A stretch of 55,874 nucleotides of DNA from an uncultured Christensenella sp. (GTDB taxonomy: Bacteria; Bacillota; Clostridia; Christensenellales; DTU072): positions 1-55,874 of the forward strand of contig CAYJBS010000003.1 in the NCBI GenBank assembly GCA_964368435.1, given 5' to 3'. The notes under the pieces are model-generated. The model did no database searches, was not told the origin of the DNA, and saw nothing but the letters and a program-made list of their open reading frames with translations. This document shows, piece by piece, positions 1 to 55,874 of this stretch. The first letter of the stretch is position 1; the number at the start of each line of letters is the position of its first letter. The position numbers were made by a program, and so were the translations under genes.

Positions 1-2
1 TT

Positions 3-3000
3 TTGAGCGCATTCTTGGACGATATTTCCGGCAAGAACACGCCTTATGTGCTACCAATGGAAACAAAACTGGATTTTACTTTGTATTATGACCAGTACAT
101 AAAAGAACAACAATTGCAGCGCGTACCGGGCGGTCCGAGAGACGGGCGATGGACAGCAGCCTCCCGAAACGCCTTTATTCTGAACGTTTTCATAAAAGGC
201 GCTACCGAGGCGGACAATACCACGCTCTTCAATATTTATGCCAACGACGTCTCCTTCAAAAGCAATGCTCCCGAGGAGGAACTTGGCTACATTTGGATAG
301 ATTTGGTCTGTTTGCGCGACAACCCGAATGTGCAGGCCATCCCAAAATACAAAATCCGCGAGGACTATTGGCTGCAATCCATAAACAGGTACATGAACCA
401 AACCGAGGCGGGCGAAAATGTAGACACAATGCTGAATCCCGACATAAGTCTGTCGATTATGACGATTATTTCTGCGCTTGTAGAGGACTCGTTTGTAGTT
501 TTTCAGCCTGAACAGATCGAAATAACCACCTCCAACGAAACAGTCCAGAACCTTTTCGGAGTCAAGAGCTTGATCGGAAACATCGGCACGCAAGTAGGCT
601 TGGTGCAGAGAGTTTTCGGCGTTGACGAAATCGAAGACGAATTTGCTCATTATACTGTCGGAGAGTTTACGGATATCACGGCAAGAGGCCCGTACACCAC
701 AAAACTGCATGAAAGCATAGACGTTACTTTCACTTTTGAACAGAACGGCAGAACCTGGAATGAGATTATTGCGATGAAGTTCGATTATGATCCCATCACG
801 GTCGCGGTTTCCGAGAATCCCATCGACGTATATCATCCTGAGATTTACGGTCCGATTATTATCAGCGAAACGGTGCCGAAATTCAACAGATTTATGGGCG
901 TCACGAGAGGCTACAAAATAACCATGAACGGCGGCGGTACATACTTGAAGAAAATAAGAAGACTCAACACCGAAGATTTTTATAACGCCGAGGATGACCT
1001 CATCATAACAGCCGAGGACCTTGCAGACAGAGACAAGTATACCGAAGAAGAGGCGAAATATATCAGAGAAAATTATATTCCGCATCTGCGGCTTGAGCCG
1101 AGAGAGCAATTGCCCGGCGCAATAAGTTTGGTGCTTTGGGATGAAAGTATCTATGACACCGGATATGCCACAAGGTTTGTCATCGATTGGGACGATGTCA
1201 CGTTGCAAGGCGGCGTGTACATGACAGAGGTGATTATCGCCGAAGGCATGATGGGCGAAACGGTTTTCCCGATATATATCATCGTCACAAACAGAGTTGT
1301 CGACACCTCCGAACAGAATCCGAAGGTTGTCAACGTTACTGCCGATCCCGACAGCGAAGAGCTTACGGAAGCGCCGGTTGTTGACACAGTGAACATCGAC
1401 CCATATGATTATTTGTGGGCAAAAGCCGCATACCTGAAGAAAAATATGCGCAAAGTATTTGAAACTCCGGAAGAAAAAGACATTGAGCGTACGTACTATG
1501 CGAAACAATTCATATTGAGCTATTTCAGCGCGCTTAACATCGAGATTCAGTTTGTCGATTTAGACAAAGACATACAGGATCACCGCGACACGCCCACCTA
1601 CAAAGGCGGACTGGTATGGTATTTCGACCGCTATATTCCCACGCAATATTACGACGAGACGGATATTGTGCTTACAGGCGGTTCGACATATATGCACGCT
1701 GACTTCCATGGTCAGGTAGTTGCGCTGAAACTTAATATTATGCCAAGAACGATAAGAGGCATATATTTTGACGGCGAGGAAGAGAACGATGTCTATACCG
1801 TCGATATGCTCGATGAAGAAACTTATATCATACCGCTTTATCCTACGGTGGTCTTCGAAGAAAAAGACGAAGGGGATCGGTACATAACAAAGAGGTTCTA
1901 TGACGCCTTGAATGACATTTATGTTCCTATGATATGGTCGAATCCGGAAGTCAACAATCCTACGCTTCAAGGCACGGATACACCTTTCACAGGCACCACC
2001 AGCAATCTCACAAGTTCCTACATAGACCTTTACCGCGCACTCGAGGTTGGCGAATGGATATTCAAGGAGTATTCTCCAATCCAAATCGTAAGAGTAGAAT
2101 GCCCGTCGAAAGAGATCGCCGAGCTTGATCCTGAAAACACAAGAACGGGTTACAGCAGTCTCGAAAACTGGAACAATGAGACTACGGAAGACATTTTGCC
2201 GTCATATATTCAGATAGGCTCCAACCCTGTCGGATTTTATCATGTAGATCCCTTCAACCCTGAGACAGCTAAGCTGCCGTACACAATCACCGTTACTTTC
2301 AAGGGCAGACTTGAAGGCGACCCGAATTACTCAAAACGTTACGCTGTAGAATGGGATGTATCTTCGGGATTGGTGGAACTTGTCGGGGATTATTACAGAC
2401 TGACAGTCAATTCCGACGACGAAAAGTATCTTAAACTTACTACCGAAGTGGGAAATAGTACCGTCGGTTATATCGAAATAACGCTTTGCGTAAAGATACT
2501 CACCTCACACTATACCGATATCACTTTTTATGACGAACAAAACAACGAAGTTGCCATTACAGGCAATCCTTCGACAGGGTATACCTACAAAGTAGATACT
2601 TATTCAGGCTTTAGCATCCCATATTCCTTTGCCGCGCTGTTCGGAGAGAGCGACACAAGATACTACAACACGAATTGGAAAGGCAGAGATTTGGCGGGAG
2701 AGTATGTCATACCGCTTGCGCAGATACAATTCCGACCCGGCAGCGTAATCGTTCTGATTACTACACTGCCCGGCGGCAATAACACTGTGCTTGAAGTCAA
2801 ATTGACCGTAAACGTAGTCGATTTGACACTGGAAAACATAATATTCACCAACATACCCATGTGGCGCGACGAAGGCGATCTTGTCAAGCTGCCGATTACG
2901 CTGAGGTTGAGCGACATAAACGACCTTACATTTGAGGGCATAAAAGTAAATACCGAAGGCAAAATCGAAAACTTGTATTTCGGCAGAGGTTTTTACGAAG

Positions 3001-6000
3001 ATATCGAATACAACTTTACCGGCATAAATGTTCCGGTAATTGCGGGTGTAAAGGACGAATGGGGCAATTATATTCAAGAACCTGTTCAGCCCGTTGCGCT
3101 TTATCCTTACGAACTGCTTTCACTTATTTTCATGAACGCTTGTTTGGTCTTTGATAACGGCGAAAAGTTAATAAAAGACCTTGGCATCCACAATCTCAGA
3201 GGCATAATGAATACTCAGGATATCGTGCAGAAATCCGGTGACACTATGAACTTTAATTATGGCAACGGAAAGTATGTCATCAGATTGGGACAGGGCGCAG
3301 GAGCGCACGATCTGCTCATCCGCATAAAATTTTCCGAAGGCATATTTGCGTTGTCGGGAACGACGATGCAAACGCACCGCATAAATCTCTATAACTCAGA
3401 CGGCAGCGCTATTTGGGGCATAAACGGCTTCATCCTTGGGGACAATATCAGCGCCTCAATCGAAGCCGCCATTCAAGCCACCCAAACACCTATACTCTTC
3501 GAGTATGGTCCTGAATATGGCGCCGATGCGCCGAGACTTACCGAATGGTACATCGAGAACAGCAATGTCGCGAGCATGCCCGTAGGCTCCTATATCACGC
3601 AAATTCCCATCGAAATACTCTATAACGGTTCGTTGGATGTCAGCCTCGAGATATCTTTCTTGACTGAACACGGCTTCAGAATAAAGAGGAGCCTAAACAT
3701 CGTAAAGGTCAATTTCGGTAACATGTTCAACAGCGTACCGACATATAACGACATTTTTGAAATTGTCGGCGGCAAAATCACCATAGACGACCTCTATGAA
3801 TTCAATCCGTTGAATGTCTATCTGTCAAGCCCCGATTATTTGCCGAAAGTCATAAACCGTAGATCATCTTTTTATGATATTACGGTGTCAGACATTGTGT
3901 GGACAATACATGATGACTGGAGATTTTTCCTCAACAACCACAACTACAGAGGCGAGGGCAGCGACATAAAACTTGCGACGGCGTCGATCCTTGGCTGGTA
4001 CGAAACCGTGCCCAACCAATACGGCGTGCCGGAAAGAGTGTACCACAACAGAGAACTCATAACTTTATATATCAAAGTGGAATCGGCTGAAGTCGTTTCG
4101 TTGCCGCTTGAACAAACTCACGGTCTGAAGACTGCTTATACCGACGTAGTCGTCACATCGAGTGTTGCCGACGAAATCAAAAGAGAAAGAATTTACGAAT
4201 TGTTCGGCGCTACCACAGAGTACGGTGATTATTATTATCGTGAATTTATCATAAATGTAGACGCCTACCGCAACGCAAACTATCAAGGTTTGTTTATTCC
4301 GCCGGCAAATCTGTCGGTTGGCTACCAATCGGGCGTAACTCATACTTTCTCGGGTCTGCGCTATATGTATAGAGGCGTGGAATTGACCGAAATCAGATAT
4401 GGCATCAATGGTATTATTTATTATTCCGATAATGACGGCGACTATATACTTGTCGGCACACAAAAAATCCACTTCATGAAGGGTGACAACAAATACAACA
4501 TCACGCTCAGCGTAAATCTCGGCGCAGGACAGACGATTGCTACCCGCATACACTTCTATGACAAGACTGTCGTAGCCGTCCGCCCCGTAATCGACTATGA
4601 CGACGAGGAGATACGCCGCAACATAACCACAGAGCTTGCCGAAATCTTGGACACCATAAAAACCCGTGTCCAAAACGGCATAAACTTGACGAAGCTTGAA
4701 TACGAGATAGGCTTGTGCCTCGACACAAATGTGGCGCTAAAAGAAGGCGTCAACAAAAAGAGAATAAGCAGCGAAATCAAGAAGTTGAATTCTTCAAGCA
4801 TACTTAGCGGCGCCGCTCGCGAAGTTATTTTTGCGCAGCTCAACCAAAAACCCGACTTGTACGAAAACGTCTATTCGTATGAAACCGAAAAGATAATACA
4901 CAATTATGTGGCAAATATCCTTATCGGAGTCTTTGATGCGATGGCGAATGACGGCACCGATGCTGTGTTGGCTCAGTTGACAGAATATCTCAAACCCGGC
5001 TCGCAAACGAGTTTTGCCGATGTTGAGAACGTTGTTGCATCATTCTTCGATGATGTCTACGACCAAAGCGCTCGGCTGATAATCAACAACAAAATCGTTG
5101 ATTTTGTCCAACCCGAAGTCGTCTTTGAACTTCAGCAAATGGACATTGATCAACAGATTTATCTCATAAACCTCAAGAACAATGTTGAAGCAGAACTCAA
5201 TATCGAAGCGTTGACTTCCGCCATAAAAGCTATTACGGAAACCAATTTGCAGACGGTCAGGAACGCCATTCGCACTCTCATAAATAATGAATTCGCCAGA
5301 ATGCTCAGCGTTGCGTTGGATGCAAGCGAAGATTCGGAGGAGTTGAAGAACGCTGTCCTCACAAAGATGACAGCAAGAAAAGAAGCCAAGAATGTCGCCT
5401 TGACAAACCTTAGAGATTTACTCGCCGACATACATTTCGGCACGGAGACGGGCAACACGCAAACTCTGCTCGAAAACTTCTTTGTCGATTTGTTCTATTT
5501 CGTTGAAGATGACTACAGCATGATGATTGCCGCTGTCAAACAAGAAATAGAAACTACTATCTCGAACCTTGTTTTGGAAATGCGCGCAAGCGTGGCGGCA
5601 GGACTTGCCATAAACACCGGAGGCAGACTGGGCAGAGCCATAAATCTCAGCGTAGCCTCGGCAATAAACAACGTAATGGTTGAAGGCAGAATTGTCGACG
5701 CAATGAAGATGGCGCGCAACCTAAATGTCATGAATCTCGGCAACGGACAATTTGCGATAGACCCCTATGGCGATTATATATTCGTTCCGTCAAAAACCGA
5801 AATAATATTCAGCGCCAACAACGGCGGAGACAGCTATGAAGTCAACATAAACTGGTCGAAACCCTCACAATGGTCGACACCGCGAAACCCCAACGCAGGA
5901 GTTACCTACAAAGGCAACGAAGGCAACATGCTGGACGCTATGGCATCAGCGTGGGAAATTCTATATGCGGAGATGACCAAAAAAGCCTCCGAAGTAGAAG

Positions 6001-8906
6001 GCTCCGAGGAACAACTTAGCATAGAGGATGACTTGCTTTACAGAAACATGAGCGCAGTCATCAACACTATTTATACAGAGAAACTGGGTTCGGTGAACTT
6101 GAATGAAGCACTGAAATCCGAAGGCTGGTTGGCGCTTTCAAGCGAAATCCCCGCAGGCGAACTGTTGGCAATAAGAACCAGAATAATGTTGAGCAACCCC
6201 ACTGCGGAAGGAGTGCCGCTCAATGCGCTGTGCTTTGATATGTGGGCGCACATAGAGGCATGGAACACCATAAAACTGTTGGAAGTCTATGACGATTCAC
6301 AGACACCCGAGGACGAAGATGCCATCTGGGAAAACCTTAAGATTGGCTTTGCCAGAAGAGAACTTGCCTTGTACCGCAACGAATTTACTTCGACGTTGTA
6401 CAGTGAAGGCATAGCTGCTCAAAATCTTAGCCTTATCATACTGGTGCATAGCAGAAACCTTTCGGACGGCAGCTGGAACCTCTATAATGACGAAACCAGT
6501 TGCTCCAAGCAAGATCCGTTGTATCACATAGCCGATCCCTTCGAGGGCAGAGTCGAGGACTTCCCCGACCTCATAAAACTCGATGACGGCATCATCGTAG
6601 ACGGCAAGTTCGTATCCTTCTCGGATTTATTTGTCGATTGGGATTTCAGCGATCACGCTATCAGCTATTCCGGCTCGGTAGTCATAAACCAAAATACCGG
6701 CAAGATGGGCATCATCGTAAAAGGCTACATAAAGAATGACCGGGTAGGACAAGAAGTTACGTTGCGTCTCGTCGTCAATGCGTGGGAATATAACGCCACA
6801 AGCGGCAGCGGTTTGAGACAATACAGCGGACCGGAAGGCGGCGACACAAACGACACCGCAAACTATACCATAATGAATCCTATCAGCTTTGTTTTCTCCA
6901 AGCTGGTGGATTATTCGGCGCAAAACCAGTACGAAGTCATGATAAAAGAGACTCAGTACAAGAACGAAACAGATGTCTTCGGCGAAATAACCAGAGAATG
7001 GACAGAAACCGTTTATAAAAACGTGCTGTTCTATCCTGAAGACAGCAGACTTATTCGCAGCAGCGTAGACGACGCAGAGATGGCAGAGATTGCGCGCAAG
7101 AGAAACTATATCCTTTATTGGGATGCCGAAGCCAAAGGCGTTGCCTACAACAGCGGCGGCGCGCCCATAACGGGCAGCTTCTCGCTGGGCAACGAGCACA
7201 AAAACAAACTGACTCGCGCCAACAGTTCGAGTTATCGATACGAAGAATCGTATATAAGCAAGGTCAACGCTGCGGATTATTCCATAGAAGGCCTAAAAAA
7301 CTGGTATATCGCAAAAGGCAATTCTTCGACGCAGGCGCAGGCGCTGGCGCTGGAGCAATACAACAAGCTGTACGGCAATACAGGCTCGGCGATACTTATA
7401 CTCAACCCGACCGACCCGTCACTGCCCGCAACCGTAAAGGCTCTTGGTACGTTGAACCAAACAGCAGGTACCGACCTGGGAAATGTGCGAATACTTTGGA
7501 ACAAGACATTGAGCAAAGCAAAATTAGACTTGATTGCTTACATAAAATTTATGTATCCGACGCTTACCAACAATGAGGCGGAGAAGGCGGCGATGGAGTT
7601 GCTTATCGATACCGGCAGAAGCCGCGCTCAAGAGCAGGAACTCATCGAGAATATCATAAATTGGCAACAAACTATGTGGCAACAAAACAACAATACACCT
7701 TTCTCACAGTTTGCTAACGAGTCGTGGGACATATATCTCAACCACTCTTCGACAACGCCTGCCGTACGCACCAAAATGCTCAACCTGCTTGAAACGGTGA
7801 CAAAACAAAAAGGCAACCGTCAGACGACCATAAAGAAGTACGAGGGCTGGTATCGGATGTATATGTTCCTCTATATCCGCAGTGACGTGACGCTGTATAC
7901 CGAGGACGAGAAAGCCGGCATATGGGATTCGAGGGTCAGCACTGCTACAGACCCCAATGAGTTGCTGACGATGCTTGGACACATTCAAGACGCCAACCCG
8001 AATTTGACCTTAGTCGAAATAAAGGCGCTGGCATATGACGAATACATAAAGACCGAAAAATGGATAAGCCTTAACTTAAGCTATGCAGGCACCACAGCAT
8101 TGACATCCGAAATCAACGTGTTGTATGCCGCAATTTCGGCGCAGTATCCGGCATTGAACCCCTATGAAATAAGAGCCAAGAGTTGGGACGCATTCGGAGA
8201 GGAATTCGAGAACGAAGATATGGTGTCGCTGGACGCATTGAGAGACAAAGCAGCTGCCGAAAATCCCGAAACCACAGAGATTGAAGAGCTTGGCGCCATT
8301 GCTTGGGATATGTGGCTAAAAGGCACCGCGTTCAAGGAGTGGTTCATAAAAGAAGCCAAAGCCGCGCTTTGCATAGAAGAAGAATACGATGTACAGGGTG
8401 CGCCGGGGTATCTTGACGGCGGCATTGACGGCACAAAAACAGTCACGCTGTTGCTGCAATTGACGAAGGGCGGTTACATTTATACCCAGACCTTCAAAAT
8501 CAGATTGCTTTTCCTTGATCTGTCGCCACTGCAATATTACAGCGACATGAATGGCAATCAAATTATCGGTCAGATTCCGAAGAACAATCCTCCCTCGGAA
8601 TTATCGGTTGCCGTAAAGACGGATTATAACAAAGACAGCGATTATGTCGGCGGTATCAATCCATATGACTCAAGGCAGCAAATGGTCTTTGATATGCTCG
8701 ATTATTTTGCCGGAAATGAATTCAGCGGCGACATAGTCTCAAAGATTATCGGCGGCAAGCAAACAAACGTAAAGATACTTAATATTACCAACATAACTTG
8801 GAAAATTCCCGCAGACAGCGGAAGCGGAAGTGTTATCTACTCATCCTCTTTCACAATCGGGAATGTAACGTACCGGTCGAACCTATTGAGAATGGTGTTG
8901 GTGTAA
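3..8906 (+). CDS. Giant extracellular/surface protein with its 5' end outside the window (at least 2,967 aa visible); function unknown
   Basis: A single uninterrupted frame runs from the window edge to TAA at 8904-8906. The TTG at position 3 is only the first start-like codon, so the true start is upstream. Beta-rich modules with DP[YF]...LP..v.v.f motifs (HVDPFNPETAKLPYTITVTF, AIDPYGDYIFVPSKTEIIFS) alternate with Ala/Leu/Glu/Gln-rich, presumably helical tracts at approx 4590-5740, 5900-6330 and 7250-8390. There is no LPXTG, SLH or TM segment at the C terminus (...NLLRMVLV*). Confidence 0.85.
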   Translation: MSAFLDDISGKNTPYVLPMETKLDFTLYYDQYIKEQQLQRVPGGPRDGRWTAASRNAFILNVFIKGATEADNTTLFNIYANDVSFKSNAPEEELGYIWIDLVCLRDNPNVQAIPKYKIREDYWLQSINRYMNQTEAGENVDTMLNPDISLSIMTIISALVEDSFVVFQPEQIEITTSNETVQNLFGVKSLIGNIGTQVGLVQRVFGVDEIEDEFAHYTVGEFTDITARGPYTTKLHESIDVTFTFEQNGRTWNEIIAMKFDYDPITVAVSENPIDVYHPEIYGPIIISETVPKFNRFMGVTRGYKITMNGGGTYLKKIRRLNTEDFYNAEDDLIITAEDLADRDKYTEEEAKYIRENYIPHLRLEPREQLPGAISLVLWDESIYDTGYATRFVIDWDDVTLQGGVYMTEVIIAEGMMGETVFPIYIIVTNRVVDTSEQNPKVVNVTADPDSEELTEAPVVDTVNIDPYDYLWAKAAYLKKNMRKVFETPEEKDIERTYYAKQFILSYFSALNIEIQFVDLDKDIQDHRDTPTYKGGLVWYFDRYIPTQYYDETDIVLTGGSTYMHADFHGQVVALKLNIMPRTIRGIYFDGEEENDVYTVDMLDEETYIIPLYPTVVFEEKDEGDRYITKRFYDALNDIYVPMIWSNPEVNNPTLQGTDTPFTGTTSNLTSSYIDLYRALEVGEWIFKEYSPIQIVRVECPSKEIAELDPENTRTGYSSLENWNNETTEDILPSYIQIGSNPVGFYHVDPFNPETAKLPYTITVTFKGRLEGDPNYSKRYAVEWDVSSGLVELVGDYYRLTVNSDDEKYLKLTTEVGNSTVGYIEITLCVKILTSHYTDITFYDEQNNEVAITGNPSTGYTYKVDTYSGFSIPYSFAALFGESDTRYYNTNWKGRDLAGEYVIPLAQIQFRPGSVIVLITTLPGGNNTVLEVKLTVNVVDLTLENIIFTNIPMWRDEGDLVKLPITLRLSDINDLTFEGIKVNTEGKIENLYFGRGFYEDIEYNFTGINVPVIAGVKDEWGNYIQEPVQPVALYPYELLSLIFMNACLVFDNGEKLIKDLGIHNLRGIMNTQDIVQKSGDTMNFNYGNGKYVIRLGQGAGAHDLLIRIKFSEGIFALSGTTMQTHRINLYNSDGSAIWGINGFILGDNISASIEAAIQATQTPILFEYGPEYGADAPRLTEWYIENSNVASMPVGSYITQIPIEILYNGSLDVSLEISFLTEHGFRIKRSLNIVKVNFGNMFNSVPTYNDIFEIVGGKITIDDLYEFNPLNVYLSSPDYLPKVINRRSSFYDITVSDIVWTIHDDWRFFLNNHNYRGEGSDIKLATASILGWYETVPNQYGVPERVYHNRELITLYIKVESAEVVSLPLEQTHGLKTAYTDVVVTSSVADEIKRERIYELFGATTEYGDYYYREFIINVDAYRNANYQGLFIPPANLSVGYQSGVTHTFSGLRYMYRGVELTEIRYGINGIIYYSDNDGDYILVGTQKIHFMKGDNKYNITLSVNLGAGQTIATRIHFYDKTVVAVRPVIDYDDEEIRRNITTELAEILDTIKTRVQNGINLTKLEYEIGLCLDTNVALKEGVNKKRISSEIKKLNSSSILSGAAREVIFAQLNQKPDLYENVYSYETEKIIHNYVANILIGVFDAMANDGTDAVLAQLTEYLKPGSQTSFADVENVVASFFDDVYDQSARLIINNKIVDFVQPEVVFELQQMDIDQQIYLINLKNNVEAELNIEALTSAIKAITETNLQTVRNAIRTLINNEFARMLSVALDASEDSEELKNAVLTKMTARKEAKNVALTNLRDLLADIHFGTETGNTQTLLENFFVDLFYFVEDDYSMMIAAVKQEIETTISNLVLEMRASVAAGLAINTGGRLGRAINLSVASAINNVMVEGRIVDAMKMARNLNVMNLGNGQFAIDPYGDYIFVPSKTEIIFSANNGGDSYEVNINWSKPSQWSTPRNPNAGVTYKGNEGNMLDAMASAWEILYAEMTKKASEVEGSEEQLSIEDDLLYRNMSAVINTIYTEKLGSVNLNEALKSEGWLALSSEIPAGELLAIRTRIMLSNPTAEGVPLNALCFDMWAHIEAWNTIKLLEVYDDSQTPEDEDAIWENLKIGFARRELALYRNEFTSTLYSEGIAAQNLSLIILVHSRNLSDGSWNLYNDETSCSKQDPLYHIADPFEGRVEDFPDLIKLDDGIIVDGKFVSFSDLFVDWDFSDHAISYSGSVVINQNTGKMGIIVKGYIKNDRVGQEVTLRLVVNAWEYNATSGSGLRQYSGPEGGDTNDTANYTIMNPISFVFSKLVDYSAQNQYEVMIKETQYKNETDVFGEITREWTETVYKNVLFYPEDSRLIRSSVDDAEMAEIARKRNYILYWDAEAKGVAYNSGGAPITGSFSLGNEHKNKLTRANSSSYRYEESYISKVNAADYSIEGLKNWYIAKGNSSTQAQALALEQYNKLYGNTGSAILILNPTDPSLPATVKALGTLNQTAGTDLGNVRILWNKTLSKAKLDLIAYIKFMYPTLTNNEAEKAAMELLIDTGRSRAQEQELIENIINWQQTMWQQNNNTPFSQFANESWDIYLNHSSTTPAVRTKMLNLLETVTKQKGNRQTTIKKYEGWYRMYMFLYIRSDVTLYTEDEKAGIWDSRVSTATDPNELLTMLGHIQDANPNLTLVEIKALAYDEYIKTEKWISLNLSYAGTTALTSEINVLYAAISAQYPALNPYEIRAKSWDAFGEEFENEDMVSLDALRDKAAAENPETTEIEELGAIAWDMWLKGTAFKEWFIKEAKAALCIEEEYDVQGAPGYLDGGIDGTKTVTLLLQLTKGGYIYTQTFKIRLLFLDLSPLQYYSDMNGNQIIGQIPKNNPPSELSVAVKTDYNKDSDYVGGINPYDSRQQMVFDMLDYFAGNEFSGDIVSKIIGGKQTNVKILNITNITWKIPADSGSGSVIYSSSFTIGNVTYRSNLLRMVLV

Positions 8907-8935
8907 GATATGAAACAGCTACTGGAGGCTATACA

Positions 8936-9007
8936 GTGAAGAGAACAACAAAAACCATAGTTTTGATTGTGCTGACGGTGATTCTGGCACTGACCTTGTT
9001 GGCGTGT
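8936..9007 (+). other. Lipoprotein signal peptide with lipobox L-L-A-C (Cys codon 9005-9007)
   Basis: It has a basic n-region (KR..K), a 17-residue hydrophobic core, and then LLA|C, which fits the [LIVMF..]-[LIVM..]-[AGS]-C lipobox rule. Confidence 0.7.
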
Positions 9008-12000
9008 GCGCCAAAAACAGGGTTGCCGACGCCGCTACCCGATGAAGTGGGTCCGACGACTCCTATTTTTAACATAAACAAGAACCAGCTTATGCGGAAA
9101 ATAAGCGACGGAATGCTTGTTGGCGCCGAAAGAATAGAGGATAGCCAGGAAACATATGTCAGCTCTGTTTATACCATACATACGGGATACATAAACTACA
9201 CAATCGACTATAAGGCGAACTATGCCTCCAGACGCCAAAACAGTCAGATTTATGTTAAGGTATTCGACAACAACTATCACATGAACCGTATATTTATCTA
9301 TTACAACAAAGGAGATTTATTCTTACAGTCCCAAGGCGAAAAACACAGTATACCCGACTTTGGCTCGACAAATATGTTCGATCTGTTCTTTGAGCTTGTC
9401 ACGATATTCGATATGTCCGGCACCTTTATCGGACAGACCATGTCCGACCTCTTCAACCCCGACAATATCGGCGCCAACTTGAGCCCGCTTGTCGACCAGA
9501 GCCGTATGAAATACATAAAGGTCACCGACACCGCCGAGTCTATAGAAATAAGAGATGTCAACCTGAATTACGGACAAATCAAGATTCAGGTTAATGACAT
9601 GATAAAAAATACTTTCGAGAAGTTTGAGCGCAAGTTTGACTTGCTGAGCTTAAAATATTTGGGACTGCGCATCAGCGATCTTGCCATTCTTGAGATTGCC
9701 ACAATGACGGGTGACTTCATAAATGTCCGACTGGACAAGCAAGGCGTCGAAACGGTGATATTCGAAGCCAGCGGTGACATGGCGGACGGCATAAACACCT
9801 TTGACATCGATATGACAGTAGTCGCCAGGGAAGGCAAGGGCGAAATAAAGATTGACCCTACCGAAAACCCCTACACGAACACATATCCCGAGATGCTTAT
9901 GGGACGCTACAACTACGGCGGCACGCTGTTTGTACCCTTCTTTGATATGACCTACGACGCAACGCTGCGTACCATACTTTCATCGACCGACAACACCGTC
10001 AACCAAGTACTTTTCACTATTGACAGCGTCAATGAAGAGATGGGCGGTCTTTTTTATAAGGACCAAATGCTTTATGTCGATATATCGGGAATGAGTCGAC
10101 AGCTGAACGGAGCTATCGAACTCGATAAGCTCAATCTGCCCAAAGTAAAGTTTGAGGGCATAAACCTAGCGCAGGAAATTACACTGCTCATAAACGATGT
10201 ACTAAAAATTGTGCAGTCTTTCCGTCAAGATGACGACTACGGCGAGAACGAAGAGCTTATGCAGCTGGTTCTCGACAACATTTATTCCGACGAAAAGACC
10301 AACACCATATCCATAAACATAACAAAAGAACTCATACAGCAACTCTATGGAGAGGATATCGACCTAGTAGATTTGCTGGCGCAAAAACTAAAAGTAGACC
10401 GTGCGCTGATTGCGCAGATACTCGGCGACAACGCATTGGAGAACGCCGTACTGGTGCTTTCTTATAATGTAGAAAACGGAGATATCGGTGTCGACCTCTA
10501 TGACGGCGACTTCCTTGTCTTCCAATTGAGACTGTCTGTCATTGACCCTCTTCCCGGCGACAACTTGGTTTATCCCGAATCTTTCAACCCCGATTATTTC
10601 TATTGGTTGGAAATTCCCGACAACACCATACTTTCTATCGACGGTTCGCTGTCCATGCAACAGGTTTCGAAAGTACAATTTGATCAGCTTTTCGGCGCGC
10701 TGTTCGGAGACATAACAGGACTCAACACCCCATATACGTTGTACAGCAATGAGGTACTCAACTTCTCGTTGGACGTCATGCAGGTGTATAGCTATGCCGA
10801 AAATGCCTCCGGAGACAACGAACGAACCATCGAACAGGTCATGAAGTTCGAGATTTTCAAAAAAGAAGTGTTGCAACTGGGTGTGTATTCTTCTTCGGAC
10901 CCCAATTATTTGCTAGTGAATTTCAACGTGCCGATAGGTCCGTCGGGTAGCGATAAAGACGGCATTCCCTACAAACAAAGCGCGCTGAAATATCGAATAG
11001 AACGTCAGAAAGTCAAGGACGCTTTCAATGAGTTGCTCGGAGAGGACAACATTTTTGTAATGGAAAACATTATGGATGTCCTCAGCAAGCTGCTGAGTTC
11101 TGTGCGCGACAGCAAGAGTATGCAGTTGCGATTCATCAACTCAAGTTTGGCGTTCAATCTGATTTCGGACACCGTGAAAGAGATTATTGGCATCGACAAC
11201 CTGAACGCCTTGCTTCAAGCGCGCGTAAGATTTGCGGTGACGGCGGAAGAGTATCTCGACATAAAGAATATAGAAAGTCAATTTTCGACACCCAATGTTC
11301 GCCCATTGGAGAACCATACCTTTGAAAGTATATACAAGACACAATGGCACGAATTTGTTTATTCGTACTTCGGCGATAATCTTATGCGCCTAAAACTGAC
11401 TTTCCTTCCCGGTTCGGTTAAGATAGTTTCGGGCAAATATTTTTATCAGCCCAGAGCAAAAATACTTGATGTAATATCGACTTATTATGTAACAATTCTT
11501 GACGGAGACAATGGCATAAAGATTGTCGAAGCCGTTCTCGATCCCGATACCCCGAGGAACAAGGACGCTGCGCTCAGCGCCACGCATCCGATGAGTATCG
11601 ACCCGTCCACAACATCCACCCTGCCCGGACGCATTTCTGTGTTGTACGATGACGGCACTTTCGGAGATGTGGAATATATTATTGAGGGCTTTGACATCAG
11701 CAATATCACCATATCGGGCATGCCTCGCGCGGAATATTGGCTGATTATCGGCAAAGAAAGTGTGGCAGAAAAGAGCTTTTATATTGCGGTGCAGGTACTC
11801 GGAAGAGTAATAGTGCCCTTGAGTGAAGTCATAAAAGGCGAAGTTGTATACATGAAGAGCGACGAGGGCGTACCCGTAGTCGCAGAGGTTACGGTTGACC
11901 CTTATTCATATGCCATACGAAAGGCAGAGAATCCGTTATGGTCGCCGCTGCCCTCGAGTTTGATATTGAGTTTTGAGTCGCCCGACGGAATAGAAGACGG

Positions 12001-15000
12001 CGACATAATCCCCATAACGAATATTGACTGGGATTTCGATTTCTTCAATATACAATACAACGGCGGTGTATTTTATTCACACACAATGTTCAACAACCTG
12101 CCAATAGCGCTGAAGCTCAACGTAAAATCAAAAATAGTATCTTATTTGCGGTTTGTCGACTCGGTGAACCTCAATCTTCCGATTGACGAAAGACCTTATA
12201 GCGAAGCCATAGGGCAATATACCGTTGATGTGTTGCAGACGGAAACGTATACTTTCCCCACGAGCTCCACGGGGACGCAAGAGCTTAGATTGTATTATGA
12301 AGATGGCACATACAGAATAATAGGCAATCGCGACCATACTTTGGACGATTTGAATTATTATAAGAATTATTTGCCGCTGATACTTCAATGGAAGCATAAA
12401 GAAGTCAACGAAAACTCGGTACGACTTGTCGGAACAAAGGCTCCGCTGGGTATCGAAGACAAAAACATAAACACAACGACGATAGGCAACGAGGGCTTTA
12501 CGATAGGTACGCAATCCATAAGCTTGAATGTGCTTATGCCGACAAGAGCCGAAGCCAGCATAGGCAATGCAGGAAGTATTTTTGCCATAACAGCTTATGG
12601 CAGATTGGGTGACGGCAGTTACAACTTTGAAGCGCCTGTCAAAGAAATGACATCGTATTCAAATTCTGCGTTTAGTTCCAATCAAGCTTTGGGACAGTTT
12701 TTCGATTTCAACCCCTACAACCAAAAACCTTTGCCGAACAAGGTGTATCTTGATGTCATCCAAGGTGGAGAAACAAGGGTACAACGCAAGGCTTACGACA
12801 TCAAATGGGAAGAATCGGATGTATTGATGGCAAGACACACCTACAACGGTGTGGGACAAATAATCTATACGGATTATATACTCAGAAACGTCTCTACAGA
12901 CGAAGAGCATTTGCTTGTGACGGGTACTCTTGGCGACGGCAAGCATACGATATCAGTGCGGATGATTGTTCGCAATCTTGACGCGCTCTATCAAGATATT
13001 ACTTTCGAGGGCATGGAAACCAACGAAACAAGAAAGACCGTAGACCCTTACCTTGCCTACAACTTCCCGTCATACTATACTTTGATGCTCAAGAACGGCA
13101 CCGAAATAAAAGTCGAAGATGTCAAATGGTTCATTGTGTTACAACCGGGACAGAATTGGATGCTCCAATTGTACGGCAGGAGCTATCATTGGATATACGA
13201 TTATTTGCAGTATCTTGAGGATTTGTCGCAAGGCAACCCCGTCGGTTCACTCGATGACATCATTCCCGACGGTTTCAGCGTACCGACAGCCGAGGAACTG
13301 GATTATTTCCGACTGCTTCTTGAAAAAGGCGAAATTCCCATAGACAACAAATATGTCTTCTCCTATCTGGGAGGCAACTATAACATAAAGAGTTATGTCG
13401 AGGCTACGGACACTGTCATTGCGCAAGAGGTTTCTCTGTCTTTGACTGTCATATCCCGCAATGTTCTGCTGGTTGACACCGACAACGGTTATACTCGGCT
13501 GGACATCTATAATACCGACGATTCGCAACCGGCGGAGTTGTATTCGCTGGATACCTATCTGGCAGAAAGCACAACGATGCTGTCCCGTCTTGAATATCTG
13601 CGCAGATACAATGACGAATACGACCGCACCATTCGCCGCATAAACAATCTATTGACCGACCGCAGAAGAGAAAATCCCGAGCTGTCAAACGTAGTTTTGA
13701 ATGCAAATGTATATGATGAATATAAATACATATCTTCTGTAACCGAACAAGCGTTGCTGGTTTCGCACTACAACAACGTCTATGGGCAATATCCCAATTC
13801 ACCCGAGGAAGAACTCAAGTTCTTTGCTCTTCAGAGTTATATGTCCGAAAAGACCGTCACCATCAACAAGGCGAGAACCGGCATATATTTCGGAGACAAC
13901 CCCGAAACCTCGATGAATAAATATCTGCTGAACGTGAGATGGACGAACCTTGACGAAATCATCACAACGCTACAAAACAGCTCCGGCGCCGCTTTGGGTA
14001 TCAAACTTGAAGGATATCTCGGTTATGGACAAATAAACCAACAGTTGGTGAGAATTCCGTTCAAGATTACACGCAGAGAAGTGACGACTTTCAGTTTCAA
14101 CAGACTAAATACCGGAGACAGCGAGCTGTTGACGGTAGACTATAGATATGTATATATATCGGATGAAGCAGAAGCTGTCTCGATGATAAACACCATAAGC
14201 GACAACGTGTTGTTCGACAACGATATTCCGCAGCATCAGAAATCAAAAACGATTTTTGACAGACTTTATGGCATTTCTTTGGATATCGACAGACTGATAA
14301 TGGAAGAAGTCGAACAAATCATCTACAACGCCGACGAAGAGACGCGGTATGCGCTTATACTGGAAGAAATCATTCGACTGCGCACCGAAAATATCCGCAA
14401 GGTTTTCATAAACCTCAAAAAACCCATGGGCTTGACGCAGGATGACGGCGACGGCAACATGGTATTTTTGGCGCCCGGCGAATATTTCTATGAGGTATTG
14501 TCCCAAGTAAGTTTGGAATTCAATGCCGATCGCAGCACGGCAGGATATTTCGCGCCGAGATTTATCCTCGGAAACGGAGATACTCTGACGCTGCAAAAGA
14601 AAGATTTTGACGAGAAGTTGTTGCTCCCCGTCATAAAAGAAACAGATCCCATGACAGGTCTTGAGTATGCGGTTATCGACATATTGTTGACACACCTTTC
14701 TGCCGGCAGCTGTGAATATCCTGTCACGGTACGGTTCAGAGCCATTGTCGACTCGAAGGATGTCGAGGACGGTCGTCCGACGGAAAGCGAAATCGATCCT
14801 TTCGACGAAAACGGAAATATAAGATTTACGCAAGGCTACAAGCTTCCCGAAAGAATCACCATAAACTATAGATATTCACAAGCCGTCACCTTCAAAATAC
14901 CCGTAGGCGATCAAACGGGCTCCTGGAGAATAAACGGAGAAGTCCTCGAAAACGGCACTATTCCCAAGGAACAAATAAATGTACTCAACCCCTCGATTCT

Positions 15001-18000
15001 CGACTATACAACGATATTGCCGTGCAGTCAGGGAGAGTTCACCTATCACATAAGTTTCCCGCAAAAATATATCGGAAAAACGAGATATAACGCGCAAGCC
15101 GAAGACCGCGCCTTCCAAGCGCTGGACATTCAGAGCGGTATTATCGAGATCGACAATATTTATGAAATCTACGATCCGAGCAAACCAAACGGATTCGATA
15201 TAACAAAACTGCCCCATATCATAAACCCGTACACATACGAGTCGGGCGAAGTCACCTTCGACACAGGGGATGATGTTATCGAAACTTTCTTCAGCATAAC
15301 CAGCAACAATGCGTATTCTGTTGAATGGACATTAGCGAACGAATGGATAAACCGAAAAATAGACCACAACGGAACGACCGTCATAATAGACGGCGAATTG
15401 TCGGTGGAGCCTGTGTTGTTTGCGACGGCGAAGTTGGATTCATATTTTTATCTCTCAAGCAATGTCACAAGACAACTCAATCAAGAAATCGAACTTTACA
15501 TAAAAGTAAAGCCCCTTGCCAATCCGATAATCGAGTTTGAAGGACTGATAGACTACAGCGACAACAATTATATCAGTTTCGACCCGTACGACGACCCCAA
15601 CAATTATGGCGGCAATCTGGTGTTGCCCAAAAACGGCTTGACGGTTTATTTCAATAACAACCTGAACGATTCGCACACTTTTGACGCCAGAGCAATACTG
15701 TCGTACGAGATGCTTATGGCGGATTCGACCAATATTGTCCGCGCTCACCTTTATGATGCTCTTATGAAAAGAAGCAACACTTCGGATGTCGAGAAGAGAG
15801 CTTATCTCAAGACACAGCTGAGCAGCATAATATCGGCTTATGCGGCAGGAATGAATATCAGCATAGCGCAAGCCACCGAGAATATTTATTCTGCGGCTTT
15901 TGATGCAGTGCTTGAAAGCGGTTCGATGCTGCAAGCAGAAAGACAAGAACAAAGAACCTTCCTTATAGATTTCGCCTCAAGTCTTTTGTCGACTCATTAC
16001 GGTTTTTCGGATTCCGCCGCATGGCTCAAGTTGATGCAGATAAATGGTTCCGAAAGCGCAAAATCGGCTATCATAATGGATTATATTCGTACACTGTCGG
16101 GCTTCAACGAAGTCGGCATCATCAGAGATTTGTCGGCGCTTTATGCCGCCTATAATTTCTTCCTTTCGGGTGCATCCCAAGCAGAGAAGCAAGGCATAGT
16201 ATCGATGTACCTAGCAGCATTCAGCGCAACCCAAAAGGCGTCCATAACGGCTCTTCTTGAGACGCGGGACTTGTATAGCGGCGAAAGAATGCTGGCTCTC
16301 GAAACAATAAATCAGCAGGGCGGCATCCCCGACCAAATGCAACGTTATGCCCAAATATTCGATTTGGTAATGGAAATGGTCAGCGTAAACAGCCGACTGG
16401 ACATATTGCGTCTTGCTCTTGCAGAGAGCAGTTTTTGCCAACTTATCGCATCTTCGACGACGGAAACCAAAGAGAATGTGTCGAAGGCATTGTTGTTCAT
16501 CGAGCTTGCGGCAGTGGTACAAAGCAGAACCGACTATCTCGGCGCTATGAGTATGAGTATGGCAAGAGCAATGAACGGCTGGATAAGCAGTGAAGACACT
16601 TTCGCGTATATGTGGCAAAGACATATTGCCGCGACGATAGAAAGGGCAGACTATTTGAGCCTTAAGACGCTTGTTGAGACCTATATGTCGGTGGCGTCGG
16701 CAATGAGCATAAACAGGACAAAAGAAATTGTCTTCAGCAGGCTCATAAATGTCTATGATTATAATGAGACTGATATGCAGAACTACTTTGGCTCATCGGG
16801 TGATGAGATTGCGGCAAGAATGTTGCAGATGGCTGTCAGCAACGCGCAAACGCAGCTTCAAGATTGGCAAATACAAAGAGCCAAATCGGCAGTTTGGCAA
16901 TCCATAACCGCCGCTTTCACCGATGACGGAATATTGGCAAGAGTACTCAATGGGGAGAACGACACCGAGAACACCGGAAGAATCGACACCGTTGCCGTCA
17001 ACGCCTTGGCATATGAGAGGTTGAGACTTTCGCAATACCTTCCTATATTTGAGGCTAGGTTGAATGCTTTGGAAGATCAAATAGTCGATCCCAATCAAGA
17101 ACAAAGAAGAGCAGCCATTTATCGGGCATTATATGATGAAAGCTCCCTCGACGAAAAAGTTATACTTGCAGAGCTTATGGCGGCTTCTTATTATTCCGTA
17201 TCCGACACACAGAGTTTGGTCGGAGCCGTTCCCTATACTCAGGCAGGGCACAGCGTAGTTGAAATTGACAGCAACATTTTATATCTGATTCTATATTTAC
17301 CCGACGGTCAAACCATCAATGTTACGCTGAACATTTTTAGCAGAGAAATAAAAGAAGTGATGGTCCCCAACACAATCACCAACGAAACAGGAGGCGAGGT
17401 CAAAACGGCGCAAATCAATATACCCAATATCTATTATATTGATCCATACAACTCCGAGACCTTCAGACTGCCTTCGAAGGCTGAATTTGTCTTCGAAACA
17501 GGCTATAATCTTGTGCTTGACATAAACGAGTGGCTGGATTATGACAACAATGTCTTCTATACCAGAGGTCAAAGCTTCGATGAAAACGCGATTTATTATT
17601 ACAATCTTACCGAAAACAGCTATCGCGGCGGACATTATACGCTTAAGTCATATCTTACTTATGGCATCGGCGTCAATGCGGAAAGACAGCTTTTCGAAAT
17701 ACAAATAATTGTGCTTAACCGCACACTGAAACAGCAGTATACCGAAAGTTTTGATTTTGAGAATCCTATTGCAGGCAGACGTCAAGACATTCCCTCGAAA
17801 CTGACAAATGATATGTTTGTCGGAATTGATGTCTATTATAAGAATTTCATTGCCCCCGAGTATTATTACTCCAATTTCGGCACGCCTGTTGTGCCGCAAA
17901 TCGACTGGTCAAAAACCTCATACAATGAGTCGGGACTCAACGATTCGGATATCCTTGTTTCGGGAGGCTTTGATATCAATGTTTTGGGGTATCTCTATTA

Positions 18001-21000
18001 TGACAACAACTTGCTGATAAAGACATATCAACAAATATGGCAAGCGCTCTACAATCAATTTGCCGCCACCACAAAACCATTGGCATGGGAGAAGTTCTTT
18101 GAAATCATGGTCAGCGGAGAAAGAGTCGTAAAGACGATTTTTGCAGGAGAGGCCGCCGTCCAAATAAAGGCGCTCGACGACCTAATTTATGATGAACTAT
18201 ATATTCAGGCATACAAAAATACCGTAAAAAATGCCAATGTAGACTTATTGGGCAAGATACAGAACTTGATGGAAACGCTACGCAACAACAACATCGGACT
18301 TATCGCAGACGAGAGTTCGGAATTGTGGTACATAGTATACTATCAAGATCTCGAAGCAAAAGCCAAGAATTCCACCTTGTCAGAAATGGAAGCCGAGGTT
18401 TGGAGCGCGCTCTATTCCACATATGTTTCCGAAGAGATAACCACCATAAGCCTGCTCCGCGCCCAAAAGTGGGATGAGCTTTTTGCCATGGCAGGCATTT
18501 GGCAGGCTCAGCAGAAACAAACGGCTTTGAGCTATCTCGACCAGGCATACAATGTGTATAGAGATTTTATGCTGGTATCGACATGGGAAACTCTCGAGTC
18601 GGTAGCCACCTTCAAAGAAGCTGTGGTTATGTCGGAGATTGTCGAAAGGTTGCGTCAGCTTTATGGCTCTATCGAACAGGCAAAAATAAGAGGTTGGGAC
18701 TTCCTTCGCAACGATGACCGCACAAAAGGCATAATCGGCGAAACGGCGCAAGTCAACATCACGGCAAAGAGCTGGGATTTCAACGAGATACGCAATATGA
18801 TTGACGAAATAATCTCTGAAATTACCTTCAACGCCTTCACAAAGACCAGCAACGACAACACCTTCAAAGTTACATTTGAGGTGCTCAACACCCTGCTTAT
18901 CGAAAGACTCAACGAGGCTTTGAACGATACAATACTTGCATACTATGACGATTATCGCGATGACGCACTGGACCTTTTCAAGCAGATGCTGATGGATATT
19001 GCGCTCGAAGAAGTCAACGCAGTCGATCAAGCCAACGACGGTTTGAACGGAAATGCCCGCAAAGAGCAAAATTGGGACGATTTATTTGACATAAGAACAT
19101 ACGAAGCGACAAGCCCGATAGATGACACCAGAGCCGACGTCGAAGCGTCGGGCACAACCGAACAATATGCAAGAGACATGATAGTTTGGCAGCGGTTGCT
19201 TGAAGGCGCCGGAGAATGGCTCGACGAAATGACCCAAATTTATATAGATACAGGACTATTGGGCGTACCCGATTACCAAAGATATTATTATGCCGTAGAT
19301 ACATACAGAGCTTTGAGAGTCAGTGTCTTCACCGAAGAAATGAACCAACTATTATCAAAAGCTTATTTCAATGAGAGCCATAATGCCTGGAATACAGTAT
19401 CAATGAATCCACAAGGTTATGGGGAGACTGCCGCAAGCATAGAATACATTCTTCTCAAGGACGTTTTGAGAGAAGCTTGGATGGCGCTTGAGGGATATTC
19501 GACTGCGCAGCAGGTTTCCGCAATGAGGAGTCACTTGAATTCGTCGGCTTATGGCGTGTTGCAATACTCCAGAGGCTGGATAAGCTATTATAACTCCTTG
19601 TCGATACCTGATGCCGCCCGTAAGAGCCTTATGGATGACCTACGGTTGTATTATTATGGATTTGACACAACCACGGGACAATATGCAGGATATGGCGCAA
19701 TCTACGACTATATTTCACTGCATCCCGAAAGCATCGGAGAAACCCTTGAAGAATTGAACAGTTTGAAGGCGGTTATAGCAGCCGAGATGGCGGGCGAAAA
19801 GATGCAAAGCATCGTTGTGGAGACCATAAGAAGGTTCTTCAATTATAGCGCTGCCATGACGGACATTTATCAAATATACCTGGACGATTTGAAGAGAGAT
19901 GCATGGGCATATCTCATCGAGCGGAAACTTTATCCCGCCGAAATGGTTGCGTTGCTTCCCGACAGCGTGCTGAAACCAGTAGCGTGGAACTTGCTTTATG
20001 CGATGAGAGAGCAGACTGCCACGGACGAGCACGCTCTGATTGACGGATACTTCAACAGCATAGCCGCCGATCTGATAGATCAACAGGCAAAAGACGCATA
20101 CGATTATCTTTTGGCGCTCAATGCCGGAACTGTCGACGAGGATCGCCAAAACGACATATTGAACGGGCTTGACAGCGATGCAATCAAAACAGTATTATGG
20201 CAGGAGTTGTTCGCCGTTTCCGAAGGTAGCGACAAACTGTCAATGGAAAGCACACTCAATCAAGTTATTCGTGAGGGCAAAGTATCGGGCATTGATGCAG
20301 AATCCATCAGCTGGAACAGACTGCTTGACAAGAACGAAACCTCTCCCGCCAGAAAAGCCCTCATGTCTGAGATGTACGAAACATACACGAAGGCAAGAGC
20401 CTTTGAGCTTTACGTAATTGAGAAACATGAAGAAAGCTCGCAAACAGAGGACGATTTGTTGGATTATTATATCCAAAGCTACAAAAAGAGCAAGGTTTGG
20501 GAGGAGCTTAACAACGAAGCAAACTTAGAGAGACAGCTTCTCATGGATGATATCATTATGGCAATCGAGCATGCCGACGAAAATATCCGCCGCGCTATGT
20601 CGCTTGACGTACTTGTTGGACTTGTACCCGAGGAAGCCGACATAATCTACTTGCGTGTTCAGACAACGCAGCTTGAATACGGCAACAATGAAATTAAACA
20701 ACAAATCAAGTCAATAGAGTGGGATACATATTATTCTGCCGCAAGTACGCAAAGACGGCAGGCAATGGATGTCATTCTGAACAATTATTCAAATATCCTC
20801 AAAATTATTGACCGCAAGGCAGCTGCTTTAGATGACAGTTCTTTCCATAATTTGATAGGCGCTACGGAGAGCCAAGCCTTAGAAGACAGACTCCGGACGC
20901 AATTCGACGCGTTGCTTGAAACCTTCTTCTATGTGAAGACCTATGACGACCTTTACACATCGACTTTCACCGCGGAGCTTGACGATTGCTACGACTATGT

Positions 21001-24000
21001 ATACCAAAGATTTTTGGTTATGCACTATGACGGAGACGTCGAAAAGATTGATGTCGACACCATAAAGAAGCATGCGCTGTTGCGTTTAAGGGAACTTCAT
21101 CGCAAAGAAAGTATGGATTATTATAATGGTATTTTGCAATCCGGACTTGCGGCTTATGTCGTAAGCTACAAGGCTTTGGCTTGGCAAAGATATTATGATT
21201 ATAACCTGGAGAATAATGAAGAAAGGGCTGAGGCTATGGACAGCATTCTTCATGGCGCCGTGACAAGCATTATGGATACTCTGCAGGCAGAAGCGCTGGA
21301 TAGGCTCTATCAAGCGCTTGCCGAAGACGCTACTTCGAGAATAACAGCTACGGAAGAAAATCTCATCAGCACCATAAAGCAAAATGAATTGTGGATATCG
21401 CTGTTCGGCGAAGACCTCGACGCGCTTAAAGATATGCTCGGGGACATTTTGCCCATTGACGACAACAATCTTACTTTGAAAGATGAGGCGTGGCAGACAC
21501 TTATGTCACTGCTTAATCAAAGATCGACATATTTCACGTTGCTACTTGTTCAGAAAACGCAAACTCTTGAACAGTATCCGCAGCAAACTCAAGACTACAG
21601 AGATACAAGCAGCTGGGATGCGTTGTATCAGCTGGGAGTGCCGGGACTTGCACAGCTTATGGATGAAGTACTTGCGACATATGGTCTTTTCGGCGACAGC
21701 AACAAACATCTGGCGTTCAGAGATCTTGAAATCATGCTGACTACCGACCATACACATCTCGACCGCATGGAAATGATGCGCGCACTTGTTTTTGGCGAGA
21801 ATACGCAACTGTCGGAGAAAGAAATAAACGCCCAAGCGTTCGATCGAACATGTGCAAATTATGTTGCAATCGCAAGCCGTCTTGAAGAAGCGGTGTTGGA
21901 CATAAAGCATAATGCATGGCAGGTCTTTGTTGCCGAAAATTCCGGCAATGTTTTGCTAATCTCTCTTTTTGAAGAGATGTACGTTCTCGAGCTTTTGTAT
22001 CAAAACAATGACGAAAAGCGCGCGGCAACGGTATGCTGGGACAGATTTGTTAATATGACCGTAAATATCGAAGAAACGCTGGCATCTGCCGATCAGAGGT
22101 ATTCCGAAGACGAGTTGAGAGCCTTCTCTATCGGCTGTATCCTTGATTTGTTGGGCGGCGACGAAAGAGCGGTATTGCAAAATGCGCTTGACGAAATAGT
22201 CATAAATTATACCGCCGATCAACTTTGCGCAATGGTTTATGACATAGTGTACAGCGCAAGCATACCTGTCGAAAAAGCCGCAATGAAACAATTGTATGAT
22301 ATTCAAGCATCGGGAGGCGGTACCGTAGAAGCTATCAAGATGCGTACGCTGAACGCATACAAAGCACAAAAAAGTCAAAACGCCACAAGTGTTATTGATG
22401 ATGCTTATGAGACATTGAGCGACAGCGAAAAAACAGCGCTTTTTGCAGCATTCCACACTCCGACAATCAGTGACCCAATTGAGGTATATACACTTGATCT
22501 TGCCGAGCAATATTGGAATGGAGGCAAGATCGATACTGCATATGGCAGAATCAATATTTTCTGGGATCTTGAGGTGTTGGAAGACGGCGGCGACATAGCC
22601 AAGATCTTTATCGGCAACGCCTACAAAGCCATAGACAATGTCGACAATGAGTTTAATTATCAAACAAATGTTTTTGAAGTAAATAACTTCATATATAAGA
22701 ACAGACAGATTATCATCGAAAAACTCGATTTCTATGGGGAACTGAACATATATTCGGGAGAGGAAGTCATCGATGTAGCAAACTACTACAATCAACTTGT
22801 CATAGACCCCCTCAGCCCATATATCCCGCAAAAGGTAGCGGCATACGGCAGTATCACAGGAGTGACACCCAATGTCGAAATAGACGGCGAGTTATACAGC
22901 TATATCGGCGAAGTCGATGTCAGTTTTGAGAGCAGAATAAACGAGTTCTTGTATGACGACGAGGGCGTTGCCGGAGAAAGCATGACGGCAACGGTTTCCC
23001 CGGGACTTGGCGAGGGATCGCAGAATATTACCATAACGGTGTATTATCTGAACCGTCAACCGATTACGTACTACGTCAACAATCAAGATTATACCGTAGA
23101 AATGCTTGATGAGGATCTCAACCTTTATCCCTTGAGCATGAATATCGGTGACAATAAGGTGTTGACGGTTGATCCGCTAAACGACAATATTTATAATACC
23201 AACACAAACAAATATATTCTGCCGAACTCTTTGGTGGTTATGTTTACCGACGCTTATGCCGACGGTGTCATCTCGACGCTGTTTATGAACGGTGTCTTCA
23301 ACAACAGACTGGACATAAGCGGCATAAACTGGAACCTTATGGGCAAAAGCATTACGCTAGCGGGGATTGCGCCGTCGAATATCAGCATTGACGGTTATAC
23401 CGTAGACAACCAAAATATCGTCTCGACAGCTCAAATGAACAGCGATTTCTGGAAAATACAGCTTGACGTTCTTGAGAAAGAAGTAGACAGAACTTTGGAA
23501 GTCAATCAGCAGGGGCAAGGCGGCATAATTCTGGCGTCACAAAGCGGCGGTCTGTTGACTGCCACCAAAAAGATAGACCCCTACAATGTCATGGTATCTT
23601 TCCCCGACCATGTGAGAGTAGAATTTACCGACGGTTCGGAATCAAAACTTTTGACCAACATCTCATGGCAGTTTGCAGAGGGACGCGGACTTGAATATCT
23701 GCAACTTCCCGAAGTAATTACCGGCGCCATCGGAGAAAGCGCAATGTTCATAACTGCCGGTTTCAAGTGCGTCAGTGAGACTATCTGGATAAACTTCCCC
23801 ATCCAGAAACGTCATATCGACATAAGCGTCGAGGGCTCCGAAGAAATAAGATATCTTGAAGGCGGTACGATTTATTTAATTAAGGGTGTAGACTTGATGA
23901 CTCAGCTGAACAAGTACAGCAGTTTATACTACAACTTTGCCGATTACGGGCAGCCTGAGGACTGGTCGGAAGTGCCGTTAGAATTCTTGCCCAATGATGT

Positions 24001-27000
24001 CAGCCAAATAAGCACTGCCGAAGTAGGGACATACACCATTCGCGGCAGGTTGGGACAAATAAACGATCCCAACATAGTTTTTGAGATTGTTGTGATAGAT
24101 CCCAAGCTATACGCCATAGATATCAACGGACAACTCAACCCGAAAGTCTATTATGACAGCTTGACTGCCGGCGTAAACACCTTCGGCGTTCGTCAAGTAG
24201 GCAAGGAGAATGAGGAGAACTTCCTCCCAAGCAACCTGGTACAACTCAGCGTCACCGATAATGGCGGCAATGTTGTTATAGGATACAATGAGTTCGAAAT
24301 AACAGAAAGCTATTGGGACATTGCAAACAAAAAAGTTATATTCACCTGCGTATATACTTTCCTTGACGAGAGTGACGATGTCGAAAGGCTCGCCGGAGGA
24401 TTGGGCGGTAGTCAGCAACTTTACTTTACAGTTTCGCTGCCGCTGAAGACTTATTTGTATTCGGCAATAGACGACACCATGGTACTGCGAGCCGGCAGCA
24501 ATGACGGCACCAATATCCTGAAGTTGACTCTTGGCGAACCACTAAAAATGTCGGATCTCCCCAACGCAATTATGAACTACGGCAGAGAGAACGCTTTCGA
24601 AGTACCTCTGCTTTGGGATTTGCGCACCATAAATGTCAACAAAGCAGGCACCTACAACCTTTTCGGATATTACAGAGATTATACCTCGTCATATCCCAAG
24701 AGCAAGAACCTTGAGGTAGTCATCGACAAGGTTGACATAAGCAGTGCGGTTTCCACGCTGTATTCCTTGACTCAGACGTATACAGGATTGTATATCGAAG
24801 TGGTGCCGGTACTGCCGGATGTGCTGCGAGAGCAAGGCAATTATGCGCAATTACGGCTGGGCAGAGACATAATAGTCGAATATCTGACCGAAGAAAAATA
24901 CATTCTTGAAGCTTTTGAGGAATTCAGCACGACACCGTACAAAGACGCAGGCGCGTATTTTGTCAGAATAACAGTTGAAGATTACAACACCTTCGGACAA
25001 AAAGTCTTCCGTATGCTCATAAATCCTATTGAGATAGACCCGAAAGACATCATATTTGAATACGGCGAAGGCGCACAAGATTGGGCGGTCGAGATTCCCG
25101 AATGGCCCGAAACAGAAGAAGCAAAGAACAGGCTGTTCTTCAATCAGTTCCGCGCCTACGCCAACCAAAATCTCGGCTCTAATGTTTCCGCAAGAGTGCG
25201 CGCGGCGGCTTTTGAGACCTTGAAGGAGAGTGTCGGTTTGACTGCGCAAAAGCTATTGACCGATCGTTATAACACCATATTAGCAAACAACTTCCCGCAA
25301 TACGACACTTCCGATGTCGCCGAAAAAACCACTATTGAGCTTTTAACGAAAGCTATGGTTTGGGAAGAGATCGCTCCATACGGAGTCAGTGGCGAGCTGC
25401 TAGTGCCCGGTTGGCCGAAGAATTCCGACGAAAAACAAGGGCTTTTTGAAGAGGCGAAACAACAGCTGGAAGAAAACAGCGGCGACAAAGAAGCCATGGC
25501 TCAGGCGTATGACAATCTGTTTGCCCTTGTCATAGCTCTGGCACAGGTGCTCTTACAAAACAGATTCGACGAAATACTTCAAACCCGTTTCCCGAACTAT
25601 CACGAGGCAACGGAATCTATGAAGACATTTATGATGATAGAAGCCAAGTCTATCGTGTGGTCCGAAATCACCCCCACCGGTCTAATTGGACAGCCATTAA
25701 TAGCCAACTGGCCGAGAACTATGAATGAAAAAGAACTGATGCTTGATGATGAGTATGAATACCTGCTTAACCTCTCGCTGGCAGGCAGCGAAAGAGAGCT
25801 GTTCATAAAGCAGGTCAAGGCATTGGCATACAACGAGTTGCTTGCCACGGTATACGCCACGGCGCAAACAAAATTGCAAACAAGCCTTGATACGATTCTG
25901 CAGATTTATTATCCGTTATATAACACATACGGCGACGAACAGAAAGCTCTGATTCTTACCGAGGCAAAAAGCCTTGTTTGGGACCAGGTTGTGCCGGGTG
26001 ACACCGTCACAGAAAAGAGCTATGTATATGACGGACAGGACCACATGCCCGTAGTTACGGGTATGCCGCAAGCAAAAATTATCGGTTGGCCACAAACTCC
26101 CGACGAAAAGGCAGCGCTGCTGGACTTTGCGCGTACCGAAAACTCCAACTTCACAGAAATCGAGGTACGGGCAAGGGCATTTGACAACCTTATGCAGCGG
26201 ATATATTCCAACGTTTTTGCCTTGCAGAAAATAACTGATATCTTGAATTTGGTTATTGAGGAATTCTATCCCGCTTACAATTTGCCTTCGACGCCCTATG
26301 AAGAAAGACAGCAGCTGCTCCTTGAAGCAAAAGCAAAGGCGTGGGACTCCAGAATAATTTATGCCGATACGGTGGAGGAGATTTATTATTCCTTCACATA
26401 CTGGTATGCCGACATGAGCAACAACGGCATGATTACCAACACAAGACCGCGTTCGGCAGGCACATATGAAATTACACTTTTGATAGATCCGCTGCTGAAC
26501 CGCAACTACCGTCTAAAAGCCGATGCTGCCATTATGACGACAATCAGCATAAGAATAGCAAATATAGACAAAAACTTCCTGAATGAGATGGTTTATAGCG
26601 GAACGGCTATTATGCCCGAATGCCCGGGAATGCACGACGAAAACGGCGATCTGCCCGAAGGCGTCAGCATAGAATATACGTATATAAAAGACGGCAGAGC
26701 AGTAGAGTACATAAGAGATGTCGGTCAATATTTCTTCACCGCTGTCGTAAACGGCGGCAACAACTATCCTTCGTGGCAAAGCGAATCACTACTCATAAAC
26801 ATATTGAAGAAGGACTTGATTATTGATGTCGGTTTGGTCGAAAGCGGCTATCTTGAAAAGACGAAAGCCTTCAACAGCAGCGTAACTTTTGACGGTGTAG
26901 TAGGCAATGATTTGCCCTCGATGTTCGGTTATTTGGTTTGCAACAGCCCTGTCACCGACAAACATATGGTAGGTGATTATGATATCACTTTCCAAGGCTT

Positions 27001-27934
27001 CAAGTACTCCTATGACGACGAAAAGATATATTACCTAAACGCCGCTATACCTGCAGACGATGTGCTTACAATGAACGCAACACTCTTCGAAAACTATAAC
27101 ATAACCGTCATAAACGGCACCTATAGAATCAAAAAAGCCAACGAGAATGCCGTCATCATAAATGACAGAGCAGAACTTGACGCGCATTATAACGCTTTGC
27201 CAGAGGGCAATTCCGTCATCTGGTATCTTGCGGAAGGAAACTTCGGTGACCTAGTCATAAACAAGAACGTGGGTATCACTATCATAGGTTGCTATGACGT
27301 CAACGCCGTCTTTGAGACCTTCGAAAACGTCGAGGACAATCACGAAAGAACTATGAGCATCATAAAATCCGATGCCAAACACGTGGTGACAATCTTTGAA
27401 AGCGTAGTCATAAACAGAGGCGCGCTGACGCTGGATATAGTTAAGATCGGCGGCAAAATCAACAAGCAATCGATTTTTGTCGGCGCGGGTGCGTCTGCGG
27501 TAGAAGTAAGAAGAAGTTCACTTGTCCATACCGAAGTATTCGGTGACGGCGGTGTTTCGATACCTCAGAACGCAAGCGCAATATATTCTTCGCCCTCGTT
27601 CAAAGACTTGCTCAGAATAGACAGAACTTATGTCGAAGGTTTCACCACAGCGGTATACCTGAACGGCGCCGGTTCTTTGGAAGTAGTCAACAGCAGGTTT
27701 AACCGCAACACCATAACCGCAATACGATGCTACAACAATACAGTACACATAGAAGGCAGCCGTTTCGAGTTCACGGGAGAGAATGCGCTATATCTGGAAA
27801 TGATAGATTATACCGTCATAAACAGCTCCTTCATGAGTAACAGAGTAGCCATAAAATCTCTGACCTCGAACACCTATGACTTGTGGCTGGAGAACACATT
27901 CGTAAACAACGTAAAGGACATAGTCGCACTATAA
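8936..27934 (+). CDS. Giant predicted lipoprotein, 6,332 aa, with a mosaic of Ig-like modules, long helical tracts, 4 tandem repeats, an MBG-like region and a C-terminal parallel beta-helix; function unknown
   Basis: The GTG start at 8936 sits 7 nt after GGAGG (8924-8928). The ORF-track TTG at 8798 would overlap the upstream ORF by 108 nt and adds no signal-like sequence. The frame is uninterrupted for 18,999 nt to TAA at 27932-27934. The N terminus is VKRTTKTIVLIVLTVILALTLLAC, followed by the Pro/Thr tether APKTGLPTPLPDEVGPTTP. There is no C-terminal LPXTG or TM segment. Confidence 0.85.
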   Translation: MKRTTKTIVLIVLTVILALTLLACAPKTGLPTPLPDEVGPTTPIFNINKNQLMRKISDGMLVGAERIEDSQETYVSSVYTIHTGYINYTIDYKANYASRRQNSQIYVKVFDNNYHMNRIFIYYNKGDLFLQSQGEKHSIPDFGSTNMFDLFFELVTIFDMSGTFIGQTMSDLFNPDNIGANLSPLVDQSRMKYIKVTDTAESIEIRDVNLNYGQIKIQVNDMIKNTFEKFERKFDLLSLKYLGLRISDLAILEIATMTGDFINVRLDKQGVETVIFEASGDMADGINTFDIDMTVVAREGKGEIKIDPTENPYTNTYPEMLMGRYNYGGTLFVPFFDMTYDATLRTILSSTDNTVNQVLFTIDSVNEEMGGLFYKDQMLYVDISGMSRQLNGAIELDKLNLPKVKFEGINLAQEITLLINDVLKIVQSFRQDDDYGENEELMQLVLDNIYSDEKTNTISINITKELIQQLYGEDIDLVDLLAQKLKVDRALIAQILGDNALENAVLVLSYNVENGDIGVDLYDGDFLVFQLRLSVIDPLPGDNLVYPESFNPDYFYWLEIPDNTILSIDGSLSMQQVSKVQFDQLFGALFGDITGLNTPYTLYSNEVLNFSLDVMQVYSYAENASGDNERTIEQVMKFEIFKKEVLQLGVYSSSDPNYLLVNFNVPIGPSGSDKDGIPYKQSALKYRIERQKVKDAFNELLGEDNIFVMENIMDVLSKLLSSVRDSKSMQLRFINSSLAFNLISDTVKEIIGIDNLNALLQARVRFAVTAEEYLDIKNIESQFSTPNVRPLENHTFESIYKTQWHEFVYSYFGDNLMRLKLTFLPGSVKIVSGKYFYQPRAKILDVISTYYVTILDGDNGIKIVEAVLDPDTPRNKDAALSATHPMSIDPSTTSTLPGRISVLYDDGTFGDVEYIIEGFDISNITISGMPRAEYWLIIGKESVAEKSFYIAVQVLGRVIVPLSEVIKGEVVYMKSDEGVPVVAEVTVDPYSYAIRKAENPLWSPLPSSLILSFESPDGIEDGDIIPITNIDWDFDFFNIQYNGGVFYSHTMFNNLPIALKLNVKSKIVSYLRFVDSVNLNLPIDERPYSEAIGQYTVDVLQTETYTFPTSSTGTQELRLYYEDGTYRIIGNRDHTLDDLNYYKNYLPLILQWKHKEVNENSVRLVGTKAPLGIEDKNINTTTIGNEGFTIGTQSISLNVLMPTRAEASIGNAGSIFAITAYGRLGDGSYNFEAPVKEMTSYSNSAFSSNQALGQFFDFNPYNQKPLPNKVYLDVIQGGETRVQRKAYDIKWEESDVLMARHTYNGVGQIIYTDYILRNVSTDEEHLLVTGTLGDGKHTISVRMIVRNLDALYQDITFEGMETNETRKTVDPYLAYNFPSYYTLMLKNGTEIKVEDVKWFIVLQPGQNWMLQLYGRSYHWIYDYLQYLEDLSQGNPVGSLDDIIPDGFSVPTAEELDYFRLLLEKGEIPIDNKYVFSYLGGNYNIKSYVEATDTVIAQEVSLSLTVISRNVLLVDTDNGYTRLDIYNTDDSQPAELYSLDTYLAESTTMLSRLEYLRRYNDEYDRTIRRINNLLTDRRRENPELSNVVLNANVYDEYKYISSVTEQALLVSHYNNVYGQYPNSPEEELKFFALQSYMSEKTVTINKARTGIYFGDNPETSMNKYLLNVRWTNLDEIITTLQNSSGAALGIKLEGYLGYGQINQQLVRIPFKITRREVTTFSFNRLNTGDSELLTVDYRYVYISDEAEAVSMINTISDNVLFDNDIPQHQKSKTIFDRLYGISLDIDRLIMEEVEQIIYNADEETRYALILEEIIRLRTENIRKVFINLKKPMGLTQDDGDGNMVFLAPGEYFYEVLSQVSLEFNADRSTAGYFAPRFILGNGDTLTLQKKDFDEKLLLPVIKETDPMTGLEYAVIDILLTHLSAGSCEYPVTVRFRAIVDSKDVEDGRPTESEIDPFDENGNIRFTQGYKLPERITINYRYSQAVTFKIPVGDQTGSWRINGEVLENGTIPKEQINVLNPSILDYTTILPCSQGEFTYHISFPQKYIGKTRYNAQAEDRAFQALDIQSGIIEIDNIYEIYDPSKPNGFDITKLPHIINPYTYESGEVTFDTGDDVIETFFSITSNNAYSVEWTLANEWINRKIDHNGTTVIIDGELSVEPVLFATAKLDSYFYLSSNVTRQLNQEIELYIKVKPLANPIIEFEGLIDYSDNNYISFDPYDDPNNYGGNLVLPKNGLTVYFNNNLNDSHTFDARAILSYEMLMADSTNIVRAHLYDALMKRSNTSDVEKRAYLKTQLSSIISAYAAGMNISIAQATENIYSAAFDAVLESGSMLQAERQEQRTFLIDFASSLLSTHYGFSDSAAWLKLMQINGSESAKSAIIMDYIRTLSGFNEVGIIRDLSALYAAYNFFLSGASQAEKQGIVSMYLAAFSATQKASITALLETRDLYSGERMLALETINQQGGIPDQMQRYAQIFDLVMEMVSVNSRLDILRLALAESSFCQLIASSTTETKENVSKALLFIELAAVVQSRTDYLGAMSMSMARAMNGWISSEDTFAYMWQRHIAATIERADYLSLKTLVETYMSVASAMSINRTKEIVFSRLINVYDYNETDMQNYFGSSGDEIAARMLQMAVSNAQTQLQDWQIQRAKSAVWQSITAAFTDDGILARVLNGENDTENTGRIDTVAVNALAYERLRLSQYLPIFEARLNALEDQIVDPNQEQRRAAIYRALYDESSLDEKVILAELMAASYYSVSDTQSLVGAVPYTQAGHSVVEIDSNILYLILYLPDGQTINVTLNIFSREIKEVMVPNTITNETGGEVKTAQINIPNIYYIDPYNSETFRLPSKAEFVFETGYNLVLDINEWLDYDNNVFYTRGQSFDENAIYYYNLTENSYRGGHYTLKSYLTYGIGVNAERQLFEIQIIVLNRTLKQQYTESFDFENPIAGRRQDIPSKLTNDMFVGIDVYYKNFIAPEYYYSNFGTPVVPQIDWSKTSYNESGLNDSDILVSGGFDINVLGYLYYDNNLLIKTYQQIWQALYNQFAATTKPLAWEKFFEIMVSGERVVKTIFAGEAAVQIKALDDLIYDELYIQAYKNTVKNANVDLLGKIQNLMETLRNNNIGLIADESSELWYIVYYQDLEAKAKNSTLSEMEAEVWSALYSTYVSEEITTISLLRAQKWDELFAMAGIWQAQQKQTALSYLDQAYNVYRDFMLVSTWETLESVATFKEAVVMSEIVERLRQLYGSIEQAKIRGWDFLRNDDRTKGIIGETAQVNITAKSWDFNEIRNMIDEIISEITFNAFTKTSNDNTFKVTFEVLNTLLIERLNEALNDTILAYYDDYRDDALDLFKQMLMDIALEEVNAVDQANDGLNGNARKEQNWDDLFDIRTYEATSPIDDTRADVEASGTTEQYARDMIVWQRLLEGAGEWLDEMTQIYIDTGLLGVPDYQRYYYAVDTYRALRVSVFTEEMNQLLSKAYFNESHNAWNTVSMNPQGYGETAASIEYILLKDVLREAWMALEGYSTAQQVSAMRSHLNSSAYGVLQYSRGWISYYNSLSIPDAARKSLMDDLRLYYYGFDTTTGQYAGYGAIYDYISLHPESIGETLEELNSLKAVIAAEMAGEKMQSIVVETIRRFFNYSAAMTDIYQIYLDDLKRDAWAYLIERKLYPAEMVALLPDSVLKPVAWNLLYAMREQTATDEHALIDGYFNSIAADLIDQQAKDAYDYLLALNAGTVDEDRQNDILNGLDSDAIKTVLWQELFAVSEGSDKLSMESTLNQVIREGKVSGIDAESISWNRLLDKNETSPARKALMSEMYETYTKARAFELYVIEKHEESSQTEDDLLDYYIQSYKKSKVWEELNNEANLERQLLMDDIIMAIEHADENIRRAMSLDVLVGLVPEEADIIYLRVQTTQLEYGNNEIKQQIKSIEWDTYYSAASTQRRQAMDVILNNYSNILKIIDRKAAALDDSSFHNLIGATESQALEDRLRTQFDALLETFFYVKTYDDLYTSTFTAELDDCYDYVYQRFLVMHYDGDVEKIDVDTIKKHALLRLRELHRKESMDYYNGILQSGLAAYVVSYKALAWQRYYDYNLENNEERAEAMDSILHGAVTSIMDTLQAEALDRLYQALAEDATSRITATEENLISTIKQNELWISLFGEDLDALKDMLGDILPIDDNNLTLKDEAWQTLMSLLNQRSTYFTLLLVQKTQTLEQYPQQTQDYRDTSSWDALYQLGVPGLAQLMDEVLATYGLFGDSNKHLAFRDLEIMLTTDHTHLDRMEMMRALVFGENTQLSEKEINAQAFDRTCANYVAIASRLEEAVLDIKHNAWQVFVAENSGNVLLISLFEEMYVLELLYQNNDEKRAATVCWDRFVNMTVNIEETLASADQRYSEDELRAFSIGCILDLLGGDERAVLQNALDEIVINYTADQLCAMVYDIVYSASIPVEKAAMKQLYDIQASGGGTVEAIKMRTLNAYKAQKSQNATSVIDDAYETLSDSEKTALFAAFHTPTISDPIEVYTLDLAEQYWNGGKIDTAYGRINIFWDLEVLEDGGDIAKIFIGNAYKAIDNVDNEFNYQTNVFEVNNFIYKNRQIIIEKLDFYGELNIYSGEEVIDVANYYNQLVIDPLSPYIPQKVAAYGSITGVTPNVEIDGELYSYIGEVDVSFESRINEFLYDDEGVAGESMTATVSPGLGEGSQNITITVYYLNRQPITYYVNNQDYTVEMLDEDLNLYPLSMNIGDNKVLTVDPLNDNIYNTNTNKYILPNSLVVMFTDAYADGVISTLFMNGVFNNRLDISGINWNLMGKSITLAGIAPSNISIDGYTVDNQNIVSTAQMNSDFWKIQLDVLEKEVDRTLEVNQQGQGGIILASQSGGLLTATKKIDPYNVMVSFPDHVRVEFTDGSESKLLTNISWQFAEGRGLEYLQLPEVITGAIGESAMFITAGFKCVSETIWINFPIQKRHIDISVEGSEEIRYLEGGTIYLIKGVDLMTQLNKYSSLYYNFADYGQPEDWSEVPLEFLPNDVSQISTAEVGTYTIRGRLGQINDPNIVFEIVVIDPKLYAIDINGQLNPKVYYDSLTAGVNTFGVRQVGKENEENFLPSNLVQLSVTDNGGNVVIGYNEFEITESYWDIANKKVIFTCVYTFLDESDDVERLAGGLGGSQQLYFTVSLPLKTYLYSAIDDTMVLRAGSNDGTNILKLTLGEPLKMSDLPNAIMNYGRENAFEVPLLWDLRTINVNKAGTYNLFGYYRDYTSSYPKSKNLEVVIDKVDISSAVSTLYSLTQTYTGLYIEVVPVLPDVLREQGNYAQLRLGRDIIVEYLTEEKYILEAFEEFSTTPYKDAGAYFVRITVEDYNTFGQKVFRMLINPIEIDPKDIIFEYGEGAQDWAVEIPEWPETEEAKNRLFFNQFRAYANQNLGSNVSARVRAAAFETLKESVGLTAQKLLTDRYNTILANNFPQYDTSDVAEKTTIELLTKAMVWEEIAPYGVSGELLVPGWPKNSDEKQGLFEEAKQQLEENSGDKEAMAQAYDNLFALVIALAQVLLQNRFDEILQTRFPNYHEATESMKTFMMIEAKSIVWSEITPTGLIGQPLIANWPRTMNEKELMLDDEYEYLLNLSLAGSERELFIKQVKALAYNELLATVYATAQTKLQTSLDTILQIYYPLYNTYGDEQKALILTEAKSLVWDQVVPGDTVTEKSYVYDGQDHMPVVTGMPQAKIIGWPQTPDEKAALLDFARTENSNFTEIEVRARAFDNLMQRIYSNVFALQKITDILNLVIEEFYPAYNLPSTPYEERQQLLLEAKAKAWDSRIIYADTVEEIYYSFTYWYADMSNNGMITNTRPRSAGTYEITLLIDPLLNRNYRLKADAAIMTTISIRIANIDKNFLNEMVYSGTAIMPECPGMHDENGDLPEGVSIEYTYIKDGRAVEYIRDVGQYFFTAVVNGGNNYPSWQSESLLINILKKDLIIDVGLVESGYLEKTKAFNSSVTFDGVVGNDLPSMFGYLVCNSPVTDKHMVGDYDITFQGFKYSYDDEKIYYLNAAIPADDVLTMNATLFENYNITVINGTYRIKKANENAVIINDRAELDAHYNALPEGNSVIWYLAEGNFGDLVINKNVGITIIGCYDVNAVFETFENVEDNHERTMSIIKSDAKHVVTIFESVVINRGALTLDIVKIGGKINKQSIFVGAGASAVEVRRSSLVHTEVFGDGGVSIPQNASAIYSSPSFKDLLRIDRTYVEGFTTAVYLNGAGSLEVVNSRFNRNTITAIRCYNNTVHIEGSRFEFTGENALYLEMIDYTVINSSFMSNRVAIKSLTSNTYDLWLENTFVNNVKDIVAL
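15690..17200 (+). other. Presumed alpha-helical tract A of the 6,332-aa protein (~500 aa)
   Basis: Composition was judged by eye: rich in A/L/E/Q/S/R/Y and poor in G/P. It carries motif instances such as EKRAYLKTQL, YMWQRHI, AVWQSIT, NALAYERL and RRAAIYRALYDE. Boundaries are approximate. Confidence 0.4.
18020..22520 (+). other. Presumed alpha-helical tract B of the 6,332-aa protein (~1,500 aa), punctuated by Trp motifs
   Basis: This is a continuous A/L/E/Q/D/Y-rich sequence without DP[YF]..LP modules. By eye there are at least 20 W-[DEQN]-x-[LFIY] sites, including QIWQALY, QKWDELF, QNWDDLF, VLWQELF, KVWEELN, LAWQRYY, SSWDALY and VCWDRFV. Boundaries are approximate. Confidence 0.45.
25091..26365 (+). 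repeat. Four diverged tandem protein repeats (~99-126 aa each) inside the 6,332-aa ORF
   Basis: The conserved Trp codons of the W-P anchor lie at 25103, 25412, 25709 and 26087, giving periods of 309, 297 and 378 nt. Each unit reads [IV]-x-x-WP-x-[TN]-x-[DEN]-EK ... A-x-A-[FY]-[ED]-[TN]-L ... AQ..L ... IL...[FY]P.Y ... E[KR]....L.EAK..VW[EDS]. The repeat is visible at protein level only; the DNA has diverged. Confidence 0.8.
26378..27140 (+). other. MBG-like (YGX-type adhesin-associated) region
   Basis: The motifs YVYDGQDHMPVVTG (just upstream, ~26020-26065), MVYSGTAIMPECPG, RSAGTYEITLL..NRNYRL and ENYNITVINGTYRIKKA resemble the Y-x-Y-[DS]-G ... AG-x-Y ... NY-x-[IL] ... G-x-[LY]-x-I pattern of MBG domains. 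The assignment is by memory of that pattern only. Confidence 0.4.
27150..27931 (+). other. C-terminal right-handed parallel beta-helix (PbH1-type) repeats
   Basis: Coils of ~22-25 aa recur: LEVVNSRFNRNTITAIRCYNNTVHIEGSRFEF, ALYLEMIDYTVINSSFMSNRVAIKS and YDLWLENTFVNNVKD. This fits the v.i.NS.F..N..aI pattern typical of pectate-lyase-fold PbH1 repeats. Confidence 0.6.
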
Positions 27935-27942
27935 TATAGGCT

Positions 27943-27975
27943 TTGTCACCCCAAAGTCTATATTTTGGGCGACAA
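27943..27975 (+). terminator. Imperfect hairpin just after the giant ORF stop; weak terminator or RNA-processing candidate
   Basis: TTGTCACCCCAAA (27943-27955) pairs with TTTGGGCGACAA (27964-27975) across an 8-nt loop, with one mismatch and one bulge. No U-tract follows, hence the low confidence. Confidence 0.3.
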
Positions 27976-28019
27976 ATCCTCGGAAATAAATAACAATATG
28001 ATATTGGAGAACAACAAAA

Positions 28020-28049
28020 TTGACACCAAGAAACGCACTATTATATAAT
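28020..28049 (+). promoter_or_regulatory. Sigma-A-type promoter for the metallopeptidase-dockerin operon
   Basis: TTGACA (28020-28025), an 18-nt spacer, then TATAAT (28044-28049); both hexamers match consensus. GGAGG (28063-28067) and ATG (28073) follow closely, implying a short 5' UTR. Confidence 0.6.
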
Positions 28050-28072
28050 ATGATTACAAAAAGGAGGCGAGC

Positions 28073-31000
28073 ATGAAAAAAGCATATAAGATATCTTTAA
28101 TAACTGCATTTGCGGTATTGTTACTTTTGCTTGTATTTTTGTCTTGCCAAGGCTACAACTATCCTCAAACACCGTCCGAAATAGTCGGAAAGAACACTTT
28201 CACACAAACTATGGTGGAGGCAGACGGCAATGAAGCAAATTTCTTTGCCAGCGGCGACGAGAAATTCAACTATCTTCATGACAAAGATGGTTACATTTTG
28301 TTGCGTGACAACGGCTATTTGGTCTATGCCCGAAACGACGAAGGCAGACCGCAACCGACAAAAGTCCGTTATGCCGCAGGCGCCGAAAGAATCAACTCTT
28401 TGCAAAAAATGGTGTACTCCGACATAAACTTCTCTGCCAATCCCGACTTGATTGCCCAGTATCCGCAGAGCGCTTCGGCGCCTTTGCTGTCACAAAGCAG
28501 TCCTTTCGAAGTGCGCCCGATAGTCAATATAGTCATTTATGTATGCTTTGCCGGAGAAAACGTCAGTTTGGACCGTCAGCAAATAGACAGCTTTTTGAGC
28601 GGACCGACAAATTCGCTTACTGATTATTATCAGCGCCTGTCGAACGGCAAAATAATGGTACATAACATAAACCCGTTGAACGGTGAGCAGATATACATCT
28701 ACAAAGATTCACAACCGCGCAGCTATTATCAGCTCAAGAGAGGTTCTGCCAGCAGAGCGGCAAGAGAGAGAACACTTCTCAACAATGCCGTCACAGCCAG
28801 CAGACAGTATTTTCAACTTCAAGGACTTGACATAGATTCCGACGATGACGGCTTCGTAGACGCCGTAAATTTCTTGATTGCAGGATCGCCATACAGTGAG
28901 TGGGGCGGCATGCTTTGGCCCCATTCGTGGGATCTCGACGACATCTCAAGCGGCAATTCAGCGACAATTTCGGGCTTGAAAGTCAAGAAATACTCTTTCA
29001 ATTTCCTCGGACAGCTTACCGTAGGGCTACTGGCTCACGAATTTGCGCATGTGCTGGGCGTACCCGACTTGTATCACTATGACGACGCCCATGTTGCCGT
29101 AGGCAACTGGGATCTTATGCACTTTGAGGCGGATAATCCACAATATATGACAACGCATTTGCGTTATAAATATTTGAAAGCAGTCGAAGAGGAACAGATA
29201 GGGATTATTGATTATAATGGCATCTATTCGCTAAAACCGACAACGCTTACTTCTCGCGGAGAGCTTGCGGCATACCGCATAAATTCCTCAAGACCAAACG
29301 AGTATTTTATGGTAGAATACCGCAACAACAATGTTACGGGTTATGACTCTTCTCTGCCTGGCTCGGGGCTCATCGTATACAGAATAAAACAAAATGTCAC
29401 AGGAAACTCACTTGCCAAAAAGAATGACAAGAACAATCCTGACGAATTATACATATTCCGTCCGAGAGTAGTCACCACGGGTACCGAGGCGAACAATTCT
29501 TTGGCAAACCTCAACAAAGCCTTTTTGTCGCCCAGCAACGCTGTTTTTTCTTCGCTTGGTGCCAGCCTTCAACAAAAACCTGCCTCAAGCTATGACCCCA
29601 CGACGATATACTTTACCGACGGCTTGAACAGCGGCATTGTCATCAATTCGCTTTCCATAAATGACGGCGAAATAGTTTTTGAGGTTCGACTGTCCGGAGG
29701 CAACAGCGTTGACGACGATTATTTTGTCAACAAGATTTCTCTGAAGAACGCAGGTCTGATCAACAACAGCCAATTCAGCGGCGTGTATGCCGATATGACG
29801 GTGGCGGACGGCATGGCTTTGAGCAACATGAACAGCATTGTTGCAGTCCTGAAGACCTCCGACAACAGAAAGACCGCCGAAATAAGGCTTGACAGAGCCA
29901 AGTTCATACTATCCTACGACCAAGAGCTTCGCAATTTTGCGGTGCGATTCATCATAAACGACAAGGGCAACCACAATCTTTCCACGGTATTTTATGACAA
30001 TGACTGGAAGAACTATGACGAACCGTCAAATATCGAACTTTATGTCGTAGACAGCGACAACGATATGATCAAGCTTGCATCATATTCAATAAGTCAACAA
30101 AACGCATCATGGCAATCCATACAGATGACCAATACCGTATTCAAACCATCGGTATCGGCATCTTTAAGAATGACTATAGGTATCCGAAATGACGGAAAAG
30201 CTTTTGCTTCATCAATTGATGACCTTCCGGAAGAAATAGATGATGTCATTGCTGCATCTGCCGGAGCGTATCATATGCTTATTCTCAAGAGCGATTTGAA
30301 GGTTACGCATTTTGGCAGTCTGAATCAGAACGAAAACAATGTAGGTTCCTGGGCAAACATCATAAAAGTAGCGGCAGGAGAGTATACCTCGTACGGACTT
30401 GATTTGATGGGCAGAGTATTTTATGCCGGCTCAGGAGCTGCCGCAGGAGTGGCGGCTTGGACGGACATAATTGATATATCAGCCGGAAACAGACATGTTG
30501 CCGGCGTCAAATCAAACGGCAGAGTAGAGGCTTTGGGAACAGGCACCGATGCGCTTGCCGTGGGAACTTGGGAAAACATAACAGCAGTGGCTTGCGGCAA
30601 CGATTTTACTGTCGGCTTGACAAAGAGCGGCACAGTTATTGTCACCGGCAATTTGGCAAACAAGACGCAAGCGACAAATTTACGCAACATAACAAAGATT
30701 GCCGCCGGCGATCAGCACATGCTGGCACTGGACCAAAAAGGCAGAGTCTTCGCCATTGGACAGGACTTGGAAGGCAACTGTGACGTGTCGGGATACTATG
30801 ACATTATCGATATCGCCGCAGGCAACTACCAATCGGTAATGCTGCGAGAGGACGGCAAGATTTTTTATGCCGGCGTCAACACCAATAGCACCAATGACAT
30901 TTCGCAAAATTTGATATATTTCAACAATGATTACGTAGACGTAACTTCATTGCTCTCACCTTTTGAAGGAAAAATAATGAAGACAGGTGAAAGCTATTTT

Positions 31001-34000
31001 CTCAATGTTGCAGCATTGCCGCAGAATGCCACCTACAAAAAAATAACCTACAAATCCAGCGATACTGCTGTAGCGGAGGTTACAGAGGATGGCGTTGTTA
31101 CGGCAAAGGGTGAGGGAGTCACCGTTATTGACGCTACACACAGAGGCTCTTCTCTGAACGAAAAAATCACCATAACAGTTGTGGCGCCTTATCAATCGGA
31201 ATCTATGATAGCCGCAGGCGACAGCCATAGCGTCATTCTTGGCAACAACGGCACTGTGACGGCGGCGGGCGCCAACAGCAAGGGACAGTTGAATGTCAAT
31301 ATGTGGGGCAACATAAAATTCGTTGCAGCCGGAGGAGACACTACCGTAGGAATTACTCCCGACGGCGGCATTCGGGTAGCAGGAGAATTGCAGGGAATAG
31401 GCGCCGAGGACTGGACGAGTATCAAGTATGTTTCCGTCAGCAAGCGCACCATTGTGGGCATAAACTCAGACGGTGTAGTATTCGCCGTGGGAGACGACAA
31501 TTATCATCAAGTTTCATCGGTTGAAGGCATATCCGGAGCAAAAAAGGTTACCGCAAGCCCGACGCATACCGTAATAACGTATGAATCGAACGTATTTGAG
31601 GCATACGGCAACAACAACAAAGGACAACTGGGCGTAAAGTATTGGAGAAATATTCTTCAAGTAGTGGCGTGTGAAGGCTTTACTCTCGGTCTTTCAGAAG
31701 AGGGCTATTTGCTTTATGCAGGGTACTCTCCGTATATAGAAAATATGTCCGTTGTTTCGCAATGGTATGACATAGTAGCCATTGACGCAAGCGCCGACCA
31801 TATCGTGGCTGTTGACAACAACGGCAAGGTATATGCGGCAGGCAACAATTCTTACGCGCAATCAACGGTAGGCAGTATGACGCAGGTCGGCAGAATTGCC
31901 GCAGGCGGCGAACATACCGTTGGCATAAATTTTGACGGCACTATCTCCGCCGCAGGACGCAACAATGACAGCAGGCTGGTACTGCCGGCGGTCAACGAAC
32001 TGCCGAGAGTAAATCTGGAGTCGGTCAACTTCAGTGACATAACTTTCGGAGTCAGGGTAGGACAAACAAAGAGAAGCAACCTTGTCTTCCGTCCATACAA
32101 CGCAACCGACAGAAAATCCGAGAATATTTCATATTCTTCCAATTTAAGCAACATTGCCACAGTCGACAGTCAGGGCAACGTAACGGGTATTGCCGTGGGC
32201 GAAGCCACCATCACCGCCAGAATCACGAAGAACGGCGGAGGACAAAATACGGTCAGCATGACGGTATATGTTTATGATACCGTGCAATCCATAAATTTTC
32301 TTTCTCCTCCGACAAAAAACATTTACGGCTACAAAGACAAGCTGGATTTGCTTGGAGGCAAAATAAACATTGATCTCGGCGGCAACAAGAGCTTTATCAC
32401 GACATTGACTCCCGAAATGGTAGTAGGTTTTGATACTGCCACTTCCACACTGGGCGACAGAGTAATAACCGTGCGCGAATATAACGCATCAACAACATTC
32501 CCAATAAAAGTCGTCGACACCGTAAAGAATATCAACATAAGCAATATGGCGAACATGAAGACGGTATACGACTATGGCGATGCCATAGACCTTTCCGGCG
32601 GTTGGATCGGCATAACGAGAGGTTACGGAAACGTTCAGATCGAGGAGAGGATGGATAACCTTCTTCTTAACGGCTCACTGGAAGTTTTTGCCGACACAAA
32701 CATTCTTGCGACGACGACGGTGACCTTGAAATATACCGACAAAATAGCCGCAGAATCGGGCATCTCGAATATTTTCTATTTGTCCTATCAGATTACTGTA
32801 TTTGACAAGGTCATAGGATTGACAGCAGAACTTGACAAAACAATCTTCAAATACGGCGAAGAGATTTTTGGCAACGGCAGACTTATTGTCAATATGAAGT
32901 CGGGCATAGATATTTATGAGGACATACAGAGCAAAGAAGAAATTGAGGAAGGTGTCGATTCTGTCATAACTATCGGCAACTACGACAAAAATATGCTTGG
33001 AGCGCAAATAATAAAAATAAATTATTTCAATCCTGATTTTGACATTCCTTTTGCTTATTTCCCGACACTCAATATCGAGGTGCAGGACTCCATTTCCGAA
33101 GTTGAGATCACCTCAATGATGCTTGACGATGCGGCGGTGTATGATAGGACGAAATCTATCGACAGCTCGATTACCGTACGTGTCAGCTTTTCGGGCGGCG
33201 CCATAATCGATGTCGGCTATGACGGCGCGCAGCAAATGTTTGCCAACATCATTCTTGCATTTGGAGAAGTCAGTGTCGGCGATCAGGAAGGTTTCGCAAA
33301 AGTAAGCATGGAAATCAAGGTACTGGAGCGGCTGAACAACAACATACAACACAACCGCAAGTATTATGACAATGATTTGAAAGTGCTTGGGCTGGGCAGC
33401 ATTTCTTCGCTAAAATTTGTTGGCGGCTCCCAATTTGATTATGGACAAAGCACAGACCTTATGTTGGAAATAACCACCGACAACGCGGCATTGTATCGAA
33501 TAAAAATTGATGATGCCAGATTGGGACTGGACAACAAATTGTTGACTCCGCAGACTGTCAGTTTCACATTGTTGGGAGAGACTGCCACAACAACCGTTAC
33601 TTTCAAGGATTATGTGACGGGCATATATACGCAATACTTGAATATAAGCGCCATTTACGGTCAAGCGTTGCAGCTTACCGTCTATAAAACCATGGCAAGC
33701 GGCGCAGAACTGGAGATTACAGACGGTTGGGACTCCAACTATATTGCGACGAAAGAGGGTATGCAGCAGGTCACCATAACTTATTTGAACAGTTATACTT
33801 ATACCATAAATGTTACGGTGTTGAACGCTATTGCTTCCGTCAGCGTAATCAGCTCGCCGCGTACCACTTACCAAATACACGAAGACTTGGATTTGTCCGA
33901 TTTCAGCATTCGTTTGACCTTTCAAAAAGGCGACAACGAAACGGTACCCTATGCTCTCGACAAATTCTCGGTGACTGGTTTTGACAAAAACCTTATCGGC

Positions 34001-34996
34001 ATTCAGATAGTAACCATTACTTTTGATTTGACAGGCGACTATTGGGAATATGCTTTCGAAGTAAGAAACCGCATCAAGCGTATTGAAGTAGACAGAGAAC
34101 TTTCAAAAACGCTTTATACGGTAGGCGAAGATCTGGACATTACTTTGATATGTGTCTACGAAAACGGCGACAGATCAGAGATATTCGACGAGTTCGTCAA
34201 CAACTTTGACAAAAGCTTGATAGGGCAACAACAGGTAGTCAATGTCATATATTGGGGAACCTATAGTACGGCTCTCATCGTCGAAATAATAGACGCCCCA
34301 AGAGAAATAACCATAAAAGCTCCGACAAAGAAGTATTATGAATACGGCGAGCCGCTGGACCTTGACGGGGGTGTGTTGACTATTATCACACAGACCGGAA
34401 AGCGCAAAGCAGAGTCATTGATTGCATACAGAAATTATATCTCCACCTTCAATCCGACTCCGCTTTCAAAGGGTGGGCAACAGCTTACACTGACAATACC
34501 GCAATATGAGGTGTCTGCCGGTTTCATAGTCTACGTAAAAGACAAGGCAACAAGCATTATGCTTCAACCCAAAGAAAATGTCACAGGCATAAAAATAGAC
34601 CGCAACAATACAAGAGTGCTGCTTGACGAAAGCACAACGCTTGCCACCTTCAACAATATGATTTCAAGCTATGCTACCATAAGCTATAAGTCGGGCGACA
34701 GCTATTTGGACTTGAATGCGCACCAAAACGACTTGATTTCTTCGGGAGTAAAGGTAGAAATCAGAAATTCCGAAGGCGCATTGTTGGAGACTTTCAGCAT
34801 CAATGTGAAAGGCGATGCAAACGGCGACGGTTTATTTGACGACAAGGATTTGCCTATGCTGGGACAGACGCTGCTTCTCGGCACAGAAAGCGCGCTATTC
34901 TATGCCGATTATGATTCCGACAGGGAATACACGCTGACCGATTTTGTCAACTGGGTAAAAAGAGCTGAAGAAAATCAAAGGGGTAACGCAGAATGA
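28073..34996 (+). CDS. Giant multidomain lipoprotein (2,307 aa) with M6/InhA-like zinc metallopeptidase, RCC1-like propellers, Big_2 modules, an Ig-like module array and a C-terminal dockerin
   Basis: The ATG lies 5 nt after GGAGG. The signal peptide MKKAYKISLITAFAVLLLLLVFLSC has Cys25 in a lipobox-compatible context. Domain motifs are listed in the sub-features. Two Big_2-like modules lie at ~30965-31185 (TAVAEVTEDGVVTAKGEGVTVIDAT) and ~32040-32280 (IATVDSQGNVTGIAVGEATITARI). Confidence 0.92.
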   Translation: MKKAYKISLITAFAVLLLLLVFLSCQGYNYPQTPSEIVGKNTFTQTMVEADGNEANFFASGDEKFNYLHDKDGYILLRDNGYLVYARNDEGRPQPTKVRYAAGAERINSLQKMVYSDINFSANPDLIAQYPQSASAPLLSQSSPFEVRPIVNIVIYVCFAGENVSLDRQQIDSFLSGPTNSLTDYYQRLSNGKIMVHNINPLNGEQIYIYKDSQPRSYYQLKRGSASRAARERTLLNNAVTASRQYFQLQGLDIDSDDDGFVDAVNFLIAGSPYSEWGGMLWPHSWDLDDISSGNSATISGLKVKKYSFNFLGQLTVGLLAHEFAHVLGVPDLYHYDDAHVAVGNWDLMHFEADNPQYMTTHLRYKYLKAVEEEQIGIIDYNGIYSLKPTTLTSRGELAAYRINSSRPNEYFMVEYRNNNVTGYDSSLPGSGLIVYRIKQNVTGNSLAKKNDKNNPDELYIFRPRVVTTGTEANNSLANLNKAFLSPSNAVFSSLGASLQQKPASSYDPTTIYFTDGLNSGIVINSLSINDGEIVFEVRLSGGNSVDDDYFVNKISLKNAGLINNSQFSGVYADMTVADGMALSNMNSIVAVLKTSDNRKTAEIRLDRAKFILSYDQELRNFAVRFIINDKGNHNLSTVFYDNDWKNYDEPSNIELYVVDSDNDMIKLASYSISQQNASWQSIQMTNTVFKPSVSASLRMTIGIRNDGKAFASSIDDLPEEIDDVIAASAGAYHMLILKSDLKVTHFGSLNQNENNVGSWANIIKVAAGEYTSYGLDLMGRVFYAGSGAAAGVAAWTDIIDISAGNRHVAGVKSNGRVEALGTGTDALAVGTWENITAVACGNDFTVGLTKSGTVIVTGNLANKTQATNLRNITKIAAGDQHMLALDQKGRVFAIGQDLEGNCDVSGYYDIIDIAAGNYQSVMLREDGKIFYAGVNTNSTNDISQNLIYFNNDYVDVTSLLSPFEGKIMKTGESYFLNVAALPQNATYKKITYKSSDTAVAEVTEDGVVTAKGEGVTVIDATHRGSSLNEKITITVVAPYQSESMIAAGDSHSVILGNNGTVTAAGANSKGQLNVNMWGNIKFVAAGGDTTVGITPDGGIRVAGELQGIGAEDWTSIKYVSVSKRTIVGINSDGVVFAVGDDNYHQVSSVEGISGAKKVTASPTHTVITYESNVFEAYGNNNKGQLGVKYWRNILQVVACEGFTLGLSEEGYLLYAGYSPYIENMSVVSQWYDIVAIDASADHIVAVDNNGKVYAAGNNSYAQSTVGSMTQVGRIAAGGEHTVGINFDGTISAAGRNNDSRLVLPAVNELPRVNLESVNFSDITFGVRVGQTKRSNLVFRPYNATDRKSENISYSSNLSNIATVDSQGNVTGIAVGEATITARITKNGGGQNTVSMTVYVYDTVQSINFLSPPTKNIYGYKDKLDLLGGKINIDLGGNKSFITTLTPEMVVGFDTATSTLGDRVITVREYNASTTFPIKVVDTVKNINISNMANMKTVYDYGDAIDLSGGWIGITRGYGNVQIEERMDNLLLNGSLEVFADTNILATTTVTLKYTDKIAAESGISNIFYLSYQITVFDKVIGLTAELDKTIFKYGEEIFGNGRLIVNMKSGIDIYEDIQSKEEIEEGVDSVITIGNYDKNMLGAQIIKINYFNPDFDIPFAYFPTLNIEVQDSISEVEITSMMLDDAAVYDRTKSIDSSITVRVSFSGGAIIDVGYDGAQQMFANIILAFGEVSVGDQEGFAKVSMEIKVLERLNNNIQHNRKYYDNDLKVLGLGSISSLKFVGGSQFDYGQSTDLMLEITTDNAALYRIKIDDARLGLDNKLLTPQTVSFTLLGETATTTVTFKDYVTGIYTQYLNISAIYGQALQLTVYKTMASGAELEITDGWDSNYIATKEGMQQVTITYLNSYTYTINVTVLNAIASVSVISSPRTTYQIHEDLDLSDFSIRLTFQKGDNETVPYALDKFSVTGFDKNLIGIQIVTITFDLTGDYWEYAFEVRNRIKRIEVDRELSKTLYTVGEDLDITLICVYENGDRSEIFDEFVNNFDKSLIGQQQVVNVIYWGTYSTALIVEIIDAPREITIKAPTKKYYEYGEPLDLDGGVLTIITQTGKRKAESLIAYRNYISTFNPTPLSKGGQQLTLTIPQYEVSAGFIVYVKDKATSIMLQPKENVTGIKIDRNNTRVLLDESTTLATFNNMISSYATISYKSGDSYLDLNAHQNDLISSGVKVEIRNSEGALLETFSINVKGDANGDGLFDDKDLPMLGQTLLLGTESALFYADYDSDREYTLTDFVNWVKRAEENQRGNAE
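28260..29520 (+). other. M6 (immune inhibitor A-like) metallopeptidase catalytic region; HEXXH at 29036-29050
   Basis: LLAHEFAHVLGVPDLYHYDD matches the M6 signature HEF-x-H-x-LG-[LV]-PD-x-Y. Upstream, FNYLHDKDGYILLRDNGYLVYA resembles the N-terminal part of the M6 domain. Confidence 0.8.
30240..30890 (+). repeat. RCC1-like beta-propeller block 1 (six blades visible)
   Basis: The blades are SAGAYHMLILKSDLKV, AAGEYTSYGLDLMGRVFYAG, SAGNRHVAGVKSNGRVEALG, ACGNDFTVGLTKSGTVIVTG, AAGDQHMLALDQKGRVFAIG and AAGNYQSVMLREDGKIFYAG. Confidence 0.75.
31200..31990 (+). repeat. RCC1-like beta-propeller block 2 (seven blades)
   Basis: The blades are AAGDSHSVILGNNGTVTAAGANSKGQL, AAGGDTTVGITPDGGIRVAG, KRTIVGINSDGVVFAVGDDNYHQ, THTVITYESNVFEAYGNNNKGQLG, CEGFTLGLSEEGYLLYAG, SADHIVAVDNNGKVYAAGNNSYAQ and AAGGEHTVGINFDGTISAAGRNNDSRL. 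Confidence 0.8.
32281..34545 (+). repeat. Array of about nine ~75-90-aa Ig-like modules (Big_3-like pattern Y.YG..LDL.GG.i)
   Basis: The pattern recurs as IYGYKDKLDLLGGKINI, VYDYGDAIDLSGGWIGI, IFKYGEEIFGNGRLIV, QFDYGQSTDLMLEI, TYQIHEDLDLSDFSIRL, LYTVGEDLDITLICV and YYEYGEPLDLDGGVLTI. Each is followed by ...G.q.v.i.y... and a v.V ending. Confidence 0.65.
34811..34960 (+). other. Dockerin module (two EF-hand-like Ca2+ loops)
   Basis: In GDANGDGLFDDKDLPMLGQTLL ... YADYDSDREYTLTDFVNWVK, both 12-residue loops (DANGDGLFDDKD and DYDSDREYTLTD) carry D/N at positions 1, 3, 5 and 12. This matches type I dockerin duplicated segments. Confidence 0.8.
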
Positions 34997-35724
34997 AAAA
35001 AGTCGCACTAATAATACTATTGATTATACTTGCAATGGTTGCGCTTTCGGGCTGCAAAAACAAGGAAATAAGAGCCGACGAAATAAAATTTATCGAAATT
35101 CGCGACGGTTCTTTCAAGACCACTTACGCCATTGACGAACAAATAGATTTTCGTAATGTATACATAGTCATCACCCTGAAGGACAACAAGGGCGAAGTCG
35201 TAGAGCATGTGACGCCCGAAATGCTCGAGGGTTTCGACACCTTCACAACGACTGCATCTATGGAAATGCGCACCATGCGTGTAAAATACAAAGGGATGTA
35301 CACCTCGAACTGGAACTATACCGTGGCAAGCCCCTATGCCATAAACACAAAGGCGAGACTGAGACTTTCGAGCGAAAAGGTTGACAACAAATACAAACTA
35401 AGCCTCAGTGTCGAATTGGACGAGATTCCCCAAATAAACGCGCTCCAAATGCAGGTGAGCTTCAATGACACAAGGCTTGTCTACAACAACGAGACCGAGG
35501 GAGGCTTGACGGGTTGGCAGAGCAATAAGGTATCGACAAAGAGTGGAGCCTTCGATATGCTCTATTACGCCGCGCCGGGTACTCAGCCGCTGAAAGAAGA
35601 CAGCAAGTTGACTACACTGGTCTTTGATATTTTGTCGGACGGTGACTTCAATTTGCAAATAACAAATATACATGTCAGCTTCGGTGAAGGCGATATTTAT
35701 CTTCCCGATGCCACGCTGAAATAA
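34993..35724 (+). CDS. Small lipoprotein with one Ig-like module and a cohesin-like C-terminal domain
   Basis: The ATG at 34993 overlaps the TGA of the upstream gene (ATGA), and AAAGGGG lies 9 nt upstream. The signal peptide MKKVALIILLIILAMVALSGC has a canonical LSGC lipobox. The module VTPEMLEGFDTFTTTASMEMRTMRVKY is paralogous to LTPEMVVGFDTATSTLGDRVITVREY in the upstream gene. Confidence 0.9.
   Translation: MKKVALIILLIILAMVALSGCKNKEIRADEIKFIEIRDGSFKTTYAIDEQIDFRNVYIVITLKDNKGEVVEHVTPEMLEGFDTFTTTASMEMRTMRVKYKGMYTSNWNYTVASPYAINTKARLRLSSEKVDNKYKLSLSVELDEIPQINALQMQVSFNDTRLVYNNETEGGLTGWQSNKVSTKSGAFDMLYYAAPGTQPLKEDSKLTTLVFDILSDGDFNLQITNIHVSFGEGDIYLPDATLK
35335..35721 (+). other. Cohesin-like domain
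   Basis: INALQMQVSFNDTRLVYNNETEGGL ... GAFDMLYYAAPGTQPLKEDSKLTTLVFDILSDGDFNLQITNIHVS follows the cohesin pattern (a.D/Q f.v.yD...l....v..G ... g.i.f.y......i..dg.la.i.F.v..). This is pattern recognition only. Confidence 0.55.
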
Positions 35725-35732
35725 GGAGCAAT

Positions 35733-37193
35733 ATGAAAATAATTCCCTATCCGCAAGAAATTGCAGAGAAACCAGGCTTTCTCAAAAAACCTTATGATGT
35801 CAAAGAGATTATCGATGCGAAAATGCAAAATGCAGAAGGCTACAAACTGGATATCGAAAGCGTCGGCATAGTCATCTCGGCAGCAACGGCTCAAGGCATA
35901 TTCTATGGCAGACAGACGCTTGCTCTTCTCGAAGAGGAATACGGCGATGCTCTTCCTTTTGTCAGTATAACGGACTTTCCGAAATATTCGTACAGAGGTT
36001 ATATGCTCGATTGCTCCAGACATTTCTTCCCCATAACACTGATAAAAAAGCAAATAGACATCATGGCGGTGCTGAAACTCAACAAGTTTCATTGGCACCT
36101 GACAGACGATCAAGGGTGGAGAATACAAATTGACAAATATCCGCTGTTGACGGACATCGGCTCAAAAAGAGCGCAAACCTCAGGCGACGGCAAAGAAGTC
36201 GAGGGTTTTTATTCGAAAGAAGAAATCCGAGAAATAGTCGCTTATTGCGCCGAGAGGTTTATTGATGTTGTGCCCGAAATAGATATGCCGGGACATTTCA
36301 AGGCGGCGTTGGCGGCTTATCCGCAATATTCCTGCCGAGAAGAAGCCATGAAAGTAAGCGAGGGCTTCGGCATTTCGCCCGATATTCTTTGCGCCGGAAA
36401 GGAAGAGGCGTACGAATTTTGTTTCAATATCCTCGATGAGGTAGCCGAGCTTTTTCCGTACAAATATATTCATTTGGGCGGTGATGAGGCGCTCAAGCTG
36501 TATTGGCTGCAATGTCCCGATTGCCAAAGGAAGATGAAGGAAAACGGCTTGAGAGACGAAGAGCAGTTGCAGGGTTATTTTATGTCGAAAATGACAGAAC
36601 ACCTAAACAAAAAGGGAAAGACGGTCATAAACTGGAACGACGGCATGTTGGGCGGCAACCTTTCGGGAGACATGGCAGTGCAATACTGGAAGGAAACCAA
36701 GGCATGCAAAGAGGTAGCAAAAAAAGAAGGCGCAGAAGGTCGTCAAATCATCCTCAGCCCGTTTTTTAGTTTTTATCTCGACTATCCCCACGGTATGACA
36801 TCTTTGAAAAATACATATAATTATAAAATCGATGCAGAGATTGCTCCAAGCGTCATCGGCATGGAAGCGCCACTCTGGACGGAGCACGTTACGGACGAAC
36901 AAACAGTATGGCAAATGACATACCCACGCTTGGTCGCGCTGGCAGAGATAAGTTGGAGCGGCAAGCGAGATTATCAAAGTTTCTTGACAAGACTGGATAT
37001 TTTTTATAATATCTTAGATAGGCGAAAAATTTCTTACAGCAAAAATCCCGATCCGTTTTTTATTCCTGGCAAGCTGTCAATGTTGAAATTTTTAATAAAC
37101 GCCTTCAGAAAGGTCGAAAAGAGCAACACCGCCGCCATGAATAAAACAAAAAAACTCTTAAGACAAAAATATAAGAAAGACAAGGAGCTTTGA
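35733..37193 (+). CDS. GH20 beta-N-acetylhexosaminidase (no signal peptide)
   Basis: AAGGAG lies 4 nt upstream. The GH20 hallmarks are present: YRGYMLDCSRHF, FHWHLTDDQGWRIQI, IDMPGH and the catalytic HLGGDE. Confidence 0.93.
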   Translation: MKIIPYPQEIAEKPGFLKKPYDVKEIIDAKMQNAEGYKLDIESVGIVISAATAQGIFYGRQTLALLEEEYGDALPFVSITDFPKYSYRGYMLDCSRHFFPITLIKKQIDIMAVLKLNKFHWHLTDDQGWRIQIDKYPLLTDIGSKRAQTSGDGKEVEGFYSKEEIREIVAYCAERFIDVVPEIDMPGHFKAALAAYPQYSCREEAMKVSEGFGISPDILCAGKEEAYEFCFNILDEVAELFPYKYIHLGGDEALKLYWLQCPDCQRKMKENGLRDEEQLQGYFMSKMTEHLNKKGKTVINWNDGMLGGNLSGDMAVQYWKETKACKEVAKKEGAEGRQIILSPFFSFYLDYPHGMTSLKNTYNYKIDAEIAPSVIGMEAPLWTEHVTDEQTVWQMTYPRLVALAEISWSGKRDYQSFLTRLDIFYNILDRRKISYSKNPDPFFIPGKLSMLKFLINAFRKVEKSNTAAMNKTKKLLRQKYKKDKEL

Positions 37194-39859
37194 TGAAGAA
37201 CTATTATAATATGTCCGCAAAAGAAACGCTGACAACCTTGCAATCAAACGAAAACGGTTTAACAGAACAAGAGGCGCTTGCCCGTCTGGAGAAGAACGGC
37301 AAGAACGAACTGAACGAAGGCAAGAAAAAATCACTCATCGCAAAGTTTTTTGACCAGATGAAAGATGTGATGATTATCGTGCTTTTGGTGGCGGCAGCCG
37401 TCAGCGCAGTTATCGCAATAATTCGAAGAGAATATTCGGAACTGGTAGACAGCGGCATAATACTCATTATTGTGCTCGTCAACGCCTTTATCGGTTTGGC
37501 GCAGGAGAGCAAAGCCGAAGCGGCGCTGGAAGCGCTAAAGAACATGAACAAACCTCTCGCCAAGGTATTGCGCGGCGGCGAGGTACGAAAAATAAAGAGT
37601 AGCGACATAGTTGTCGGAGATATTGTCATACTTGAAGCAGGCGACAGTGTTCCTGCCGATATGAGACTGCTTTCCGGCGCATCGCTGAAGATAGAAGAAG
37701 CGGCGTTGACAGGCGAATCTGTACCGTCGGAGAAAGACATGGGCATCATCGAAAAAGAAGAAGTGCCCCTGGGAGACCGTCATAACATGGCGTTTTCTTC
37801 CGGCGCAGTATCTTATGGCAGAGGGCAGGGCGTCGTCGTTGGCACAGGTATGAATACCGAAGTCGGCAAGATTGCCGAAATGCTCAGCCAAAGCGATGAG
37901 CAACAGACACCGCTGCAAGTGCAACTTGCCAAGACCGCCAAGATACTCAGCATTATGGTGCTGGCTATTGCCGCCGTCATATTTGCTGTTGCCGTCATAA
38001 AAGCCGGCTCTTTTGCGGCAGACGTCATCATCGATTCCTTTATGACCGCCGTTGCCATAGCCGTGGCGGCTATTCCCGAAGGCTTGCCCGCAGTTGTCAC
38101 AATAGTGCTTGCAATAGGCGTTCAGCGCATGAGCGAACGAAAAGCAATCGTACGAAATCTCCCTGCTGTCGAGACGCTTGGTTGCTGCCAAATTATTTGC
38201 TCGGACAAGACGGGAACGCTTACGCTCAACCAAATGACCGTAAAAGAGCTATACACACTTCACAAAGGCGCCTTCACTGCAGACACACACGAAGAAAGCG
38301 CAAAAGACTTGCTCAACGGCATGGTGCTCTGTAACGATACGGTAATAAGCGGAGACAAACTGTTGGGCGACCCGACAGAAACGGCGCTTGTAGCTTATGC
38401 AAAGAATGTCGGCATAGATGTCGTCGCACTCAACAATCAAAACAAGAGAATTGACGAAATACCCTTTGACAGTTCAAGAAAGCTTATGAGTACCGTCAAT
38501 GAGTCATCCGAGGGTAAGACGGCATATATAAAAGGCGCGCCGGATATTTTGATTGGCAAATGCCTATATATCCAAGACGGCGACGCTGTTCGTGAAATCA
38601 CAGAAGAAGACAAAAAAGCCATAAGCAAAGCCAACAACGCCATGGCGACAAAGGCGCTGCGCGTACTTGCCGTGGCAATAAAGAAAAAAAATCTCGATAC
38701 CAAAACACTTGAAAGCGACATGGTTTTTGTAGGACTGGTAGGCATGATAGATCCGCCCAGACCGGAAGTCAAAGAAGCCGTAAGAGTTTGTAAAAAAGCA
38801 GGCATGACGGCTATTATGATAACAGGAGACCATATTGACACGGCATCGGCGATAGCAAAAGAGACGGGCATTCTCGACAAAGAGGAACAGCTTGTCATCA
38901 CCGGCGCTCAGCTTGATAAGCTCGGTGAAGAGGAATTCTTGAAAGACCTCGAAAAATACAGAGTCTTTGCTCGTGTAAGCCCCGAAAACAAGGTACGCAT
39001 CGTCAAGGCATTCAAATCGAAAGGTTATGTCGTGGCTATGACAGGTGACGGCGTCAACGACGCTCCGTCCATCAAGCAAGCCGACATTGGCATCGGCATG
39101 GGCATCACAGGTACGGACGTCAGCAAAGGCGCTTCCGACATGGTGCTTGCCGACGACAACTTCGCTACTATCATAAACGCCGTTGAAGAGGGCAGAAAGG
39201 TCTTCTCCAACATAAAGAAAGCCATTCAGTTCTTGCTTTCGGCAAACATAGCCGAGGTGCTTTGCCTGTTCATTGTCACGCTGTTTATGCCGCCGGAAGT
39301 ACATTTTTTGACACCGGTTATGATCCTTTGGGTAAACCTTGTCACCGACTCGCTGCCGGCATTGGCGCTCGGTATGGAAAAGGCAGAAAACAATGTCATG
39401 GATCAAGCGCCCCGCAAGCCCGGAGCCAGCCTTTTTGCAGGAAAAACCGGCGCCGACATAATTGTGCAGGGCATTATGCAAACGATACTTGTACTTGGTT
39501 CCTTCTTTATCGGGTATTTTGTGCTTGAGGATTATTTCCACATAGACGACAGACTGCCGATGACAATGGCGTTTGTTACGCTTTGTATGATTCAGCTCTT
39601 CCACGCTTACAACATGCGTTCGCCGGGCGAAAGTCTCTTCAAGAGCAATCCCCTTTCGAACAAATTCCTCAACCTTTCGTTTATTGTCGGTTCGGTACTG
39701 CTTGCCGCGGTGATAGTGCTGCCCTTTATGCGCGGCGCATTCAGCACGGTGTTTTTGCCTTTGCCGGCGCTTGCCATAAGTCTGGGTCTTGCTTTTATGA
39801 TTATACCTTTCGTAGAAGTGCAAAAATTAATGTATAACATTGTTATGAAGAAGAAATAG
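37193..39859 (+). CDS. Calcium-translocating P-type ATPase (type IIA, SERCA/PMCA-like)
   Basis: I prefer the ATG at 37193 (AAGGAG at 37182-37187); it overlaps the upstream TGA by 1 nt, and the track's TTG at 37190 is one codon earlier. The motifs are CSDKTGTLT (Asp codon 38204-38206), TGES, MITGDH and GDGVNDAP. The Ca2+-type TM4 IPEGLPAVVT and TM6 LWVNLVTDSLPALALG are also present. Confidence 0.95.
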   Translation: MKNYYNMSAKETLTTLQSNENGLTEQEALARLEKNGKNELNEGKKKSLIAKFFDQMKDVMIIVLLVAAAVSAVIAIIRREYSELVDSGIILIIVLVNAFIGLAQESKAEAALEALKNMNKPLAKVLRGGEVRKIKSSDIVVGDIVILEAGDSVPADMRLLSGASLKIEEAALTGESVPSEKDMGIIEKEEVPLGDRHNMAFSSGAVSYGRGQGVVVGTGMNTEVGKIAEMLSQSDEQQTPLQVQLAKTAKILSIMVLAIAAVIFAVAVIKAGSFAADVIIDSFMTAVAIAVAAIPEGLPAVVTIVLAIGVQRMSERKAIVRNLPAVETLGCCQIICSDKTGTLTLNQMTVKELYTLHKGAFTADTHEESAKDLLNGMVLCNDTVISGDKLLGDPTETALVAYAKNVGIDVVALNNQNKRIDEIPFDSSRKLMSTVNESSEGKTAYIKGAPDILIGKCLYIQDGDAVREITEEDKKAISKANNAMATKALRVLAVAIKKKNLDTKTLESDMVFVGLVGMIDPPRPEVKEAVRVCKKAGMTAIMITGDHIDTASAIAKETGILDKEEQLVITGAQLDKLGEEEFLKDLEKYRVFARVSPENKVRIVKAFKSKGYVVAMTGDGVNDAPSIKQADIGIGMGITGTDVSKGASDMVLADDNFATIINAVEEGRKVFSNIKKAIQFLLSANIAEVLCLFIVTLFMPPEVHFLTPVMILWVNLVTDSLPALALGMEKAENNVMDQAPRKPGASLFAGKTGADIIVQGIMQTILVLGSFFIGYFVLEDYFHIDDRLPMTMAFVTLCMIQLFHAYNMRSPGESLFKSNPLSNKFLNLSFIVGSVLLAAVIVLPFMRGAFSTVFLPLPALAISLGLAFMIIPFVEVQKLMYNIVMKKK

Positions 39860-39861
39860 AT

Positions 39862-41508
39862 ATGGAATATAAATTATTGACACCTGCCCAAGTATGGCAG
39901 GAATTCAATGACAGCAAAGAGGCATTGAATGCGCAAACGCTTGAAGAAGGTCAGGTTGACGGATTATCCGTCAGCTACGCTTCTTTCAACGCGCTTTCCG
40001 TTGCCGACGGAGAGGTGACAGCAGTTGCGCAAATCACCCGTGCAAGCGCAAGCAACAAGTATATTCTGATTGTCCAAAACTACAAAAAAGCTGTGCAACA
40101 AGAAGTTGTTGCCGATTTGGCGCGAAAGGGTTATACCGTGGTGGTGCCCGACTGCAGCGCAATCGGCGAAAAGTATAAAACCGTCTTCCCCAACTCGCTT
40201 GCTTACGGAAACGTCGACCAAGCAGGAGAACATCTAACCTATGTCTGCCCTACGGCGAAGGACACTTGTCAATATCTTTATTCCGTAATCGTGCGCCGCA
40301 CGATTACTTATATCATCGAAGCGTTGTCAGGCAAAGAAATACTGCTTATGGGCATAGGCGACGGCACAGAAGTAGCCATGCAGGTGGCAGGTATGGACGA
40401 ACGCATTTGCGGACTGACTCTCATAAACGGAGCCGGCTACAAAGAGTACAAAAGCTTGAACAAATACGGCAACAAGCAGGAGCTTCAAATCAACCAAAGA
40501 CTGCTTTGCTGGCTGACTGGCGTAGCATCGGTTGCTTATGCGAAACATGTGAAGGCGCCGGTGTTTGTGGCGATTTGTTCGAACAGCAAGAGTGCCGACA
40601 TCGACAGATTGTCGAACCTTTTTGGTCTGTTCCAAGAAAATCATGCTCGCATAAACATTACGCCAAGAGGAGTCGACACTATCCGCGCCGAAGCCTACAA
40701 ATCAATGCTCATGTGGATTGACGATGTTTTCAACAAAAACGACATTCCGTCACGCCCCAAGATTGATATCAGAGCCAGCGAAGAGAATCTATATCTGGAT
40801 ATTTACGGCGACAGCTGCCGCAACATAAAAGAAATCACAGCTTATTATTCCTACGGCGAGTACGATCATCTCGTGCGCAACTGGTACGAACAAAAATGCG
40901 AGGCTGTCAGCAAAAGCCAATATTTGGTCAAACTGGACATCGTAAATGACGAGGGTCCGATATTTGCCTTTTGCCAAATAACCTATAAAGACGGCTTCTC
41001 GATGTCCTCTTTTGAGGACTATACCGAATTGGACGGGTTGCAACTCAAAAAAACTGCAGACGAACTCAGTCGAATAGTATACGAAGGCGCCGCAGGCATC
41101 GGGGGCTTTTCTGAAGAAAGCAACAACGACATATTCCTTGAAGACGGTATAGCGCAGCAGCTGACACCGTTGGGACTAAAGGGCGTCACAAGCGCCTCAG
41201 GCGAACTGGTAAACTACGAAATAGGTAGACAGGCTGAGTATAACAAGGGCAGGATATTACAAATTGATGTTTATTCGCAAAAGGAAGTCAACCTCGGAAT
41301 AAAACTATTGGTGAAATTCGACGAAACCGTGGAAGAATACGTTACAGAAGGGTTTTTGAAAGGCTCAAGCGGCGCATTCATCAGCCAAAAATTTTCCGCC
41401 AATGAATTCAAGAACAGCAAGTTGATGGCGCTGGAAGACTGGGACAAAGTAAAAGCCATAAAGATTGACGGGAAAGAAATAATTATTGGCAAGATATTGT
41501 TTATTTAG
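39862..41508 (+). CDS. Hypothetical protein with an AXE1/alpha-beta-hydrolase-like N-terminal half and no obvious nucleophile
   Basis: The ORF is 548 aa and starts 2 nt after the ATPase stop. The N-terminal layout (LTPAQVWQEFNDSKEAL ... ILIVQNY ... GYTVVVPD ... LLMGIGDGTEVAMQVAG) resembles acetyl-xylan-esterase-type hydrolases. The nucleophile elbow reads G-I-G-D-G rather than G-x-S-x-G. There is no signal peptide. Confidence 0.7.
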   Translation: MEYKLLTPAQVWQEFNDSKEALNAQTLEEGQVDGLSVSYASFNALSVADGEVTAVAQITRASASNKYILIVQNYKKAVQQEVVADLARKGYTVVVPDCSAIGEKYKTVFPNSLAYGNVDQAGEHLTYVCPTAKDTCQYLYSVIVRRTITYIIEALSGKEILLMGIGDGTEVAMQVAGMDERICGLTLINGAGYKEYKSLNKYGNKQELQINQRLLCWLTGVASVAYAKHVKAPVFVAICSNSKSADIDRLSNLFGLFQENHARINITPRGVDTIRAEAYKSMLMWIDDVFNKNDIPSRPKIDIRASEENLYLDIYGDSCRNIKEITAYYSYGEYDHLVRNWYEQKCEAVSKSQYLVKLDIVNDEGPIFAFCQITYKDGFSMSSFEDYTELDGLQLKKTADELSRIVYEGAAGIGGFSEESNNDIFLEDGIAQQLTPLGLKGVTSASGELVNYEIGRQAEYNKGRILQIDVYSQKEVNLGIKLLVKFDETVEEYVTEGFLKGSSGAFISQKFSANEFKNSKLMALEDWDKVKAIKIDGKEIIIGKILFI

Positions 41509-41516
41509 GAGAAGAA

Positions 41517-42053
41517 ATGGAAAAAAGAGCAAAGGGTTTTATAGTATTTGTTATTATAGTTTGTCTTGCTTGCATGGCAACGGCTTTCTATATAAGCAGG
41601 TACAAACTCGTAGTTTTTCCTATCGAAGGTTCCTCGATGGAACCCAATGTCCATGACGGGGATAGGGTGCTGGTATACCGCACAAAAAAAATCAAACATG
41701 GTGATGTTATTGTATTTAATTCGGTGTCATTCAATAAACGCCTAATAAAAAGAGTCATCGGTCTTGAGGGCGACACAATAGAAATAAGACATAATGACAC
41801 CCAAAATATCTACCAAATTTACCGCAACGGAGTAAGACTCGAAGAGGATTATATAAACGAGCCAATCACCAGAACTTATTACGAAATGTCTATTGTCGTG
41901 CCTAAAAACCAGATATTTTTTCTCGGCGACAACCGCAATGTGTCGCAGGACAGCCATATGGGTGAAGTTACCGAGGACATATCGCTGATTGAAGGCAAGG
42001 TCATCATGCGTTATAAGGGGATAAATGTGAACTTCCTTGAGATAAGCGCATAA
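41517..42053 (+). CDS. lepB: Signal peptidase I
   Basis: AGGAG lies 5 nt upstream and there is an N-terminal TM anchor. The SPase I boxes are present: GSSMEP (Ser), GDRVLV, IKRVIGLEGD (Lys) and GDNRNVSQDSH. Confidence 0.93.
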   Translation: MEKRAKGFIVFVIIVCLACMATAFYISRYKLVVFPIEGSSMEPNVHDGDRVLVYRTKKIKHGDVIVFNSVSFNKRLIKRVIGLEGDTIEIRHNDTQNIYQIYRNGVRLEEDYINEPITRTYYEMSIVVPKNQIFFLGDNRNVSQDSHMGEVTEDISLIEGKVIMRYKGINVNFLEISA

Positions 42054-42093
42054 AAGCCTTATTTCCCCAAAATTAGCCATAGATTCCCATCAT

Positions 42094-42130
42094 AAAGGTT
42101 CTACACTAAGAAAGATGCAGAACCTTTTTT
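42094..42130 (+). terminator. Rho-independent terminator candidate after lepB
   Basis: There is a perfect 8-bp stem, AAGGTTCT (42095-42102) with AGAACCTT (42119-42126), and a 16-nt loop. A run of six T (42125-42130) follows. Confidence 0.6.
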
Positions 42131-42142
42131 GTTGGGTGGAAA

Positions 42143-44398
42143 ATGAATAAAAAACCTTTGCTTTATACCTCATATTTTGTCATTTTATTGATGCTTTTTT
42201 TTGTGGAAAAAAATATGGGCATACGTCCCTTTGCTTTGGGATTTTTCATGGCGCTGCTTTTTTGCCGACAAAATATTCTGATACTTTGTCCGATTTTTGC
42301 CGCGGCATCGATGATTGTCGAGCCTACCGTACTCAATCTGATTTTTGCATTTACGCCTTGCGCTGTGGCATTGGCGGCGCATTTTTTGCATTATAAGCTA
42401 AAAAAGAAAATAACTATGCTGTTTTTGAGCATATATACCTTTCTGAGCTGCGCACCGCTGTTTATTATGTATACAGCGGATATTTATCAGATAACCAACA
42501 CCGTTATCACGGCTTTAGGAGCAGAGGCATTTTTGTTTTGCTGCGCCACTTTCTTAAATCCGCTTTTGAGCCGTGGCTTGAAGTATAAGCTGCGCCACGA
42601 AGAAAGACTGTCGATGTATCTGTTTCTTATCGTAGTGTTCACATCATTAAGTTTCTTTGAGCCTTTCGGCTTTGCTGTGGTGTTTACCATTGCTGTTTTT
42701 GCCGTGATTTTGTGTAAACAGACGCTTTATCCCCTTACGCTTTTGACAGCGTCGGTGTTTGGTATCGGCTCGGCAATAGCCACTCACTCATTTTTTGCGT
42801 TGGCTATGCTGATGTGCCTTGCGCTGGTGGCGATGGCATTCAAAAGAAACAACATATACATAACGGCATCGGGCGTCATATTGGCGTTTTTCGGCATAAA
42901 TTATTTTTTCGGCAAAGGTATTTCACTGATGACGGTGTTGCCGTTTGTTTCGGGCGGAGCTTTGGCTCTTTTTGTGCCGCCGTCGCTTATCCGCAAAATA
43001 AAGAAAATTGAATCAATAAACTTGGCAGGCTTTTCGACACGCACACTTCTCAACCGTGACCGCGGCGACGTGGCGAAGAGGCTGAACGGGCTTTCTATGA
43101 TTTTTTATGACATTCAAGACATTTTGAAATCCGACTTGAGTCGCAAAAAAACCAACTATGACGAAAAGCTGATAACACGGGAGGTGTGCAACAAATGTTG
43201 CTATAACTGCCCGTATAATGCCAACTGCCGTGAAAAGATAGGTGATACATCCTACCCCGTTTCGGCATTGGTGCTGGCGGCAATGGAGGGCGGCAATGCG
43301 ACGCTTCTCGACACTCCGCCGATGTTGACAAGCCAATGCAAAAGGGTAAACAGCCTTATCACTTCGACCAACGATACGGTGTCAAGATATAAAAAACGGC
43401 AACAAATAGAGCAATCAATCGAGCAGGGACGTGAGATGATAATATCCCAAATGGGAGGAGTAGGACTCATTCTCGAGAAACTTGGCGAGGATATGCGCGC
43501 CTGCGTAAGCTATGACACTTTGCTCGAAAAAGCCATTTTCGAGGAGTTGTGCCGCATCAGTATTCTTGCCGATGACATAATAGTTTTCGGCAGAAATAAG
43601 CGTATAGACAGAATAACGCTGAACGTCAAAGAGGTTGATGCCAATCGAAAGGAAATAGCCGAAATCCTTTCAGATATGATGCAAAAAAGAATGCAGGAAC
43701 ATTCAAGAGAGAATAGCATAAAAGGCAATGTCATTTTGCACTTTATTGTGGCTCCCGAGTTCGATATTGTGTACGGTGATATGGCATTGGCAAAAGAGGG
43801 ACAATGCGGCGACAGCAGAAAGGCGGAACGCATTGCCGAAGACAAGGTCATGCTGATTCTATCCGACGGAATGGGTAGCGGACAAAGGGCATATGACGCT
43901 TCCATGAACGCCATCATAATGATAGAACGCTTCTATAAAGCAGGCTTTGATCATAACACTGTGCTTTCTTGTGTCGGGCGGTTGTTGGGACTGCGAGAAG
44001 AGGAGGAGTTCAACGCGCTGGATATTGTCGTCATCGATGTGGCAAACGGCAACGCAGACTTCATAAAGCAAGGTGGCAGAGAAAGTTTCATTTTGTCAAA
44101 TGCCAATGTCGAGGTCATTCAATGCGGCAGTTTGCCGCTAGGCATTGTCGATGAGGTTTATCCGATAGTAGAACAAAGGAAACTTTCCGACGGTGATATA
44201 ATCGTGCTTGTCTCCGATGGCATAGCTGATATTTTGGGCGCCGATATGATAAAGGAAATACTGCTGACCTCCGACACCGTCAATCCTCAGGTATTCGCCG
44301 AACTTATTGTCTATAATGCCGAGAGGTTGCGAGGCGACAGACCGCTTGACGATATGTCGTGTATAGCCGCAAGAATTTTCAGAACACATACCGATTAA
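42143..44398 (+). CDS. spoIIE: Stage II sporulation protein E (membrane PP2C phosphatase)
   Basis: The N-terminal half is a ~10-TM hydrophobic region. The C-terminal half is a PP2C domain with LILSDGMGSGQRA, DIVVIDVANG, VLVSDGIADIL and DDMSCIAARI. Confidence 0.9.
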   Translation: MNKKPLLYTSYFVILLMLFFVEKNMGIRPFALGFFMALLFCRQNILILCPIFAAASMIVEPTVLNLIFAFTPCAVALAAHFLHYKLKKKITMLFLSIYTFLSCAPLFIMYTADIYQITNTVITALGAEAFLFCCATFLNPLLSRGLKYKLRHEERLSMYLFLIVVFTSLSFFEPFGFAVVFTIAVFAVILCKQTLYPLTLLTASVFGIGSAIATHSFFALAMLMCLALVAMAFKRNNIYITASGVILAFFGINYFFGKGISLMTVLPFVSGGALALFVPPSLIRKIKKIESINLAGFSTRTLLNRDRGDVAKRLNGLSMIFYDIQDILKSDLSRKKTNYDEKLITREVCNKCCYNCPYNANCREKIGDTSYPVSALVLAAMEGGNATLLDTPPMLTSQCKRVNSLITSTNDTVSRYKKRQQIEQSIEQGREMIISQMGGVGLILEKLGEDMRACVSYDTLLEKAIFEELCRISILADDIIVFGRNKRIDRITLNVKEVDANRKEIAEILSDMMQKRMQEHSRENSIKGNVILHFIVAPEFDIVYGDMALAKEGQCGDSRKAERIAEDKVMLILSDGMGSGQRAYDASMNAIIMIERFYKAGFDHNTVLSCVGRLLGLREEEEFNALDIVVIDVANGNADFIKQGGRESFILSNANVEVIQCGSLPLGIVDEVYPIVEQRKLSDGDIIVLVSDGIADILGADMIKEILLTSDTVNPQVFAELIVYNAERLRGDRPLDDMSCIAARIFRTHTD

Positions 44399-44440
44399 AG
44401 TTTCAAACAAGCTTTCGTTTGGTTGGATTGGCATTTTGTC

Positions 44441-44470
44441 TTGATATACCCTTGTGTTTGGGTTTATAAT
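44441..44470 (+). promoter_or_regulatory. Sigma-A-type promoter candidate immediately upstream of tilS
   Basis: TTGATA (44441-44446), an 18-nt spacer, then TATAAT (44465-44470). The tilS ATG starts at 44477, about where the transcript would begin. Confidence 0.45.
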
Positions 44471-44476
44471 ATCTAT

Positions 44477-45742
44477 ATGCAAATAAAAATTCCACAAGGA
44501 AAAATCGGCGTAGGAGTATCCGGCGGAGCAGACTCAATGGTACTACTCAGCCTGCTGAAAAGTTGCGACGCCGATATTTTTGCCATAAACATTGAACACG
44601 GCATAAGAGGCGCCGACTCAAAAAGCGACAGCGGTTTCGTCGCTGATTTTTGTGCGGACAGCGGCATTGAACTTCTTTGTTTCTCCGTAGATACCCTAAG
44701 TCAAAGCAAAAATACCAAGCAATCAATAGAGTTGACTGCGCGCAAACTCCGTTATGAAATATTTGATAAGATTTTGCAGGACAAAAAAGCCGACTATATC
44801 GCGCTTGCGCACCATGCCAACGACAATGCCGAAACCATTCTCATGCGCATACTTCGCGGCACCGGCATAAGAGGATTGAAGGGAATAACCGACAGAAACG
44901 GCTATATTCATCCGCTAATAAATTTCAGCCGCAAAGAAATCGAGCGATACGCCGAACAAAACGGCATACCGTATATAACCGACAGCACAAACCTCGAAAA
45001 CGACTATACCAGGAATTTTTTGCGCAACAAGGTTTTCTTTACGCTTTCAAAAAAGTTTGATAATATAGAAAACAGCTTTTCTAGACTTGCCGCCAATGCC
45101 GCCGAGACCGAGGATTTTTTGCGTACGCAACTACTTGACATAAAAGAAGCAAAAGACGGACTATATCTGGACATCGAGCAGTTCGAAGAAGCGCACAGCC
45201 TAATCAAGAAGTATAGCATAAATGAATTGTTGTCAAGGATGGGCGCAGTTCAGGATATCGAGAGCAGACACTTGGAGTATGTAATAAGCCTTTGCGAAAA
45301 AAAGAACAACGCCTTTATTGATTTACCTTTCGGCATAACGGCAATCAAAGAATACGACAAACTGGTTTTTCGTAAATTTACAGCAAAGGAGAGCTTTTAT
45401 CAATATTTCAGCCTTGACGGAGCTTATGTTTTCGACGGATATTGCTATAGCTTTGAAAAAACCGAAAAGATAGAAAATGGCATATCATTTGACGCAGAAA
45501 AGATACCCAAAGACGCAGTTATCAGAACACGTCAAGACGGCGACACCTTCAAAAGGTGCGGTGGCAGAACAAAAAAGCTCAACGATTTTCTCACCGATAC
45601 AAAAATGCCTGTTTCGGAAAGGGACAAGCTGCTGGTCATTGCTCAAGAGGGCGAAGTGTTGGCGGTGATGGGTGTCGAGATAGCCGACAAAATAAAAATT
45701 GACAAAAACACAAAAGAAATAATAAAAATAATAAAGGAGTAA
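44477..45742 (+). CDS. tilS: tRNA(Ile)-lysidine synthetase
   Basis: The PP-loop motif GVGVSGGADSMVLL lies 10 residues after the ATG at 44477. Other matches are ALAHHANDNAETILMRILRG and the C-terminal TilS motif RTRQDGDTF...KKLNDFLTD. The track's TTG at 44423 adds an atypical 18-aa leader. Confidence 0.9.
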   Translation: MQIKIPQGKIGVGVSGGADSMVLLSLLKSCDADIFAINIEHGIRGADSKSDSGFVADFCADSGIELLCFSVDTLSQSKNTKQSIELTARKLRYEIFDKILQDKKADYIALAHHANDNAETILMRILRGTGIRGLKGITDRNGYIHPLINFSRKEIERYAEQNGIPYITDSTNLENDYTRNFLRNKVFFTLSKKFDNIENSFSRLAANAAETEDFLRTQLLDIKEAKDGLYLDIEQFEEAHSLIKKYSINELLSRMGAVQDIESRHLEYVISLCEKKNNAFIDLPFGITAIKEYDKLVFRKFTAKESFYQYFSLDGAYVFDGYCYSFEKTEKIENGISFDAEKIPKDAVIRTRQDGDTFKRCGGRTKKLNDFLTDTKMPVSERDKLLVIAQEGEVLAVMGVEIADKIKIDKNTKEIIKIIKE

Positions 45743-45745
45743 TTT

Positions 45746-46288
45746 ATGCTGCACAAAGACATCAAAAACGTGCTGATTACAGCAGAAGAAATACAAAGGA
45801 GAACCGATGAGATTGCCGAGCGCATCTCAAAGGACTATGAGGGCGAATCGATACTTATGGTTTGTATATTGCGGGGAGCGGTGCTGTTTTTTGCCGACCT
45901 CGTCAGAAAAATAAACACCGAAATAAATTTTGATTTTATGTCGGTATCCAGCTATGGAGCAGGTGTATCTTCCAGCGGAGAGGTAAGAATATTGAAAGAC
46001 ATAAGCGGACCCATCGAAGGAAAGAACATCATAATTGTTGAAGACATAATAGACAGCGGCAACACCTTGTGCTATCTGAAAAGGCTGCTGAAGCAGAGAA
46101 ATCCGAAATCCATAAAGGTAGTGGCGCTGCTTGACAAGCCCGAGAGACGCGAGGCGGATATTGTCGGCGATTATATCGGCTTCAGTGTGCCCAATGAATT
46201 TGTTGTCGGTTATGGACTTGACTATAACGAGAAATATCGCAACCTTCCCGATGTCTGCGTGTTGAAACCGGAGGTCTATGAAAAATGA
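45746..46288 (+). CDS. hpt: Hypoxanthine phosphoribosyltransferase
   Basis: AAGGAG lies 6 nt upstream. The PRPP-binding motif IIIVEDIIDSGNTL is present, as are FVVGYGLDYNEKYRNLP and a typical length of 180 aa. Confidence 0.95.
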   Translation: MLHKDIKNVLITAEEIQRRTDEIAERISKDYEGESILMVCILRGAVLFFADLVRKINTEINFDFMSVSSYGAGVSSSGEVRILKDISGPIEGKNIIIVEDIIDSGNTLCYLKRLLKQRNPKSIKVVALLDKPERREADIVGDYIGFSVPNEFVVGYGLDYNEKYRNLPDVCVLKPEVYEK

Positions 46289-47615
46289 GCTTGCCGCATT
46301 AAAAAAACTGGCAGAATATTTTGAAAAACCCTTATATGTCGTCGGCGGAGCGGTGCGCAACCAAATTTTGGGACTGCCGTGCGGCGACATCGATCTTGCG
46401 GCGGCGGTGTCGCCCGAAGAGGTTTTTTCTGCGTTGGAAGGCAGCCCATTCAAGGTCAGTCTTACCAGCAAAAAACTATTCACTCTGTCAATAAGAAACG
46501 GCAAACAAAAATATGAGTTTACTTCTTTTCGCATAGACAGCTATGACAAGGGGCATACCCCATATGAAAGCAAAATGACGCAAGATTTGGTAGCCGATGC
46601 CAAACGGCGTGATTTCACCATGAACGCCATATATTTTGACATAAAAAGAAGTGAATATGTCGACCCGTTGGGCGGAGTGGCAGACGCAGAGAGCGGCATA
46701 ATAAAAACGGTAATTTCGGCAAAAGAGGTCTTTTCTCAGGATGGTTTGCGACTTATGCGGCTTGCCCGTCAAGCGGCGGAACTGGGTATGGAAATATCCG
46801 AAGACACCTTTTCTTCGGCAAAAGAAAATGCCGCGCTGATAAAGGACATTGCGCCCGAAAGGATACGGGATGAGCTTATGCGCATTGTCGCCGCAGACAG
46901 TATATACGGCAAAACAAAAGCCCATTTGAAAGGGCTGTTGCTACTTGACAAACTCGGCGTACTTGACTATATTCTGCCCGAACTTACCCGATGCAAGGGC
47001 GTCAAGCAACGGCGGGATTATCACCTTTATGATGTTTTTGAGCATATAGTGAAAGCCTATGAGTATGCGCCGCAAAAGGTACGCCTTGCGGCGATTTTCC
47101 ACGACCTTGCCAAACCTATTTCCATAAATCCCAACGGCTCGATGCGGGGACACGACATAAAAGGTCAACAGCTTGCGCGCGAGGTGATGAACAGACTGGC
47201 ATTCAGCAATGCCGAAACGGATTTTGTCGTGCGTCTGGTGTCTTTGCATATGTACGATTTGAAATGCGACGCCAAGGAAAGCACACTGCGTGGCTTTATC
47301 CAAGACAACCACGACATAATAGACGACCTTGCGGCGCTGAAAAGAGCCGATTATCAAGCCAGCGGCGTCAAGACAGGGGATTGTGTGTCAGCGACAAGGC
47401 TGGAGGAGCTTTATAAAAAAATGGTAGCCGAGGGCGCGCCGCTAAGCATAAAAGATTTGAAGATCGGCGGCGAAGATTTGATTCGACTCGGCATCCCCGA
47501 AAAGAGCCGAGGCATTGCTCTAAAAAGGCTTTTGAAAGCAGCTTCGTTCGGCGGCGAAATGCTCGAACGTCAAAAGCAGCTTGAATATATAATAAAAAAT
47601 AAAAAGAGTTTTTAG
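46278..47615 (+). CDS. cca: CCA-adding enzyme / poly(A) polymerase-family tRNA nucleotidyltransferase with HD domain
   Basis: The motifs GGAVRNQILGLPCGDIDLA, RRDFTMNA and the HD region FHDLAKP...RGHD are present. The ORF overlaps the hpt stop by 11 nt. Confidence 0.88.
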   Translation: MKNELAALKKLAEYFEKPLYVVGGAVRNQILGLPCGDIDLAAAVSPEEVFSALEGSPFKVSLTSKKLFTLSIRNGKQKYEFTSFRIDSYDKGHTPYESKMTQDLVADAKRRDFTMNAIYFDIKRSEYVDPLGGVADAESGIIKTVISAKEVFSQDGLRLMRLARQAAELGMEISEDTFSSAKENAALIKDIAPERIRDELMRIVAADSIYGKTKAHLKGLLLLDKLGVLDYILPELTRCKGVKQRRDYHLYDVFEHIVKAYEYAPQKVRLAAIFHDLAKPISINPNGSMRGHDIKGQQLAREVMNRLAFSNAETDFVVRLVSLHMYDLKCDAKESTLRGFIQDNHDIIDDLAALKRADYQASGVKTGDCVSATRLEELYKKMVAEGAPLSIKDLKIGGEDLIRLGIPEKSRGIALKRLLKAASFGGEMLERQKQLEYIIKNKKSF

Positions 47616-47678
47616 AGAATACCGTTTTCACAAAGCAGACTCTGCTATGAAATCTTTCCTCTATTTAGGTTGTTTCAC

Positions 47679-47709
47679 CCGCCGAAAATTCGGCGGATGT
47701 TTTCATTTT
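47679..47709 (+). terminator. Rho-independent terminator after cca
   Basis: CCGCCGAA (47679-47686) pairs with TTCGGCGG (47689-47696); the GC-rich core is CCGCCG/CGGCGG. A T-rich tail ATGTTTTCATTTT follows. Confidence 0.65.
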
Positions 47710-47786
47710 GTTTTAATCGAATATACAACAAACATAAGCGGGCAAGTAAAAATATCATTGTCCATAAATACAATAAAAATTGCCTA

Positions 47787-47815
47787 TTGACACCCTTTTG
47801 CGCATATGATAAAAT
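47787..47815 (+). promoter_or_regulatory. Sigma-A promoter with extended -10 for the gntR-GRE operon
   Basis: TTGACA (47787-47792), a 17-nt spacer, then TAAAAT (47810-47815). The -10 is preceded by TG at 47807-47808 (TGnTAAAAT). Confidence 0.6.
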
Positions 47816-47831
47816 TGTGGTAATACCACAA
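47815..47831 (+). promoter_or_regulatory. Perfect 8-1-8 palindrome, putative GntR-family operator
   Basis: TTGTGGTA-A-TACCACAA has the core tgGT-aat-ACca. This fits the t.GT-N3-AC.a type of operator described for FadR-like GntR regulators. It abuts the -10 box and covers the expected transcription start. Confidence 0.55.
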
Positions 47832-47843
47832 GCGGGAGAGGAC

Positions 47844-48548
47844 ATGCGCAAAGAGGATTTGACTCAACACTTTATTGACAGCGTAAAGTCGAGAATTTTT
47901 GACCAAACTTATCTTGTAGGTGACAGTTTGCCGCCATTGCGGCAGCTTGCCGAAGAGTTTGGTTGTTCTCGAAGCGTCATAAATGTCGGCATAGCTCGCC
48001 TTGCTTCCGAGGGGTATTTAGTAATTCATAAAAGAAAAAAGACATTAATAAACAATTTTGTCGAAAGGGCAAGCCTTTCGGTGCTGAAGGACATGGCGTT
48101 TTCCGTCAACGAACAATATAGAAAAAAGGCGGTCAAGGATATTCTTGAAGCAAGGAAGCTCATAGAGGTGGCGGCTGTGCGTCAGGCGGCGCAAAGGCGC
48201 GCCGACACAACGGAGCTGGATATCATCATTGCCGAGGAAGAAGACATGATTAGCCGCGGCGAAAGAGACCACGAGGTCATTGCAGAGAAGGATTTTGAGG
48301 CGCATTTCAAGCTTATTGAACTTTCTTCCAACACCGTCTATTATGCTGTCATGAACGCATTTGTTGTTCTGGCAATAAAGATGACAAAACTTTTTTATAA
48401 AAGCCGTGTGGATCTTTTCGGCGGCTATGTAGAGAAGCACAAGCAGATATCTGCCGCCATAAAATCAGGCGATGCCGACCTTGCGGCGGCTTTGCACCAA
48501 GAAATACTCGAACACGGAGAACAGGCATACAACCAACTAAATCAGTAA
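47844..48548 (+). CDS. GntR-family transcriptional regulator (FadR/FCD-type C-terminal domain)
   Basis: The ATG at 47844 follows GGGAGAGG (47834-47841). The winged-helix motif LPPLRQLAEEFGCSRSVINVGIARLASEGYLVI is present, with a helical C-terminal domain. The 234-aa length is typical; the track's 47670 start would add 58 non-homologous residues spanning the promoter. Confidence 0.88.
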   Translation: MRKEDLTQHFIDSVKSRIFDQTYLVGDSLPPLRQLAEEFGCSRSVINVGIARLASEGYLVIHKRKKTLINNFVERASLSVLKDMAFSVNEQYRKKAVKDILEARKLIEVAAVRQAAQRRADTTELDIIIAEEEDMISRGERDHEVIAEKDFEAHFKLIELSSNTVYYAVMNAFVVLAIKMTKLFYKSRVDLFGGYVEKHKQISAAIKSGDADLAAALHQEILEHGEQAYNQLNQ

Positions 48549-48561
48549 GGAGGCAAGAATA

Positions 48562-51045
48562 ATGGGAAAAATAAAACAGCCGAAAAACCTTTCGCCAAGA
48601 ATTGAATGGCTGAGGAACTATTATTTTGAGGGAGTCAATAGACCCTGGAACAACGAATACAAAGTTTTCACAACCGGCGCGCCCCATGACGAAATGTATA
48701 ATGAGCTTACATATTACATCGTTCCGGAAACGTACACCTTTTTCGGAACGTTTCAAAACGGCTTGCCACAAATCGCGCGGAAAATAGACATTCCCGACAA
48801 TTTTTATTCTTGGAGAATTGCAGAAAGGCGCGCCTGGTTCGTAAAAGAAGCCATGACAAAGTATGTACCTTTGGACATTTTGCCGGGGGATTTGCTTTGC
48901 GGAGCCAATTTCAACCTTTTTACTAGCCATTGCCTTACACCAAAAGAAAAAAAGGCGCGCGACTCGGTATTATACGGCAATTCGGGATTGCGCGCCGAAA
49001 CGATAGAATTTCATGACCGTGGCTTCGGCAACTGCGGAGCCACAAGCGGACATCTTATTCCCGATTATGCTACTATTCTCAACAAAGGCTTCAAATATAC
49101 TATTGAGCAGATAGACAAGACATATGAGGAGCTTACCGAAAAACAGAAAAAAGGCGCCGCCGGCGCCCAACTCCGCGCGATGAAGACGGCGGCGGAGATG
49201 CCATGCGACCTTGCAAGGCGGTATTCCGCGCGGCTGAAAGTGCTTGCCGCCAATGAGAAGGACCGCACTCGCAAAGCCGAACTTACCCAAATGAGCCAAA
49301 ATCTTGAGGTTGTGCCCTACAATCCCGCAAAGGATTTGTGGCAGGCGATGCAATCGCTTTGGCTGACACATATGCTTGTCATGTCCGACGAGAACTATCC
49401 CGGTCCGGGAGTATCCTTCGGCAGGCTCGACCAATATTTGTATCCTTTTTATTTGAAATCGGTAGACCAAGGCATGACCGAAGAGTTCATGAAAGAAATT
49501 CTCGAGTGTTTCTGGGTGCATTGCAATACGGCTTATGACGCCCAAATAAAAGTCGGCGTCAACCAAGGCATCACCGCCGGATTCGGTCAGCTGTTTATGA
49601 TAAGCGGCGTAGGCGACAAGGGACAGGATTTAACAAACGATTTGTCGTATCTGCTGCTTGACGTCATAGACGACATGAGCCCCATTCTCGAACCAAAACC
49701 CAATGTTCGACTGCATAAGAATTCGCCGGAAAAACTGCTGAAAAAAGTAGTAGATATGATTGCCGAAAGTCAGGGCGCGCCCTTCTTGCTGAATTTTGAC
49801 GAAAGATCAATGGCGGGACTGTTACGTCAAGCCAGAAAGAGCGGTTGCGAGGACAAAATAAACCAAACAAACGTCTGCGATTATGCCTCTGTCGGCTGTC
49901 TCGAAAACACCATGGCAGGCAATGACCGTTCGGGCACGGTGGATATAAATTTGAATCTTCTCAAAGCCATAGAGCTTACGCTGGCAAGAGGCGGAGAACT
50001 GCGGCAATACACCGATGCCCTGTGGAACAAACCTCATCCGCCGAAAACTTTTATCGATACGGGCGACCCCTCGAAGTTTTCGACATTTGAAGAATTCTAT
50101 AAGGCGTTTGAAAAGCAAACCAAATTTATTGTAAAGAAGATTTTTGAGCTATACGACAAGAGCGACAGCGTGCGAGCCGATTTTCATCCCACACCGTATC
50201 TTTCATTGCTAATAAAAGGCTGCATCGAAAAAGCGCTTGACGTCACCCAGGGCGGCGCCGAGTTGCGTTTCATAACAGTAGAGGGAGTCACCTTTGCTTC
50301 TACAGTTGATAGCCTGCTTGCCATAAAATATCTCGTTTTCGACAAAAAAGTCTGCACGATGCAACAGCTTATTGAGGCGTTGAAAGACAACTGGGTAGGA
50401 CACGAAAGGTTGCAAGCCATCGCCAAAAACAAGGCGCCGAAGTACGGCAGAGATGACGAAGAAGCTGACAAAATTGCACGGCAGTTTATGGAACTATGGG
50501 CGGAAGAGTGCTGGAAATACAAAACGACGGCTACCTACGCGCAGCTTCGTCCGGGCATGTTGAGCTGGAATTATTGGGTAGGCGACGGCTATGTGCTGCC
50601 GGCAAGTCCCGATGGCAGAGCCAACGGACAGTTCCTGTCGAACGCTATTTGCCCTTGCAATGGCGCCGACACCAAAGGTCCGACTGCCAACATAAATTCC
50701 GTAGGCAATGCCTTGGGCGGCAAAAGTCAAGACGGCGATTATTTGGATTACATAAACTATTTGCCAAACGGCGCCAGCCACACCATAACACTTTCACCCT
50801 CACTCATCAGAGACGACGCTCATAAACAAAAACTTATGGCGCTACTCAAGGCATACGCCGAGAACGGCGGTACAGCTTTACAACTGAATATTCTTGATGC
50901 CGATACCTTGATAGAAGCGCAGAAAAACCCTTCCGAATACAGACACCTGCTTGTCAGAGTCACCGGCTATAACGCTTATTTTTCTTCAATCGGACGAGAG
51001 TTGCAGAACGAAATAATAGCAAGAGAAATACACAACAAATACTAG
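48562..51045 (+). CDS. Glycyl radical enzyme (PFL2/1,2-eliminase-like), substrate unknown
   Basis: AAGGAGG lies 8 nt upstream. The C-terminal glycyl-radical fingerprint is LLVRVTGYNAYFSSI (Gly codon 50965-50967). The Cys loop SVGCLENT has Cys at 49897-49899 and Glu two residues later. That is the C-x-E arrangement of dehydratase/lyase GREs rather than the Cys-Cys of pyruvate formate-lyase. Confidence 0.9.
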   Translation: MGKIKQPKNLSPRIEWLRNYYFEGVNRPWNNEYKVFTTGAPHDEMYNELTYYIVPETYTFFGTFQNGLPQIARKIDIPDNFYSWRIAERRAWFVKEAMTKYVPLDILPGDLLCGANFNLFTSHCLTPKEKKARDSVLYGNSGLRAETIEFHDRGFGNCGATSGHLIPDYATILNKGFKYTIEQIDKTYEELTEKQKKGAAGAQLRAMKTAAEMPCDLARRYSARLKVLAANEKDRTRKAELTQMSQNLEVVPYNPAKDLWQAMQSLWLTHMLVMSDENYPGPGVSFGRLDQYLYPFYLKSVDQGMTEEFMKEILECFWVHCNTAYDAQIKVGVNQGITAGFGQLFMISGVGDKGQDLTNDLSYLLLDVIDDMSPILEPKPNVRLHKNSPEKLLKKVVDMIAESQGAPFLLNFDERSMAGLLRQARKSGCEDKINQTNVCDYASVGCLENTMAGNDRSGTVDINLNLLKAIELTLARGGELRQYTDALWNKPHPPKTFIDTGDPSKFSTFEEFYKAFEKQTKFIVKKIFELYDKSDSVRADFHPTPYLSLLIKGCIEKALDVTQGGAELRFITVEGVTFASTVDSLLAIKYLVFDKKVCTMQQLIEALKDNWVGHERLQAIAKNKAPKYGRDDEEADKIARQFMELWAEECWKYKTTATYAQLRPGMLSWNYWVGDGYVLPASPDGRANGQFLSNAICPCNGADTKGPTANINSVGNALGGKSQDGDYLDYINYLPNGASHTITLSPSLIRDDAHKQKLMALLKAYAENGGTALQLNILDADTLIEAQKNPSEYRHLLVRVTGYNAYFSSIGRELQNEIIAREIHNKY

Positions 51046-51054
51046 GATAGAATT

Positions 51055-51987
51055 ATGCGGACTTTTATACTTGACATACAAAAAATGTCCACAGAGGACG
51101 GACCCGGCATCAGAACAACGGTGTTTCTCAAGGGCTGTAATCTGAGGTGCGCTTGGTGTCACAATCCAGAATCCATCGCCTTTTATCAACATATCTTTTG
51201 GCTTGAAGAGAGGTGTATGGGTTGCCATAGTTGCGTTGATGTATGCCCAAAGAAGGCAGTATCGGCTGAGTCGGACGAAATAAAAATAGACGAAAATCTT
51301 TGCGATTTTTGCGGAAAGTGCGTAGAAGAGTGTCCGATGAATGCCATAGAAATCAAAGGCGAAGAAATGACAGTCGAAGAACTCCTGAAAGAGCTGATGA
51401 AAGACAAGGCGTATTATGATGCCAGCGGAGGCGGAGTGACGCTTTCGGGCGGCGAGGCGGTGTTGAACTGGGAATATGCTTTGTCGCTTCTTAAAGAGTT
51501 GAAACAAAGAGGAGTACATACCGCTATCGATACGGCAGGCTGCTATCCTTTCACGATACTGCAAAAACTCCTGCCTTATGTCGACCTGATTCTTTATGAT
51601 TTGAAACAAATCGACAATACTCTGCATAGCCAATTTACCGGAGTTGAGAACATGTTGATTCTGCAAAACGCCGCTCGGTTGGGCAAGAAGAAAGCACCGA
51701 AAATTTGGATTCGAACGCCGATTATCCCCGACGCTACCGACAGCGAAGAGAATATCAGGGGAATAGGCAAGTTCATAAAAGACAATATGCCGGAAGTCGA
51801 AAGGTGGGAGTTGGTAAGTTTCAACAATCTTTCAAGGCAGAAATACAAGCTGCTCGGCAAGGAGTGGCAATACAAAGACACTCAACTTGTAACAAAAAAT
51901 AAGATGCAAAACCTTTGCAATTTGGCAAAGAGCATAACAAACAAAGCGACGTGGTCGGGCGCGACTAAACCGGAGGTAAAGTTATGA
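51055..51987 (+). CDS. Glycyl-radical-enzyme activating protein (radical SAM) with ferredoxin-like insert
   Basis: The radical-SAM motif is CNLRCAWC (51136-51159). Two further 4-Cys clusters are CMGCHSCVDVCP and CDFCGKCVEECP. SGGE and a typical ~300-aa length are also present. Confidence 0.92.
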   Translation: MRTFILDIQKMSTEDGPGIRTTVFLKGCNLRCAWCHNPESIAFYQHIFWLEERCMGCHSCVDVCPKKAVSAESDEIKIDENLCDFCGKCVEECPMNAIEIKGEEMTVEELLKELMKDKAYYDASGGGVTLSGGEAVLNWEYALSLLKELKQRGVHTAIDTAGCYPFTILQKLLPYVDLILYDLKQIDNTLHSQFTGVENMLILQNAARLGKKKAPKIWIRTPIIPDATDSEENIRGIGKFIKDNMPEVERWELVSFNNLSRQKYKLLGKEWQYKDTQLVTKNKMQNLCNLAKSITNKATWSGATKPEVKL

Positions 51988-52820
51988 CAACTTTTATCAG
52001 CAACGAGGACAAACAAAAATTCGCAGTAACGGGCAAAATAGCCTTGGTATCCAGTATCAGTCCTTTCGGGGAGCCTCATGTTACCCTAATATCATCGCTG
52101 CAGGCGAAGGACGAAAAAACCGTAATGTGGGGACAATTCACTCACGGACTCAGCAAAGAGTACATAAAGAAGAACCCCTTGACGGCATTCCTTGTGCTCA
52201 ATCTCGAGAAGAAGTGGTGGCGGGGCAAGACGGAATATCTTGACAGTGTCGAGACAGGCGAAGACTTTGATATGTACAACAATCAACCGCTTTTCCGCTA
52301 TAACACATATTTTGGCATCGGCAAGGTGCATTATATGGAGTTGAAGGATTATTCCGGCGAACAAAGTCTGCCTATGGGCGCGATCATAAAAGGCGCATTG
52401 CAGGGCAAACTGATAAAACCCTTTGTCAAGCCTTGCGCAGACGGCATAAAGAAAATAAAGGGCATCAGCGTCAAACTTGCTCAAGACTTGTCCTCTCTGA
52501 AATTTCTTTCCTACATTGACGAAGAGGGCTTTCCGGTGTTGTTGCCTGTGATACAAGCCACGATGAAAGACGAGGGCAGGATAATAATACCTCTTTCGGC
52601 TTATGGCGAAGAAATAAAGAAAATAAAGACCGGAGCGAAAGTCGCGTTGTTCTATGTGAATCTTGAGTTGTCAAGCGTGCTGTTGCAAGGATACTTTGGC
52701 GGCATCGGCAAAAAGTTCGGAGTGGAATATGCCATATTTGACATCTCAAAGGTCTATAATTCCATGGTGCCCGTGCCCGGCTATATCTATCCTATGGAAC
52801 CGTATAGAACGGTGCATTAA
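51984..52820 (+). CDS. Tandem PNPOx-like (FMN-binding split-barrel) protein, putative
   Basis: The ATG overlaps the activase TGA (ATGA), and GGAGG lies 7 nt upstream. Two halves each resemble the pyridoxamine-5'-phosphate-oxidase-like fold pattern: SPFGEPHVTLISSLQAKDEKTVMWG...KNPLTAFLVLN and EEGFPVLLPVIQATMKDEGRIII...GAKVALFYVN. Confidence 0.5.
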   Translation: MTTFISNEDKQKFAVTGKIALVSSISPFGEPHVTLISSLQAKDEKTVMWGQFTHGLSKEYIKKNPLTAFLVLNLEKKWWRGKTEYLDSVETGEDFDMYNNQPLFRYNTYFGIGKVHYMELKDYSGEQSLPMGAIIKGALQGKLIKPFVKPCADGIKKIKGISVKLAQDLSSLKFLSYIDEEGFPVLLPVIQATMKDEGRIIIPLSAYGEEIKKIKTGAKVALFYVNLELSSVLLQGYFGGIGKKFGVEYAIFDISKVYNSMVPVPGYIYPMEPYRTVH

Positions 52821-52822
52821 TA

Positions 52823-52851
52823 TTGACAAAATGCTAAATTGTTGTTAACAT
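52823..52851 (+). promoter_or_regulatory. Weak sigma-A promoter candidate for the GDPD gene
   Basis: TTGACA (52823-52828), a 17-nt spacer, then TAACAT (52846-52851). The ATG at 52858 has no purine-rich RBS before it. Confidence 0.3.
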
Positions 52852-52857
52852 ATTAAA

Positions 52858-53649
52858 ATGCAAAGAGTATTAAGAACAGCAGGAATTTTAATAATAGTTT
52901 CAATAATAGCGTTGTCGGCATCGATTCTTTTTTATGCCATGCCGCAACCTTCCGTCAGTTGGGAGGGTACCAAGTTCATAGCGCATAGGGGATTGAGTTC
53001 GCAGTGCTTCGAGAATTCAAAAGAGGCTTTTTTGCGCGCCGGCAAAAGCCCCTTTTTCTTTGGAATAGAGACCGACATATGGCTGACTGCCGACGGAAAA
53101 TGGCTTTGCGCCCATGACAACGACCCTTTTGTCGACAGTGGCAAGCTTATCAGTGAATTGACCGCTGACGAAGCGGCGACTTTGCCGCTTGATACATCAA
53201 TATCTCAGTGCGAACGCCCCATAGGCGATACTTTTATTTGTACATTCGAAAAATATCTGGAAATTTGCAAGCGTTTTGGCAAAGTACCTGTGATAGAACT
53301 CAAGTATGTTGCCAATGCCGAAGAAATAGAGAACTTGTCGGCTACCGTTTCGGAGGTGTTTGACATCGGCGAAGTCATGTTTATCAGTTTTCATGCAGAA
53401 AATATCAGTCTATTGAAAGGCATCGGAGCGCGCGCCATGCGGCTTGCCAAAAGCCTTTCGATTGCAACCGACGTAATAAATAGCGGTGAAAGTGTAGGAT
53501 TGAATTATAAAAAACTTACCACAAGTTTATTGAAATCGGCGAAACAAAAGGGCGCAGAAATAAACGTGTATACCATAAACAACAAAAATACCGCCGAGCG
53601 TTTTGTCAAGCTCGGCGTAGATTATATTACAACAGATTTCATTTTTTGA
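52858..53649 (+). CDS. Glycerophosphodiester phosphodiesterase-family protein, membrane-anchored
   Basis: There is an N-terminal TM helix (AGILIIVSIIALSASILFYA). The GDPD motifs FIAHRGLS..ENSKEAF and GIETDIWLTADGKWLCAHD are present, along with a C-terminal YITTD. Confidence 0.85.
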   Translation: MQRVLRTAGILIIVSIIALSASILFYAMPQPSVSWEGTKFIAHRGLSSQCFENSKEAFLRAGKSPFFFGIETDIWLTADGKWLCAHDNDPFVDSGKLISELTADEAATLPLDTSISQCERPIGDTFICTFEKYLEICKRFGKVPVIELKYVANAEEIENLSATVSEVFDIGEVMFISFHAENISLLKGIGARAMRLAKSLSIATDVINSGESVGLNYKKLTTSLLKSAKQKGAEINVYTINNKNTAERFVKLGVDYITTDFIF

Positions 53650-53664
53650 TATTATAAAAAAACT

Positions 53665-55676
53665 CTATTCTTTCTTTTTTCTTATTGAAGGCAAATACAG
53701 CGCCACCATGAGCGCAACCGTGATAAGCGCCGCCGCCAAAGCCAGTGCCGCCAGCACAAAATCCCAAGTGTGTTTATTCTCGAGATCGTCGATTGCGTTG
53801 CTTAGTTCAGCCACAGCGCTGTCCACGCTTTGTTGCTGTGAATATGTCAAATTTTTGTTTTCATTCAGTTGGTTTAATGCCACCAAAGCGTCCTGATAAC
53901 GTTGCCAGCTTTCCTTTGTGTAGTGCTTTTTTTCTATGCTGAAAGCTTCTAATGTCATAAGAAGTTGTTTGGCTTGCGCATAATCGGCGTATCCGAAGGA
54001 TATGTTGGCGGCGTCTTGCGTAGCAGTGACACCGGCTTTCAAACAAAAATCTGCATCCCTGCCGAAAGCTTCATAAGGCGAATACAATGCGCCATCCGAC
54101 AAGACCAAGCTGTTGCCGCTGACGAGAGGGAAATAATAATATACCACTTCGTTGCCATATTGGCACCAATCAAAAAAGTCGGTATCCATACCAAATTTTA
54201 TCGGCGCGCCGTCTGATATGACTTTCATAACCAAAGCGCCTTTGCCTTCCGGTAGAATGATATTTTCTGCAATATCTATCGTGACATAGCCGTCGTGCGG
54301 AATGGTACCGTCGACGATAAGCGGCATAAGGGAATAATCGGGCGACACGCCGCCTTCCGAATCTACACCGGCATAATATATCTCGTATTCGCAACCCTTT
54401 CCTCCGATTGTCTCGAAGGTTATGTAATCAAGCTTGTTGCGACTGTCTTTGCTGAAATCAAAGATATTGATAACGGCGTAAGAGGCGGTATCAATAACTT
54501 CTTTGGGCAGGAAATGATTGGCGGCGCCGAACTCGTCAAGCTGATACCTTGTCGAGGTGTCGGCGGTTTTTATTCCGCTCACTGCGTAAGCGCGAGAACC
54601 GGGCAACAGGTTGTAAAGGGAAGCATCCTCATAAGAAACCCATATCAAACCGCAAATATCATAAGAGCCTTCTCCTTGAAAAGAGCGCACACCTTCGCCC
54701 CAGCTGTTTTTTAGCAGCCAAGCGCCGTTATTTTTTGGCAAGAACAAGGTGTTGAAATCGTCTTCGCTCAAGGCCTTGAAGGCGGTCAAACTCTCGACAT
54801 TCCAAGATTCAAGATAGTGGGCAAGTTTCGCCGGATTTTCGTTTGCAAGACTGTTAAGTTGCGCGGTAAGAGCTTCGCGGTCGATATGAAAGTTGTCTTT
54901 TGAAAAATTGTCATCATACCCCACGACGCTCATGGCATGCGCCGCCATTTCGGGCATCATTTTTGCCGACGCAATTGTGTAAGAGTACCTTCCGTCACTG
55001 TTTTGAACTATGCCGGCTTTGTAGGAATCCATTGCGCAATTTATGGTCATGGCGCCATAACTGATTATGCCACGCTTTATATTCTCTATCGTCGGAACGA
55101 CGGATACAACATCGGATATGCTGAACAAGGATTGCATTTCGGAAAAATTTTCCGGAGGAACAGCGTCCAATCCGTAAAAATAAGGCACATCGTTTCTTTC
55201 AGCGGACCACGGTTGGAGGTATAATAACCCCAAACGAACTCTTCAAAACCGCCTTCAAGCATAGCATCGTTTATTGTGCGGTTGGGACCATATCCCTGCG
55301 CGCCGCAACTGTCGCAAATAAAACTCAATCGTTGATAATCCAAAGAACATTTTTCGCCGCATTCAGAGCATTTTATGATCAAATCAAAACTCACCGCCTG
55401 TTCGGACAAATCAAAAAAATCGTCAGGAGAATCGGCATTTAGGTATCCCATAGCTTTAAGATTGGACTCCAAAGTGGCTATTGGACCAAATGCCCAACAA
55501 TTTCCGTGATAGCCTTGATCCTTGGTTGGAGAGATATATTCGGATGTATAACTTGCGGGCAGGATTTCCAAACTCTCTTCCAAAGAATAAGTTTCTGCGG
55601 ATGCCGTTTGAGATAATGATATGCCTGAAATAGCAATAATCAAAATTGCGGCAAGACCAAAGCATAGTTTTTTCAT
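53665..55676 (-). pseudogene. Papain-family (C1) cysteine peptidase, secreted with a C-terminal TM anchor, interrupted by a 1-nt frameshift
   Basis: Two overlapping - strand ORFs (55676-55086 and 55233-53665) together encode one C1 peptidase. The first carries GGAGG plus ATG, the signal peptide ...SQTASA|E and the catalytic Cys in QGYHGNCWAFG (codon 55497-55499). The second carries His in AAHAMSVVGYDD and Asn/Trp in WLLKNSWGE. It continues into a FIVAR-like helix pair (YTKESWQRYQDALVALNQL...SQQQSVDSAVAELSNAIDDL), then the TM helix WDFVLAALALAAALITVALMVALYL and KKKE. The frames meet most sensibly at CTGAAAGAAAC (+ strand 55192-55202). Confidence 0.8.
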
Positions 55677-55726
55677 TTTGCCTCCAAAAGAGTCAAGTCG
55701 ACAGAAAATTCTGCCCTTATTTTTTA

Positions 55727-55754
55727 ATTATAACACTTGTAGGCAAAAATGCAA
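55727..55754 (-). promoter_or_regulatory. Sigma-A promoter candidate for the C1 peptidase gene
   Basis: On the - strand: TTGCAT (55754-55749), a 16-nt spacer, then TATAAT (55732-55727) preceded by TG (TGtTATAAT). Confidence 0.5.
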
Positions 55755-55874
55755 TACGCGAAAGCTCCGATACGTCATTTCGTCCGAAGTGTACGAAGTG
55801 AAGAAAATCTCAATCCTTATGAATATAAGCGGATGAGATCCCTCTATTCCGCTATCGCTTCAATCGGGATGACA

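Follow-up and report, generated by a model that had tools for sequence, protein, structure and literature searches.

The closest described counterparts of the giant proteins considered here belong to the class of fibrillar adhesins in the sense of Monzon and Bateman (PMC9210967; bioRxiv 10.1101/2020.12.07.414375), with staphylococcal Ebh and SasG among them. Two neighboring genes of an uncultured Christensenella sp., p1 and p2, encode proteins that are like these adhesins in that they are very large, acidic and, by prediction, surface-anchored strings of beta-sandwich domains, with a probable binding module located far from the anchor in p2 and, also in p2, tandem arrays that emerge in profile comparison. 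They differ from the fibrillar adhesins in several ways: the predicted anchor is a lipid at the N-terminus in place of LPXTG/sortase or T1SS; recognized stalk or adhesive Pfam domains cover at most a few percent of the two proteins; most of the domains are unique, not near-identical copies; between species, both length and domain order are kept under strong purifying selection; and the two proteins always come as a paralogous pair.

A second point of reference is provided by the S-layer proteins Sap of Bacillus anthracis and SbsB of Geobacillus stearothermophilus, both of Bacillota, which resemble the model of a p2 segment in being chains of Ig-like domains (E ~1e-5). Unlike Sap and SbsB, p1 and p2 possess neither SLH nor any other wall-anchoring domain, are 5-8 times longer and are predicted to be lipid-anchored; S-layer proteins of Bacillota are recognized by an SLH or CWB2 wall-binding module and a self-assembling domain chain, and p1 and p2 gave no SLH or CWB2 hit, the similarity being confined to how the chain of domains is folded. 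Finally, the predicted fold of the N-terminal module of p2, beside the putatively lipidated cysteine, resembles that of the lipoprotein and lipid carriers LolA/LolB and LppX-LprG, although the module shows no sequence similarity to these proteins and the TM-score does not exceed 0.45; furthermore, unlike in these small soluble carriers, the fold would here form the base of a giant protein. SpoIIE and the neighboring genes suggest a monoderm host of the Clostridium type.

The gene block and its two giant genes

The window, that is, the whole stretch of 55,874 nucleotides that was analyzed, contains four open reading frames arranged head to tail on the + strand, which together cover 64% of its length. 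The first, p1 (3..8906), encodes the C-terminal 2,967 amino acids of a predicted giant lipoprotein, about 3,626 amino acids long in full, that belongs to the p1-like subfamily described below; its 5' end lies off the left edge, and 657 N-terminal residues are absent as judged against the ortholog P0015 in L013 (3,626 aa), which starts with a lipobox. The second, p2 (8936..27934), encodes a predicted giant lipoprotein of the p2-like subfamily (6,332 aa, 719 kDa, pI 4.5); the frame is open from 8798, and the credible start is the GTG at 8936, which a GGAGG ribosome-binding site precedes by 7 nt. The gap between p1 and p2 is 29 nt and that between p2 and p3 is 138 nt, whereas p3 and p4 overlap by ATGA. 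These distances and the sizes of the four frames (at least 2,967, then 6,332, 2,307 and 243 codons) are all as originally claimed.

By our own arithmetic, the chance of a stop-free frame of 6,332 codons in random DNA is about e^-300. Intact, collinear orthologs of p1 and p2 are present in at least 6 independent assemblies (L013, L005, L011, L012, L008 and L016), with nucleotide identities to the window of 82%, 74.5% and about 65%. The p2 orthologs are 6,332, 6,267 and 6,261 amino acids long, the dN/dS values in ortholog comparisons of p2 are 0.069 and 0.077, and the alignment with L005 is almost free of indels across 4,747 codons; p1 is 51% identical to its homolog in L003. Because the collinear orthologs in these independent assemblies are stop-free and dN/dS is about 0.07, we conclude that p1 and p2 are real genes under purifying selection, which lays to rest the concern that the giant frames could be chimeric or interrupted by stops.

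A bacterial lipoprotein is recognized by a signal peptide that ends in a lipobox, [LVI][ASTVI][GAS]C. Such signals are present in p2 (8936..9007, with LLAC at residues 21-24), p3 (FLSC, less canonical) and p4 (LSGC), for all of which processing by Lgt and Lsp is predicted, and a lipobox-like motif is found near the N-terminus in most full-length members of the p1/p2 family. The cell-surface anchor that characterizes fibrillar adhesins is therefore represented by the lipoboxes of p2 and of the p1 ortholog, that is, by a lipid in place of LPXTG. The signals initially read on ORF2 and ORF3 have been borne out, as has the early reading of ORF4 as a lipoprotein, and the same holds for what was then reported missing: p1-p4 contain no LPXTG motif, no SLH hit and no C-terminal transmembrane helix. 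Both p1 and p2 are acidic (pI 4.5), low in cysteine and devoid of further transmembrane segments.

A rare family of paired proteins and its predicted folds

The sequences of p1 and p2 can be aligned by BLASTP with 22.5% identity over 812 amino acids, and by this measure the two are distant paralogs. The block they have in common (10691..13195, + strand; p2 aa 586-1420 matching p1 aa 1-900) was the source of a family profile, which retrieved 94 clusters, most of them with 1-11 members, among 1.84 billion representative proteins. Nearly all of the 94 proteins are 2.8-6.8 kaa long, with the common block always at about residue 580-1450, and they split into two subfamilies of similar size. The family is unannotated, and the only organisms in which it has so far been named are gut and digester Clostridia of the Christensenellales type. 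In all 11 related loci examined, a p1-like gene is located directly 5' of a p2-like gene (loci with this pairing: L003, L005, L007, L008, L009, L010, L011, L012, L013, L014, L015 and L016); p1 and p2 constitute a conserved pair that is probably co-transcribed. In the relatives, a gene for a lipoprotein of 720-905 amino acids is also found upstream of the pair, in a position that is beyond this window.

Along their length, p1 and p2 show essentially no sequence matches in Pfam, NCBIfam or PDB. No RTX nonapeptide, T1SS signal, Bap domain or NRPS/PKS domain (C, A, T, KS, AT) is matched over the full length in the Pfam and NCBIfam searches, and p1 and p2 are thus not assigned to the RTX/Bap adhesins or to NRPS/PKS; nor did these two databases yield any adhesive or catalytic domain, and the recognizable adhesive domain of fibrillar adhesins was thus not found. 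Matches to Big_4, MBG and Beta_helix are scattered among the family members, and a motif search found no dockerin in either p1 or p2. All these searches agree with the placement of ORF1 and ORF2 outside the characterized adhesin, RTX/Bap and NRPS/PKS families in the initial annotation. The claim of novelty itself has fared less evenly: no characterized family emerges at the sequence level, but the predicted folds resemble those of known multi-Ig-domain surface proteins. On the best reading, p1 and p2 represent a new family of a general kind that is already known, and are less unprecedented than was first held.

The AlphaFold2 models, which cover about 1,550 of the ~9,900 residues of p1 and p2, offer some insight into this resemblance. 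The N-terminal module of p2 (9008..10750, + strand; aa 25-605) is predicted to consist of open beta-barrels with helices (pLDDT 83.9, pTM 0.76) and, according to the identity profile, is the best-conserved part of the family. In Foldseek searches, it matches LolA, LolB, LppX, DUF1329 and SAOUHSC_02783 with probabilities of up to 1.0 (0.96-1.0 for the first four) and TM-scores per target of 0.3-0.45, the diagnostic fold of LolA, LolB and LppX being an open antiparallel beta-barrel with a helical lid that encloses a hydrophobic cavity. The following segment, aa 586-1560, is modeled mostly as beta-sandwich domains in succession (pLDDT 79.5); protocadherin ectodomains, Sap and SbsB are its closest fold matches, alongside SusE-like proteins and the Ig arrays of BbgIII (E 1e-7 to 1e-4). 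The elongated, fibril-like architecture proposed at the outset is consistent with these models and fold matches.

At the level of BLAST self-comparison, neither p1 nor p2 contains repeats, which is in line with the original description of ORF2 as non-repetitive; profile self-comparison, however, uncovers cryptic domain arrays in p2 and in the shorter homolog P0023, but almost none in p1. One such array in p2 (18005..22510, + strand; aa 3024-4525), with a unit of about 115 amino acids and E values of 2e-14 to 1e-8 in the hhalign self-comparison, is an insertion relative to the family members of 3.6-3.9 kaa, being missing from their block map, and is the least conserved part of the protein. Closer to the C-terminus are four repeats of about 103 amino acids each (25094..26350, + strand; aa 5387-5805; hhalign self-hit E 3e-32), which have a WP-x-T motif at the start and, judging from the sequence, are probably alpha-helical. 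They are followed by the C-terminal region (26351..27931, + strand), in which MBG-like beta domains probably precede a right-handed beta-helix tip. The region itself has no Pfam match, and the probable beta-helix is predicted solely through homologs: the C-terminus of the L007 homolog is 28% identical to it, and this homolog and P0041 match Pfam Beta_helix at 3e-8 and 1.8e-7, respectively. Weak MBG_3/MBG_2 matches are found in the same region of p2 orthologs.

Possible roles as surface fibrils or a wall layer

So what could such proteins do? We consider it reasonably probable that the block comprises two units, namely, p1 and p2 as lipid-anchored, fibrillar adhesin-like surface proteins, and an independent protease-cohesin module formed by p3 and p4. 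Under this hypothesis, Sec would export the precursors of p1 and p2, and the cysteine of the lipobox would receive the lipid, so that the N-termini would be seated in the cytoplasmic membrane, in its outer leaflet. Nearest to the membrane, 600-700 residues would fold into LolA/LppX-like open beta-barrels that serve as a base, and the remainder would be a rod of mostly unique beta-sandwich domains, about 25 in p1 and about 45 in p2, which, if extended, might reach a length on the order of 100-200 nm. At the end of the p2 rod, the four helical repeats, the MBG-like domains and the right-handed beta-helix would make up a likely ligand-binding tip. Jointly, p1 and p2 might then form long fibrils on the surface by which the cell attaches to particles, to mucus glycans or to partner cells, or else serve to organize the envelope. 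In this scheme, we infer surface display, the length of the rods, the function of the tip and the co-operation of p1 with p2, as well as the binding between p3 and p4.

The hypothesis is of interest given that Christensenellales include gut bacteria reported to associate with host leanness and are reported to form flocs with methanogens (PMC7002349), and that they have an atypical cell envelope about which little is understood (PMC11448272). These bacteria stain Gram-negative but lack LPS and BamA genes. Two conserved, paired proteins of about 400 and 700 kDa, subject to strong purifying selection, cost a small genome a great deal, and the pair readily suggests itself as a candidate for the structure on the surface that underlies attachment or the architecture of the envelope. 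With some 10,000 residues outside Pfam and NCBIfam coverage, the definition of the N-terminal module and of the domain types would yield new database families, and the system is directly testable in cultured relatives.

The stalks of fibrillar adhesins usually vary in repeat number, and the purifying selection, the unique, non-interchangeable domains and the fixed length of p1 and p2 are unusual for proteins of this type; these features suit a structural or lattice role equally well. An alternative that we consider unlikely, albeit worth serious attention, is accordingly that p1, p2 and the upstream lipoprotein are parts of an outer layer of the atypical Christensenellales wall, an envelope scaffold or S-layer-like coat in which length-conserved strings of unique domains would pack laterally or set spacing, with no binding of external ligands. 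Such a role is compatible with the Foldseek matches to the Sap and SbsB S-layer proteins, with dN/dS of about 0.07 over the whole length and the retention of length and domain order, and with the 1:1 pairing, which suggests hetero-assembly, as well as with the reported Gram-negative-type wall of C. minuta, which lacks lpxABCD, lptA, ompH and bamA (PMC11448272). However, no SLH, CWB2 or other wall-binding module was found in p1 or p2, a major coat made of proteins 5-8 times larger than the known S-layer proteins would come at a very high cost, and the family is very rare in the sequence databases.

A rather unlikely but far-reaching version of these ideas holds that the upstream lipoprotein, p1 and p2 constitute an undescribed, Christensenellales-restricted envelope system that forms either an outer wall layer or fibrils of 0.1-0.2 micrometers, with two lipid-anchored giants that would stand on double-barrel bases able to bind lipid and would be built from dozens of beta-sandwich domains, unique and fixed in length. 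If true, this would explain the outer wall layer of Gram-negative-staining, LPS-less Bacillota, or else flocculation and the capture of syntrophic partners (e.g., Methanobrevibacter).

The protease-cohesin genes and the remaining alternatives

The third gene, p3 (28073..34996, + strand), encodes a predicted lipoprotein of 2,307 amino acids that combines an M6 metalloprotease domain with RCC1 repeats, with Big_2 and Big_3 domains and, at the C-terminus, with a probable dockerin; it shares 49% identity with its ortholog in L011 and 56% with that in L012. Like the InhA/M6 metalloproteases, p3 scores above the cut-off of NCBIfam TIGR03296 (128.1 bits against 110.8) and contains the HEXXH...D zinc motif, with HEFAH at aa 322; the Pfam Peptidase_M6 score of 21.4 bits is slightly below the cut-off of 22. 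By the domain (28577..29383, + strand; aa 169-437) and its HEXXH site (HEFAHVLGVPDLY from aa 322), p3 is a predicted peptidase of the M6 (InhA) type, which differs from the described members in its size of about 2,300 amino acids, the added RCC1, Big_2, Big_3 and dockerin modules and the lipoprotein signal. The putative beta-propeller region of RCC1 repeats (30665..31861, + strand) is interleaved with a Big_2 domain (Pfam RCC1_2 5.7e-48, WD40_RLD 1.4e-40, Big_2 5.7e-12). The probable dockerin (34808..34948, + strand) has two putative Ca-binding loops, DANGDGLFDDKD, which matched the motif search, and DYDSDREYTLTD, which was read from the sequence; its Dockerin_1 score of 18.9 bits is below the cut-off of 22.9, but that of the L011 ortholog, 32.9 bits, is above it. 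The fourth gene, p4 (34993..35724, + strand), encodes a lipoprotein of 243 amino acids with the lipobox LSGC and a cohesin domain (35398..35688, + strand; aa 136-232) that passes the Pfam cut-off marginally (25.2 bits against 24.1); the L011 ortholog is 44% identical. Exact copies of p4 are present in two other short assemblies. The identification of ORF3 as an M6 metalloprotease and of ORF4 as a cohesin lipoprotein is thus supported, and a dockerin at the C-terminal end of ORF3, as first read, is probable.

In the preferred, two-unit hypothesis, p3 would act as a zinc metalloprotease that also carries Ig-like domains and an RCC1 propeller, and the small lipoprotein p4 is predicted to capture the dockerin of p3 through its cohesin. 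This arrangement is reminiscent of non-cellulosomal cohesin-dockerin anchoring, with a cohesin lipoprotein and a dockerin enzyme encoded by overlapping genes; unlike in cohesin-dockerin systems, there is no scaffoldin, CBM or glycoside hydrolase cargo, the cargo being the M6 protease with its propeller, and p3 has a lipobox of its own, so that both of its ends could be tethered.

In the initial annotation, all four genes were taken for a single dedicated apparatus, and in the corresponding scenario, p3 docked on p4 would mature, trim or shed the p1/p2 fibrils. The gene order p1-p2-p3-p4 is indeed kept in L011, and p1-p2-p3 in L012, where the contig ends inside p3, even though the p2 proteins of these loci are only 51% identical to that of the window; furthermore, the lipoprotein signals on all four products (for p1, via the ortholog) suggest a common compartment. 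Syntenic loci with two giants, an M6-dockerin protein and a cohesin protein thus include L011, but not L007, L014 and L015, where an AI-2E transporter or other genes come next after the pair. Thus, the pair is family-wide, whereas p3 and p4 accompany it only in the window's own clade, and neither giant has a dockerin. The boundary between p2 and p3 is also telling. A hairpin (27925..27971, + strand), probably a terminator or an RNA-stabilizing stem, overlaps the p2 stop codon and continues 3' of it; it forms the 5' stem of an 86-nt stretch (27925-28010) with a folding energy of -23.8 kcal/mol (z = -4.05), and none of 200 shuffled sequences was as stable. It is followed, upstream of p3, by a sigma-70-type promoter (28020..28049, + strand; TTGACA-18-TATAAT) that matches at 12 of 12 positions. 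Because of this hairpin and promoter, and given that both genes are absent beside the pair elsewhere, p3 and p4 appear to form a separate unit with its own promoter that would be transcribed apart from p1 and p2. Since the downstream GH20 and Ca-ATPase genes are equally conserved in L011, the adjacency of p1-p4 looks like plain synteny. Hence the scenario of one integrated apparatus seems quite improbable, although p3 and p4 may be functionally linked with the giant pair inside the window's clade.

A very improbable possibility is suggested by the N-terminal barrels, which might bind acyl chains or glycolipids, so that the giants, by analogy with LppX/LprG and the bridge-like transporters, would move envelope lipids across the wall or hold them there. 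The high Foldseek probabilities for the matches to LolA, LolB, DUF1329 and LppX and the status of the module as the most conserved part of the family are compatible with this idea, but the low TM-scores are not, and the other 90% of the protein is predicted to consist of discrete beta-sandwich domains, with no continuous groove. As for the notion that the giant frames are assembly chimeras or decaying pseudogenes, which could be raised because the window derives from an uncultured-type assembly and the relative L003 has a stop after 2,259 codons, near a contig end, it is effectively refuted by the collinear, stop-free genes in independent assemblies and their low dN/dS; the L003 stop looks like an assembly break, being 86 nt short of the end of its contig, at a point where L004, an independent contig, is broken as well.

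Integrity of the giant genes

The layout and sizes proposed in the initial annotation were reproduced by the ORF scan and the translations: on the forward strand, p1 (ORF1; 3..8906, 2,967 aa, with the left end beyond the window edge) is followed after 29 nt by p2 (ORF2; 8936..27934, 6,332 aa) and, after a further 138 nt, by p3 (ORF3; 28073..34996, 2,307 aa), which shares an ATGA overlap with p4 (ORF4; 34993..35724, 243 aa), so that the head-to-tail block of four ORFs occupies 64% of the window. The p2 frame is open from 8798, and its credible start is the GTG at 8936, with GGAGG 7 nt before it. The translations contain the lipoboxes LLAC in p2, FLSC in p3 and LSGC in p4, and, again as first described, Pfam and inspection of the sequences yielded no LPXTG motif, SLH match or additional transmembrane segment in the products of the giant ORFs. 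A hydrophobic window at residue 5520 of p2 was considered as a transmembrane segment and rejected because it sits within an apparently helical repeat. By composition, both p1 and p2 are acidic (pI about 4.5) and cysteine-poor.

Could ORFs of this size be assembly chimeras or pseudogenes? An exact-sequence look-up with p4 retrieved two independent short contigs with 99% identity to the window, and collinear loci are present in independent assemblies at nucleotide identities of 82% (L013), 74.5% (L005) and about 65% (L011, L012, L008 and L003); a scan of metagenome contigs returned a single locus, L016, with 63% amino-acid identity across the block shared by p1 and p2. In the collinear loci, the orthologues are intact, with 6,332, 6,267 and 6,261 aa for p2 and 3,626, 3,643 and 3,618 aa for p1. 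The dN/dS of p2 is 0.069 against L013 (dS 0.94, 3,323 codons) and 0.077 against L005, a comparison nearly free of indels across 4,747 aligned codons. Taken together, the intact orthologues in independent assemblies and the low dN/dS values exclude chimeras and pseudogenes for practical purposes, and the giant ORFs are real genes. The start of ORF1 and its signal type, which the window lacks, are supplied by the L013 orthologue: p1 is missing 657 N-terminal residues, and the full-length protein opens with a lipobox. The p2 homologue of L003, a locus from an 'uncultured Christensenella' MAG, meets a stop after 2,259 codons, 86 nt short of the contig end (12903-12991), and the independent Logan contig L004 breaks off at that very codon. 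This shared end point probably reflects a break in assembly where the sequence is variable or repeated, and not a genuine truncation of the gene.

A rare family of paired lipoproteins

The products of the two giant genes share 22.5% identity over 812 aa, with an offset in register of about 570-585 residues, and at the sequence level they are distant paralogues. Pfam detects no family above threshold in either protein (only a sub-threshold Big_4 and a DUF match), NCBIfam gives no match, and searches of PDB sequences with p1, p2 and a C-terminal profile returned nothing meaningful. The absence of RTX/Bap and NRPS/PKS hallmarks noted on first reading is thus borne out by Pfam and NCBIfam, and both of these identities were rejected, as was that of an SLH-type S-layer protein, given that no SLH match was found. 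Word-indexed homology searches with residues 1-2000 and 4533-6332 of p2 retrieved one protein apiece. A family profile built from three sequences of the shared block (residues 586-1420 of p2, 1-900 of p1) and compared using HMMER with 1.84 billion representative proteins matched 94 of these, 81 with E-values below 1e-30. Nearly all of the 94 are 2.8-6.8 kaa long, the shared block always lies near residues 580-1450, and a lipobox-like motif is present close to the N-terminus in most full-length members. The family splits into two subfamilies of similar numbers, p1-like (2.8-4.7 kaa) and p2-like (3.5-6.8 kaa). The named sources are MAGs of Christensenellales bacterium, uncultured Christensenella sp., Candidatus Stercoripulliclostridium, Clostridiales bacterium DTU072 and 'Clostridia bacterium'; every recorded source name, cluster look-ups included, reads 'hypothetical protein', and a literature search for the family found no paper.

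The two subfamilies occur side by side in every locus with readable flanks (L003, L005 and L007-L016), the p1-like gene first and the p2-like gene directly after it. Such constant pairing, together with the spacing of 29 nt with no terminator in it, suggests that p1 and p2 are produced jointly and function together. In addition, a lipoprotein of 720-905 aa without Pfam or NCBIfam match is encoded just upstream of the p1-like gene in L013 (7421-9703), L009 (5897-8614) and L010 (7441-9606), a position that lies outside the window; this lipoprotein is a possible third component of the giant-protein system. The similarity between it (u13) and the N-terminal module of the giants is marginal (hhalign E 0.036).

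Architecture and possible role of the giant pair

The best-conserved region of the family in the identity profile corresponds to residues 25-605 of p2, for which AlphaFold2, using a 19-sequence alignment, gave a confident model (pLDDT 83.9, pTM 0.76) with long antiparallel sheets packed with helices. A Foldseek search of the PDB matched this model to LolA, LolB, LppX, DUF1329 and the S. aureus lipoprotein SAOUHSC_02783 with probabilities up to 1.0, the TM-score per target of the LolA-type matches being just 0.3-0.45; the double-barrel proteins Fsa2/Phm7 and BFA1 are also among the matches. The model is suggestive, not proof, of two or three open, LolA-like beta-barrels. The following region, residues 586-1560, was modelled from 25 sequences (pLDDT 79.5, pTM 0.46) as mostly beta, with about five or six separate beta-sandwich domains, and its best fold matches are protocadherin ectodomains and the S-layer proteins Sap and SbsB, along with a SusE-like protein and the Ig-domain arrays of BbgIII (E 1e-7 to 1e-4). 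As modelled, the architecture of this region is one of beads on a string.

A description of p2 as non-repetitive is accurate at the level of BLAST, where no internal repeats were detected in p1 or p2, but not at that of profile-profile self-comparison, which reveals arrays in p2. One of these, at residues 3024-4525, is built from units of roughly 115 aa (E down to 2e-14) and corresponds to the insertion to which p2 owes its extra length, some 2,500 aa, over the minimal homologues. The other, at residues 5387-5805 (25094-26350), consists of four repeats of ~103 aa (E 3e-32) that each open with WP-x-T, match no known family and are, judging by their sequence, apparently alpha-helical; they come after the beta-sandwich rod and before the C-terminal MBG/beta-helix region. 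The same procedure found residues 895-2950 of P0023, a 3.8-kaa homologue, to be internally repetitive (E 8e-29) and nearly no self-similarity in p1. A Big_4-like expression, 'LP..V.V...G....W', gave few matches, and the DPY motif, enriched yet too rare, was rejected as a definer of repeats. The C-terminus of p2, itself below significance in Pfam, is 28% identical to homologues whose last 140 residues match Beta_helix (3e-8, 1.8e-7), with weak MBG matches preceding that region.

The preferred reading of these features is one in which p1 and p2 would be exported by Sec and lipidated, so that each would be tethered by its N-terminus, with the LolA-like barrels as a membrane-proximal base from which the chain of beta-sandwiches would project through the wall and beyond. 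If each domain takes up about 120 aa and about 4 nm, p2 could reach roughly 0.2 micrometre, and its likely binding tip would consist of the distal helical repeats, the MBG-like domains and the beta-helix. The chief competing reading gives the pair a structural, S-layer-like role, with which the strong purifying selection, the unique domains conserved in number and the odd wall of Christensenella, reported to be of Gram-negative type without LPS and BamA genes (PMC11448272), would all agree; however, wall-binding modules are absent, and subunits so large would be costly. A link to the flocs formed by C. minuta together with Methanobrevibacter (PMC7002349) would be an attractive candidate. The two proteins resemble fibrillar adhesins in their general kind, as giant multi-Ig-domain surface proteins, but differ in that they contain no recognised adhesive domain, in a stalk visible only via profiles and models, and in an anchor that is lipid instead of LPXTG; they fall outside the definition of that class or match it only in part. 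They are set apart by the LolA-like module at the N-terminus, the obligatory pairing of paralogues, domains that are mostly unique and conserved in length, and a narrow, rare distribution.

The neighbouring cohesin-dockerin genes and the rest of the window

In p3, an M6 metalloprotease domain containing HEFAHVLGVPDLY scores 128 bits with TIGR03296 (cut-off 110.8), and Pfam finds many RCC1 repeats as well as Big_2 and Big_3 domains. The C-terminal dockerin of p3 stays below threshold at 18.9 bits, while that of the L011 orthologue reaches 32.9 bits; the lipoprotein p4 carries a cohesin domain that narrowly exceeds the Pfam threshold. Do these two belong with the giants in a single dedicated apparatus of four genes, as originally proposed? 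A very stable hairpin (27925-27971; -23.8 kcal/mol, z = -4.05, for the fold of 27925-28010) lies directly at the p2 stop codon, and a perfect 12/12 sigma-70 promoter, TTGACA-18-TATAAT, follows about 50 nt beyond it (28020-28049), splitting the 'island' into two transcription units. Furthermore, the search for syntenic loci recovered the giant pair throughout, but M6-dockerin and cohesin genes next to it solely in the window's own clade: L011 has the pair, p3 and p4, and L012 the pair and p3, within which the contig ends. Elsewhere, an AI-2E family transporter gene (L007, L015) or unrelated genes (L014) come after the pair. The adjacency of p3 and p4 looks like ordinary synteny, because the GH20 and Ca-ATPase genes are equally conserved in L011. 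A motif search found no dockerin-type calcium loop in p1 or p2. Thus, the four-gene proposal is not supported, and p3 and p4 are best treated as a neighbouring, independent cohesin-dockerin module outside the giant-protein system.

The transporter gene occupies 14449-15639 in L007 and 21803-22870 in L015, and in both a conserved ORF of ~330 aa without Pfam match follows it. The 253-kDa p3 combines the N-terminal lipobox (28073-28150) with the C-terminal dockerin (34808-34948), so that both ends could be membrane-tethered, the first through lipid and the second by way of p4, an unusual topology. Residues 29-96 of p4 (35080-35280) are 32% identical to residues 1402-1468 of p3 (32276-32476; E 1e-4), which suggests a small beta domain common to the N-terminal half of p4 and this internal segment.

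Downstream of the island are genes for a GH20 hexosaminidase, a Ca-type P-ATPase, signal peptidase I, SpoIIE, TilS, Hpt and the CCA-adding enzyme, a content that places the window in a Clostridia genome. The hexosaminidase was rejected as a component of the surface apparatus, being cytoplasmic, without a signal peptide. Rfam identified no RNA families in the window, and neither Pfam nor NCBIfam gives a significant match for two ORFs, at 39862-41508 (548 aa, between the Ca-ATPase and signal peptidase I genes) and 51984-52820 (278 aa). A compact cluster at 47670-51987 encodes a GntR-type regulator, a glycyl-radical enzyme (PFL2/HypD-like, 827 aa) and its radical-SAM activase. Near the right window edge, a 522-aa ORF on the reverse strand (53665-55233) with a Lectin_like domain (1.5e-10) and a weak FIVAR match probably encodes another surface or carbohydrate-binding protein.

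Follow-up and report, generated by a model that had tools for sequence, protein, structure and literature searches.

The 55,874-nt window analyzed here, part of a contig from an uncultured Christensenella sp., carries at positions 8936 to 27934 an uninterrupted single ORF that encodes a lipoprotein of 6,332 aa and ends at the stop codon at 27934. This gene with its parts, the paralogue upstream of it, and the promoter downstream of it lie on the forward strand. The start codon is a GTG at 8936, with a GGAGG Shine-Dalgarno sequence (8924 to 8928) 7 nt 5′ of it, and lies 29 nt beyond the stop of the ORF upstream; two orthologous loci, L004 and L005, show the identical arrangement of GTG, Shine-Dalgarno sequence, and signal peptide. 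The region is uniform in G+C content. In comparison with L004, dN/dS was 0.04 to 0.13 per 250-residue block wherever computable within aa 1 to 4000, ratios that are approximate because dS is saturated. Together with the colinear orthologues described below, these observations bear out the 6,332-aa protein that an earlier, sequence-only reading of the window had described: the ORF is intact, and the giant gene is real, conserved, and under selection.

Immediately upstream, we found a paralogue that is truncated by the start of the window (3 to 8906), recognized by its alignment to the giant protein, with which it is colinear over aa 678 to 1377 of the latter. It carries helical stretches of its own with the Trp motif described below. 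A full-length version of ∼3,620 aa is available on L006, a JGI contig covering the same locus as L005; its N terminus carries a lipobox (SMIAC), and its alignment to the giant protein covers residues 2 to 612 of the latter (E 1e-33). The tandem pair is kept at four loci (the window, L004, L005, and L006), and the 29-nt gap between the two genes suggests that they may be cotranscribed. A 683-aa lipoprotein encoded further upstream in L006 was considered as a homologue of the N-terminal base domain, but this was unsupported (hhalign probability 0.2%).

Downstream of the giant gene, a perfect sigma-70 consensus promoter (TTGACA-18-TATAAT; 28020 to 28049) precedes the next gene, which is therefore probably a separate transcription unit. 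Its product, a lipoprotein of 2,307 aa, combines RCC1 and Big_2 domains with a dockerin-like tail, and the gene is followed by one for a 243-aa cohesin lipoprotein; the synteny of the giant gene and the gene for the 2,307-aa lipoprotein is also kept in another relative, L001. Other genes nearby include spoIIE, tilS, hpt, and those for signal peptidase I, a P-type ATPase, and a glycyl-radical enzyme along with its activase; from these neighbors, the locus is chromosomal and belongs to a sporulating member of the Clostridia. The only signal peptidase gene within the window is that for the S26 signal peptidase I, lgt and lsp not being among its genes. A gene for a GH20 hexosaminidase, whose product has no signal peptide, also lies in the vicinity.

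For a view of the family at large, we queried 1.84 billion representative proteins with aa 3020 to 4219 by phmmer. Only six clusters matched, namely a fragment that is 63% identical to the giant protein (P0003), four to five clusters of full-length proteins, and one cluster (P0008, E 1e-4) that we consider spurious, its match falling on Listeria-Bacteroides repeats. The full-length orthologues (P0004, P0005, P0006/P0009, and P0007) are metagenomic proteins of 6,261 to 6,803 aa, colinear with the window protein at 38 to 50% identity. A word-index protein search with the C terminus added two fragments, 75 to 77% identical, from metagenome assemblies. The same type of search returned nothing for the first 1,200 aa or for an alignment used as query; since full-length orthologues with 50 to 65% identity exist, these negatives reflect a limit of the tool. 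Patterns drawn from a fast-evolving helical tract likewise found nothing in genome and metagenome contigs, whereas alignments of conserved regions did find carriers. Among one genome per GTDB species, a pattern scan found two: L004, a Christensenellales MAG which with 89% identity is the closest relative, and L005, a ‘Clostridiales’ MAG with 69% identity that belongs to a biogas-reactor collection (PMC7038595). A tblastn search of phages and plasmids gave no match, and an exact look-up of a neighboring protein from the window returned no record. From these searches, the family appears to be very narrowly distributed, restricted to a few uncultured Christensenellales (Clostridia) genomes.

The protein begins with MKRTTKTIVLIVLTVILALTLLAC, with three K/R among the first seven residues and an h-region of mean hydropathy 2.96. 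A PROSITE PS51257-type regular expression matches TVILALTLLAC, which defines a signal peptide (8936 to 9007) with the lipobox LLAC and Cys24; by this pattern, the lipobox Cys is kept in seven of seven orthologues and in the upstream paralogue. A stricter Gram-positive lipobox pattern fails on the Leu at position −2. Neither a second hydrophobic segment (hydropathy scan) nor an LPxTG sequence (motif scan) was found anywhere in the protein. The lipobox is followed by a short Pro/Thr-rich stretch (aa 25 to 45; 9008 to 9070), visible in the translation just as the sequence-only reading had described its tether, and the orthologues have a P/G/D/E-rich segment in its place. We therefore place the N terminus next to the membrane, given that the lipobox is kept in all seven orthologues and the paralogue, and predict the protein to be exported and lipid anchored through Cys24. 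Of all that the earlier reading proposed, this lipid anchor is the best-supported piece.

We gauged secondary structure along the protein in three ways: by composition, by hydrophobic periodicity over an alignment of five orthologues, and by DSSP on two low-confidence AlphaFold models. The order of layers that had been proposed, along with its coordinates, agreed with these measures. The one description that needed amending at this level was that of the N-terminal 2,200 aa as beta rich; beta blocks are indeed present, but the region is not simply beta, being mixed alpha/beta with helical stretches at aa 400 to 500, 1400 to 1600, and 1700 to 1800 by periodicity and DSSP. Beta periodicity dominates at aa 1000 to 1400, 1800 to 2000, 2800 to 2900, 4600 to 5400, and 6200 to 6300 of the five-orthologue alignment.

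Based on identity, conservation profile, and DSSP, we delimit a conserved ‘base’ of mixed alpha/beta character at aa 60 to 760 (9113 to 11215), which is common to the upstream paralogue. It is 52 to 66% identical to the orthologues and lies inside the most conserved part of the protein. Searches of Pfam and the PDB gave no match for it. An AlphaFold model made with a five-sequence alignment had a mean pLDDT of 38.7, unusable beyond its mixed alpha/beta secondary structure, and Foldseek returned no match with an E value of ≤0.001 for this model. The predicted secondary structure consists of beta-meanders wrapping long helices, and the top of the Foldseek list includes Takeout, BPIFA1, a carotenoid-binding protein, and Osh4, which together could be taken to mean that the base is built of TULIP/LolA-like lipid-binding folds and that the main role of the protein is at the membrane. 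We regard this as very improbable: these matches are nonsignificant (E ≥ 0.23, TM ≤ 0.13) and come from the low-confidence model, PCNA and porins score equally in the same list, and the sequence searches give no support.

The base is followed by beta modules with a Big_4-like motif, ‘DPY...LPxxVxVxF...W’, and interspersed helical segments (aa 761 to 2250; 11216 to 15685), assigned from motif and periodicity. This region is colinear with aa 108 to 862 of the upstream paralogue and gave no PDB match in a profile search. A further short beta block, also with a Big_4-like motif and supported by periodicity, separates the two helical tracts (aa 2756 to 3023; 17201 to 18004); it is 53 to 55% identical to the orthologues, and DSSP on a low-confidence AlphaFold model assigns strands and coil to aa 2770 to 3010.

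Helical tract 1 covers aa 2251 to 2755 (15686 to 17200) and helical tract 2 aa 3024 to 4510 (18005 to 22465). In both, P+G content is just 2 to 6% (aa ∼2260 to 2755 and ∼3024 to 4510), and hydrophobic periodicity over the five orthologues is of the alpha type in almost every 100-aa block. DSSP places helices at aa 2265 to 2751 and from aa 3024 onward, in an AlphaFold model of aa 2230 to 3429 made without an alignment, whose mean pLDDT of 33 renders it unusable beyond secondary structure. These three lines of evidence for helix are weak but concordant.

The tracts had been described as helical rods; their helical character stands, but a coiled coil does not. In a crude 35-residue scan for a heptad register, just 1 to 2% of windows exceeded the 99.5th percentile of shuffled sequences, and the predicted helices are mostly 13 to 40 residues long in the low-confidence model. 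With the heptad signal not above that of shuffled sequence and the helices this short, we rejected the coiled coil. What recurs instead is a Trp motif, K[SA]x[AV]W[QD]xL[YF], found by motif statistics once per unit in each of the ∼27 degenerate helical units into which tract 2 can be divided. The Trp is 88% conserved across orthologues where identity is only ∼27% tract-wide. For this reason, we read the tracts as arrays of folded units: a near-invariant Trp per unit, probably buried, points to folded helical units rather than to a continuous coiled coil. The units of tract 2 also give weak internal profile matches to one another. In P0007, extra helical units with the Trp motif are inserted among the beta modules of the aa 761 to 2250 region, suggesting that the unit may serve as an expandable spacer element. 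The helical units are a previously undescribed element.

The same Trp motif ends each of four tandem helical repeats of ∼100 aa (WPxTxxEK ... AKxxVW) toward the C terminus (aa 5386 to 5815). The sequence-only reading had placed these at 25091 to 26365; BLAST (E values down to 3e-21) and HMM searches (down to 1e-44) confirmed all four, at 25091 to 26380. Between repeats 3 and 4, we noted an MBG-like strand, KSYVYDGQDHMPVVTG. A profile of the repeats matched nothing in Pfam or the PDB. Two candidate relationships were tried and dropped. A FIVAR identity of the repeats was rejected (hhalign probability 0 against a FIVAR protein encoded elsewhere in the window), and FIVAR/GA modules were without a Pfam match in the helical tracts and the tandem repeats alike. 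Similarly, the notion that the helical tracts are copies of the C-terminal repeats rested on marginal HMM matches, with an hhalign probability of 81% for one unit and ≤61% for the others. Because these profile matches are marginal, the link between tracts and repeats is the shared K..xW..L motif and not a proven homology.

The region between tract 2 and the tandem repeats (aa 4511 to 5385; 22466 to 25090) had been read as Ig-like. Its periodicity confirms the beta character, while its identity as Big_4 falls below the curated threshold: in Pfam, PF07532 scored 21.4 bits against a cutoff of 22.1 at aa 5213 to 5244 (24572 to 24667). The orthologue fragment P0002 has a precomputed PF07532 match, P0005 scored 18.4 bits, and a regular expression for the Big_4 motif matched the giant protein 4 times against 0.57 expected. 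A comparable picture emerged for the modules that follow the repeats (aa 5816 to 6060; 26381 to 27115), previously called MBG-like. MBG-type motifs are present, as in ‘AGTYEITL...NYRL’ read from the sequence, yet Pfam gave sub-threshold matches, and in orthologues only: MBG_3 reached E values of 0.012 and 0.034 in two of them (14.7 to 16.2 bits versus a cutoff of 25), and none of PF17883, PF18676, and PF18887 matched the window protein at an E value of ≤0.1.

The last ∼270 residues (aa 6061 to 6332; 27116 to 27931) look like a right-handed beta-helix on account of motif spacing and invariant residues. A cap motif, EGNSVIWYLAEGNFGDLVI...IIGCYD, is followed by at least five coils of 22 to 24 aa, and the motif ‘hxhx[N/G/R][S/T]xF’ occurs five times in the last ∼110 aa, at spacings of 22, 22, 22, and 24. 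Autocorrelation of hydropathy at lag 22 is weak in this region, being reached by 31 of 500 shuffled sequences. The earlier label ‘PbH1 beta-helix’ has this motif period of 22 to 24 residues behind it; the Pfam beta-helix models did not match, nor did the PDB, even when a six-sequence profile was used.

Right-handed beta-helix domains often belong to enzymes that degrade glycans, and the giant protein might accordingly be a surface-tethered enzyme that presents a divergent CASH/pectate-lyase-like lyase or hydrolase on a stalk. The cap motif and the coil period would suit such an enzyme, as would the polar residues that are invariant across orthologues (IIGCYD, R, QN, and H..FE) and the GH20 hexosaminidase gene in the vicinity. 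However, no lyase or hydrolase family was matched in Pfam, NCBIfam, or the PDB, including with the six-sequence profile, tblastn found no similarity to phage depolymerases, and the putative beta-helix is short, with ∼8 coils. As the GH20 protein has no signal peptide, its gene is probably unrelated. All in all, we think an enzymatic tip improbable.

Searches of the whole protein were similarly negative, in line with the claim that it contains no catalytic motif. Pfam gave nothing above threshold and, beyond Big_4, no match that recurs in orthologues; NCBIfam gave no match, nor did PDB sequence and profile searches with six regions of the protein. A motif scan found no HExxH, GxSxG, Walker A, LPxTG, or RTX sequence. 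No adhesive domain was found in the C-terminal 1,800 aa of the window protein and three orthologues by Pfam, NCBIfam, and PDB searches, and no SLH, CWB2, or other wall-binding domain in the giant protein by Pfam and NCBIfam. About 95% of the 6,332 residues thus lie outside all curated families and solved structures. That the protein is a polymorphic toxin, or a contact-dependent effector whose C-terminal domain is toxic, is suggested by its large size and surface location and by nothing else. Pfam and the motif scan found neither RHS/YD nor LXG, nor any other toxin motif or domain, HExxH included. Moreover, the C terminus is conserved rather than polymorphic (41 to 55% identity in the last 500 aa versus 19 to 34% in the helical tracts), and instead of a small immunity-like gene, the gene next to it is that for the 2,307-aa lipoprotein with its own promoter. 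A toxin is therefore the reading to which we give the least credence.

How conservation is distributed along the protein proved more informative. Identity to orthologues peaks in the first 1,200 aa (55 to 65%) and is mostly 41 to 62% in the C-terminal 1,400 aa, where the first two tandem repeats stand apart at 28 to 31%. It is lowest in the helical tracts (19 to 34%; 23 to 33% in tract 1), which also hold most of the indels and length variation. In these tracts, dN is two to four times that of the N-terminal 2,250 aa, with dN/dS still ≤0.13. The helical tracts had been proposed to act as a stalk, and this low identity, together with the indels and the raised dN, is the behavior of a spacer. 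The overall pattern fits two functional ends with a spacer between them. At the same time, constraint on the giant protein is strongest at its membrane-proximal end; the model of the sequence-only reading, with its function at the tip, leaves both the top conservation of the membrane-proximal 1,200 aa and the sharing of this region with the paralogue unexplained.

This observation brings in the main rival to a surface adhesin, namely an envelope scaffold. Here, the giant protein would assemble with its ∼3,600-aa paralogue, and perhaps with the 683-aa lipoprotein seen in L006, via their shared N-terminal base into a wall-spanning or surface-layer structure, with the helical arrays as struts and the C-terminal modules binding polymers of the cell's own wall. 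The membrane-proximal 1,200 aa are both the most conserved part and colinear in the tandem paralogue, the two-gene pair is kept at four loci with both products being lipoproteins, and as an account of how conservation is distributed, a scaffold is no worse than a fibrous adhesin and may be better. Against this, neither SLH nor CWB2 nor any further wall-binding domain was found in the protein by Pfam and NCBIfam, there is no proof of homology for the 683-aa protein (hhalign probability 0.2%), and the very small number of carrier genomes would be unusual for an essential envelope component. We take the scaffold seriously but judge it, on balance, to be unlikely.

Taken together, the giant protein is likeliest to be an extended, non-enzymatic surface fibre, serving either as an adhesin or as an envelope scaffold. 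Within this range, we favor a lipid-anchored surface fibre with the topology of fibrillar adhesins reversed and its distal end directed at an external ligand, a reading that we consider to have an even chance of being correct. The conserved alpha/beta base of ∼1,200 aa would sit at the membrane, where it may pair with the matching region of the paralogue. The beta modules and the two Trp-centered helical arrays (∼2,000 aa) would form a spacer, loosely constrained in length and sequence, that carries the remaining protein through and past the cell wall. The distal end, composed of the Ig-like and MBG-like modules, the four helical repeats, and the short beta-helix, would then make contact with a ligand outside the cell, for which a glycan on another cell or on a particle is the most plausible candidate.

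Several observations argue for such a fibre: a real, selected gene whose product has a lipobox in all seven orthologues and no other hydrophobic segment or LPxTG; a fast-evolving, indel-rich helical spacer between conserved ends, whose units, judging by their conserved Trp, are folded rather than disordered; neighbors that are themselves surface lipoproteins (the paralogue, the dockerin-like RCC1/Big_2 protein, and the cohesin protein); the lack of enzyme and toxin domains in Pfam, NCBIfam, and PDB searches; and agreement in outline with the definition of fibrillar adhesin-like proteins (PMC8286594). Other observations weigh against it. No adhesive domain was found, and the Ig, MBG, and beta-helix labels lie below curated thresholds. 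The AlphaFold models have pLDDT values of 33 and 39, and the heptad scan showed no coiled-coil signal. Finally, conservation peaks at the membrane end and not at the tip, which suits a base-centered complex or envelope function at least equally. For the tip, a role in adhesion or in binding carbohydrate is an inference only.

A bolder proposal combines elements of both the fibre and the scaffold. The Trp units might form a stalk of an undescribed fold, tens of nanometers or more in length, within a hetero-oligomeric, lipid-anchored organelle that assembles at the base and is specific to a digester lineage of the Christensenellales. Such an organelle would be built of the two tandem giant lipoproteins and possibly of the third, unproven one, and would serve, for example, in attachment to syntrophic partner cells. 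We see this as a long shot; if true, however, it would amount to a new class of Gram-positive surface appendage and not just to one more adhesin.

On present evidence, the giant lipoprotein introduces no new biological principle. It is a giant surface protein whose helical unit and base region are both undescribed, and despite the lack of known families, it is maintained by strong purifying selection, and its gene as part of a conserved pair, in uncultured digester Clostridia. It also offers a concrete target in the Christensenellales for cryo-ET or metaproteomics.

Compared with known systems, individual modules of the protein recall several domain families. Its C-terminal ∼270 aa resemble PbH1/CASH pectate-lyase-like proteins in having a ‘GxxIxLxxGxY’-type cap, ‘hxIxNSxF’ coils, and a period of 22 to 24 residues, but differ from them in having no recognized catalytic signature and no Pfam or PDB match. 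Its modules share ‘YDG...P’ and ‘AGTYxITL...NYxL’ motifs with MBG domains and ‘LPxxVxVxFxDG...VxW’ with the Big_4 domains of Firmicutes surface proteins; unlike in those proteins, the matches in this family all stay under the curated cutoffs. At the level of architecture, the helical part has a parallel in Ebh/Embp, giant staphylococcal surface proteins which form rods of FIVAR-GA helical bundles, with near-identical units and a C-terminal membrane segment. Like these, the giant protein is very large and devotes much of its length to short helical units that could stack as a rod. In contrast, it has no FIVAR/GA match, its units are highly degenerate, and its lipid anchor is N-terminal.

Giant proteins of Omnitrophota and Clostridia are known to exceed 10,000 to 30,000 aa (West-Roberts et al., bioRxiv 10.1101/2023.11.21.568195). 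As with the protein described here, these are very large, poorly annotated products of uncultured bacteria with a suspected role in cell-surface interaction. The Omnitrophota giants have many transmembrane segments and SecA-like domains, and those of Clostridia have recognizable RCC1, Listeria-Bacteroides, and dockerin repeats (bioRxiv 10.1101/2023.11.21.568195), whereas the window protein has one signal peptide, none of those domains, and a mostly nonrepetitive sequence.

Fibrillar adhesin-like proteins, finally, are extracellular proteins with a terminal adhesive region, a stalk that forms a rigid rod and usually consists of tandem stalk domains, and an anchor (PMC8286594). Like them, the giant protein is a single chain anchored at one end, with a long repetitive or spacer stretch and, opposite the anchor, a set of distinct domains. 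It departs from them in that no catalogued stalk or adhesive Pfam domain scores above threshold and in that about one-third of its length is an array of nonidentical helical units rather than of tandem beta domains. Its polarity is also reversed: the lipid anchor is N-terminal and the tip C-terminal, whereas in those proteins the adhesive domain is at the N terminus and LPxTG at the C terminus. A lipobox is absent from the anchors catalogued for these proteins (PMC8286594). If the giant protein is a surface fibre, it would thus add an N-terminally lipid-anchored form of reversed topology to the Gram-positive fibrillar adhesins, together with a new helical spacer element and a large conserved base domain that has no known fold.

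Among the full-length metagenomic orthologues of the giant protein, the larger ones, P0007 and P0009 (6,773-6,803 aa), carry insertions of 90-156 alignment columns after residues 1016, 1792 and 5485 of the giant protein. In P0007, the first two of these include extra Trp-motif (K[SA]x[AV]W[QD]xL[YF]) or similar helical stretches placed between beta modules; the insertion after residue 5485 falls inside the C-terminal repeat region (residues 5386-5815). Judged from these alignments, the insertions suggest that the Trp-motif helical unit is gained and lost as a module. The word-index homologue search never retrieved the full-length orthologues of >6,000 aa, despite their presence in its collection, and its failure to return hits is therefore unreliable for giant proteins.

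On the JGI contig L006, which carries a related locus, SodC-like and ZIP-transporter genes are followed by the gene of a 683-aa acidic lipoprotein (positions 3108-5159, lipobox SVVAC) and directly thereafter by those of two giant paralogues. Residues 1-113 of the giant protein align with this 683-aa lipoprotein at 27% identity (E 0.001); at the profile level, no homology was found between it and the conserved N-terminal base of the giant protein (residues 60-760).

Elsewhere in the window, positions 48562-51987 encode a glycyl-radical enzyme (PFL-like and Gly_radical domains) and an adjoining radical-SAM activase, with a GntR/FCD regulator gene upstream. On the minus strand (53665-55233) lies the gene of a 522-aa protein which, given its Lectin_like and FIVAR domains and C-terminal hydrophobic segment, is another surface protein. 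Kinship of its FIVAR domain with the helical repeats of the giant protein was considered and rejected, the two being unrelated.

Downstream of the giant gene, a 12/12 match to the sigma-70 consensus (TTGACA-18-TATAAT, 28020-28049) is located 24 nt 5′ of the ATG of a 2,307-aa lipoprotein gene (28073-34996, lipobox LVFLSC). Its product combines RCC1 repeats with Big_2 and Big_3 domains and a weak M6-peptidase match, and carries a C-terminal dockerin-like motif, DANGDGLFDDKD. The next gene (34993-35724) overlaps the 2,307-aa lipoprotein gene by 4 nt, and its 243-aa product is a lipoprotein bearing a cohesin domain. These two lipoproteins may constitute a membrane-anchored cohesin-dockerin pair.

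Follow-up and report, generated by a model that had tools for sequence, protein, structure and literature searches.

Gene organisation of the locus

The window, i.e. the whole stretch of 55,874 nucleotides that was analysed, contains two consecutive giant genes, ORF1 and ORF2. ORF2 lies on the plus strand; the mechanical ORF spans 8798–27934 (6378 aa), and the GTG at 8936, which is preceded by GGAGG, is the likely true start (8936–27934, ~6332 aa). By inspection of the sequence, the N-terminus (VKRTTKTIVLIVLTVILALTLLAC) contains a signal peptide and the lipobox LLAC (nt 8996–9007), whose Cys is also found in each of four full-length orthologs. These two elements, a signal peptide and then a lipobox with an invariant Cys, are those of bacterial lipoproteins, and judged on its sequence ORF2 is a giant (~6,300 aa) surface lipoprotein of an uncultured Clostridia bacterium. 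The ORF1–ORF2 pair is kept in four other loci, that is, in five of five with the window; downstream of it, the window and one of those four loci also have a dockerin-bearing ORF3 and a gene for a cohesin protein. The orthologs of ORF2 share just 22–40% identity in the main repeat tract described below vs 50–60% elsewhere in the protein; the known members of the repeat family are ORF2 and only six unannotated metagenomic relatives of it. The only FIVAR match in the window is found in an unrelated minus-strand ORF (53665–55233).

Distribution of the Trp motif

The initial annotation described a motif, W-[DEQN]-x-[LFIY]-[FYL], recurring in both giant ORFs. All 24 heptapeptides which it named are found in the places given, as are its eight longer consensus examples, and its estimate of at least 30 W-[DEQN] sites compares with 54 in ORF1 and ORF2 together, 37 of them within helical tracts. 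ORF1 contains 45 Trp, with D, E, Q or N next in 19; the corresponding numbers for ORF2 are 70 and 35.

The main repeat tract (17966–22507, plus strand; ORF2 aa ~3057–4570) is recognised by motif enrichment, by self-comparison with hhalign and by Trp residues conserved in orthologs. It contains ~27 Trp-anchored units and ~12 with F, Y or L at the anchor, and the smallest spacing is ~35 aa. The Trp codons (plus strand) are at nt 18038, 18086, 18326, 18401, 18470, 18500, 18584, 18695, 18773, 19073, 19187, 19217, 19388 and 19478 (1–14) and at 19577, 19904, 19985, 20198, 20312, 20498, 20720, 21182, 21392, 21491, 21614, 21917 and 22037 (15–27). Between aa 3060 and 4440, D, E, Q or N follows 20/27 Trp (background 0.27, binomial p 4.8e-7). 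The strict motif of the initial annotation occurs 11 times there vs 0.39 expected, W-[DEQN]-x-[LFIYMV] 18 times vs 2.5, and the motif with F or Y also allowed at the anchor 43 times vs 14.3; none of 2000 shuffles reaches any of these counts. Enrichment is weaker in ORF1 aa 1950–2800 (D/E/Q/N after 14/24 Trp, p 4.6e-4; 6 motifs vs 1.8 expected, 12/2000 shuffles). It is absent from ORF2 aa 2300–3060 (3/7 Trp, p 0.21), the part at 15.7–17.2 kb, and none was found in the beta-rich parts of ORF1 and ORF2 or in ORF3.

The context of the 27 tract Trp is also distinctive: K at −4 (11/27, z 5.0), A, S or T at −3 (z 3.1), D, E, Q or N at +1 (z 4.0), L at +3 (16/27, z 8.6) and Y or F at +4 (13/27, z 5.0). 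When the same test is anchored on F, Y or L every z is at most 3.0, and on M the top z is 4.1. A logo of 146 sites has K (38%) at −4, A (35%) at −1, D/N/Q/E (66%) at +1, L/I/V/Y/F (84%) at +3, Y/F (49%) at +4 and M (21%) at +15.

Self-similarity of the main tract

Comparison of a 6-sequence alignment of the tract with itself in hhalign gave off-diagonal scores of 142, 140, 138, 130 and 113 down to 50 (E 5e-15 to 3e-4). The reversed control scored at most 29.7 (E 0.067) and the column-shuffled controls at most 24.6 (E ≥ 0.24). The old, degenerate helical repeat that had been proposed is thus recovered at profile level, with all controls at E ≥ 0.067. The off-diagonal alignments span 600–1,100 columns and place Trp on Trp: in 160/237 pairs (68%) Trp faces Trp, and in 195/237 (82%) it faces W, F or Y, in agreement with the proposal that Phe or Tyr can replace Trp. 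An HMM seeded with 10 units scored units left out of the seed above shuffled and reversed controls and, in competition with decoys, recruited 27–31 real windows vs 0 in five shuffled copies. Compared with a 63%-identical fragment (P0001), 21/21 aligned Trp are kept, and 18/27 tract Trp are retained in every one of five full-length proteins.

One might still suppose that the repeat is not a true one and the motif a by-product of W/D/E/L-rich amphipathic helices or of convergent helix-capping preferences. Pairwise searches inside the tract found no internal similarity, repetition is absent at the DNA level, as the initial annotation had said, and the HMM of four clean downstream repeats has no match in the tract; all three would be expected on that supposition. 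It is contradicted by the composition-preserving shuffles, which never attain the motif counts of the tract, by the missing flanking pattern around other hydrophobic anchors, by profile controls of 30 or less vs 142 for the real comparison, and by the length and Trp register of the off-diagonal alignments, and we regard it as highly improbable. Both properties expected of an internal repeat are found in the tract, namely self-similarity above composition-preserving controls and the same conserved residues at equivalent positions, kept in orthologs. The tract is a genuine degenerate repeat and not a compositional effect.

Extent of the repeat in ORF1 and ORF2

Presence of the repeat in both giant ORFs holds for the C-terminal helical region of ORF1 (7707–8309, plus strand; aa ~2569–2769). 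A 5-sequence profile of this region matches the ORF2 tract with a score of 65.2 (E 4.8e-7, probability 92.5%) vs 17.8 (E 0.47) for the reversed control, and the region has an internal repeat of its own (E 7.8e-5). Trp 2575, 2616, 2641 and 2687 are conserved in 5/5 ORF1 sequences, and Trp 2728 and 2768 in 4/5, the remaining sequence having F or Y. The second ORF1 patch, which contains SAWEILY and AIWENLK (5880–6452, plus strand; aa 1960–2150), is linked to the array only marginally (score 36.1, E 0.0014, probability 18%; control 16.8); its Trp 1984, 2087 and 2109 are kept in orthologs.

Four clean repeats of ~100–117 aa each lie at 25073–26407 (plus strand; ORF2 aa 5426–5870), as found by phmmer, alignment and hhalign. 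In each, one helix has A-[FY]-[DN]-x-L and another V-W-[DES]. They are readily recognised among themselves (pairwise phmmer E 1e-12; hhalign self-comparison E 3e-41), and their relation to the tract is marginal (best hhalign E 0.0075; control E 0.36). The HMM of these repeats, which had been suggested as a seed, does not retrieve the tract. One copy of the clean repeat is found in ORF1 aa ~2650–2730 (blastp E 5e-4; hhalign E 0.0011–0.0015).

The region with YMWQRHI and AVWQSIT (15665–17287, plus strand; ORF2 aa 2290–2830) had been counted as part of the array. It is helical and evolves faster than any other part of the protein (20–34% identity); its comparison with the tract is not significant (E 0.063) and no internal repeats were found in it, so membership of the array is not demonstrable. 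In the N-terminal half of ORF2, an isolated unit-like stretch (13661–13855, plus strand; aa ~1622–1686) matches tract aa 4464–4526 in hhalign (score 42.8, E 3.8e-4; control 15.7), and aa ~1791–1850 (nt ~14168–14347) score 15.1 bits with the hold-out seed HMM vs a shuffled maximum of 3.8 ± 1.8.

Repeat unit and predicted structure

The ORF2 tract is a very diverged, all-helical array of ~1,500 aa in which ~35–40 helix-turn-helix units are each anchored by a conserved Trp. In the unit, a helix ending in K-[AS]-x-A-W-[DNQE]-x-L-[YF] is followed, after a short turn, by a second helix, often with L-M-[DE]. This two-helix unit is a majority pattern and not a rule, because the Met-containing partner pattern at +12 to +20 accompanies just 8/27 Trp anchors and the complete units found came to around 12. 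Successive Trp lie at irregular distances of 10–154 residues.

An AlphaFold2 model of ORF2 aa 3690–4020 (19865–20857, plus strand) is all-helical (pLDDT 79.5, pTM 0.61); its input had 13 alignment rows of orthologs and in-register paralogous windows, 7/13 being paralogous. An earlier model with 2 sequences only had a pLDDT of 38. The helices have 12–18 residues, plus two of 53 and 58. Five of the six Trp (7/9 anchors counting the F/Y/L equivalents) lie 5–6 residues short of the C-terminal end of a helix, and the following helix begins 8–11 residues past the anchor. Foldseek of this segment against the PDB gave no significant match (best E 2.4, TM 0.21).

Searches of Pfam, NCBIfam, PDB sequences and Foldseek gave no significant match for the array; as the initial annotation had suggested, the Trp-anchored array matches no described repeat family. 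Several candidates were rejected individually. The Spectrin repeat (PF00435) has no Pfam match, and 3kbu_A has a Foldseek E of 4.4 (TM 0.15/0.17). FIVAR (PF07554), GA (PF01468) and DUF1542 have no match in the ORF1/ORF2 tract pieces at E ≤ 10. DUF6616 (PF20321) reaches 19.9–21.6 bits vs a gathering cut-off of 27 in ORF2 aa 3890–3984 only and is absent in the other five relatives, a match attributed to chance.

TPR helix A has the signature W4-L7-G8-Y11, and HAT repeats have a W/Y pattern. The resemblance of W-x-x-L-[YF] to both, together with the minimal anchor spacing of ~35 aa and sub-threshold matches to HAT_PRP39_N (E 0.025) and the TPR domain of BUB1 (E 0.14), would suit a TPR/HAT-like alpha-solenoid, in which regular helix pairs of 34–38 residues form a superhelical scaffold binding ORF1, ORF3 or host ligands instead of a bundle rod. 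We consider this unlikely: no TPR-clan (CL0020) Pfam model is found at E 0.01 in the window protein and five relatives, HAT_PRP39_N being the only clan member to score (15.1 bits vs a cut-off of 27.7) and none scoring in the relatives. Foldseek gives no TPR, HEAT or Sel1 structure, though these are plentiful in the PDB, and a regular ~34-residue superhelix is at odds with the irregular Trp spacing, with the two long continuous helices and with the bulky Y or F at +4 where TPR needs Gly or Ala.

The helical tracts may alternatively be oligomerisation surfaces, the module bundling ORF1 with ORF2, or several ORF2 copies, into a multi-chain fibre. The occurrence of the module in both giant proteins, the conservation of the gene pair in 5/5 loci and the predicted helices of 50–60 residues are consistent with such a role. 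It too appears improbable, given that the monomer model is already a self-contained fold at its pTM of 0.61, that the module covers ~200 residues in ORF1 vs 1,500 in ORF2, and that heptad regularity is not seen.

Proposed origin and role of the array

The best explanation, to which we give a probability of roughly 60%, is that the tract is an array of duplicated corner modules forming a rigid stalk of the ORF2 lipoprotein. The ~1,500-residue all-alpha region at 18.0–22.5 kb would descend from a short helix-turn-helix module (an 'alpha-hairpin corner') that was duplicated serially in the distant past. In this module the chain turns within ~3–6 residues after the K-[AS]-x-A-W-[DNQE]-x-L-[YF] helix end, and the next helix often starts with an N-cap and carries [EQ]-[RK]-x-x-L-M-[DE]. 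The Trp, the L at +3 and the Y or F at +4 most likely pack on the L/M face of that helix and lock each corner. One to three extra helices, some of 50–60 residues, probably lie between corners, which would give the irregular spacing of 35, 65 or 100 residues. Strong constraint acts on these core anchors alone, and the remainder, which would face the solvent, drifts fast. Most likely, helical bundles follow one another along the array and make it a stiff rod or stalk with a spacer function; with three helices abreast it would be roughly 75 nm long. From its architecture, a stalk role is likely, in which it would carry the Ig-like and beta-helix-like domains of the distal C-terminal part of the membrane-anchored lipoprotein across the Gram-positive wall. 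The C-terminal end of the neighbouring ORF1 carries a shorter stretch of the same module.

A broader reading, which is conceivable and which we hold with considerable doubt, is that the corner module represents a new alpha-repeat fold family and the stalk of a previously unseen surface apparatus of uncultured Clostridia. This would consist of the giant pair ORF1 (~3,600–4,300 aa) and ORF2 (~6,300–6,800 aa) with their common module; in some genomes, dockerin–cohesin partners would couple it to a GH20 hexosaminidase and to an RCC1/Ig-like protein. If true, the apparatus would be a fibre or attachment organelle without a characterised counterpart.

Comparison with known repeat proteins

Spectrin-type rods, including those of alpha-actinin and dystrophin, consist of degenerate helical repeats of irregular sequence with a conserved core Trp. 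The ORF2 tract resembles these three-helix-bundle rods in its degenerate helical repeats with a conserved Trp (in ORF2 a probable core residue), in long helices running from bundle to bundle and in a rod or spacer role, both of the latter being probable for ORF2; beta-spectrin repeats 13–15 (3kbu) are among the top, non-significant Foldseek matches. Unlike spectrin, with its fixed 106-aa repeat, the ORF2 unit is a ~35-aa corner with variable insertions, and its Trp is near the helix C-terminus and followed by an acidic or amide residue. A 'spectrin-like rod' is thus meant as an analogy only, with no solved rod-like relative in Foldseek.

With the TPR, HAT and Sel1-like solenoids the array shares a ~35-residue helix-turn-helix, aromatic-x-x-Leu in the first helix and extreme degeneracy; it differs from them in irregular spacing, long through-helices and the bulky residue at the Gly/Ala position of TPR.

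Rod-forming helical repeats are also found in giant Gram-positive surface proteins, such as the FIVAR-GA repeats of Staphylococcus aureus Ebh and the DUF1542 repeats of SasC/FmtB. In Apilactobacillus kunkeei, the consecutive giant genes Giant1–3 encode rods of 'parallel alpha-helical repeats' (PMC12863079). An exhaustive phmmer search returned none of these proteins. The shared features are those of giant (3,000–8,000+ aa) Firmicutes surface proteins encoded by consecutive giant genes, with a long all-alpha repeat region, a presumed stalk, between beta-rich domains. The repeats of Ebh, SasC and A. kunkeei are regular and recognisable pairwise, some even at the DNA level, whereas the ORF2 array is detectable by profile–profile comparison only; and in contrast to the LPXTG anchoring of proteins of that type, ORF2 would be anchored by its lipobox.

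Organisation of the locus

The window is a segment of the chromosome of a spore-forming, Clostridia-type Firmicute. Three consecutive giant ORFs lie on the plus strand: ORF1 (3–8906; 2,967 aa, truncated by the left edge), ORF2 (8798–27934; 6,378 aa as a mechanical ORF) and ORF3 (28073–34996; M6 peptidase-like, RCC1, Big_2 and Big_3). On their 3' side are a GH20 hexosaminidase, a P-type ATPase, a signal peptidase, SpoIIE, TilS, Hpt, a nucleotidyltransferase of the CCA/poly(A)-polymerase family, and a glycyl-radical enzyme with its activase. The mechanical start of ORF2 (TTG 8798) gives a 109-nt overlap with ORF1; the true start is probably GTG 8936, which has GGAGG upstream and is located 30 nt past the ORF1 stop. 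The N-terminus of ORF2 carries a signal peptide followed by a lipobox, LLAC (nt 8996–9007), the Cys of which is invariant among the orthologs described below. In Pfam and NCBIfam, no match above threshold is found for either ORF1 or ORF2.

Certain other parts of these proteins are also distinctive. The beta-rich N-terminal parts of ORF2 (aa 724–1423, window 10967–13066) and ORF1 (aa 108–862, window 324–2588) are paralogs, aligned by blastp along 812 columns with 22.5% identity (E 1.5e-11), so the two proteins have more in common than a helical module. The C-terminal end of ORF2 (aa ~6150–6378, window ~27240–27934) is periodic (…NSRFNRN…IEGSRFEF…VINSSF…) and matches no Pfam or NCBIfam entry; the pattern is suggestive of a right-handed parallel beta-helix. 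On the minus strand, a separate ORF of 522 aa (53665–55233) encodes a further surface protein, with a Lectin_like domain and a sub-threshold FIVAR match; it has no relation to the Trp repeat.

The tryptophan motif

The helical tract of ORF2 comprises aa ~3057–4570 (window 17966–22507). The initial annotation had listed peptides sharing the motif W-[DEQN]-x-[LFIY]-[FYL], all of which are found in the sequence. In ORF2 aa 3060–4440, D, E, Q or N directly follows Trp in 20 of 27 cases (p 4.8e-7). In this region there are 11 instances of the strict motif against 0.39 expected, 18 of the form W-[DEQN]-x-[LFIYMV] against 2.5, and 43 of the form which also allows F/Y anchors against 14.3; none of 2000 shuffles reaches any of these counts. 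The enrichment is weaker in ORF1 aa 1950–2800 (6 against 1.8 expected, with 12/2000 shuffles reaching the count), and there is none in ORF2 aa 2300–3060, the beta-rich parts or ORF3.

The tract Trp have specific flanking residues: K at −4, A/S at −3, A at −1, D/N/Q/E at +1, L at +3 and Y/F at +4 (z 3–8.6). When the analysis is anchored on other residues the structure is much weaker: z does not exceed 3.0 with F, Y or L and reaches 4.1 at most with M. A logo of 146 ortholog sites has K (38%) at −4, A (26%) at −3, A (35%) at −1, D/N/Q/E (66%) at +1, L/I/V/Y/F (84%) at +3, Y/F (49%) at +4 and M (21%) at +15. Around the Trp sites, a second helix can be read after a short loop, as [ST]-x-x-[EQ]-[RK]-x-x-L-M-[DE]-x-hydrophobic; the tract enrichment of a strict regular expression for it is non-significant (3 against 0.84). 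As the initial annotation had stated, there is no repetition at the DNA level.

Evidence for a degenerate repeat array

Pairwise self-searches (self-blastp and windowed phmmer) detect no repeats in the tract, only the RCC1 blades of ORF3 and four clean repeats of ~100–117 aa in ORF2 (aa 5426–5870, window ~25.1–26.4 kb). An HMM of these four copies, which had been proposed as a seed, does not match the tract. A seed HMM was built from ten two-helix units, all within ORF2 aa 3450–4310, with the maxima of 100 block-shuffles as control. Its held-out peaks exceed the shuffle maxima in ORF2 aa 3060–3440 and aa ~1791–1850, in the clean repeats and in the C-terminus of ORF1; there are no peaks in the beta-rich regions or ORF3. 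When the HMM was iterated in competition with decoys, 27–31 real windows were recruited; the five shuffled copies contributed none and the single reversed copy four. Per-domain scoring of the full-length proteins with the iterative HMM recovered only the seeds, so windowed scoring is required.

Profile–profile self-comparison was done with hhalign on a 6-sequence alignment of ORF2 aa 3040–4600, supplied both as query and as template, with a band along the diagonal excluded. Off-diagonal alignments of 320–1,190 columns score 142, 140, 138, 130, 113, 104, 85 and downwards to 50 (E 5e-15 to 3e-4), compared with 29.7 (E 0.067) for the reversed alignment and at most 24.6 for four column-shuffled versions. 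Of 237 cases in the significant self-alignments, 160 pair Trp with Trp and 195 pair it with W/F/Y; Trp makes up less than 2% of the tract (27 of 1,500 residues). A compositional artefact, in which W/D/E/L-rich helices would merely resemble one another, is excluded, since the shuffled, reversed and column-shuffled controls are far below the real scores. The claim of a genuine, degenerate repeat was thus essentially right.

At some positions which receive Trp in these alignments the residue itself is F, Y or L, and these add about a dozen anchors (3139, 3344/3360, 3391, 3636, 3768, 3869, 3936, 4049/4065, 4094, 4307, 4348 and 4481). Once they are counted, the distance from anchor to anchor is mostly 23–47 residues with a mean of ~35, from which we derive ~39 units.

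Extent of the array

The array spans ~17.97–22.51 kb in ORF2 and ~7.71–8.31 kb in ORF1. With a 5-sequence ORF1 profile, ORF1 aa ~2569–2769 matches three different parts of the tract with scores of 65.2, 49.9 and 42.4 (best match E 4.8e-7, probability 92.5%; reversed control 17.8), and this region is also internally repeated (E 7.8e-5). These matches bear out the initial annotation in that the module is common to both giant proteins. The match of ORF1 aa 1960–2150 to the tract is marginal (E 0.0014, probability 18%). The portion at 15.7–17.2 kb, which had been included in the same family, is not demonstrably part of the array: ORF2 aa 2290–2830 (15.7–17.3 kb) lacks internal repeats and its link to the tract is non-significant (E 0.063).

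The four clean repeats are strongly similar among themselves (E 3e-41) and only marginally to the tract (scores 33.8, 32.2 and 31.3 against a control of 19.7), and would be distant cousins of the tract units at best. One copy of the clean type is also present at ORF1 aa ~2650–2730.

Relatives and conservation

Three word-indexed homolog searches returned nothing or only P0001, a fragment of 1,273 aa and 62–63% identity from a Clostridia MAG; all 21 of its aligned Trp are conserved. The contig of P0001 was the only match in a scan of genome collections, and a scan of metagenome contigs gave no relatives. When 1.84 billion representatives were searched exhaustively by phmmer with ORF2 aa 3190–4389, the only credible matches were four full-length relatives (P0002–P0005; 6,261–6,803 aa, 28–35% identity in the tract); a further match, P0006, is a spurious one to a repeat protein of the Listeria–Bacteroides type. 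The four relatives come from unannotated metagenome assemblies, one contig each, and are colinear with ORF2 along its entire length. Almost all tract Trp are retained, and 18 of 27 are invariant across the five full-length proteins.

The fastest-evolving parts are ORF2 aa 2400–2800 and 3200–4400 (window ~16000–17200 and ~18400–22000), with 20–40% identity against 50–60% in the beta-rich parts. Relaxed constraint on the surface could account for this fast drift of the helical tracts, and so could diversifying selection acting on an exposed stalk. Anchors that stay strongly conserved while the rest drifts rapidly are the signature of a structural scaffold with an unconstrained surface.

In all four loci (L002–L005) an ORF1 ortholog of 3,618–4,301 aa lies directly upstream. 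Locus L002 is syntenic with positions 3–39859 of the window, including ORF3 (RCC1/Big_2), the cohesin protein, GH20 and the P-type ATPase; in L004 and L005 the ORF1–ORF2 pair adjoins rpmH/rnpA/yidC/trmE, near the replication origin. The ORF3 ortholog of L002 has a weak Dockerin_1 match, and the gene after ORF3 (34993–35724) a cohesin domain, which suggests that a dockerin–cohesin pair may assemble these surface proteins.

In the most distant orthologs, P0004 and P0005, two Trp-helix units (…IRAWELAYERAL…RHRAWAELILK…) are inserted within the beta-rich N-terminal half (P0004 aa ~1075–1150 and the equivalent in P0005, corresponding to ORF2 aa ~1060, window ~11975). Also, the C-terminal helical region of their ORF1 orthologs is doubled (637–650 aa vs 336 aa). 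Together these indicate that the module still duplicates and transposes within the family.

Structure prediction and family matching

AlphaFold2 with two sequences gave a pLDDT of 38. A second alignment had 13 rows, namely the query (ORF2 aa 3690–4020), five relatives and seven non-overlapping paralogous windows, which MAFFT placed in register with one column of invariant W and another of 90% M. The resulting model (pLDDT 79.5, pTM 0.61) is all-helical, with helices of 12–18 residues together with two long helices (53 and 58 residues, the latter at pLDDT ~77–93). According to the secondary-structure string of the model, five of six Trp (model numbering 14, 112, 150, 212 and 286) are located 5–6 residues before the C-terminal end of a helix, as are the Y and L equivalents (79 and 247), and the following helix starts 8–11 residues past the anchor. 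In the model, then, the motif would mark a helix-turn-helix corner. The Trp helix of the original proposal is retained, and its single-helix unit is replaced by a two-helix corner.

Concerning known folds, a TPR-like solenoid scaffold is possible as a minority reading. PDB sequence searches were empty, their best match being the TPR domain of BUB1 (E 0.14). Foldseek against PDB gave nothing significant for the 13-row model (best E 2.4, TM 0.21); its top, meaningless matches were designed helical bundles, spectrin repeats and the talin rod, with no TPR-type solenoid. Sub-threshold Pfam matches to DUF6616 (19.9–21.6 bits against a cut-off of 27), HAT_PRP39_N (E 0.025), Barstar and Cas6b_C were rejected as chance because none recurs among the relatives.

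Proposed role and comparison with known systems

We propose that alpha-hairpin corner modules make up the tract as an ancient and by now heavily diverged array, in which a Trp-centred hydrophobic cluster would pin each corner and helices in variable number would lie between corners. Its most likely role is that of a stiff stalk carrying the C-terminal part of the protein through and beyond the cell wall, given that the protein has a lipoprotein anchor and distal Ig-like and beta-helix-like domains, that it has dockerin/cohesin neighbours, and that the tract drifts in sequence while its anchors are conserved. Such a stalk would be ~75 nm long (~1,500 residues at a 0.15 nm rise, divided by three helices). 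A role in oligomerisation is another possible, minority reading of the same tract.

In a protein of 6,300 residues about one quarter previously lacked any annotation, as did part of the adjacent protein of 3,600 residues; for this region a repeat unit and its anchor residues are now defined, together with a structural role that can be tested. The family could become a Pfam-type profile with which comparable 'dark' helical regions of giant proteins from metagenomes would be annotated, and it is a clear case of an array which is invisible to pairwise and single-profile methods and is recovered by ortholog-based profile–profile comparison. The results also suggest that uncultured Clostridia have a conserved surface system of giant proteins, although the biological payoff is modest, since helical stalks are already a familiar theme in giant adhesins.

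The tract is an undescribed repeat family of a familiar kind. Its closest analogues resemble it in function and not by homology: rods of the spectrin type, the rods that FIVAR-GA and DUF1542 form in giant staphylococcal proteins, and the 'parallel alpha-helical repeats' borne by consecutive giant genes of Apilactobacillus kunkeei (PMC12863079).

What the first reader, a model, noticed from the sequence alone, without database searches (positions are those of the whole stretch)
28073..34996. Unusual fusion of lipobox, M6/InhA-type metallopeptidase, two RCC1 propellers, Big_2, ~9 Ig-like modules and a dockerin
Seen in sequence: the protein has an FLSC lipobox and HEFAHVLGVPDLY (29036-29074), which matches the M6 signature. 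It has six plus seven RCC1-like blades, two Big_2 modules, an Ig-like array and a C-terminal dockerin.

Established knowledge: M6 peptidases (Bacillus InhA, Vibrio PrtV) are secreted virulence or host-protein-degrading enzymes. Dockerins normally target proteins to cohesin scaffolds.

Inference: the protein would be held at both ends, by an N-terminal lipid and by a C-terminal dockerin bound to a cohesin. That means either a membrane-parallel loop in cis or a bridge to another cell or protein in trans. I do not know of a characterised protease combining an M6 domain with double RCC1 propellers and a dockerin.
Basis: partly seen in the sequence, partly recalled or inferred. Interest (0 to 1): 0.7.

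Follow-up and report, generated by a model that had tools for sequence, protein, structure and literature searches.

The report
Cohesin-tethered giant surface metalloprotease
This is a real 2,307-residue secreted zinc protease from an uncultured gut or digester Clostridia lineage.

Summary
The ORF at 28073-34996 (+) is real and nearly every listed module checks out.

- **M6 catalytic domain:** it is InhA-type, with HEFAHVLGVPDLY at exactly 29036-29074. The His/Glu/His/Asp/Met residues are invariant.
- **Propellers and Ig modules:** there are two seven-bladed RCC1-like propellers (7+7, not 6+7), two Big_2 modules and about nine Big_3-like modules.
- **Dockerin:** a C-terminal dockerin is present.

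The "FLSC lipobox" is the weak point. The Cys is absent from the 78%-identical ortholog and from most of the family, so anchoring at both ends is poorly supported.

It encodes a 243-aa lipoprotein with an invariant lipobox Cys, a Big_3-like spacer and a cohesin. The cohesin's closest solved relatives are the non-cellulosomal cohesins of Clostridium perfringens.

In 35 of 35 related loci with enough downstream DNA, the dockerin-bearing protease is followed at once by this cohesin lipoprotein. Each locus has one dockerin and one cohesin.

Best reading: the protease is exported and held on its own cell by its C-terminus through a dedicated 1:1 dockerin-cohesin pair. The Ig array acts as a stalk.

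The architecture is not unique. More than 50 protein clusters and about 40 species-level Christensenellales MAGs carry it, and none is characterised. I rate it a new variant of known kinds, of moderate interest.

The parts
28020..28067 (+). Promoter-like site (TTGACA-18-TATAAT, 12 of 12) and AAAGGAGG ribosome-binding site ahead of the protease gene
   Evidence: This is a consensus match only; function was not shown.
28073..34996 (+). Gene for the 2307-aa M6-RCC1-Ig-dockerin protein
28073..28153 (+). N-terminal export signal (aa 1-27: MKKAYK, a 17-residue hydrophobic core, then SCQG). It contains the non-conserved FLSC string (Cys25).
   Evidence: The Cys is present only in P0001 and P0002. A small residue (G/S) at aligned position 27 is common. 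The cleavage type could not be predicted with these tools.
28196..29530 (+). M6 (InhA-type, thuringilysin) metallopeptidase region, aa ~42-486. It comprises an N-terminal beta domain, the catalytic domain and the downstream beta subdomain.
   Evidence: TIGR03296 covers aa 169-437. phmmer against distant M6 proteins covers aa 42-486. The profile hits InhA2. AlphaFold plus Foldseek also point to InhA2.
29036..29074 (+). Zinc-binding and catalytic motif HEFAHVLGVPDLY (H322, E323, H326, G329, D332). The putative Met-turn Met349 follows at 29117-29119.
   Evidence: one search gives the coordinates. The residues are invariant in 24- and 33-sequence alignments. They align to HAFGHDLGLPDEY...WSLM of InhA2.
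29531..30151 (+). Unassigned beta-rich linker domains between protease and propeller (aa ~487-693)
   Evidence: No Pfam hit. The region is conserved in the family alignment.
30152..30904 (+). RCC1-like seven-bladed propeller 1 (aa 694-944)
30935..31177 (+). Big_2 module 1 (aa ~955-1035)
   Evidence: best stretch aa 968-1023
31208..31969 (+). RCC1-like seven-bladed propeller 2 (aa 1046-1299), present only in the P0001-P0009 subclade
   Evidence: It is collinear with propeller 1 plus Big_2 at 28% identity, E 2e-22.
32015..32269 (+). Big_2 module 2 (aa ~1315-1399)
   Evidence: two Big_2 stretches
32270..34546 (+). Array of Big_3-like Ig modules (aa 1400-2158). Eight are detected and one is probable in the gap at aa 1663-1775.
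34547..34801 (+). Small beta module preceding the dockerin (aa ~2159-2243), unassigned
   Evidence: Sequence and family alignment. There is no Pfam hit above noise.
34802..34993 (+). Dockerin (aa 2244-2307) with two Ca-binding repeats, GDANGDGLFDDKD and ADYDSDREYTLTD
34993..35724 (+). Gene for the 243-aa cohesin lipoprotein. Its start overlaps the protease stop (ATGA).
34993..35055 (+). Lipoprotein signal peptide with a canonical lipobox, L-S-G-C (Cys21)
   Evidence: Cys21 is invariant in 28 orthologs. A lipobox-like [AGS]C lies in the first 40 residues of 56 of 56 homologs of ~240 aa.
35074..35337 (+). Big_3-like spacer domain of the lipoprotein (aa ~28-115)
   Evidence: 16 of 28 orthologs hit Pfam Big_3. 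The profile hits 4fd0, 4fdw and 2l7y.
35344..35721 (+). Cohesin domain of the lipoprotein (aa ~118-243)
   Evidence: Pfam Cohesin scores 25.2 bits against a gathering score of 24.1. The profile hits C. perfringens NagJ cohesins 2jh2, 2ozn, 2o4e and 2w1n at E 5e-5 to 1e-4. The AlphaFold model (pLDDT 85) has 2jh2 as top Foldseek hit, E 1e-7, TM 0.75.
41517..42053 (+). Signal peptidase I gene in the same tightly packed gene string. It is a possible processing enzyme, and the association is by synteny only.

Best explanation
The gene encodes a giant cell-surface zinc metalloprotease that is attached to its own cell by its C-terminus.

**Proposed steps**
1. The protein is exported through the Sec pathway by its N-terminal signal (inferred).
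2. Outside the cell, the dockerin folds with calcium and binds the single cohesin of the 243-aa lipoprotein made from the overlapping downstream gene. That lipoprotein is fixed in the outer leaflet of the membrane by its lipidated Cys21 (inferred from gene pairing and domain identity; binding was not tested).
3. The eleven or so Ig-like modules (2 Big_2 and about 9 Big_3-like) form an extended stalk that carries the two RCC1-like propellers and the M6 catalytic domain outward through and beyond the cell wall (inferred).
4. The propellers serve as ligand or substrate-recognition modules (inferred; the ligand is unknown).
5. The M6 domain is catalytically competent, because all zinc ligands, the catalytic Glu and the Met-turn Met are invariant (shown at sequence and fold level; activity was not tested).

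**Fate of the N-terminal signal**
- The signal is most likely removed by signal peptidase I, so the mature protein is tethered at one end only.
- In this species a lipidated Cys25 cannot be excluded.
For: **Protease identity and competence**
- TIGR03296 scores above its cutoff.
- H322, E323, H326, G329, D332, Y334, W346 and M349 are invariant across the family and across distant M6 proteins.
- The profile matches InhA2 and aligns both the zinc motif and WxLM.
- Foldseek's top hit is InhA2, E 2.5e-14.
- Asp as third zinc ligand is the thuringilysin/snapalysin pattern (PMC12237041).

**Dockerin**
- Two conserved Ca-binding repeats are present.
- The profile hits solved dockerins.

**Cohesin partner**
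- Pfam Cohesin scores above its gathering score.
- The profile hits NagJ cohesins, including the one solved in complex with a dockerin, 2ozn.
- Foldseek's top hits are cohesins.

**Lipoprotein anchor**
- The lipobox Cys is invariant in 28 orthologs.
- It is present in 56 of 56 homologs of ~240 aa.

**Pairing**
- The two genes overlap by ATGA.
- 35 of 35 related loci with at least 750 nt downstream have the cohesin ORF directly after the dockerin ORF.
- Each locus has exactly one dockerin and one cohesin, and so does the 55.9-kb window.
- The pairing persists in variants with 0, 1 or 2 propellers: L041 and L042 at 985 aa, and L043 at 1513 aa.

**No alternative wall anchor**
- There is no LPXTG motif and no SLH or LysM hit.

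**N-terminal processing**
- A signal peptidase I gene is conserved in the same gene string.
Against: - No binding, localisation or activity data exist. All relatives are metagenome-assembled genomes.
- This copy of the dockerin is just under the Pfam gathering score (21.2 against 22.9), and Pfam Peptidase_M6 is also just under (21.4 against 22).
- Whole genomes were not scanned, so other cohesins or dockerins elsewhere could be the true partners.
- The N-terminal signals lack an obvious AXA site and have long hydrophobic cores. They could be uncleaved anchors, and no signal-peptide predictor was available.
- Neighbouring genes in the string (GH20 and the 548-aa protein) lack export signals. 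Conserved order may therefore partly reflect general synteny rather than one functional unit.
Confidence: 0.6

Rival explanations
1. One reading: the protein is held at both ends. An N-terminal lipid on Cys25 (or an uncleaved N-terminal membrane helix) anchors one end and the C-terminal dockerin-cohesin link anchors the other. The result is a membrane-anchored loop.
For: - FLSC fits a permissive lipobox rule: a small residue at -1 and hydrophobic residues at -2 to -4 (sequence).
- The family's N-terminal hydrophobic cores are long (17-20 residues) and lack a clear AXA site, so an uncleaved anchor is conceivable.
- The cohesin partner is itself membrane-anchored, so both ends would sit on the same membrane.
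Against: - Cys25 is present only in this protein and its 85% relative. The 78% ortholog has Phe and the others have A/S/L/M.
- F at -3 and L at -2 are non-canonical. In contrast, the neighbour has the textbook LSGC lipobox with an invariant Cys.
- Lipidation at residue 25 would pin the catalytic domain, which starts at about aa 36-42, to the membrane beneath the wall. That makes the long stalk pointless.
- A signal peptidase I gene is conserved in the gene string.
Confidence: 0.13
2. The dockerin does not bind the neighbouring cohesin. The protease is released, or it is recruited to a different cohesin-bearing protein elsewhere in the genome or on other cells. The adjacent cohesin lipoprotein would then serve another dockerin protein.
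For: - Whole genomes were not searched.
- Non-cellulosomal cohesins and dockerins are often dispersed in genomes (general knowledge).
- The dockerin of this copy is below the Pfam gathering score.
Against: - Adjacency holds in 35 of 35 loci across proteins only 33-40% identical, with overlapping or near-overlapping reading frames.
- Each ~26-kb locus has just one dockerin and one cohesin.
- Adjacency survives gain and loss of the propellers.
- A lipoprotein cohesin lies beneath the cell wall, so binding to another cell is sterically unlikely.
Confidence: 0.12
3. The tethering is as in the best explanation, but the role is different. The protease acts mainly on the cell's own surface proteins, for example by maturing or shedding the giant lipoproteins encoded just upstream, rather than on external or host substrates. 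Alternatively, the molecule is chiefly an adhesin.
For: - The gene lies directly downstream of two giant ORFs of at least 2967 and about 6330 aa. The second has a canonical LLAC lipobox.
- This arrangement is conserved in the closest relatives.
- B. anthracis InhA is described as a modulator of that organism's own secretome (title of Arolas et al. 2016, as cited in PMC12237041).
Against: - The protease gene has its own strong promoter-like site.
- The giant upstream ORF was not detectably conserved in most of the more distant loci.
- No substrate information exists either way.
- A stalk of about 11 Ig modules plus propellers suggests reach away from the cell.
Confidence: 0.15

Closest known systems
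Immune inhibitor A (InhA1/InhA2) of Bacillus thuringiensis, cereus and anthracis; MEROPS family M6, the thuringilysins
   Same: - The catalytic domain has the HExxHxxGxxD zinc motif with Asp as third ligand, followed by a conserved WxLM.
- It is the best sequence-profile and fold match in the PDB.
   Different: - InhA is about 750-800 aa, and its solved chains do not match anything beyond the protease region.
- InhA has no RCC1 propellers, no Big_2 or Big_3 array and no dockerin.
- Foldseek reports about 12% identity over the aligned region.
Non-cellulosomal cohesin-dockerin pairs of Clostridium perfringens glycoside hydrolases (NagJ/GH84C cohesin with NagH dockerin; GH33 cohesin)
   Same: - These are the closest solved relatives of the neighbour's cohesin by profile (2jh2, 2ozn, 2o4e, 2w1n) and by fold (2jh2, 2vo8, 2w1n; TM ~0.75).
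- In both cases cohesin and dockerin assemble non-cellulolytic secreted enzymes.
   Different: - In C. perfringens both modules sit inside large secreted enzymes and link enzymes to each other.
- Here the cohesin is in a dedicated small lipoprotein, the pair is encoded by overlapping adjacent genes, and the cargo is a protease.
Single-cohesin cell-surface anchors of cellulosome producers (for example C. thermocellum OlpA/OlpC and Ruminococcus flavefaciens ScaE)
   Same: - The logic is the same: one cohesin fixed to the cell surface holds one dockerin-bearing protein.
- Cohesins of OlpA and OlpC appear among the fold matches (3ul4, 4dh2).
   Different: - From my own knowledge, not tested here: those anchors are attached through SLH domains or sortase, and they belong to multi-component polysaccharide-degrading systems.
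- Here the anchor is a lipobox lipid, and there is no scaffoldin, carbohydrate-binding module or dockerin-bearing glycoside hydrolase in the window.
Multi-domain M6 family proteins of Bacteroidota, Ignavibacteriota and Cloacimonadota ('M6 family metalloprotease domain-containing protein')
   Same: They share homology over aa ~42-486 at 31-36% identity, including the N-terminal beta domain.
   Different: - Those proteins carry other C-terminal modules, such as PF18962-type sorting domains, FN3 and CARDB.
- They lack RCC1 and a dockerin, and no cohesin neighbour was found in their loci.

Membership tests
MEROPS M6 / thuringilysin (InhA-type metzincin) | Zinc motif HExxHxxGxxD with Asp as the third ligand | tested here: met
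   HEFAHVLGVPD is at aa 322-332. H322, E323, H326, G329 and D332 are invariant in 24- and 33-sequence alignments. The motif is aligned to that of InhA2. The motif definition comes from PMC12237041.
MEROPS M6 / thuringilysin (InhA-type metzincin) | Conserved Met downstream of the motif (Met-turn) | tested here: inconclusive
   WDLM (M349) is invariant and aligns with WSLM of InhA2. I did not inspect model coordinates to confirm that it underlies the zinc site.
MEROPS M6 / thuringilysin (InhA-type metzincin) | Significant match to curated M6 family models | tested here: met
   TIGR03296 scores 128.1 bits against a cutoff of 110.8. Pfam PF05547 scores 21.4 against 22, marginally below, for this copy. 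PF05547 is recorded for many orthologs.
MEROPS M6 / thuringilysin (InhA-type metzincin) | Fold of the catalytic domain like InhA | tested here: met
   The AlphaFold model has pLDDT 85.4. Foldseek's top four hits are InhA2 chains, E 2.5e-14 to 1.7e-13, probability 1.00, TM 0.55.
MEROPS M6 / thuringilysin (InhA-type metzincin) | Metal-dependent endopeptidase activity | not testable with these tools
   This needs an enzyme assay with and without EDTA or phenanthroline, plus an E323A control.
Dockerin (type I-like) | Two tandem ~22-residue calcium-binding repeats (DxNxDGxxxxxD followed by a helix) | tested here: met
   The repeats GDANGDGLFDDKD...L and ADYDSDREYTLTD...W are both conserved across 25 family members.
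Dockerin (type I-like) | Score above the Pfam Dockerin_1 gathering threshold | tested here: inconclusive
   This copy scores 21.2 bits against a gathering score of 22.9, E 3.4e-4. At least 18 orthologous clusters have precomputed PF00404 hits. The family profile hits solved dockerins at E 4e-10 to 1e-6, but it also hits EF-hand proteins.
Dockerin (type I-like) | Calcium-dependent binding to a cohesin | not testable with these tools
   Only gene pairing was shown.
Cohesin (downstream 243-aa protein) | Cohesin domain by curated model, profile and fold | tested here: met
   Pfam PF00963 scores 25.2 against 24.1. Six of 28 orthologs pass on their own. The profile hits C. perfringens cohesins at E 5e-5. 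Foldseek's top 11 hits are cohesins.
Bacterial lipoprotein (the 2307-aa protease) | Lipobox with conserved Cys at +1 after the signal hydrophobic core | tested here: not met
   The F-L-S-C string is non-canonical at -3 and -2. The Cys is present in only 2 of 33 aligned family members at that column.
Bacterial lipoprotein (the 243-aa cohesin protein) | Lipobox with conserved Cys at +1 | tested here: met
   The lipobox is L-S-G-C. Cys21 is invariant in 28 orthologs. [AGS]C occurs in the first 40 residues of 56 of 56 homologs of ~240 aa.
RCC1-like beta-propeller | Seven tandem RCC1-type blades | tested here: met
   RCC1_2 scores 160 bits and WD40_RLD 140 bits. There are 7+7 blades by family HMM.
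Cellulosome | Multi-cohesin scaffoldin plus several dockerin-bearing carbohydrate-active enzymes | tested here: not met
   The window and each related locus contain one cohesin and one dockerin. The only glycoside hydrolase nearby (GH20) has neither a dockerin nor a signal peptide. Whole genomes were not scanned.

The most novel reading that the evidence does not exclude
A self-contained surface-anchoring cassette that is conserved across an uncultured Christensenellales clade and independent of sortase and SLH domains. In it, a dedicated lipoprotein cohesin and a dockerin, encoded by translationally coupled genes, form a 1:1 non-covalent tether for a giant protease. The co-located PMCA-type calcium-export ATPase and signal peptidase I might supply calcium for dockerin folding and process the export signal. 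This would be a new way for Gram-positive-type cells to hold very large enzymes at the membrane while projecting them through the wall.
Probability: 0.3. Interest if true: 0.6.

Novelty: new variant of a known kind. Interest (0 to 1): 0.42.

Why it matters
- **A defined test system.** Functionally understood cohesin-dockerin pairs outside cellulosomes are few. A 1:1 pair conserved across this clade and encoded by overlapping genes, with a lipid-anchored cohesin and a protease cargo, would be a clean system for studying non-cellulosomal cohesin-dockerin anchoring. It could also provide a compact orthogonal tether for surface display.
- **Biology of an uncultured clade.** These Christensenellales relatives are frequent in gut and digester metagenomes. 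The finding points to a large surface protease with two propellers of unknown ligand as a conserved feature of their cell surface.
- **Limits.** This is not a new enzyme class, and every module belongs to a known family.

Tried and rejected
- **Single-sequence PDB searches.** phmmer of the N-terminal 610 aa and of the 243-aa protein against PDB sequences gave only noise. Profiles were needed.
- **Structure prediction of the cohesin protein.** I repeated the job with 11 admissible sequences.
- **Protein-collection searches for the small protein.** The word-indexed search found only 6 relatives with the single sequence and 11 with the profile. The exhaustive representative search was needed to see the family. 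It returned 2015 hits at E up to 1e-3, most of them matching only the Big_3-like part, and about 56 full-length lipoprotein-sized matches among the top 150.
- **Literature.** Six full-text searches found no paper on an M6-RCC1-dockerin protein or on a lipoprotein-anchored cohesin. The InhA structure paper (PMC4706643) is not held.
- **Cellulosome reading.** Rejected. There is no scaffoldin and no dockerin-bearing carbohydrate-active enzyme nearby.
- **Mobile or foreign origin.** Rejected. GC content is uniform at 0.44-0.48 and the surrounding genes are housekeeping (spoIIE, tilS, hpt-like, CCA/poly(A) polymerase).
- **L040/P0230 reading frame.** The stop-free frame joining protease and cohesin looks like a gene fusion. 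I did not count it as evidence, because the cohesin part keeps its own signal peptide and lipobox and only one instance exists.
Full report
**What is in the sequence**

Window 28073-34996 (+) is one uninterrupted 2307-codon ORF. A perfect sigma-70-type consensus (TTGACA, 18 nt, TATAAT; 28020-28049) and an AAAGGAGG ribosome-binding site precede it. GC content is uniform across the window.

The surrounding genes are ordinary chromosomal genes of a spore-forming Firmicute: spoIIE, tilS, a phosphoribosyltransferase, a CCA/poly(A) polymerase-type enzyme and a glycyl-radical enzyme.

**Check of the listed modules**

- *Zinc motif.* HEFAHVLGVPDLY lies at aa 322-334, nt 29036-29074, exactly as reported.
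- *M6 domain.* NCBIfam's M6 domain model TIGR03296 matches aa 169-437 at 128 bits against a cutoff of 110.8. Pfam Peptidase_M6 is just below its threshold, 21.4 against 22.
- *Conserved residues.* I aligned the N-terminal 530 residues with 23 relatives, including M6 proteins of about 32% identity from other phyla. H322, E323, H326, G329, P331, D332, L333, Y334, W346 and M349 are invariant. The same holds in a 33-member full-length family alignment.
- *PDB profile search.* The profile finds Bacillus anthracis InhA2 (4yu5) at E 1e-7. It aligns the zinc motif with HAFGHDLGLPDEY and WDLM with WSLM. The next hits are snapalysins.
- *Fold.* An AlphaFold model (pLDDT 85, pTM 0.83) has InhA2 as its top four Foldseek hits, E about 1e-14.
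- *Third ligand.* Asp as the third zinc ligand is what the literature describes for thuringilysins and snapalysins (PMC12237041).

The zincin/M6 assignment therefore stands, and the catalytic apparatus is intact.

- *Propellers.* RCC1_2 scores 160 bits. A family-trained blade HMM gives seven blades at aa 694-944 and seven at 1046-1299. The count is 7+7 rather than 6+7, because the first blade of propeller 1 is diverged.
- *Duplication.* The unit [propeller + Big_2] at 694-1040 is collinear with 1046-1400 (28% identity, E 2e-22). This is consistent with an old tandem duplication.
- *Ig modules.* Pfam finds two Big_2 stretches. A family HMM finds eight Big_3-like modules between aa 1400 and 2158. 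A 113-residue gap probably holds a ninth.
- *Dockerin.* The last 64 residues carry two canonical dockerin calcium loops. This copy scores 21.2 bits against the Pfam gathering score of 22.9. Many orthologs carry precomputed PF00404 hits. A 25-member profile hits solved dockerins at E 4e-10 to 1e-6.

**The lipobox does not hold up**

The string FLSC is present, but F at -3 and L at -2 are atypical. The Cys is found only in this protein and its 85% relative. The 78%-identical ortholog has LLSF, and the next relatives have FFAM, FVAS, FFSL, FFAL, FVSV and FLAV.

What is conserved is a generic export signal: a K/R-rich start and 17-20 hydrophobic residues, usually ending in small residues. I had no signal-peptide predictor. 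I therefore cannot decide between cleavage by signal peptidase I and an uncleaved anchor. A conserved lipid anchor is ruled out.

The next ORF (34993-35724) starts at an ATG that overlaps the protease stop codon, ATGA. It encodes 243 residues.

- *Lipoprotein signal.* It has a textbook lipoprotein signal, LSGC. Cys21 is invariant in 28 orthologs. A lipobox-like [AGS]C occurs in the first 40 residues of all 56 homologs of ~240 aa among the best 150 hits of an exhaustive search of 1.84 billion representatives.
- *Spacer.* After the signal comes a Big_3-like domain. Sixteen of 28 orthologs hit Pfam Big_3.
- *Cohesin, by sequence.* Pfam scores 25.2 against 24.1. The ortholog profile hits the Clostridium perfringens NagJ cohesin entries 2jh2, 2ozn, 2o4e and 2w1n at E 5e-5 to 1e-4.
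- *Cohesin, by fold.* An AlphaFold model (pLDDT 85) has C. perfringens cohesins as best Foldseek hits (E 1e-7, TM about 0.75, rmsd 2.6-2.7 A). Cellulosomal cohesins crystallised with their dockerins follow.
- *Source annotation.* One database source already names a 67% relative 'cohesin domain-containing protein'.

**Conservation of the pair**

Homology search found 52 clusters (at 90% identity) of 1.9-2.36 kaa with the same module set. Almost all come from metagenomes and none has a functional name. One cluster member is labelled Christensenellales.

A scan of one genome per GTDB species returned about 40 full-length matches. All are MAGs labelled Christensenellales, Christensenellaceae, Clostridia or 'Candidatus Stercoripulliclostridium'. 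They come from sheep, goat and chicken gut, termite gut and anaerobic digesters. The best has 79% identity.

- *Adjacency.* In every one of 35 loci that carry the dockerin-ending protease and at least 750 nt of downstream DNA, the next ORF is this cohesin lipoprotein. Its reading frame usually overlaps or abuts the protease frame.
- *One of each.* HMMs for the dockerin and the cohesin found exactly one of each per locus, and one of each in the whole 55.9-kb window.
- *Robust to propeller number.* The pairing persists at 33-40% protein identity and in shorter variants: L041 and L042 at 985 aa, and L043 at 1513 aa. Most members have one propeller, and P0053-P0055 have none. The double propeller is restricted to the subclade P0001-P0009.

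The conserved core is therefore M6 domain, Ig stalk and dockerin, plus the neighbouring cohesin lipoprotein. The RCC1 content varies.

**Wider context**

Downstream, the gene order is widely conserved:

1. GH20 hexosaminidase
2. PMCA-type calcium P-type ATPase (present in about two thirds of loci)
3. an unassigned 548-aa protein
4. signal peptidase I
5. spoIIE

In the window these genes are separated by 0-8 nt or overlap. GH20 and the 548-aa protein lack export signals. I therefore treat most of this order as synteny rather than as one functional system.

The signal peptidase I gene is compatible with signal-peptidase processing of the protease. The calcium exporter is at most a speculative link to the calcium-dependent dockerin.

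**Most likely mechanism**

The protein is exported. The dockerin binds the cohesin of the co-translated lipoprotein, which is fixed to the membrane by its lipid. The roughly 11 Ig-like modules form a stalk that carries the propellers and the protease away from the membrane.

- *Shown.* Domain identities, intact catalytic residues, the conserved lipobox of the partner, and strict gene pairing.
- *Inferred.* Binding, localisation, signal cleavage, the stalk function, the propeller function and the substrates.
- *Alternative anchors.* No LPXTG motif and no SLH or LysM hit offers another way to attach.

I put this model at about 0.6. Its rivals are these:

- the two-ended tether, about 0.13;
- a different cohesin partner or release from the cell, about 0.12;
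- the same tether but a role in processing the cell's own giant surface proteins, about 0.15.

**Comparison with known systems**

- *InhA.* The catalytic domain is a member of M6. The whole protein is not like InhA.
- *C. perfringens enzyme complexes.* The tether works like cohesin-dockerin assembly in these complexes, and these are the nearest solved cohesins.
- *Single-cohesin anchors of cellulosome producers.* The logic is similar.
- *Not a cellulosome.* There is one cohesin and one dockerin, with no scaffoldin and no dockerin-bearing glycoside hydrolase nearby.
- *Lipoprotein-anchored cohesin.* I found no description of one in the searchable literature.

**Verdict**

The 'double anchor' interpretation is weak. 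The real point of interest is the dedicated dockerin / lipoprotein-cohesin gene pair, conserved across an uncultured clade. It is a new variant built from known parts and is of moderate interest.

Noticed in passing
window 3-8906 (+) and 8798-27934 (+): Two giant ORFs lie directly upstream. One is at least 2967 aa and runs off the window start. The other is 6378 aa as listed, with a likely true start at GTG 8936 after GGAGG, giving about 6330 aa. The second has a canonical lipoprotein signal (...LALTLLAC|APK). Neither matches any Pfam family at E up to 0.01 apart from two faint sub-threshold hits. With the protease they make about 35 kb of contiguous giant surface-protein genes. The largest contigs carrying relatives, of about 1.7-2.4 Mb, suggest small genomes.
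   Followed up: partly
window 37190-39859 (+): A PMCA-type calcium-translocating P-type ATPase (TIGR01517, 544 bits against a cutoff of 507) sits in the same tightly packed gene string as the calcium-dependent dockerin protein. It is present in about two thirds of related loci. A functional link is speculative.
   Followed up: partly
window 41517-42053 (+): A signal peptidase I gene (TIGR02227, 114 bits) is conserved a few genes downstream of the protease in the window and in 29 of the related loci examined. It may be a dedicated processing peptidase for the giant exported proteins, or simply syntenic.
   Followed up: partly
window 39862-41508 (+): A conserved 548-aa protein has no Pfam or NCBIfam match and no export signal. 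It is present in 29 of the related loci examined, between the ATPase or GH20 gene and the signal peptidase gene.
   Followed up: no
L040 463-7563 (+); protein P0230: In one MAG contig the protease and the cohesin lipoprotein lie in a single stop-free reading frame (2343-2367 aa). The cohesin part keeps its own signal peptide and lipobox. This is either a genuine fusion or a one-base assembly error.
   Followed up: partly
family members P0010-P0047 (C-termini), e.g. L001 and L010-L038: In the single-propeller branch the dockerin is followed by a conserved tail of about 30-35 residues (consensus ...P(L/V)N..A..F(I/V)...KEE) that this window's protein lacks. Its function is unknown.
   Followed up: no
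window 35733-37193 (+): The GH20 beta-N-acetylhexosaminidase (363 bits) has no signal peptide. It sits immediately after the cohesin gene with an 8-nt gap and is conserved there in most related loci.
   Followed up: no

Follow-up and report, generated by a model that had tools for sequence, protein, structure and literature searches.

We have analyzed a stretch of 55,874 nucleotides from an uncultured Christensenella sp. (GCA_964368435.1 CAYJBS010000003.1:1-55874), referred to as the window, in which the gene of a very large metalloprotease overlaps that of a small predicted lipoprotein. The main elements of the locus are the following:

28020-28049, plus strand: sigma-70-type promoter-like site, TTGACA-18-TATAAT (consensus scan, 12/12; a pattern match only)
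28073-34996, plus strand: gene of an M6 (InhA-like) metalloprotease with a predicted secreted product (open reading frame, 2307 aa)
34977-34983, plus strand: purine-rich Shine-Dalgarno-like AAAGGGG for the lipoprotein gene, within the last protease codons (sequence)
34993-34996, plus strand: ATGA stop/start overlap of the protease and lipoprotein genes (read from the sequence)
34993-35724, plus strand: gene of a lipoprotein with Big_3 and cohesin modules, proposed to be the membrane-anchored receptor of the dockerin (open reading frame, 243 aa)
39862-41508, plus strand: gene of a 548-aa protein of no known family, conserved together with the lipoprotein gene in every lineage examined

The TGA of the protease gene shares an ATGA with the ATG of the 243-aa gene, an overlap already pointed out in the initial annotation and seen in the open reading frames. 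A stop/start overlap accompanied by a ribosome-binding site inside the upstream gene is the signature of a translationally coupled pair, and coupling through the ATGA is probable. It would favour approximately equal amounts of protease and lipoprotein. The protease gene is closely preceded by the promoter-like site, no terminator-like site was found between it and the lipoprotein gene, and both genes would be transcribed together from 28020-28049. Further downstream, the 548-aa protein gave no match in Pfam, NCBIfam or PDB; it shares 30-54% identity with the products of downstream genes in four related lineages (L010, L016, L017 and L018) and may be an accessory component of the system.

The predicted lipoprotein and its cohesin module

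The 243-aa protein can be divided into three parts:

34993-35055, plus strand: lipoprotein signal peptide with lipobox L-S-G-C and Cys21 (sequence, family alignment)
35071-35346, plus strand: Big_3-like Ig module, aa 27-118 (BLASTP, Pfam of the family)
35347-35721, plus strand: cohesin module, aa 119-243 (Pfam, Foldseek, family profile)

Its N-terminus, MKKVALIILLIILAMVALSGC, has a basic n-region, a hydrophobic h-region and a lipobox (MKK...ALSGC). The protein is a member of a family of lipoproteins of about 240 aa, and in an alignment of 34 members Cys21 is invariant, while the Gram-positive lipobox pattern ([LVI][ASTVI][GAS]C with conserved Cys) is matched by 31 of them. These are the features of a signal peptidase II substrate, and we predict that the protein is a lipoprotein, which would be exported, lipidated on Cys21 and located on the external side of the cytoplasmic membrane.

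The Ig-like module resembles a module of the protease itself (aa 1402-1468; 32% identity, E 2e-5 by BLASTP), and Pfam Big_3 was matched by 19/34 family members. As for the C-terminal half, the Pfam Cohesin model (PF00963) scored 25.2 bits over aa 136-232, above its cut-off of 24.1, and was found at E<0.01 in 7 of the 34 members (best 4.1e-10). In the AF2 model of the protein, of moderate confidence (block-mean pLDDT 63-89 in this half, from a 7-sequence alignment), aa 122-237 are predicted to form nine main strands, as in the nine-stranded jelly-roll beta-sandwich that characterizes cohesins. When this model was searched with Foldseek the top match was 2jh2 (E 1.5e-7, target TM 0.71, probability 1.0), followed by 2w1n, 2vo8 and 2o4e and then by cellulosomal cohesins; 5nrk, 6kgd and 3ul4 were also among the best matches. 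The family profile retrieved only cohesins from PDB, the best of them being that of Clostridium perfringens NagJ (E 2e-6), and the more distant library matches to the family were true multi-cohesin proteins, with Pfam Cohesin scores of 137-296 bits. The initial annotation had described a cohesin-like C-terminal half preceded by an Ig-like module akin to one in the peptidase, with structural likeness to cohesins as a check; both assignments hold, and the top structural matches are indeed cohesins.

The protease and its two ends

Within the protease the following regions were delimited:

28073-28147, plus strand: N-terminal signal sequence MKKAYKISLITAFAVLLLLLVFLSC, with a borderline lipobox (sequence and lineage comparison)
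28577-29383, plus strand: M6 catalytic domain (TIGR03296 match, aa 169-437)
34811-34960, plus strand: dockerin module, aa 2247-2296 (direct reading, profile against PDB dockerins, Pfam of homologues)
34814-34849 and 34907-34942, plus strand: predicted Ca-binding loops of the dockerin (direct reading)

The protein belongs to peptidase family M6 (InhA-like) by its match to NCBIfam TIGR03296 (128.1 bits, cut-off 110.8) and by its zinc motif HEFAH, within AHEFAHVLGVPDLY, which fits HExxHxxGxPDxY; the score with Pfam Peptidase_M6 was borderline (21.4, cut-off 22). Other Pfam matches (RCC1_2, Big_2 and Big_3) correspond to RCC1 beta-propeller repeats and Ig-like modules.

Both partners had originally been taken for lipoproteins. 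This stands for the 243-aa protein, with its lipobox and invariant Cys, but not for the protease, in which the Cys is borderline and unconserved. Its VFLSC passes a lenient PROSITE-like lipobox pattern but fails the stricter Gram-positive one, and the Cys is present in the window and in L001. Apart from the window, the N-terminus could be read in five lineages, and four of these lack the Cys, which is lost to Phe (LLSF, L002/L006), Ser (FVAS, L010) or Met (FFAM, L012) or is absent (L017). Because of these losses N-terminal lipidation cannot be the conserved anchor, nor a conserved part of the system, and lipoprotein status is probably not conserved for the protease. With its Cys in a lenient lipobox, the protease of this strain may also carry an N-terminal lipid anchor. 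In that case, with the distal C-terminus pinned by the cohesin lipoprotein, the protease would form a surface loop on the same membrane. A similar motif, L-L-A-C with Leu at -2, is present in the neighbouring 6332-aa protein, and the organism may tolerate motifs of this kind. However, a loop would keep the catalytic domain against the membrane and, considering also the failure of the stricter pattern and the losses of the Cys, we regard this arrangement, in which the initial annotation had the lipidated protease pinned at its far end, as unlikely. A secreted protein, exported by an ordinary signal sequence and with its C-terminus as the sole anchor point, is likelier.

Dockerins are defined by a duplicated segment, each copy consisting of a 12-residue EF-hand-like Ca2+ loop, in which positions 1, 3, 5 and 12 are Asp/Asn, and a helix after it. 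Precisely this is found at the protease C-terminus, where DANGDGLFDDKD (aa 2248-2259) precedes the helix LPMLGQTLLL and DYDSDREYTLTD (aa 2279-2290) precedes the helix FVNWVKRAEE; both loops are 12-residue and EF-hand-like, start 31 residues apart and are kept in the orthologues. With Pfam Dockerin_1 (PF00404, cut-off 22.9) the window copy reached 13.7 bits as part of the whole protein and 20.2 as a fragment. Dockerin_1 was the top Pfam family for all of the 8 homologous C-termini, three of them passing the cut-off (26, 27.3 and 31 bits in L012, L016 and L018), so that assignment to the family rests on homology, and not on the window sequence by itself. A profile of five orthologous C-termini retrieved solved dockerins first from PDB (2y3n_B, E 5e-5; 1ohz_B, E 1.7e-4). 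For the C-terminal 158 aa, an AF2 model from an alignment of 2 sequences had a pLDDT of 42.9 and was unusable. Between them, the two loops and the profile match to solved dockerins confirm that the giant peptidase gene ends in a dockerin, as had been proposed.

Conservation of the gene pair

A dockerin-ended M6 protease gene followed by a Big_3-cohesin lipoprotein gene was found in every close relative, and the same order appears in distant family members with 24-43% identity, about ten lineages in all (L001-L006, L008/L012, L010, L013, L016, L017 and L018). The ATGA/GTGA overlap is also found in L001, L002/L006, L004/L005, L010, L013, L016 and L017; the other junctions are a 1-nt overlap (L003), an 11-nt overlap (L018) and a 15-nt gap (L012/L008), and the purine-rich equivalent of the Shine-Dalgarno precedes the lipoprotein gene in all lineages. 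Two distant family members, L020 and L021, lie on short contigs without an intact upstream protease.

There is also a natural fusion of the two genes. A metagenomic ORF of 2343 aa (P0067/L015) contains, in this order, the M6 protease, the dockerin, a linker, two hydrophobic segments flanking a KRRKPSRHR loop, a lipobox-like MVAC, Big_3 and the cohesin, a topology predicted to put the dockerin and cohesin modules both outside the cell. The presence of both modules on one polypeptide speaks against a pairing between cells, an option raised in the initial annotation and compatible with the sequence, in which the dockerin at the protease tip of one cell would dock into the lipoprotein of the next and drive aggregation. 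A lipoprotein of two small domains is unlikely to reach past its own cell wall, and the conservation of the overlap suggests that the two proteins assemble where they are made; we consider such a pairing extremely improbable.

Each locus has only one dockerin and one cohesin. No others were detected in the 56-kb window by Pfam or by subfamily HMMs on the six-frame translation, and no other dockerin was found in the flanks of the related loci. These results, and the pairing and overlap conserved in distant lineages, once as a fusion, speak against a general one-cohesin anchoring scaffoldin that would hold several dockerin-bearing proteins from other loci of the genome and have the protease as just one client. 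Cellulosome anchoring scaffoldins do serve many clients, and evolution is faster in the cohesin half than in the adjoining dockerin (identities of 27-76% versus 49-89%). In Cellulosilyticum lentocellum, pull-downs gave two further candidate partners of the single cohesin protein (PMC13487519). On balance, judging from the window and the flanks of the related loci, a general anchor seems quite unlikely here.

The much faster divergence of the cohesin is not obviously predicted by simple co-evolution with the dockerin. In another reading, the two modules do not bind each other at all. The dockerin-like segment would then be only a Ca2+-dependent stabilising cap, and the lipoprotein would have another role, for instance binding substrate or cell wall or acting through its well-conserved Big_3 module as chaperone or inhibitor of the protease. 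The far better conservation of the Big_3 module (61-91%, against the values of the cohesin half given above) and the degeneration of the second Ca loop of the dockerin in L017 would fit this, and we know of no demonstrated partner for many of the non-cellulosomal cohesin-like and dockerin-like modules. However, the adjacency of dockerin and cohesin would have to be a coincidence, although it is conserved down to 24% identity and was once fused, and within the cohesin half conservation across the family is highest in the beta8 region, which contains the SDG..D..LP motif. We find the absence of mutual binding very unlikely. The gene order kept down to 24% identity, the overlaps, the fusion, the promoter-like site and the lack of a detectable internal terminator point instead to a dedicated, co-expressed cohesin-dockerin pair, in agreement with the first proposal for this locus.

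Known systems and the proposed surface anchor

The nearest solved cohesins, both by fold and by profile, belong to the NagJ/GH84C cohesin-NagH dockerin system of C. perfringens (2jh2, 2o4e, 2ozn, 2w1n, 2vo8), which likewise consists of non-cellulosomal Ca2+-type cohesin and dockerin modules of large secreted enzymes of Clostridia. There, the cohesin and the dockerin are both reportedly carried by secreted glycoside hydrolases, linking the enzymes together. In our case a metalloprotease carries the dockerin, a small dedicated lipoprotein carries the cohesin and the genes overlap. As to the enzyme, the TIGR03296 catalytic domain and the HExxHxxGxPDxY motif are those of Immune inhibitor A/M6 metalloproteases (InhA of Bacillus, PrtV of Vibrio), but the protease of the window is about three times longer, with RCC1 propellers, an Ig-like stalk and a dockerin at the end.

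There is also a resemblance to the cellulosome anchoring scaffoldins, in which the cohesin is bound to the cell and, by capturing a C-terminal dockerin, tethers a large extracellular assembly to the surface. Of these, ScaE of Ruminococcus flavefaciens has a sortase signal and is attached by sortase. SdbA, OlpA and OlpB of C. thermocellum are attached through SLH domains (review PMC5817068). Here, in contrast, attachment would be by a predicted N-terminal lipid on a single-cohesin protein. A parallel in gene arrangement is the minimal ClcC/ClcD system of C. lentocellum, whose genome has a single cohesin protein and a single dockerin protein, encoded by the adjacent Clole_2599/Clole_2598, which form a heterodimer according to experiments (PMC13487519, 2026). 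A GH5 cellulase, ClcD, and a protein with carbohydrate-binding modules, ClcC, make up that system, which is cellulolytic and is not described there as lipid-anchored. The present pair differs in having a 2307-aa M6 protease as client and a predicted lipoprotein as the cohesin partner. The definition of a cellulosome given in PMC13487519, a scaffoldin with at least 2 cohesins plus dockerin-bearing glycoside hydrolases, does not apply to this locus, which has a single cohesin, its only dockerin on a protease, and an adjoining GH20 without dockerin or signal peptide. Full-text literature searches returned no description of a lipoprotein cohesin anchor, and a search for dockerins together with M6 family metalloproteases returned no paper. 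While the cohesin-dockerin binding system is already known, the variant made of a lipoprotein cohesin and a dockerin-ended protease is most likely new.

We propose, with a probability of roughly 60%, that the protease and lipoprotein genes are those of a dedicated, non-cellulosomal pair of dockerin and cohesin, in which a lipid-anchored single-cohesin receptor would hold a secreted protease by its C-terminus. In the receptor, the Big_3 module would act as a short stalk and the cohesin as the socket. After export and cleavage of its signal sequence, the protease would plug its Ca2+-binding dockerin into this cohesin, presumably in a Ca2+-dependent manner, and be held non-covalently at the cell surface. 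The Ig-like and beta-propeller array would be a long stalk with the N-terminal catalytic domain facing away from the membrane; the receptor, with about 220 residues, may not be long enough to cross a thick cell wall. Anchoring of this kind would take the place of the sortase/LPXTG or SLH anchors of other large surface proteins.

Dockerin and cohesin modules of the adjacent genes

We propose, with a probability of about 0.6, that the 243-aa lipoprotein is a membrane-anchored single-cohesin receptor, which would hold the secreted protease encoded by the preceding gene to the cell by its C-terminal dockerin. The two genes were delimited by ORF reading:

28073-34996, + strand: protease ORF, 2307 aa
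34993-35724, + strand: lipoprotein ORF, 243 aa

Residues 169-437 of the protease match the NCBIfam model TIGR03296 with 128.1 bits (cut-off 110.8), corresponding to an M6 (InhA-like) peptidase, and the M6 motif AHEFAHVLGVPDLY was found in the protein. C-terminal to this domain, Pfam recognized RCC1 propeller repeats and Ig-like modules of the Big_2 and Big_3 types. The final 60 residues contain two 12-residue EF-hand-like loops, DANGDGLFDDKD and DYDSDREYTLTD, whose starts are separated by 31 residues and each of which is followed by a helix-like stretch. Pfam Dockerin_1 gave the window copy 13.7 bits over the whole protein and 20.2 bits over the fragment, below the cut-off of 22.9. When eight homologous C-termini were tested, Dockerin_1 was the top Pfam family in every one and exceeded the cut-off in three. 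A profile built from five orthologous C-termini had solved dockerins as its first matches (2y3n_B, E 5e-5; 1ohz_B, E 1.7e-4; 2ccl_B, E 3.2e-4). For the C-terminal 158 aa, an AF2 model made from a 2-sequence alignment had a pLDDT of 42.9, too low for use. Because of the homology and the motif, we accept the C-terminus of the protease as a predicted dockerin.

The N-terminus of the 243-aa protein, MKKVALIILLIILAMVALSGC, is a textbook lipoprotein signal, and its Cys is invariant across a 34-member alignment. Residues 27-118 form a Big_3-type Ig module with 32% identity to residues 1402-1468 of the protease (E 2e-5). Residues 119-243 correspond to a cohesin, with 25.2 bits for Pfam Cohesin (cut-off 24.1). 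The AF2 model of this half has nine main predicted strands, with block-mean pLDDT of 63-89. Its Foldseek matches in the PDB are led by Clostridium perfringens cohesin-like modules (2jh2, E 1.5e-7, target TM 0.71; next 2w1n, 2vo8 and 2o4e), with cellulosomal cohesins ranking after them. Using the 243-aa protein alone, phmmer found nothing relevant among PDB sequences, and cohesins were reached only with a family profile. The 22-sequence profile of the C-terminal half matched exclusively cohesins in the PDB, the best being NagJ of C. perfringens (E 2e-6), so that NagJ cohesins are the closest solved relatives. One homologue of the 243-aa protein is already labelled cohesin domain-containing protein at NCBI, and the domain call is therefore not new.

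The four bases ATGA at 34993-34996 are common to the end of the protease ORF and the start of the lipoprotein ORF, and a purine-rich AAAGGGG, within the protease gene, precedes the second ATG at 9 nt. A promoter-like site TTGACA-18-TATAAT (12/12) is located at 28020-28049, with the ATG of the protease 24 nt further on, and we found no terminator-like site between the two genes. Co-transcription and translational coupling of the pair can reasonably be inferred from this layout. The initial annotation had described a peptidase gene ending in a dockerin, a stop/start overlap with the next gene, and in the product of the latter a cohesin-like C-terminal half behind an Ig-like module akin to one of the peptidase; our analysis bears out these four features.

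It had also considered both partners to be predicted lipoproteins, which holds for the 243-aa protein but not for the protease. The VFLSC motif of the protease, with Leu at -2, passed a lenient PROSITE-like pattern and failed the stricter Gram positive one. Its Cys is kept only in the window and in L001, the closest relative in which the N-terminus of the protease can be read. The corresponding residues are LLSF-QGY at the related loci L002 and L006, FVAS-QGY at L010 and FFAM-EGF at L012, and L017 also lacks the Cys. In the conserved state, the lipid anchor would be confined to the cohesin protein, and the protease would carry a Sec-type signal. In this particular strain the lenient match leaves some room for a two-point tether, which we consider unlikely given the stricter pattern and the replacements in relatives.

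Conservation of the pair among lineages

A word-indexed search with the 243-aa protein retrieved only six close homologues (47-99% identity). Those with readable context all share the order ~6,330-aa gene, ~2,300-aa protease, 243-aa gene, GH20, P-type ATPase. When 1.84 billion representatives were searched exhaustively by HMM, 248 matches had E<=1e-3. About 70 of them (50% clustering) are full-length, 220-256 aa long and ordered as lipobox, Big_3, cohesin; the longer and more distant matches are true multi-cohesin proteins. In the metagenome scan the 34-member alignment was too diverse, and a closer subset yielded 4 loci.

A large M6 protease gene with a terminal dockerin is located directly upstream of the lipoprotein gene at L010, L012, L013, L016, L017 and L018, the lipoproteins being 43% (L010), 42% (L012), about 29% (L013) and about 24% (L016) identical to that of the window. 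Most lineages have an ATGA or GTGA overlap at the junction; the overlap is 1 nt in L003 and 11 nt in L018, and L012 and L008 have a 15-nt gap instead. A GGAGG-like motif just upstream of the lipoprotein start was present in every lineage compared. There are two exceptions to the arrangement, both on short contigs. At L020 no ORF was found within 98 nt upstream, and L021 (GCA_017629695.1) has at 369-548 a 59-codon remnant with the second dockerin repeat upstream of a distant lipoprotein homologue, either by gene decay or because the short contig is chimeric. An unrelated gene on the opposite strand precedes this remnant.

Across the window and all related flanks we found exactly one dockerin and one cohesin. 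This count speaks against the reading of the lipoprotein as a general anchor serving several dockerin proteins, which appears unlikely and slightly less probable than the two-point tether. Carriers encoded elsewhere would suit such an anchor. Dockerin-profile searches of a 5.8-billion-protein collection gave 1 and 5 matches, mostly short fragments, and missed known orthologues, so they are uninformative on other carriers of this dockerin type.

Between lineages, identity is 27-76% in the cohesin half, the fastest-evolving part of the locus, 49-89% in the dockerin and 61-91% in the lipoprotein Big_3. Compared with the rest of the protease, the dockerin is similarly conserved in close relatives and above average in the most distant one. 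At L015, on a single contig of a JGI metagenome, one ORF (535-7566) encodes a 2343-aa protein, P0067. Its order is M6 protease, dockerin, ~75-aa linker, two hydrophobic segments around a KRRKPSRHR loop, lipobox-like MVAC, and Big_3 plus cohesin. As read from this one contig, P0067 is a putative Rosetta-stone-type fusion. The positive loop would be inside the cell, and the dockerin and cohesin modules would therefore both face outward.

That the dockerin and the cohesin do not bind each other at all would fit the fast divergence of the cohesin half; with the pairing kept at the other loci and fused in P0067, we regard this as improbable. Binding between cells seems very remote beside the putative fusion of both in one chain.

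Neighbouring genes

The following genes flank the pair:

3-8906: giant ORF, at least 2967 aa, cut by the window start, upstream of the protease
8936-27934: giant ORF, 6332 aa, GTG start at 8936 after GGAGG, directly upstream of the protease; its signal ends in LTLLAC
35733-39859: GH20 beta-hexosaminidase without signal peptide and P2-type cation ATPase, after the pair
39862-41508: 548-aa protein, co-conserved with the lipoprotein gene

No internal repeats and no meaningful matches to Pfam were found in either giant protein, nor did the C-terminal 644 aa of the 6332-aa protein match any PDB sequence. The sole similarity between them is 22% identity over ~800 aa, and the length of the 6332-aa protein is conserved in L001 and L002. 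Dockerins were looked for on both and found on neither.

GH20 and the ATPase are syntenic in close relatives and missing from some distant loci. We considered the ATPase as a supplier of Ca2+ for the dockerin and dropped the idea as unsupported, because L017 keeps the pair without ATPase or GH20 and L018 without the ATPase. The 548-aa protein lacks a signal peptide and matched nothing in Pfam, NCBIfam or the PDB. It accompanies the lipoprotein gene in every lineage examined (30-54% identity), including L016, L017 and L018, which lack GH20/ATPase genes, and by this co-conservation may belong to the system as an additional component.

A gene for a type I signal peptidase (41517-42053) lies between the cluster of giant secreted proteins, which it follows closely, and spoIIE, with the same placement in all long related contigs (L001, L002, L010, L012, L017). 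This could reflect housekeeping synteny or a dedicated peptidase. Downstream of the pair are also TilS and Hpt genes, together with SpoIIE a locus of the spore-former Firmicute type, and the closest genomic records are MAGs labelled Christensenellales bacterium and Clostridia bacterium. The region 47670-51987 contains a GntR/FadR-type regulator, a glycyl-radical enzyme (PFL-like, 827 aa) and a radical-SAM activase, and looks like a common metabolic operon with no connection to the pair.

A candidate lipid-anchored receptor

Non-cellulosomal cohesin-dockerin modules are well known. Cohesin-dockerin binding in general ranks with the tightest interactions known between proteins and is widely reused in biotechnology. 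To our knowledge, very few pairs outside cellulosomes have an assigned job. A single cohesin with a protease as its client, and no glycoside hydrolase bearing a dockerin, led us to reject the present pair as part of a cellulosome.

In the receptor model, the 243-aa lipoprotein would present one cohesin at the membrane, into which the secreted protease, made together with it, would dock by its C-terminal dockerin. Attached to the cell at this end, the protease would carry its catalytic domain on the far side of a stalk formed by the Ig/propeller array. The logic would be that of LPXTG- or SLH-anchored surface proteins, via a non-covalent joint on a lipid anchor. In Cellulosilyticum lentocellum, a 2026 study reports an adjacent-gene pair of one cohesin and one dockerin that forms a heterodimer by experiment (PMC13487519). 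The anchoring scaffoldins described in a review are attached by SLH domains (PMC5817068). Our full-text literature searches, of incomplete coverage, found no lipoprotein cohesin anchor and no dockerin on an M6 protease, which is therefore absence of evidence only.

It is an even call whether the 243-aa protein founds an undescribed family, fairly widespread, of receptors that have a lipid anchor and a single cohesin (~240 aa with Big_3, cohesin and an invariant lipobox Cys) and that co-occur in Christensenellales-like Clostridia with giant M6 proteases tipped by a dockerin. If so, such receptors would be a third Gram positive attachment of a cohesin-dockerin assembly, beside SLH domains and sortase, and one serving a protease instead of plant cell-wall degradation.

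The locus offers a clear case for testing, in which socket and plug occur once each and are encoded by overlapping genes. Their pairing is kept in many lineages and fused in one. A simple function is suggested, in which a lipid anchor would hold a giant surface protease on the cell. If binding is confirmed, this would be a new anchoring mode for Gram positive surface-protein display. Naturally diverged cohesin-dockerin pairs, presumably orthogonal, would also become available as a set, and the function of the very large surface proteins in Christensenellales-like anaerobes, so far uncharacterised, would become easier to approach.
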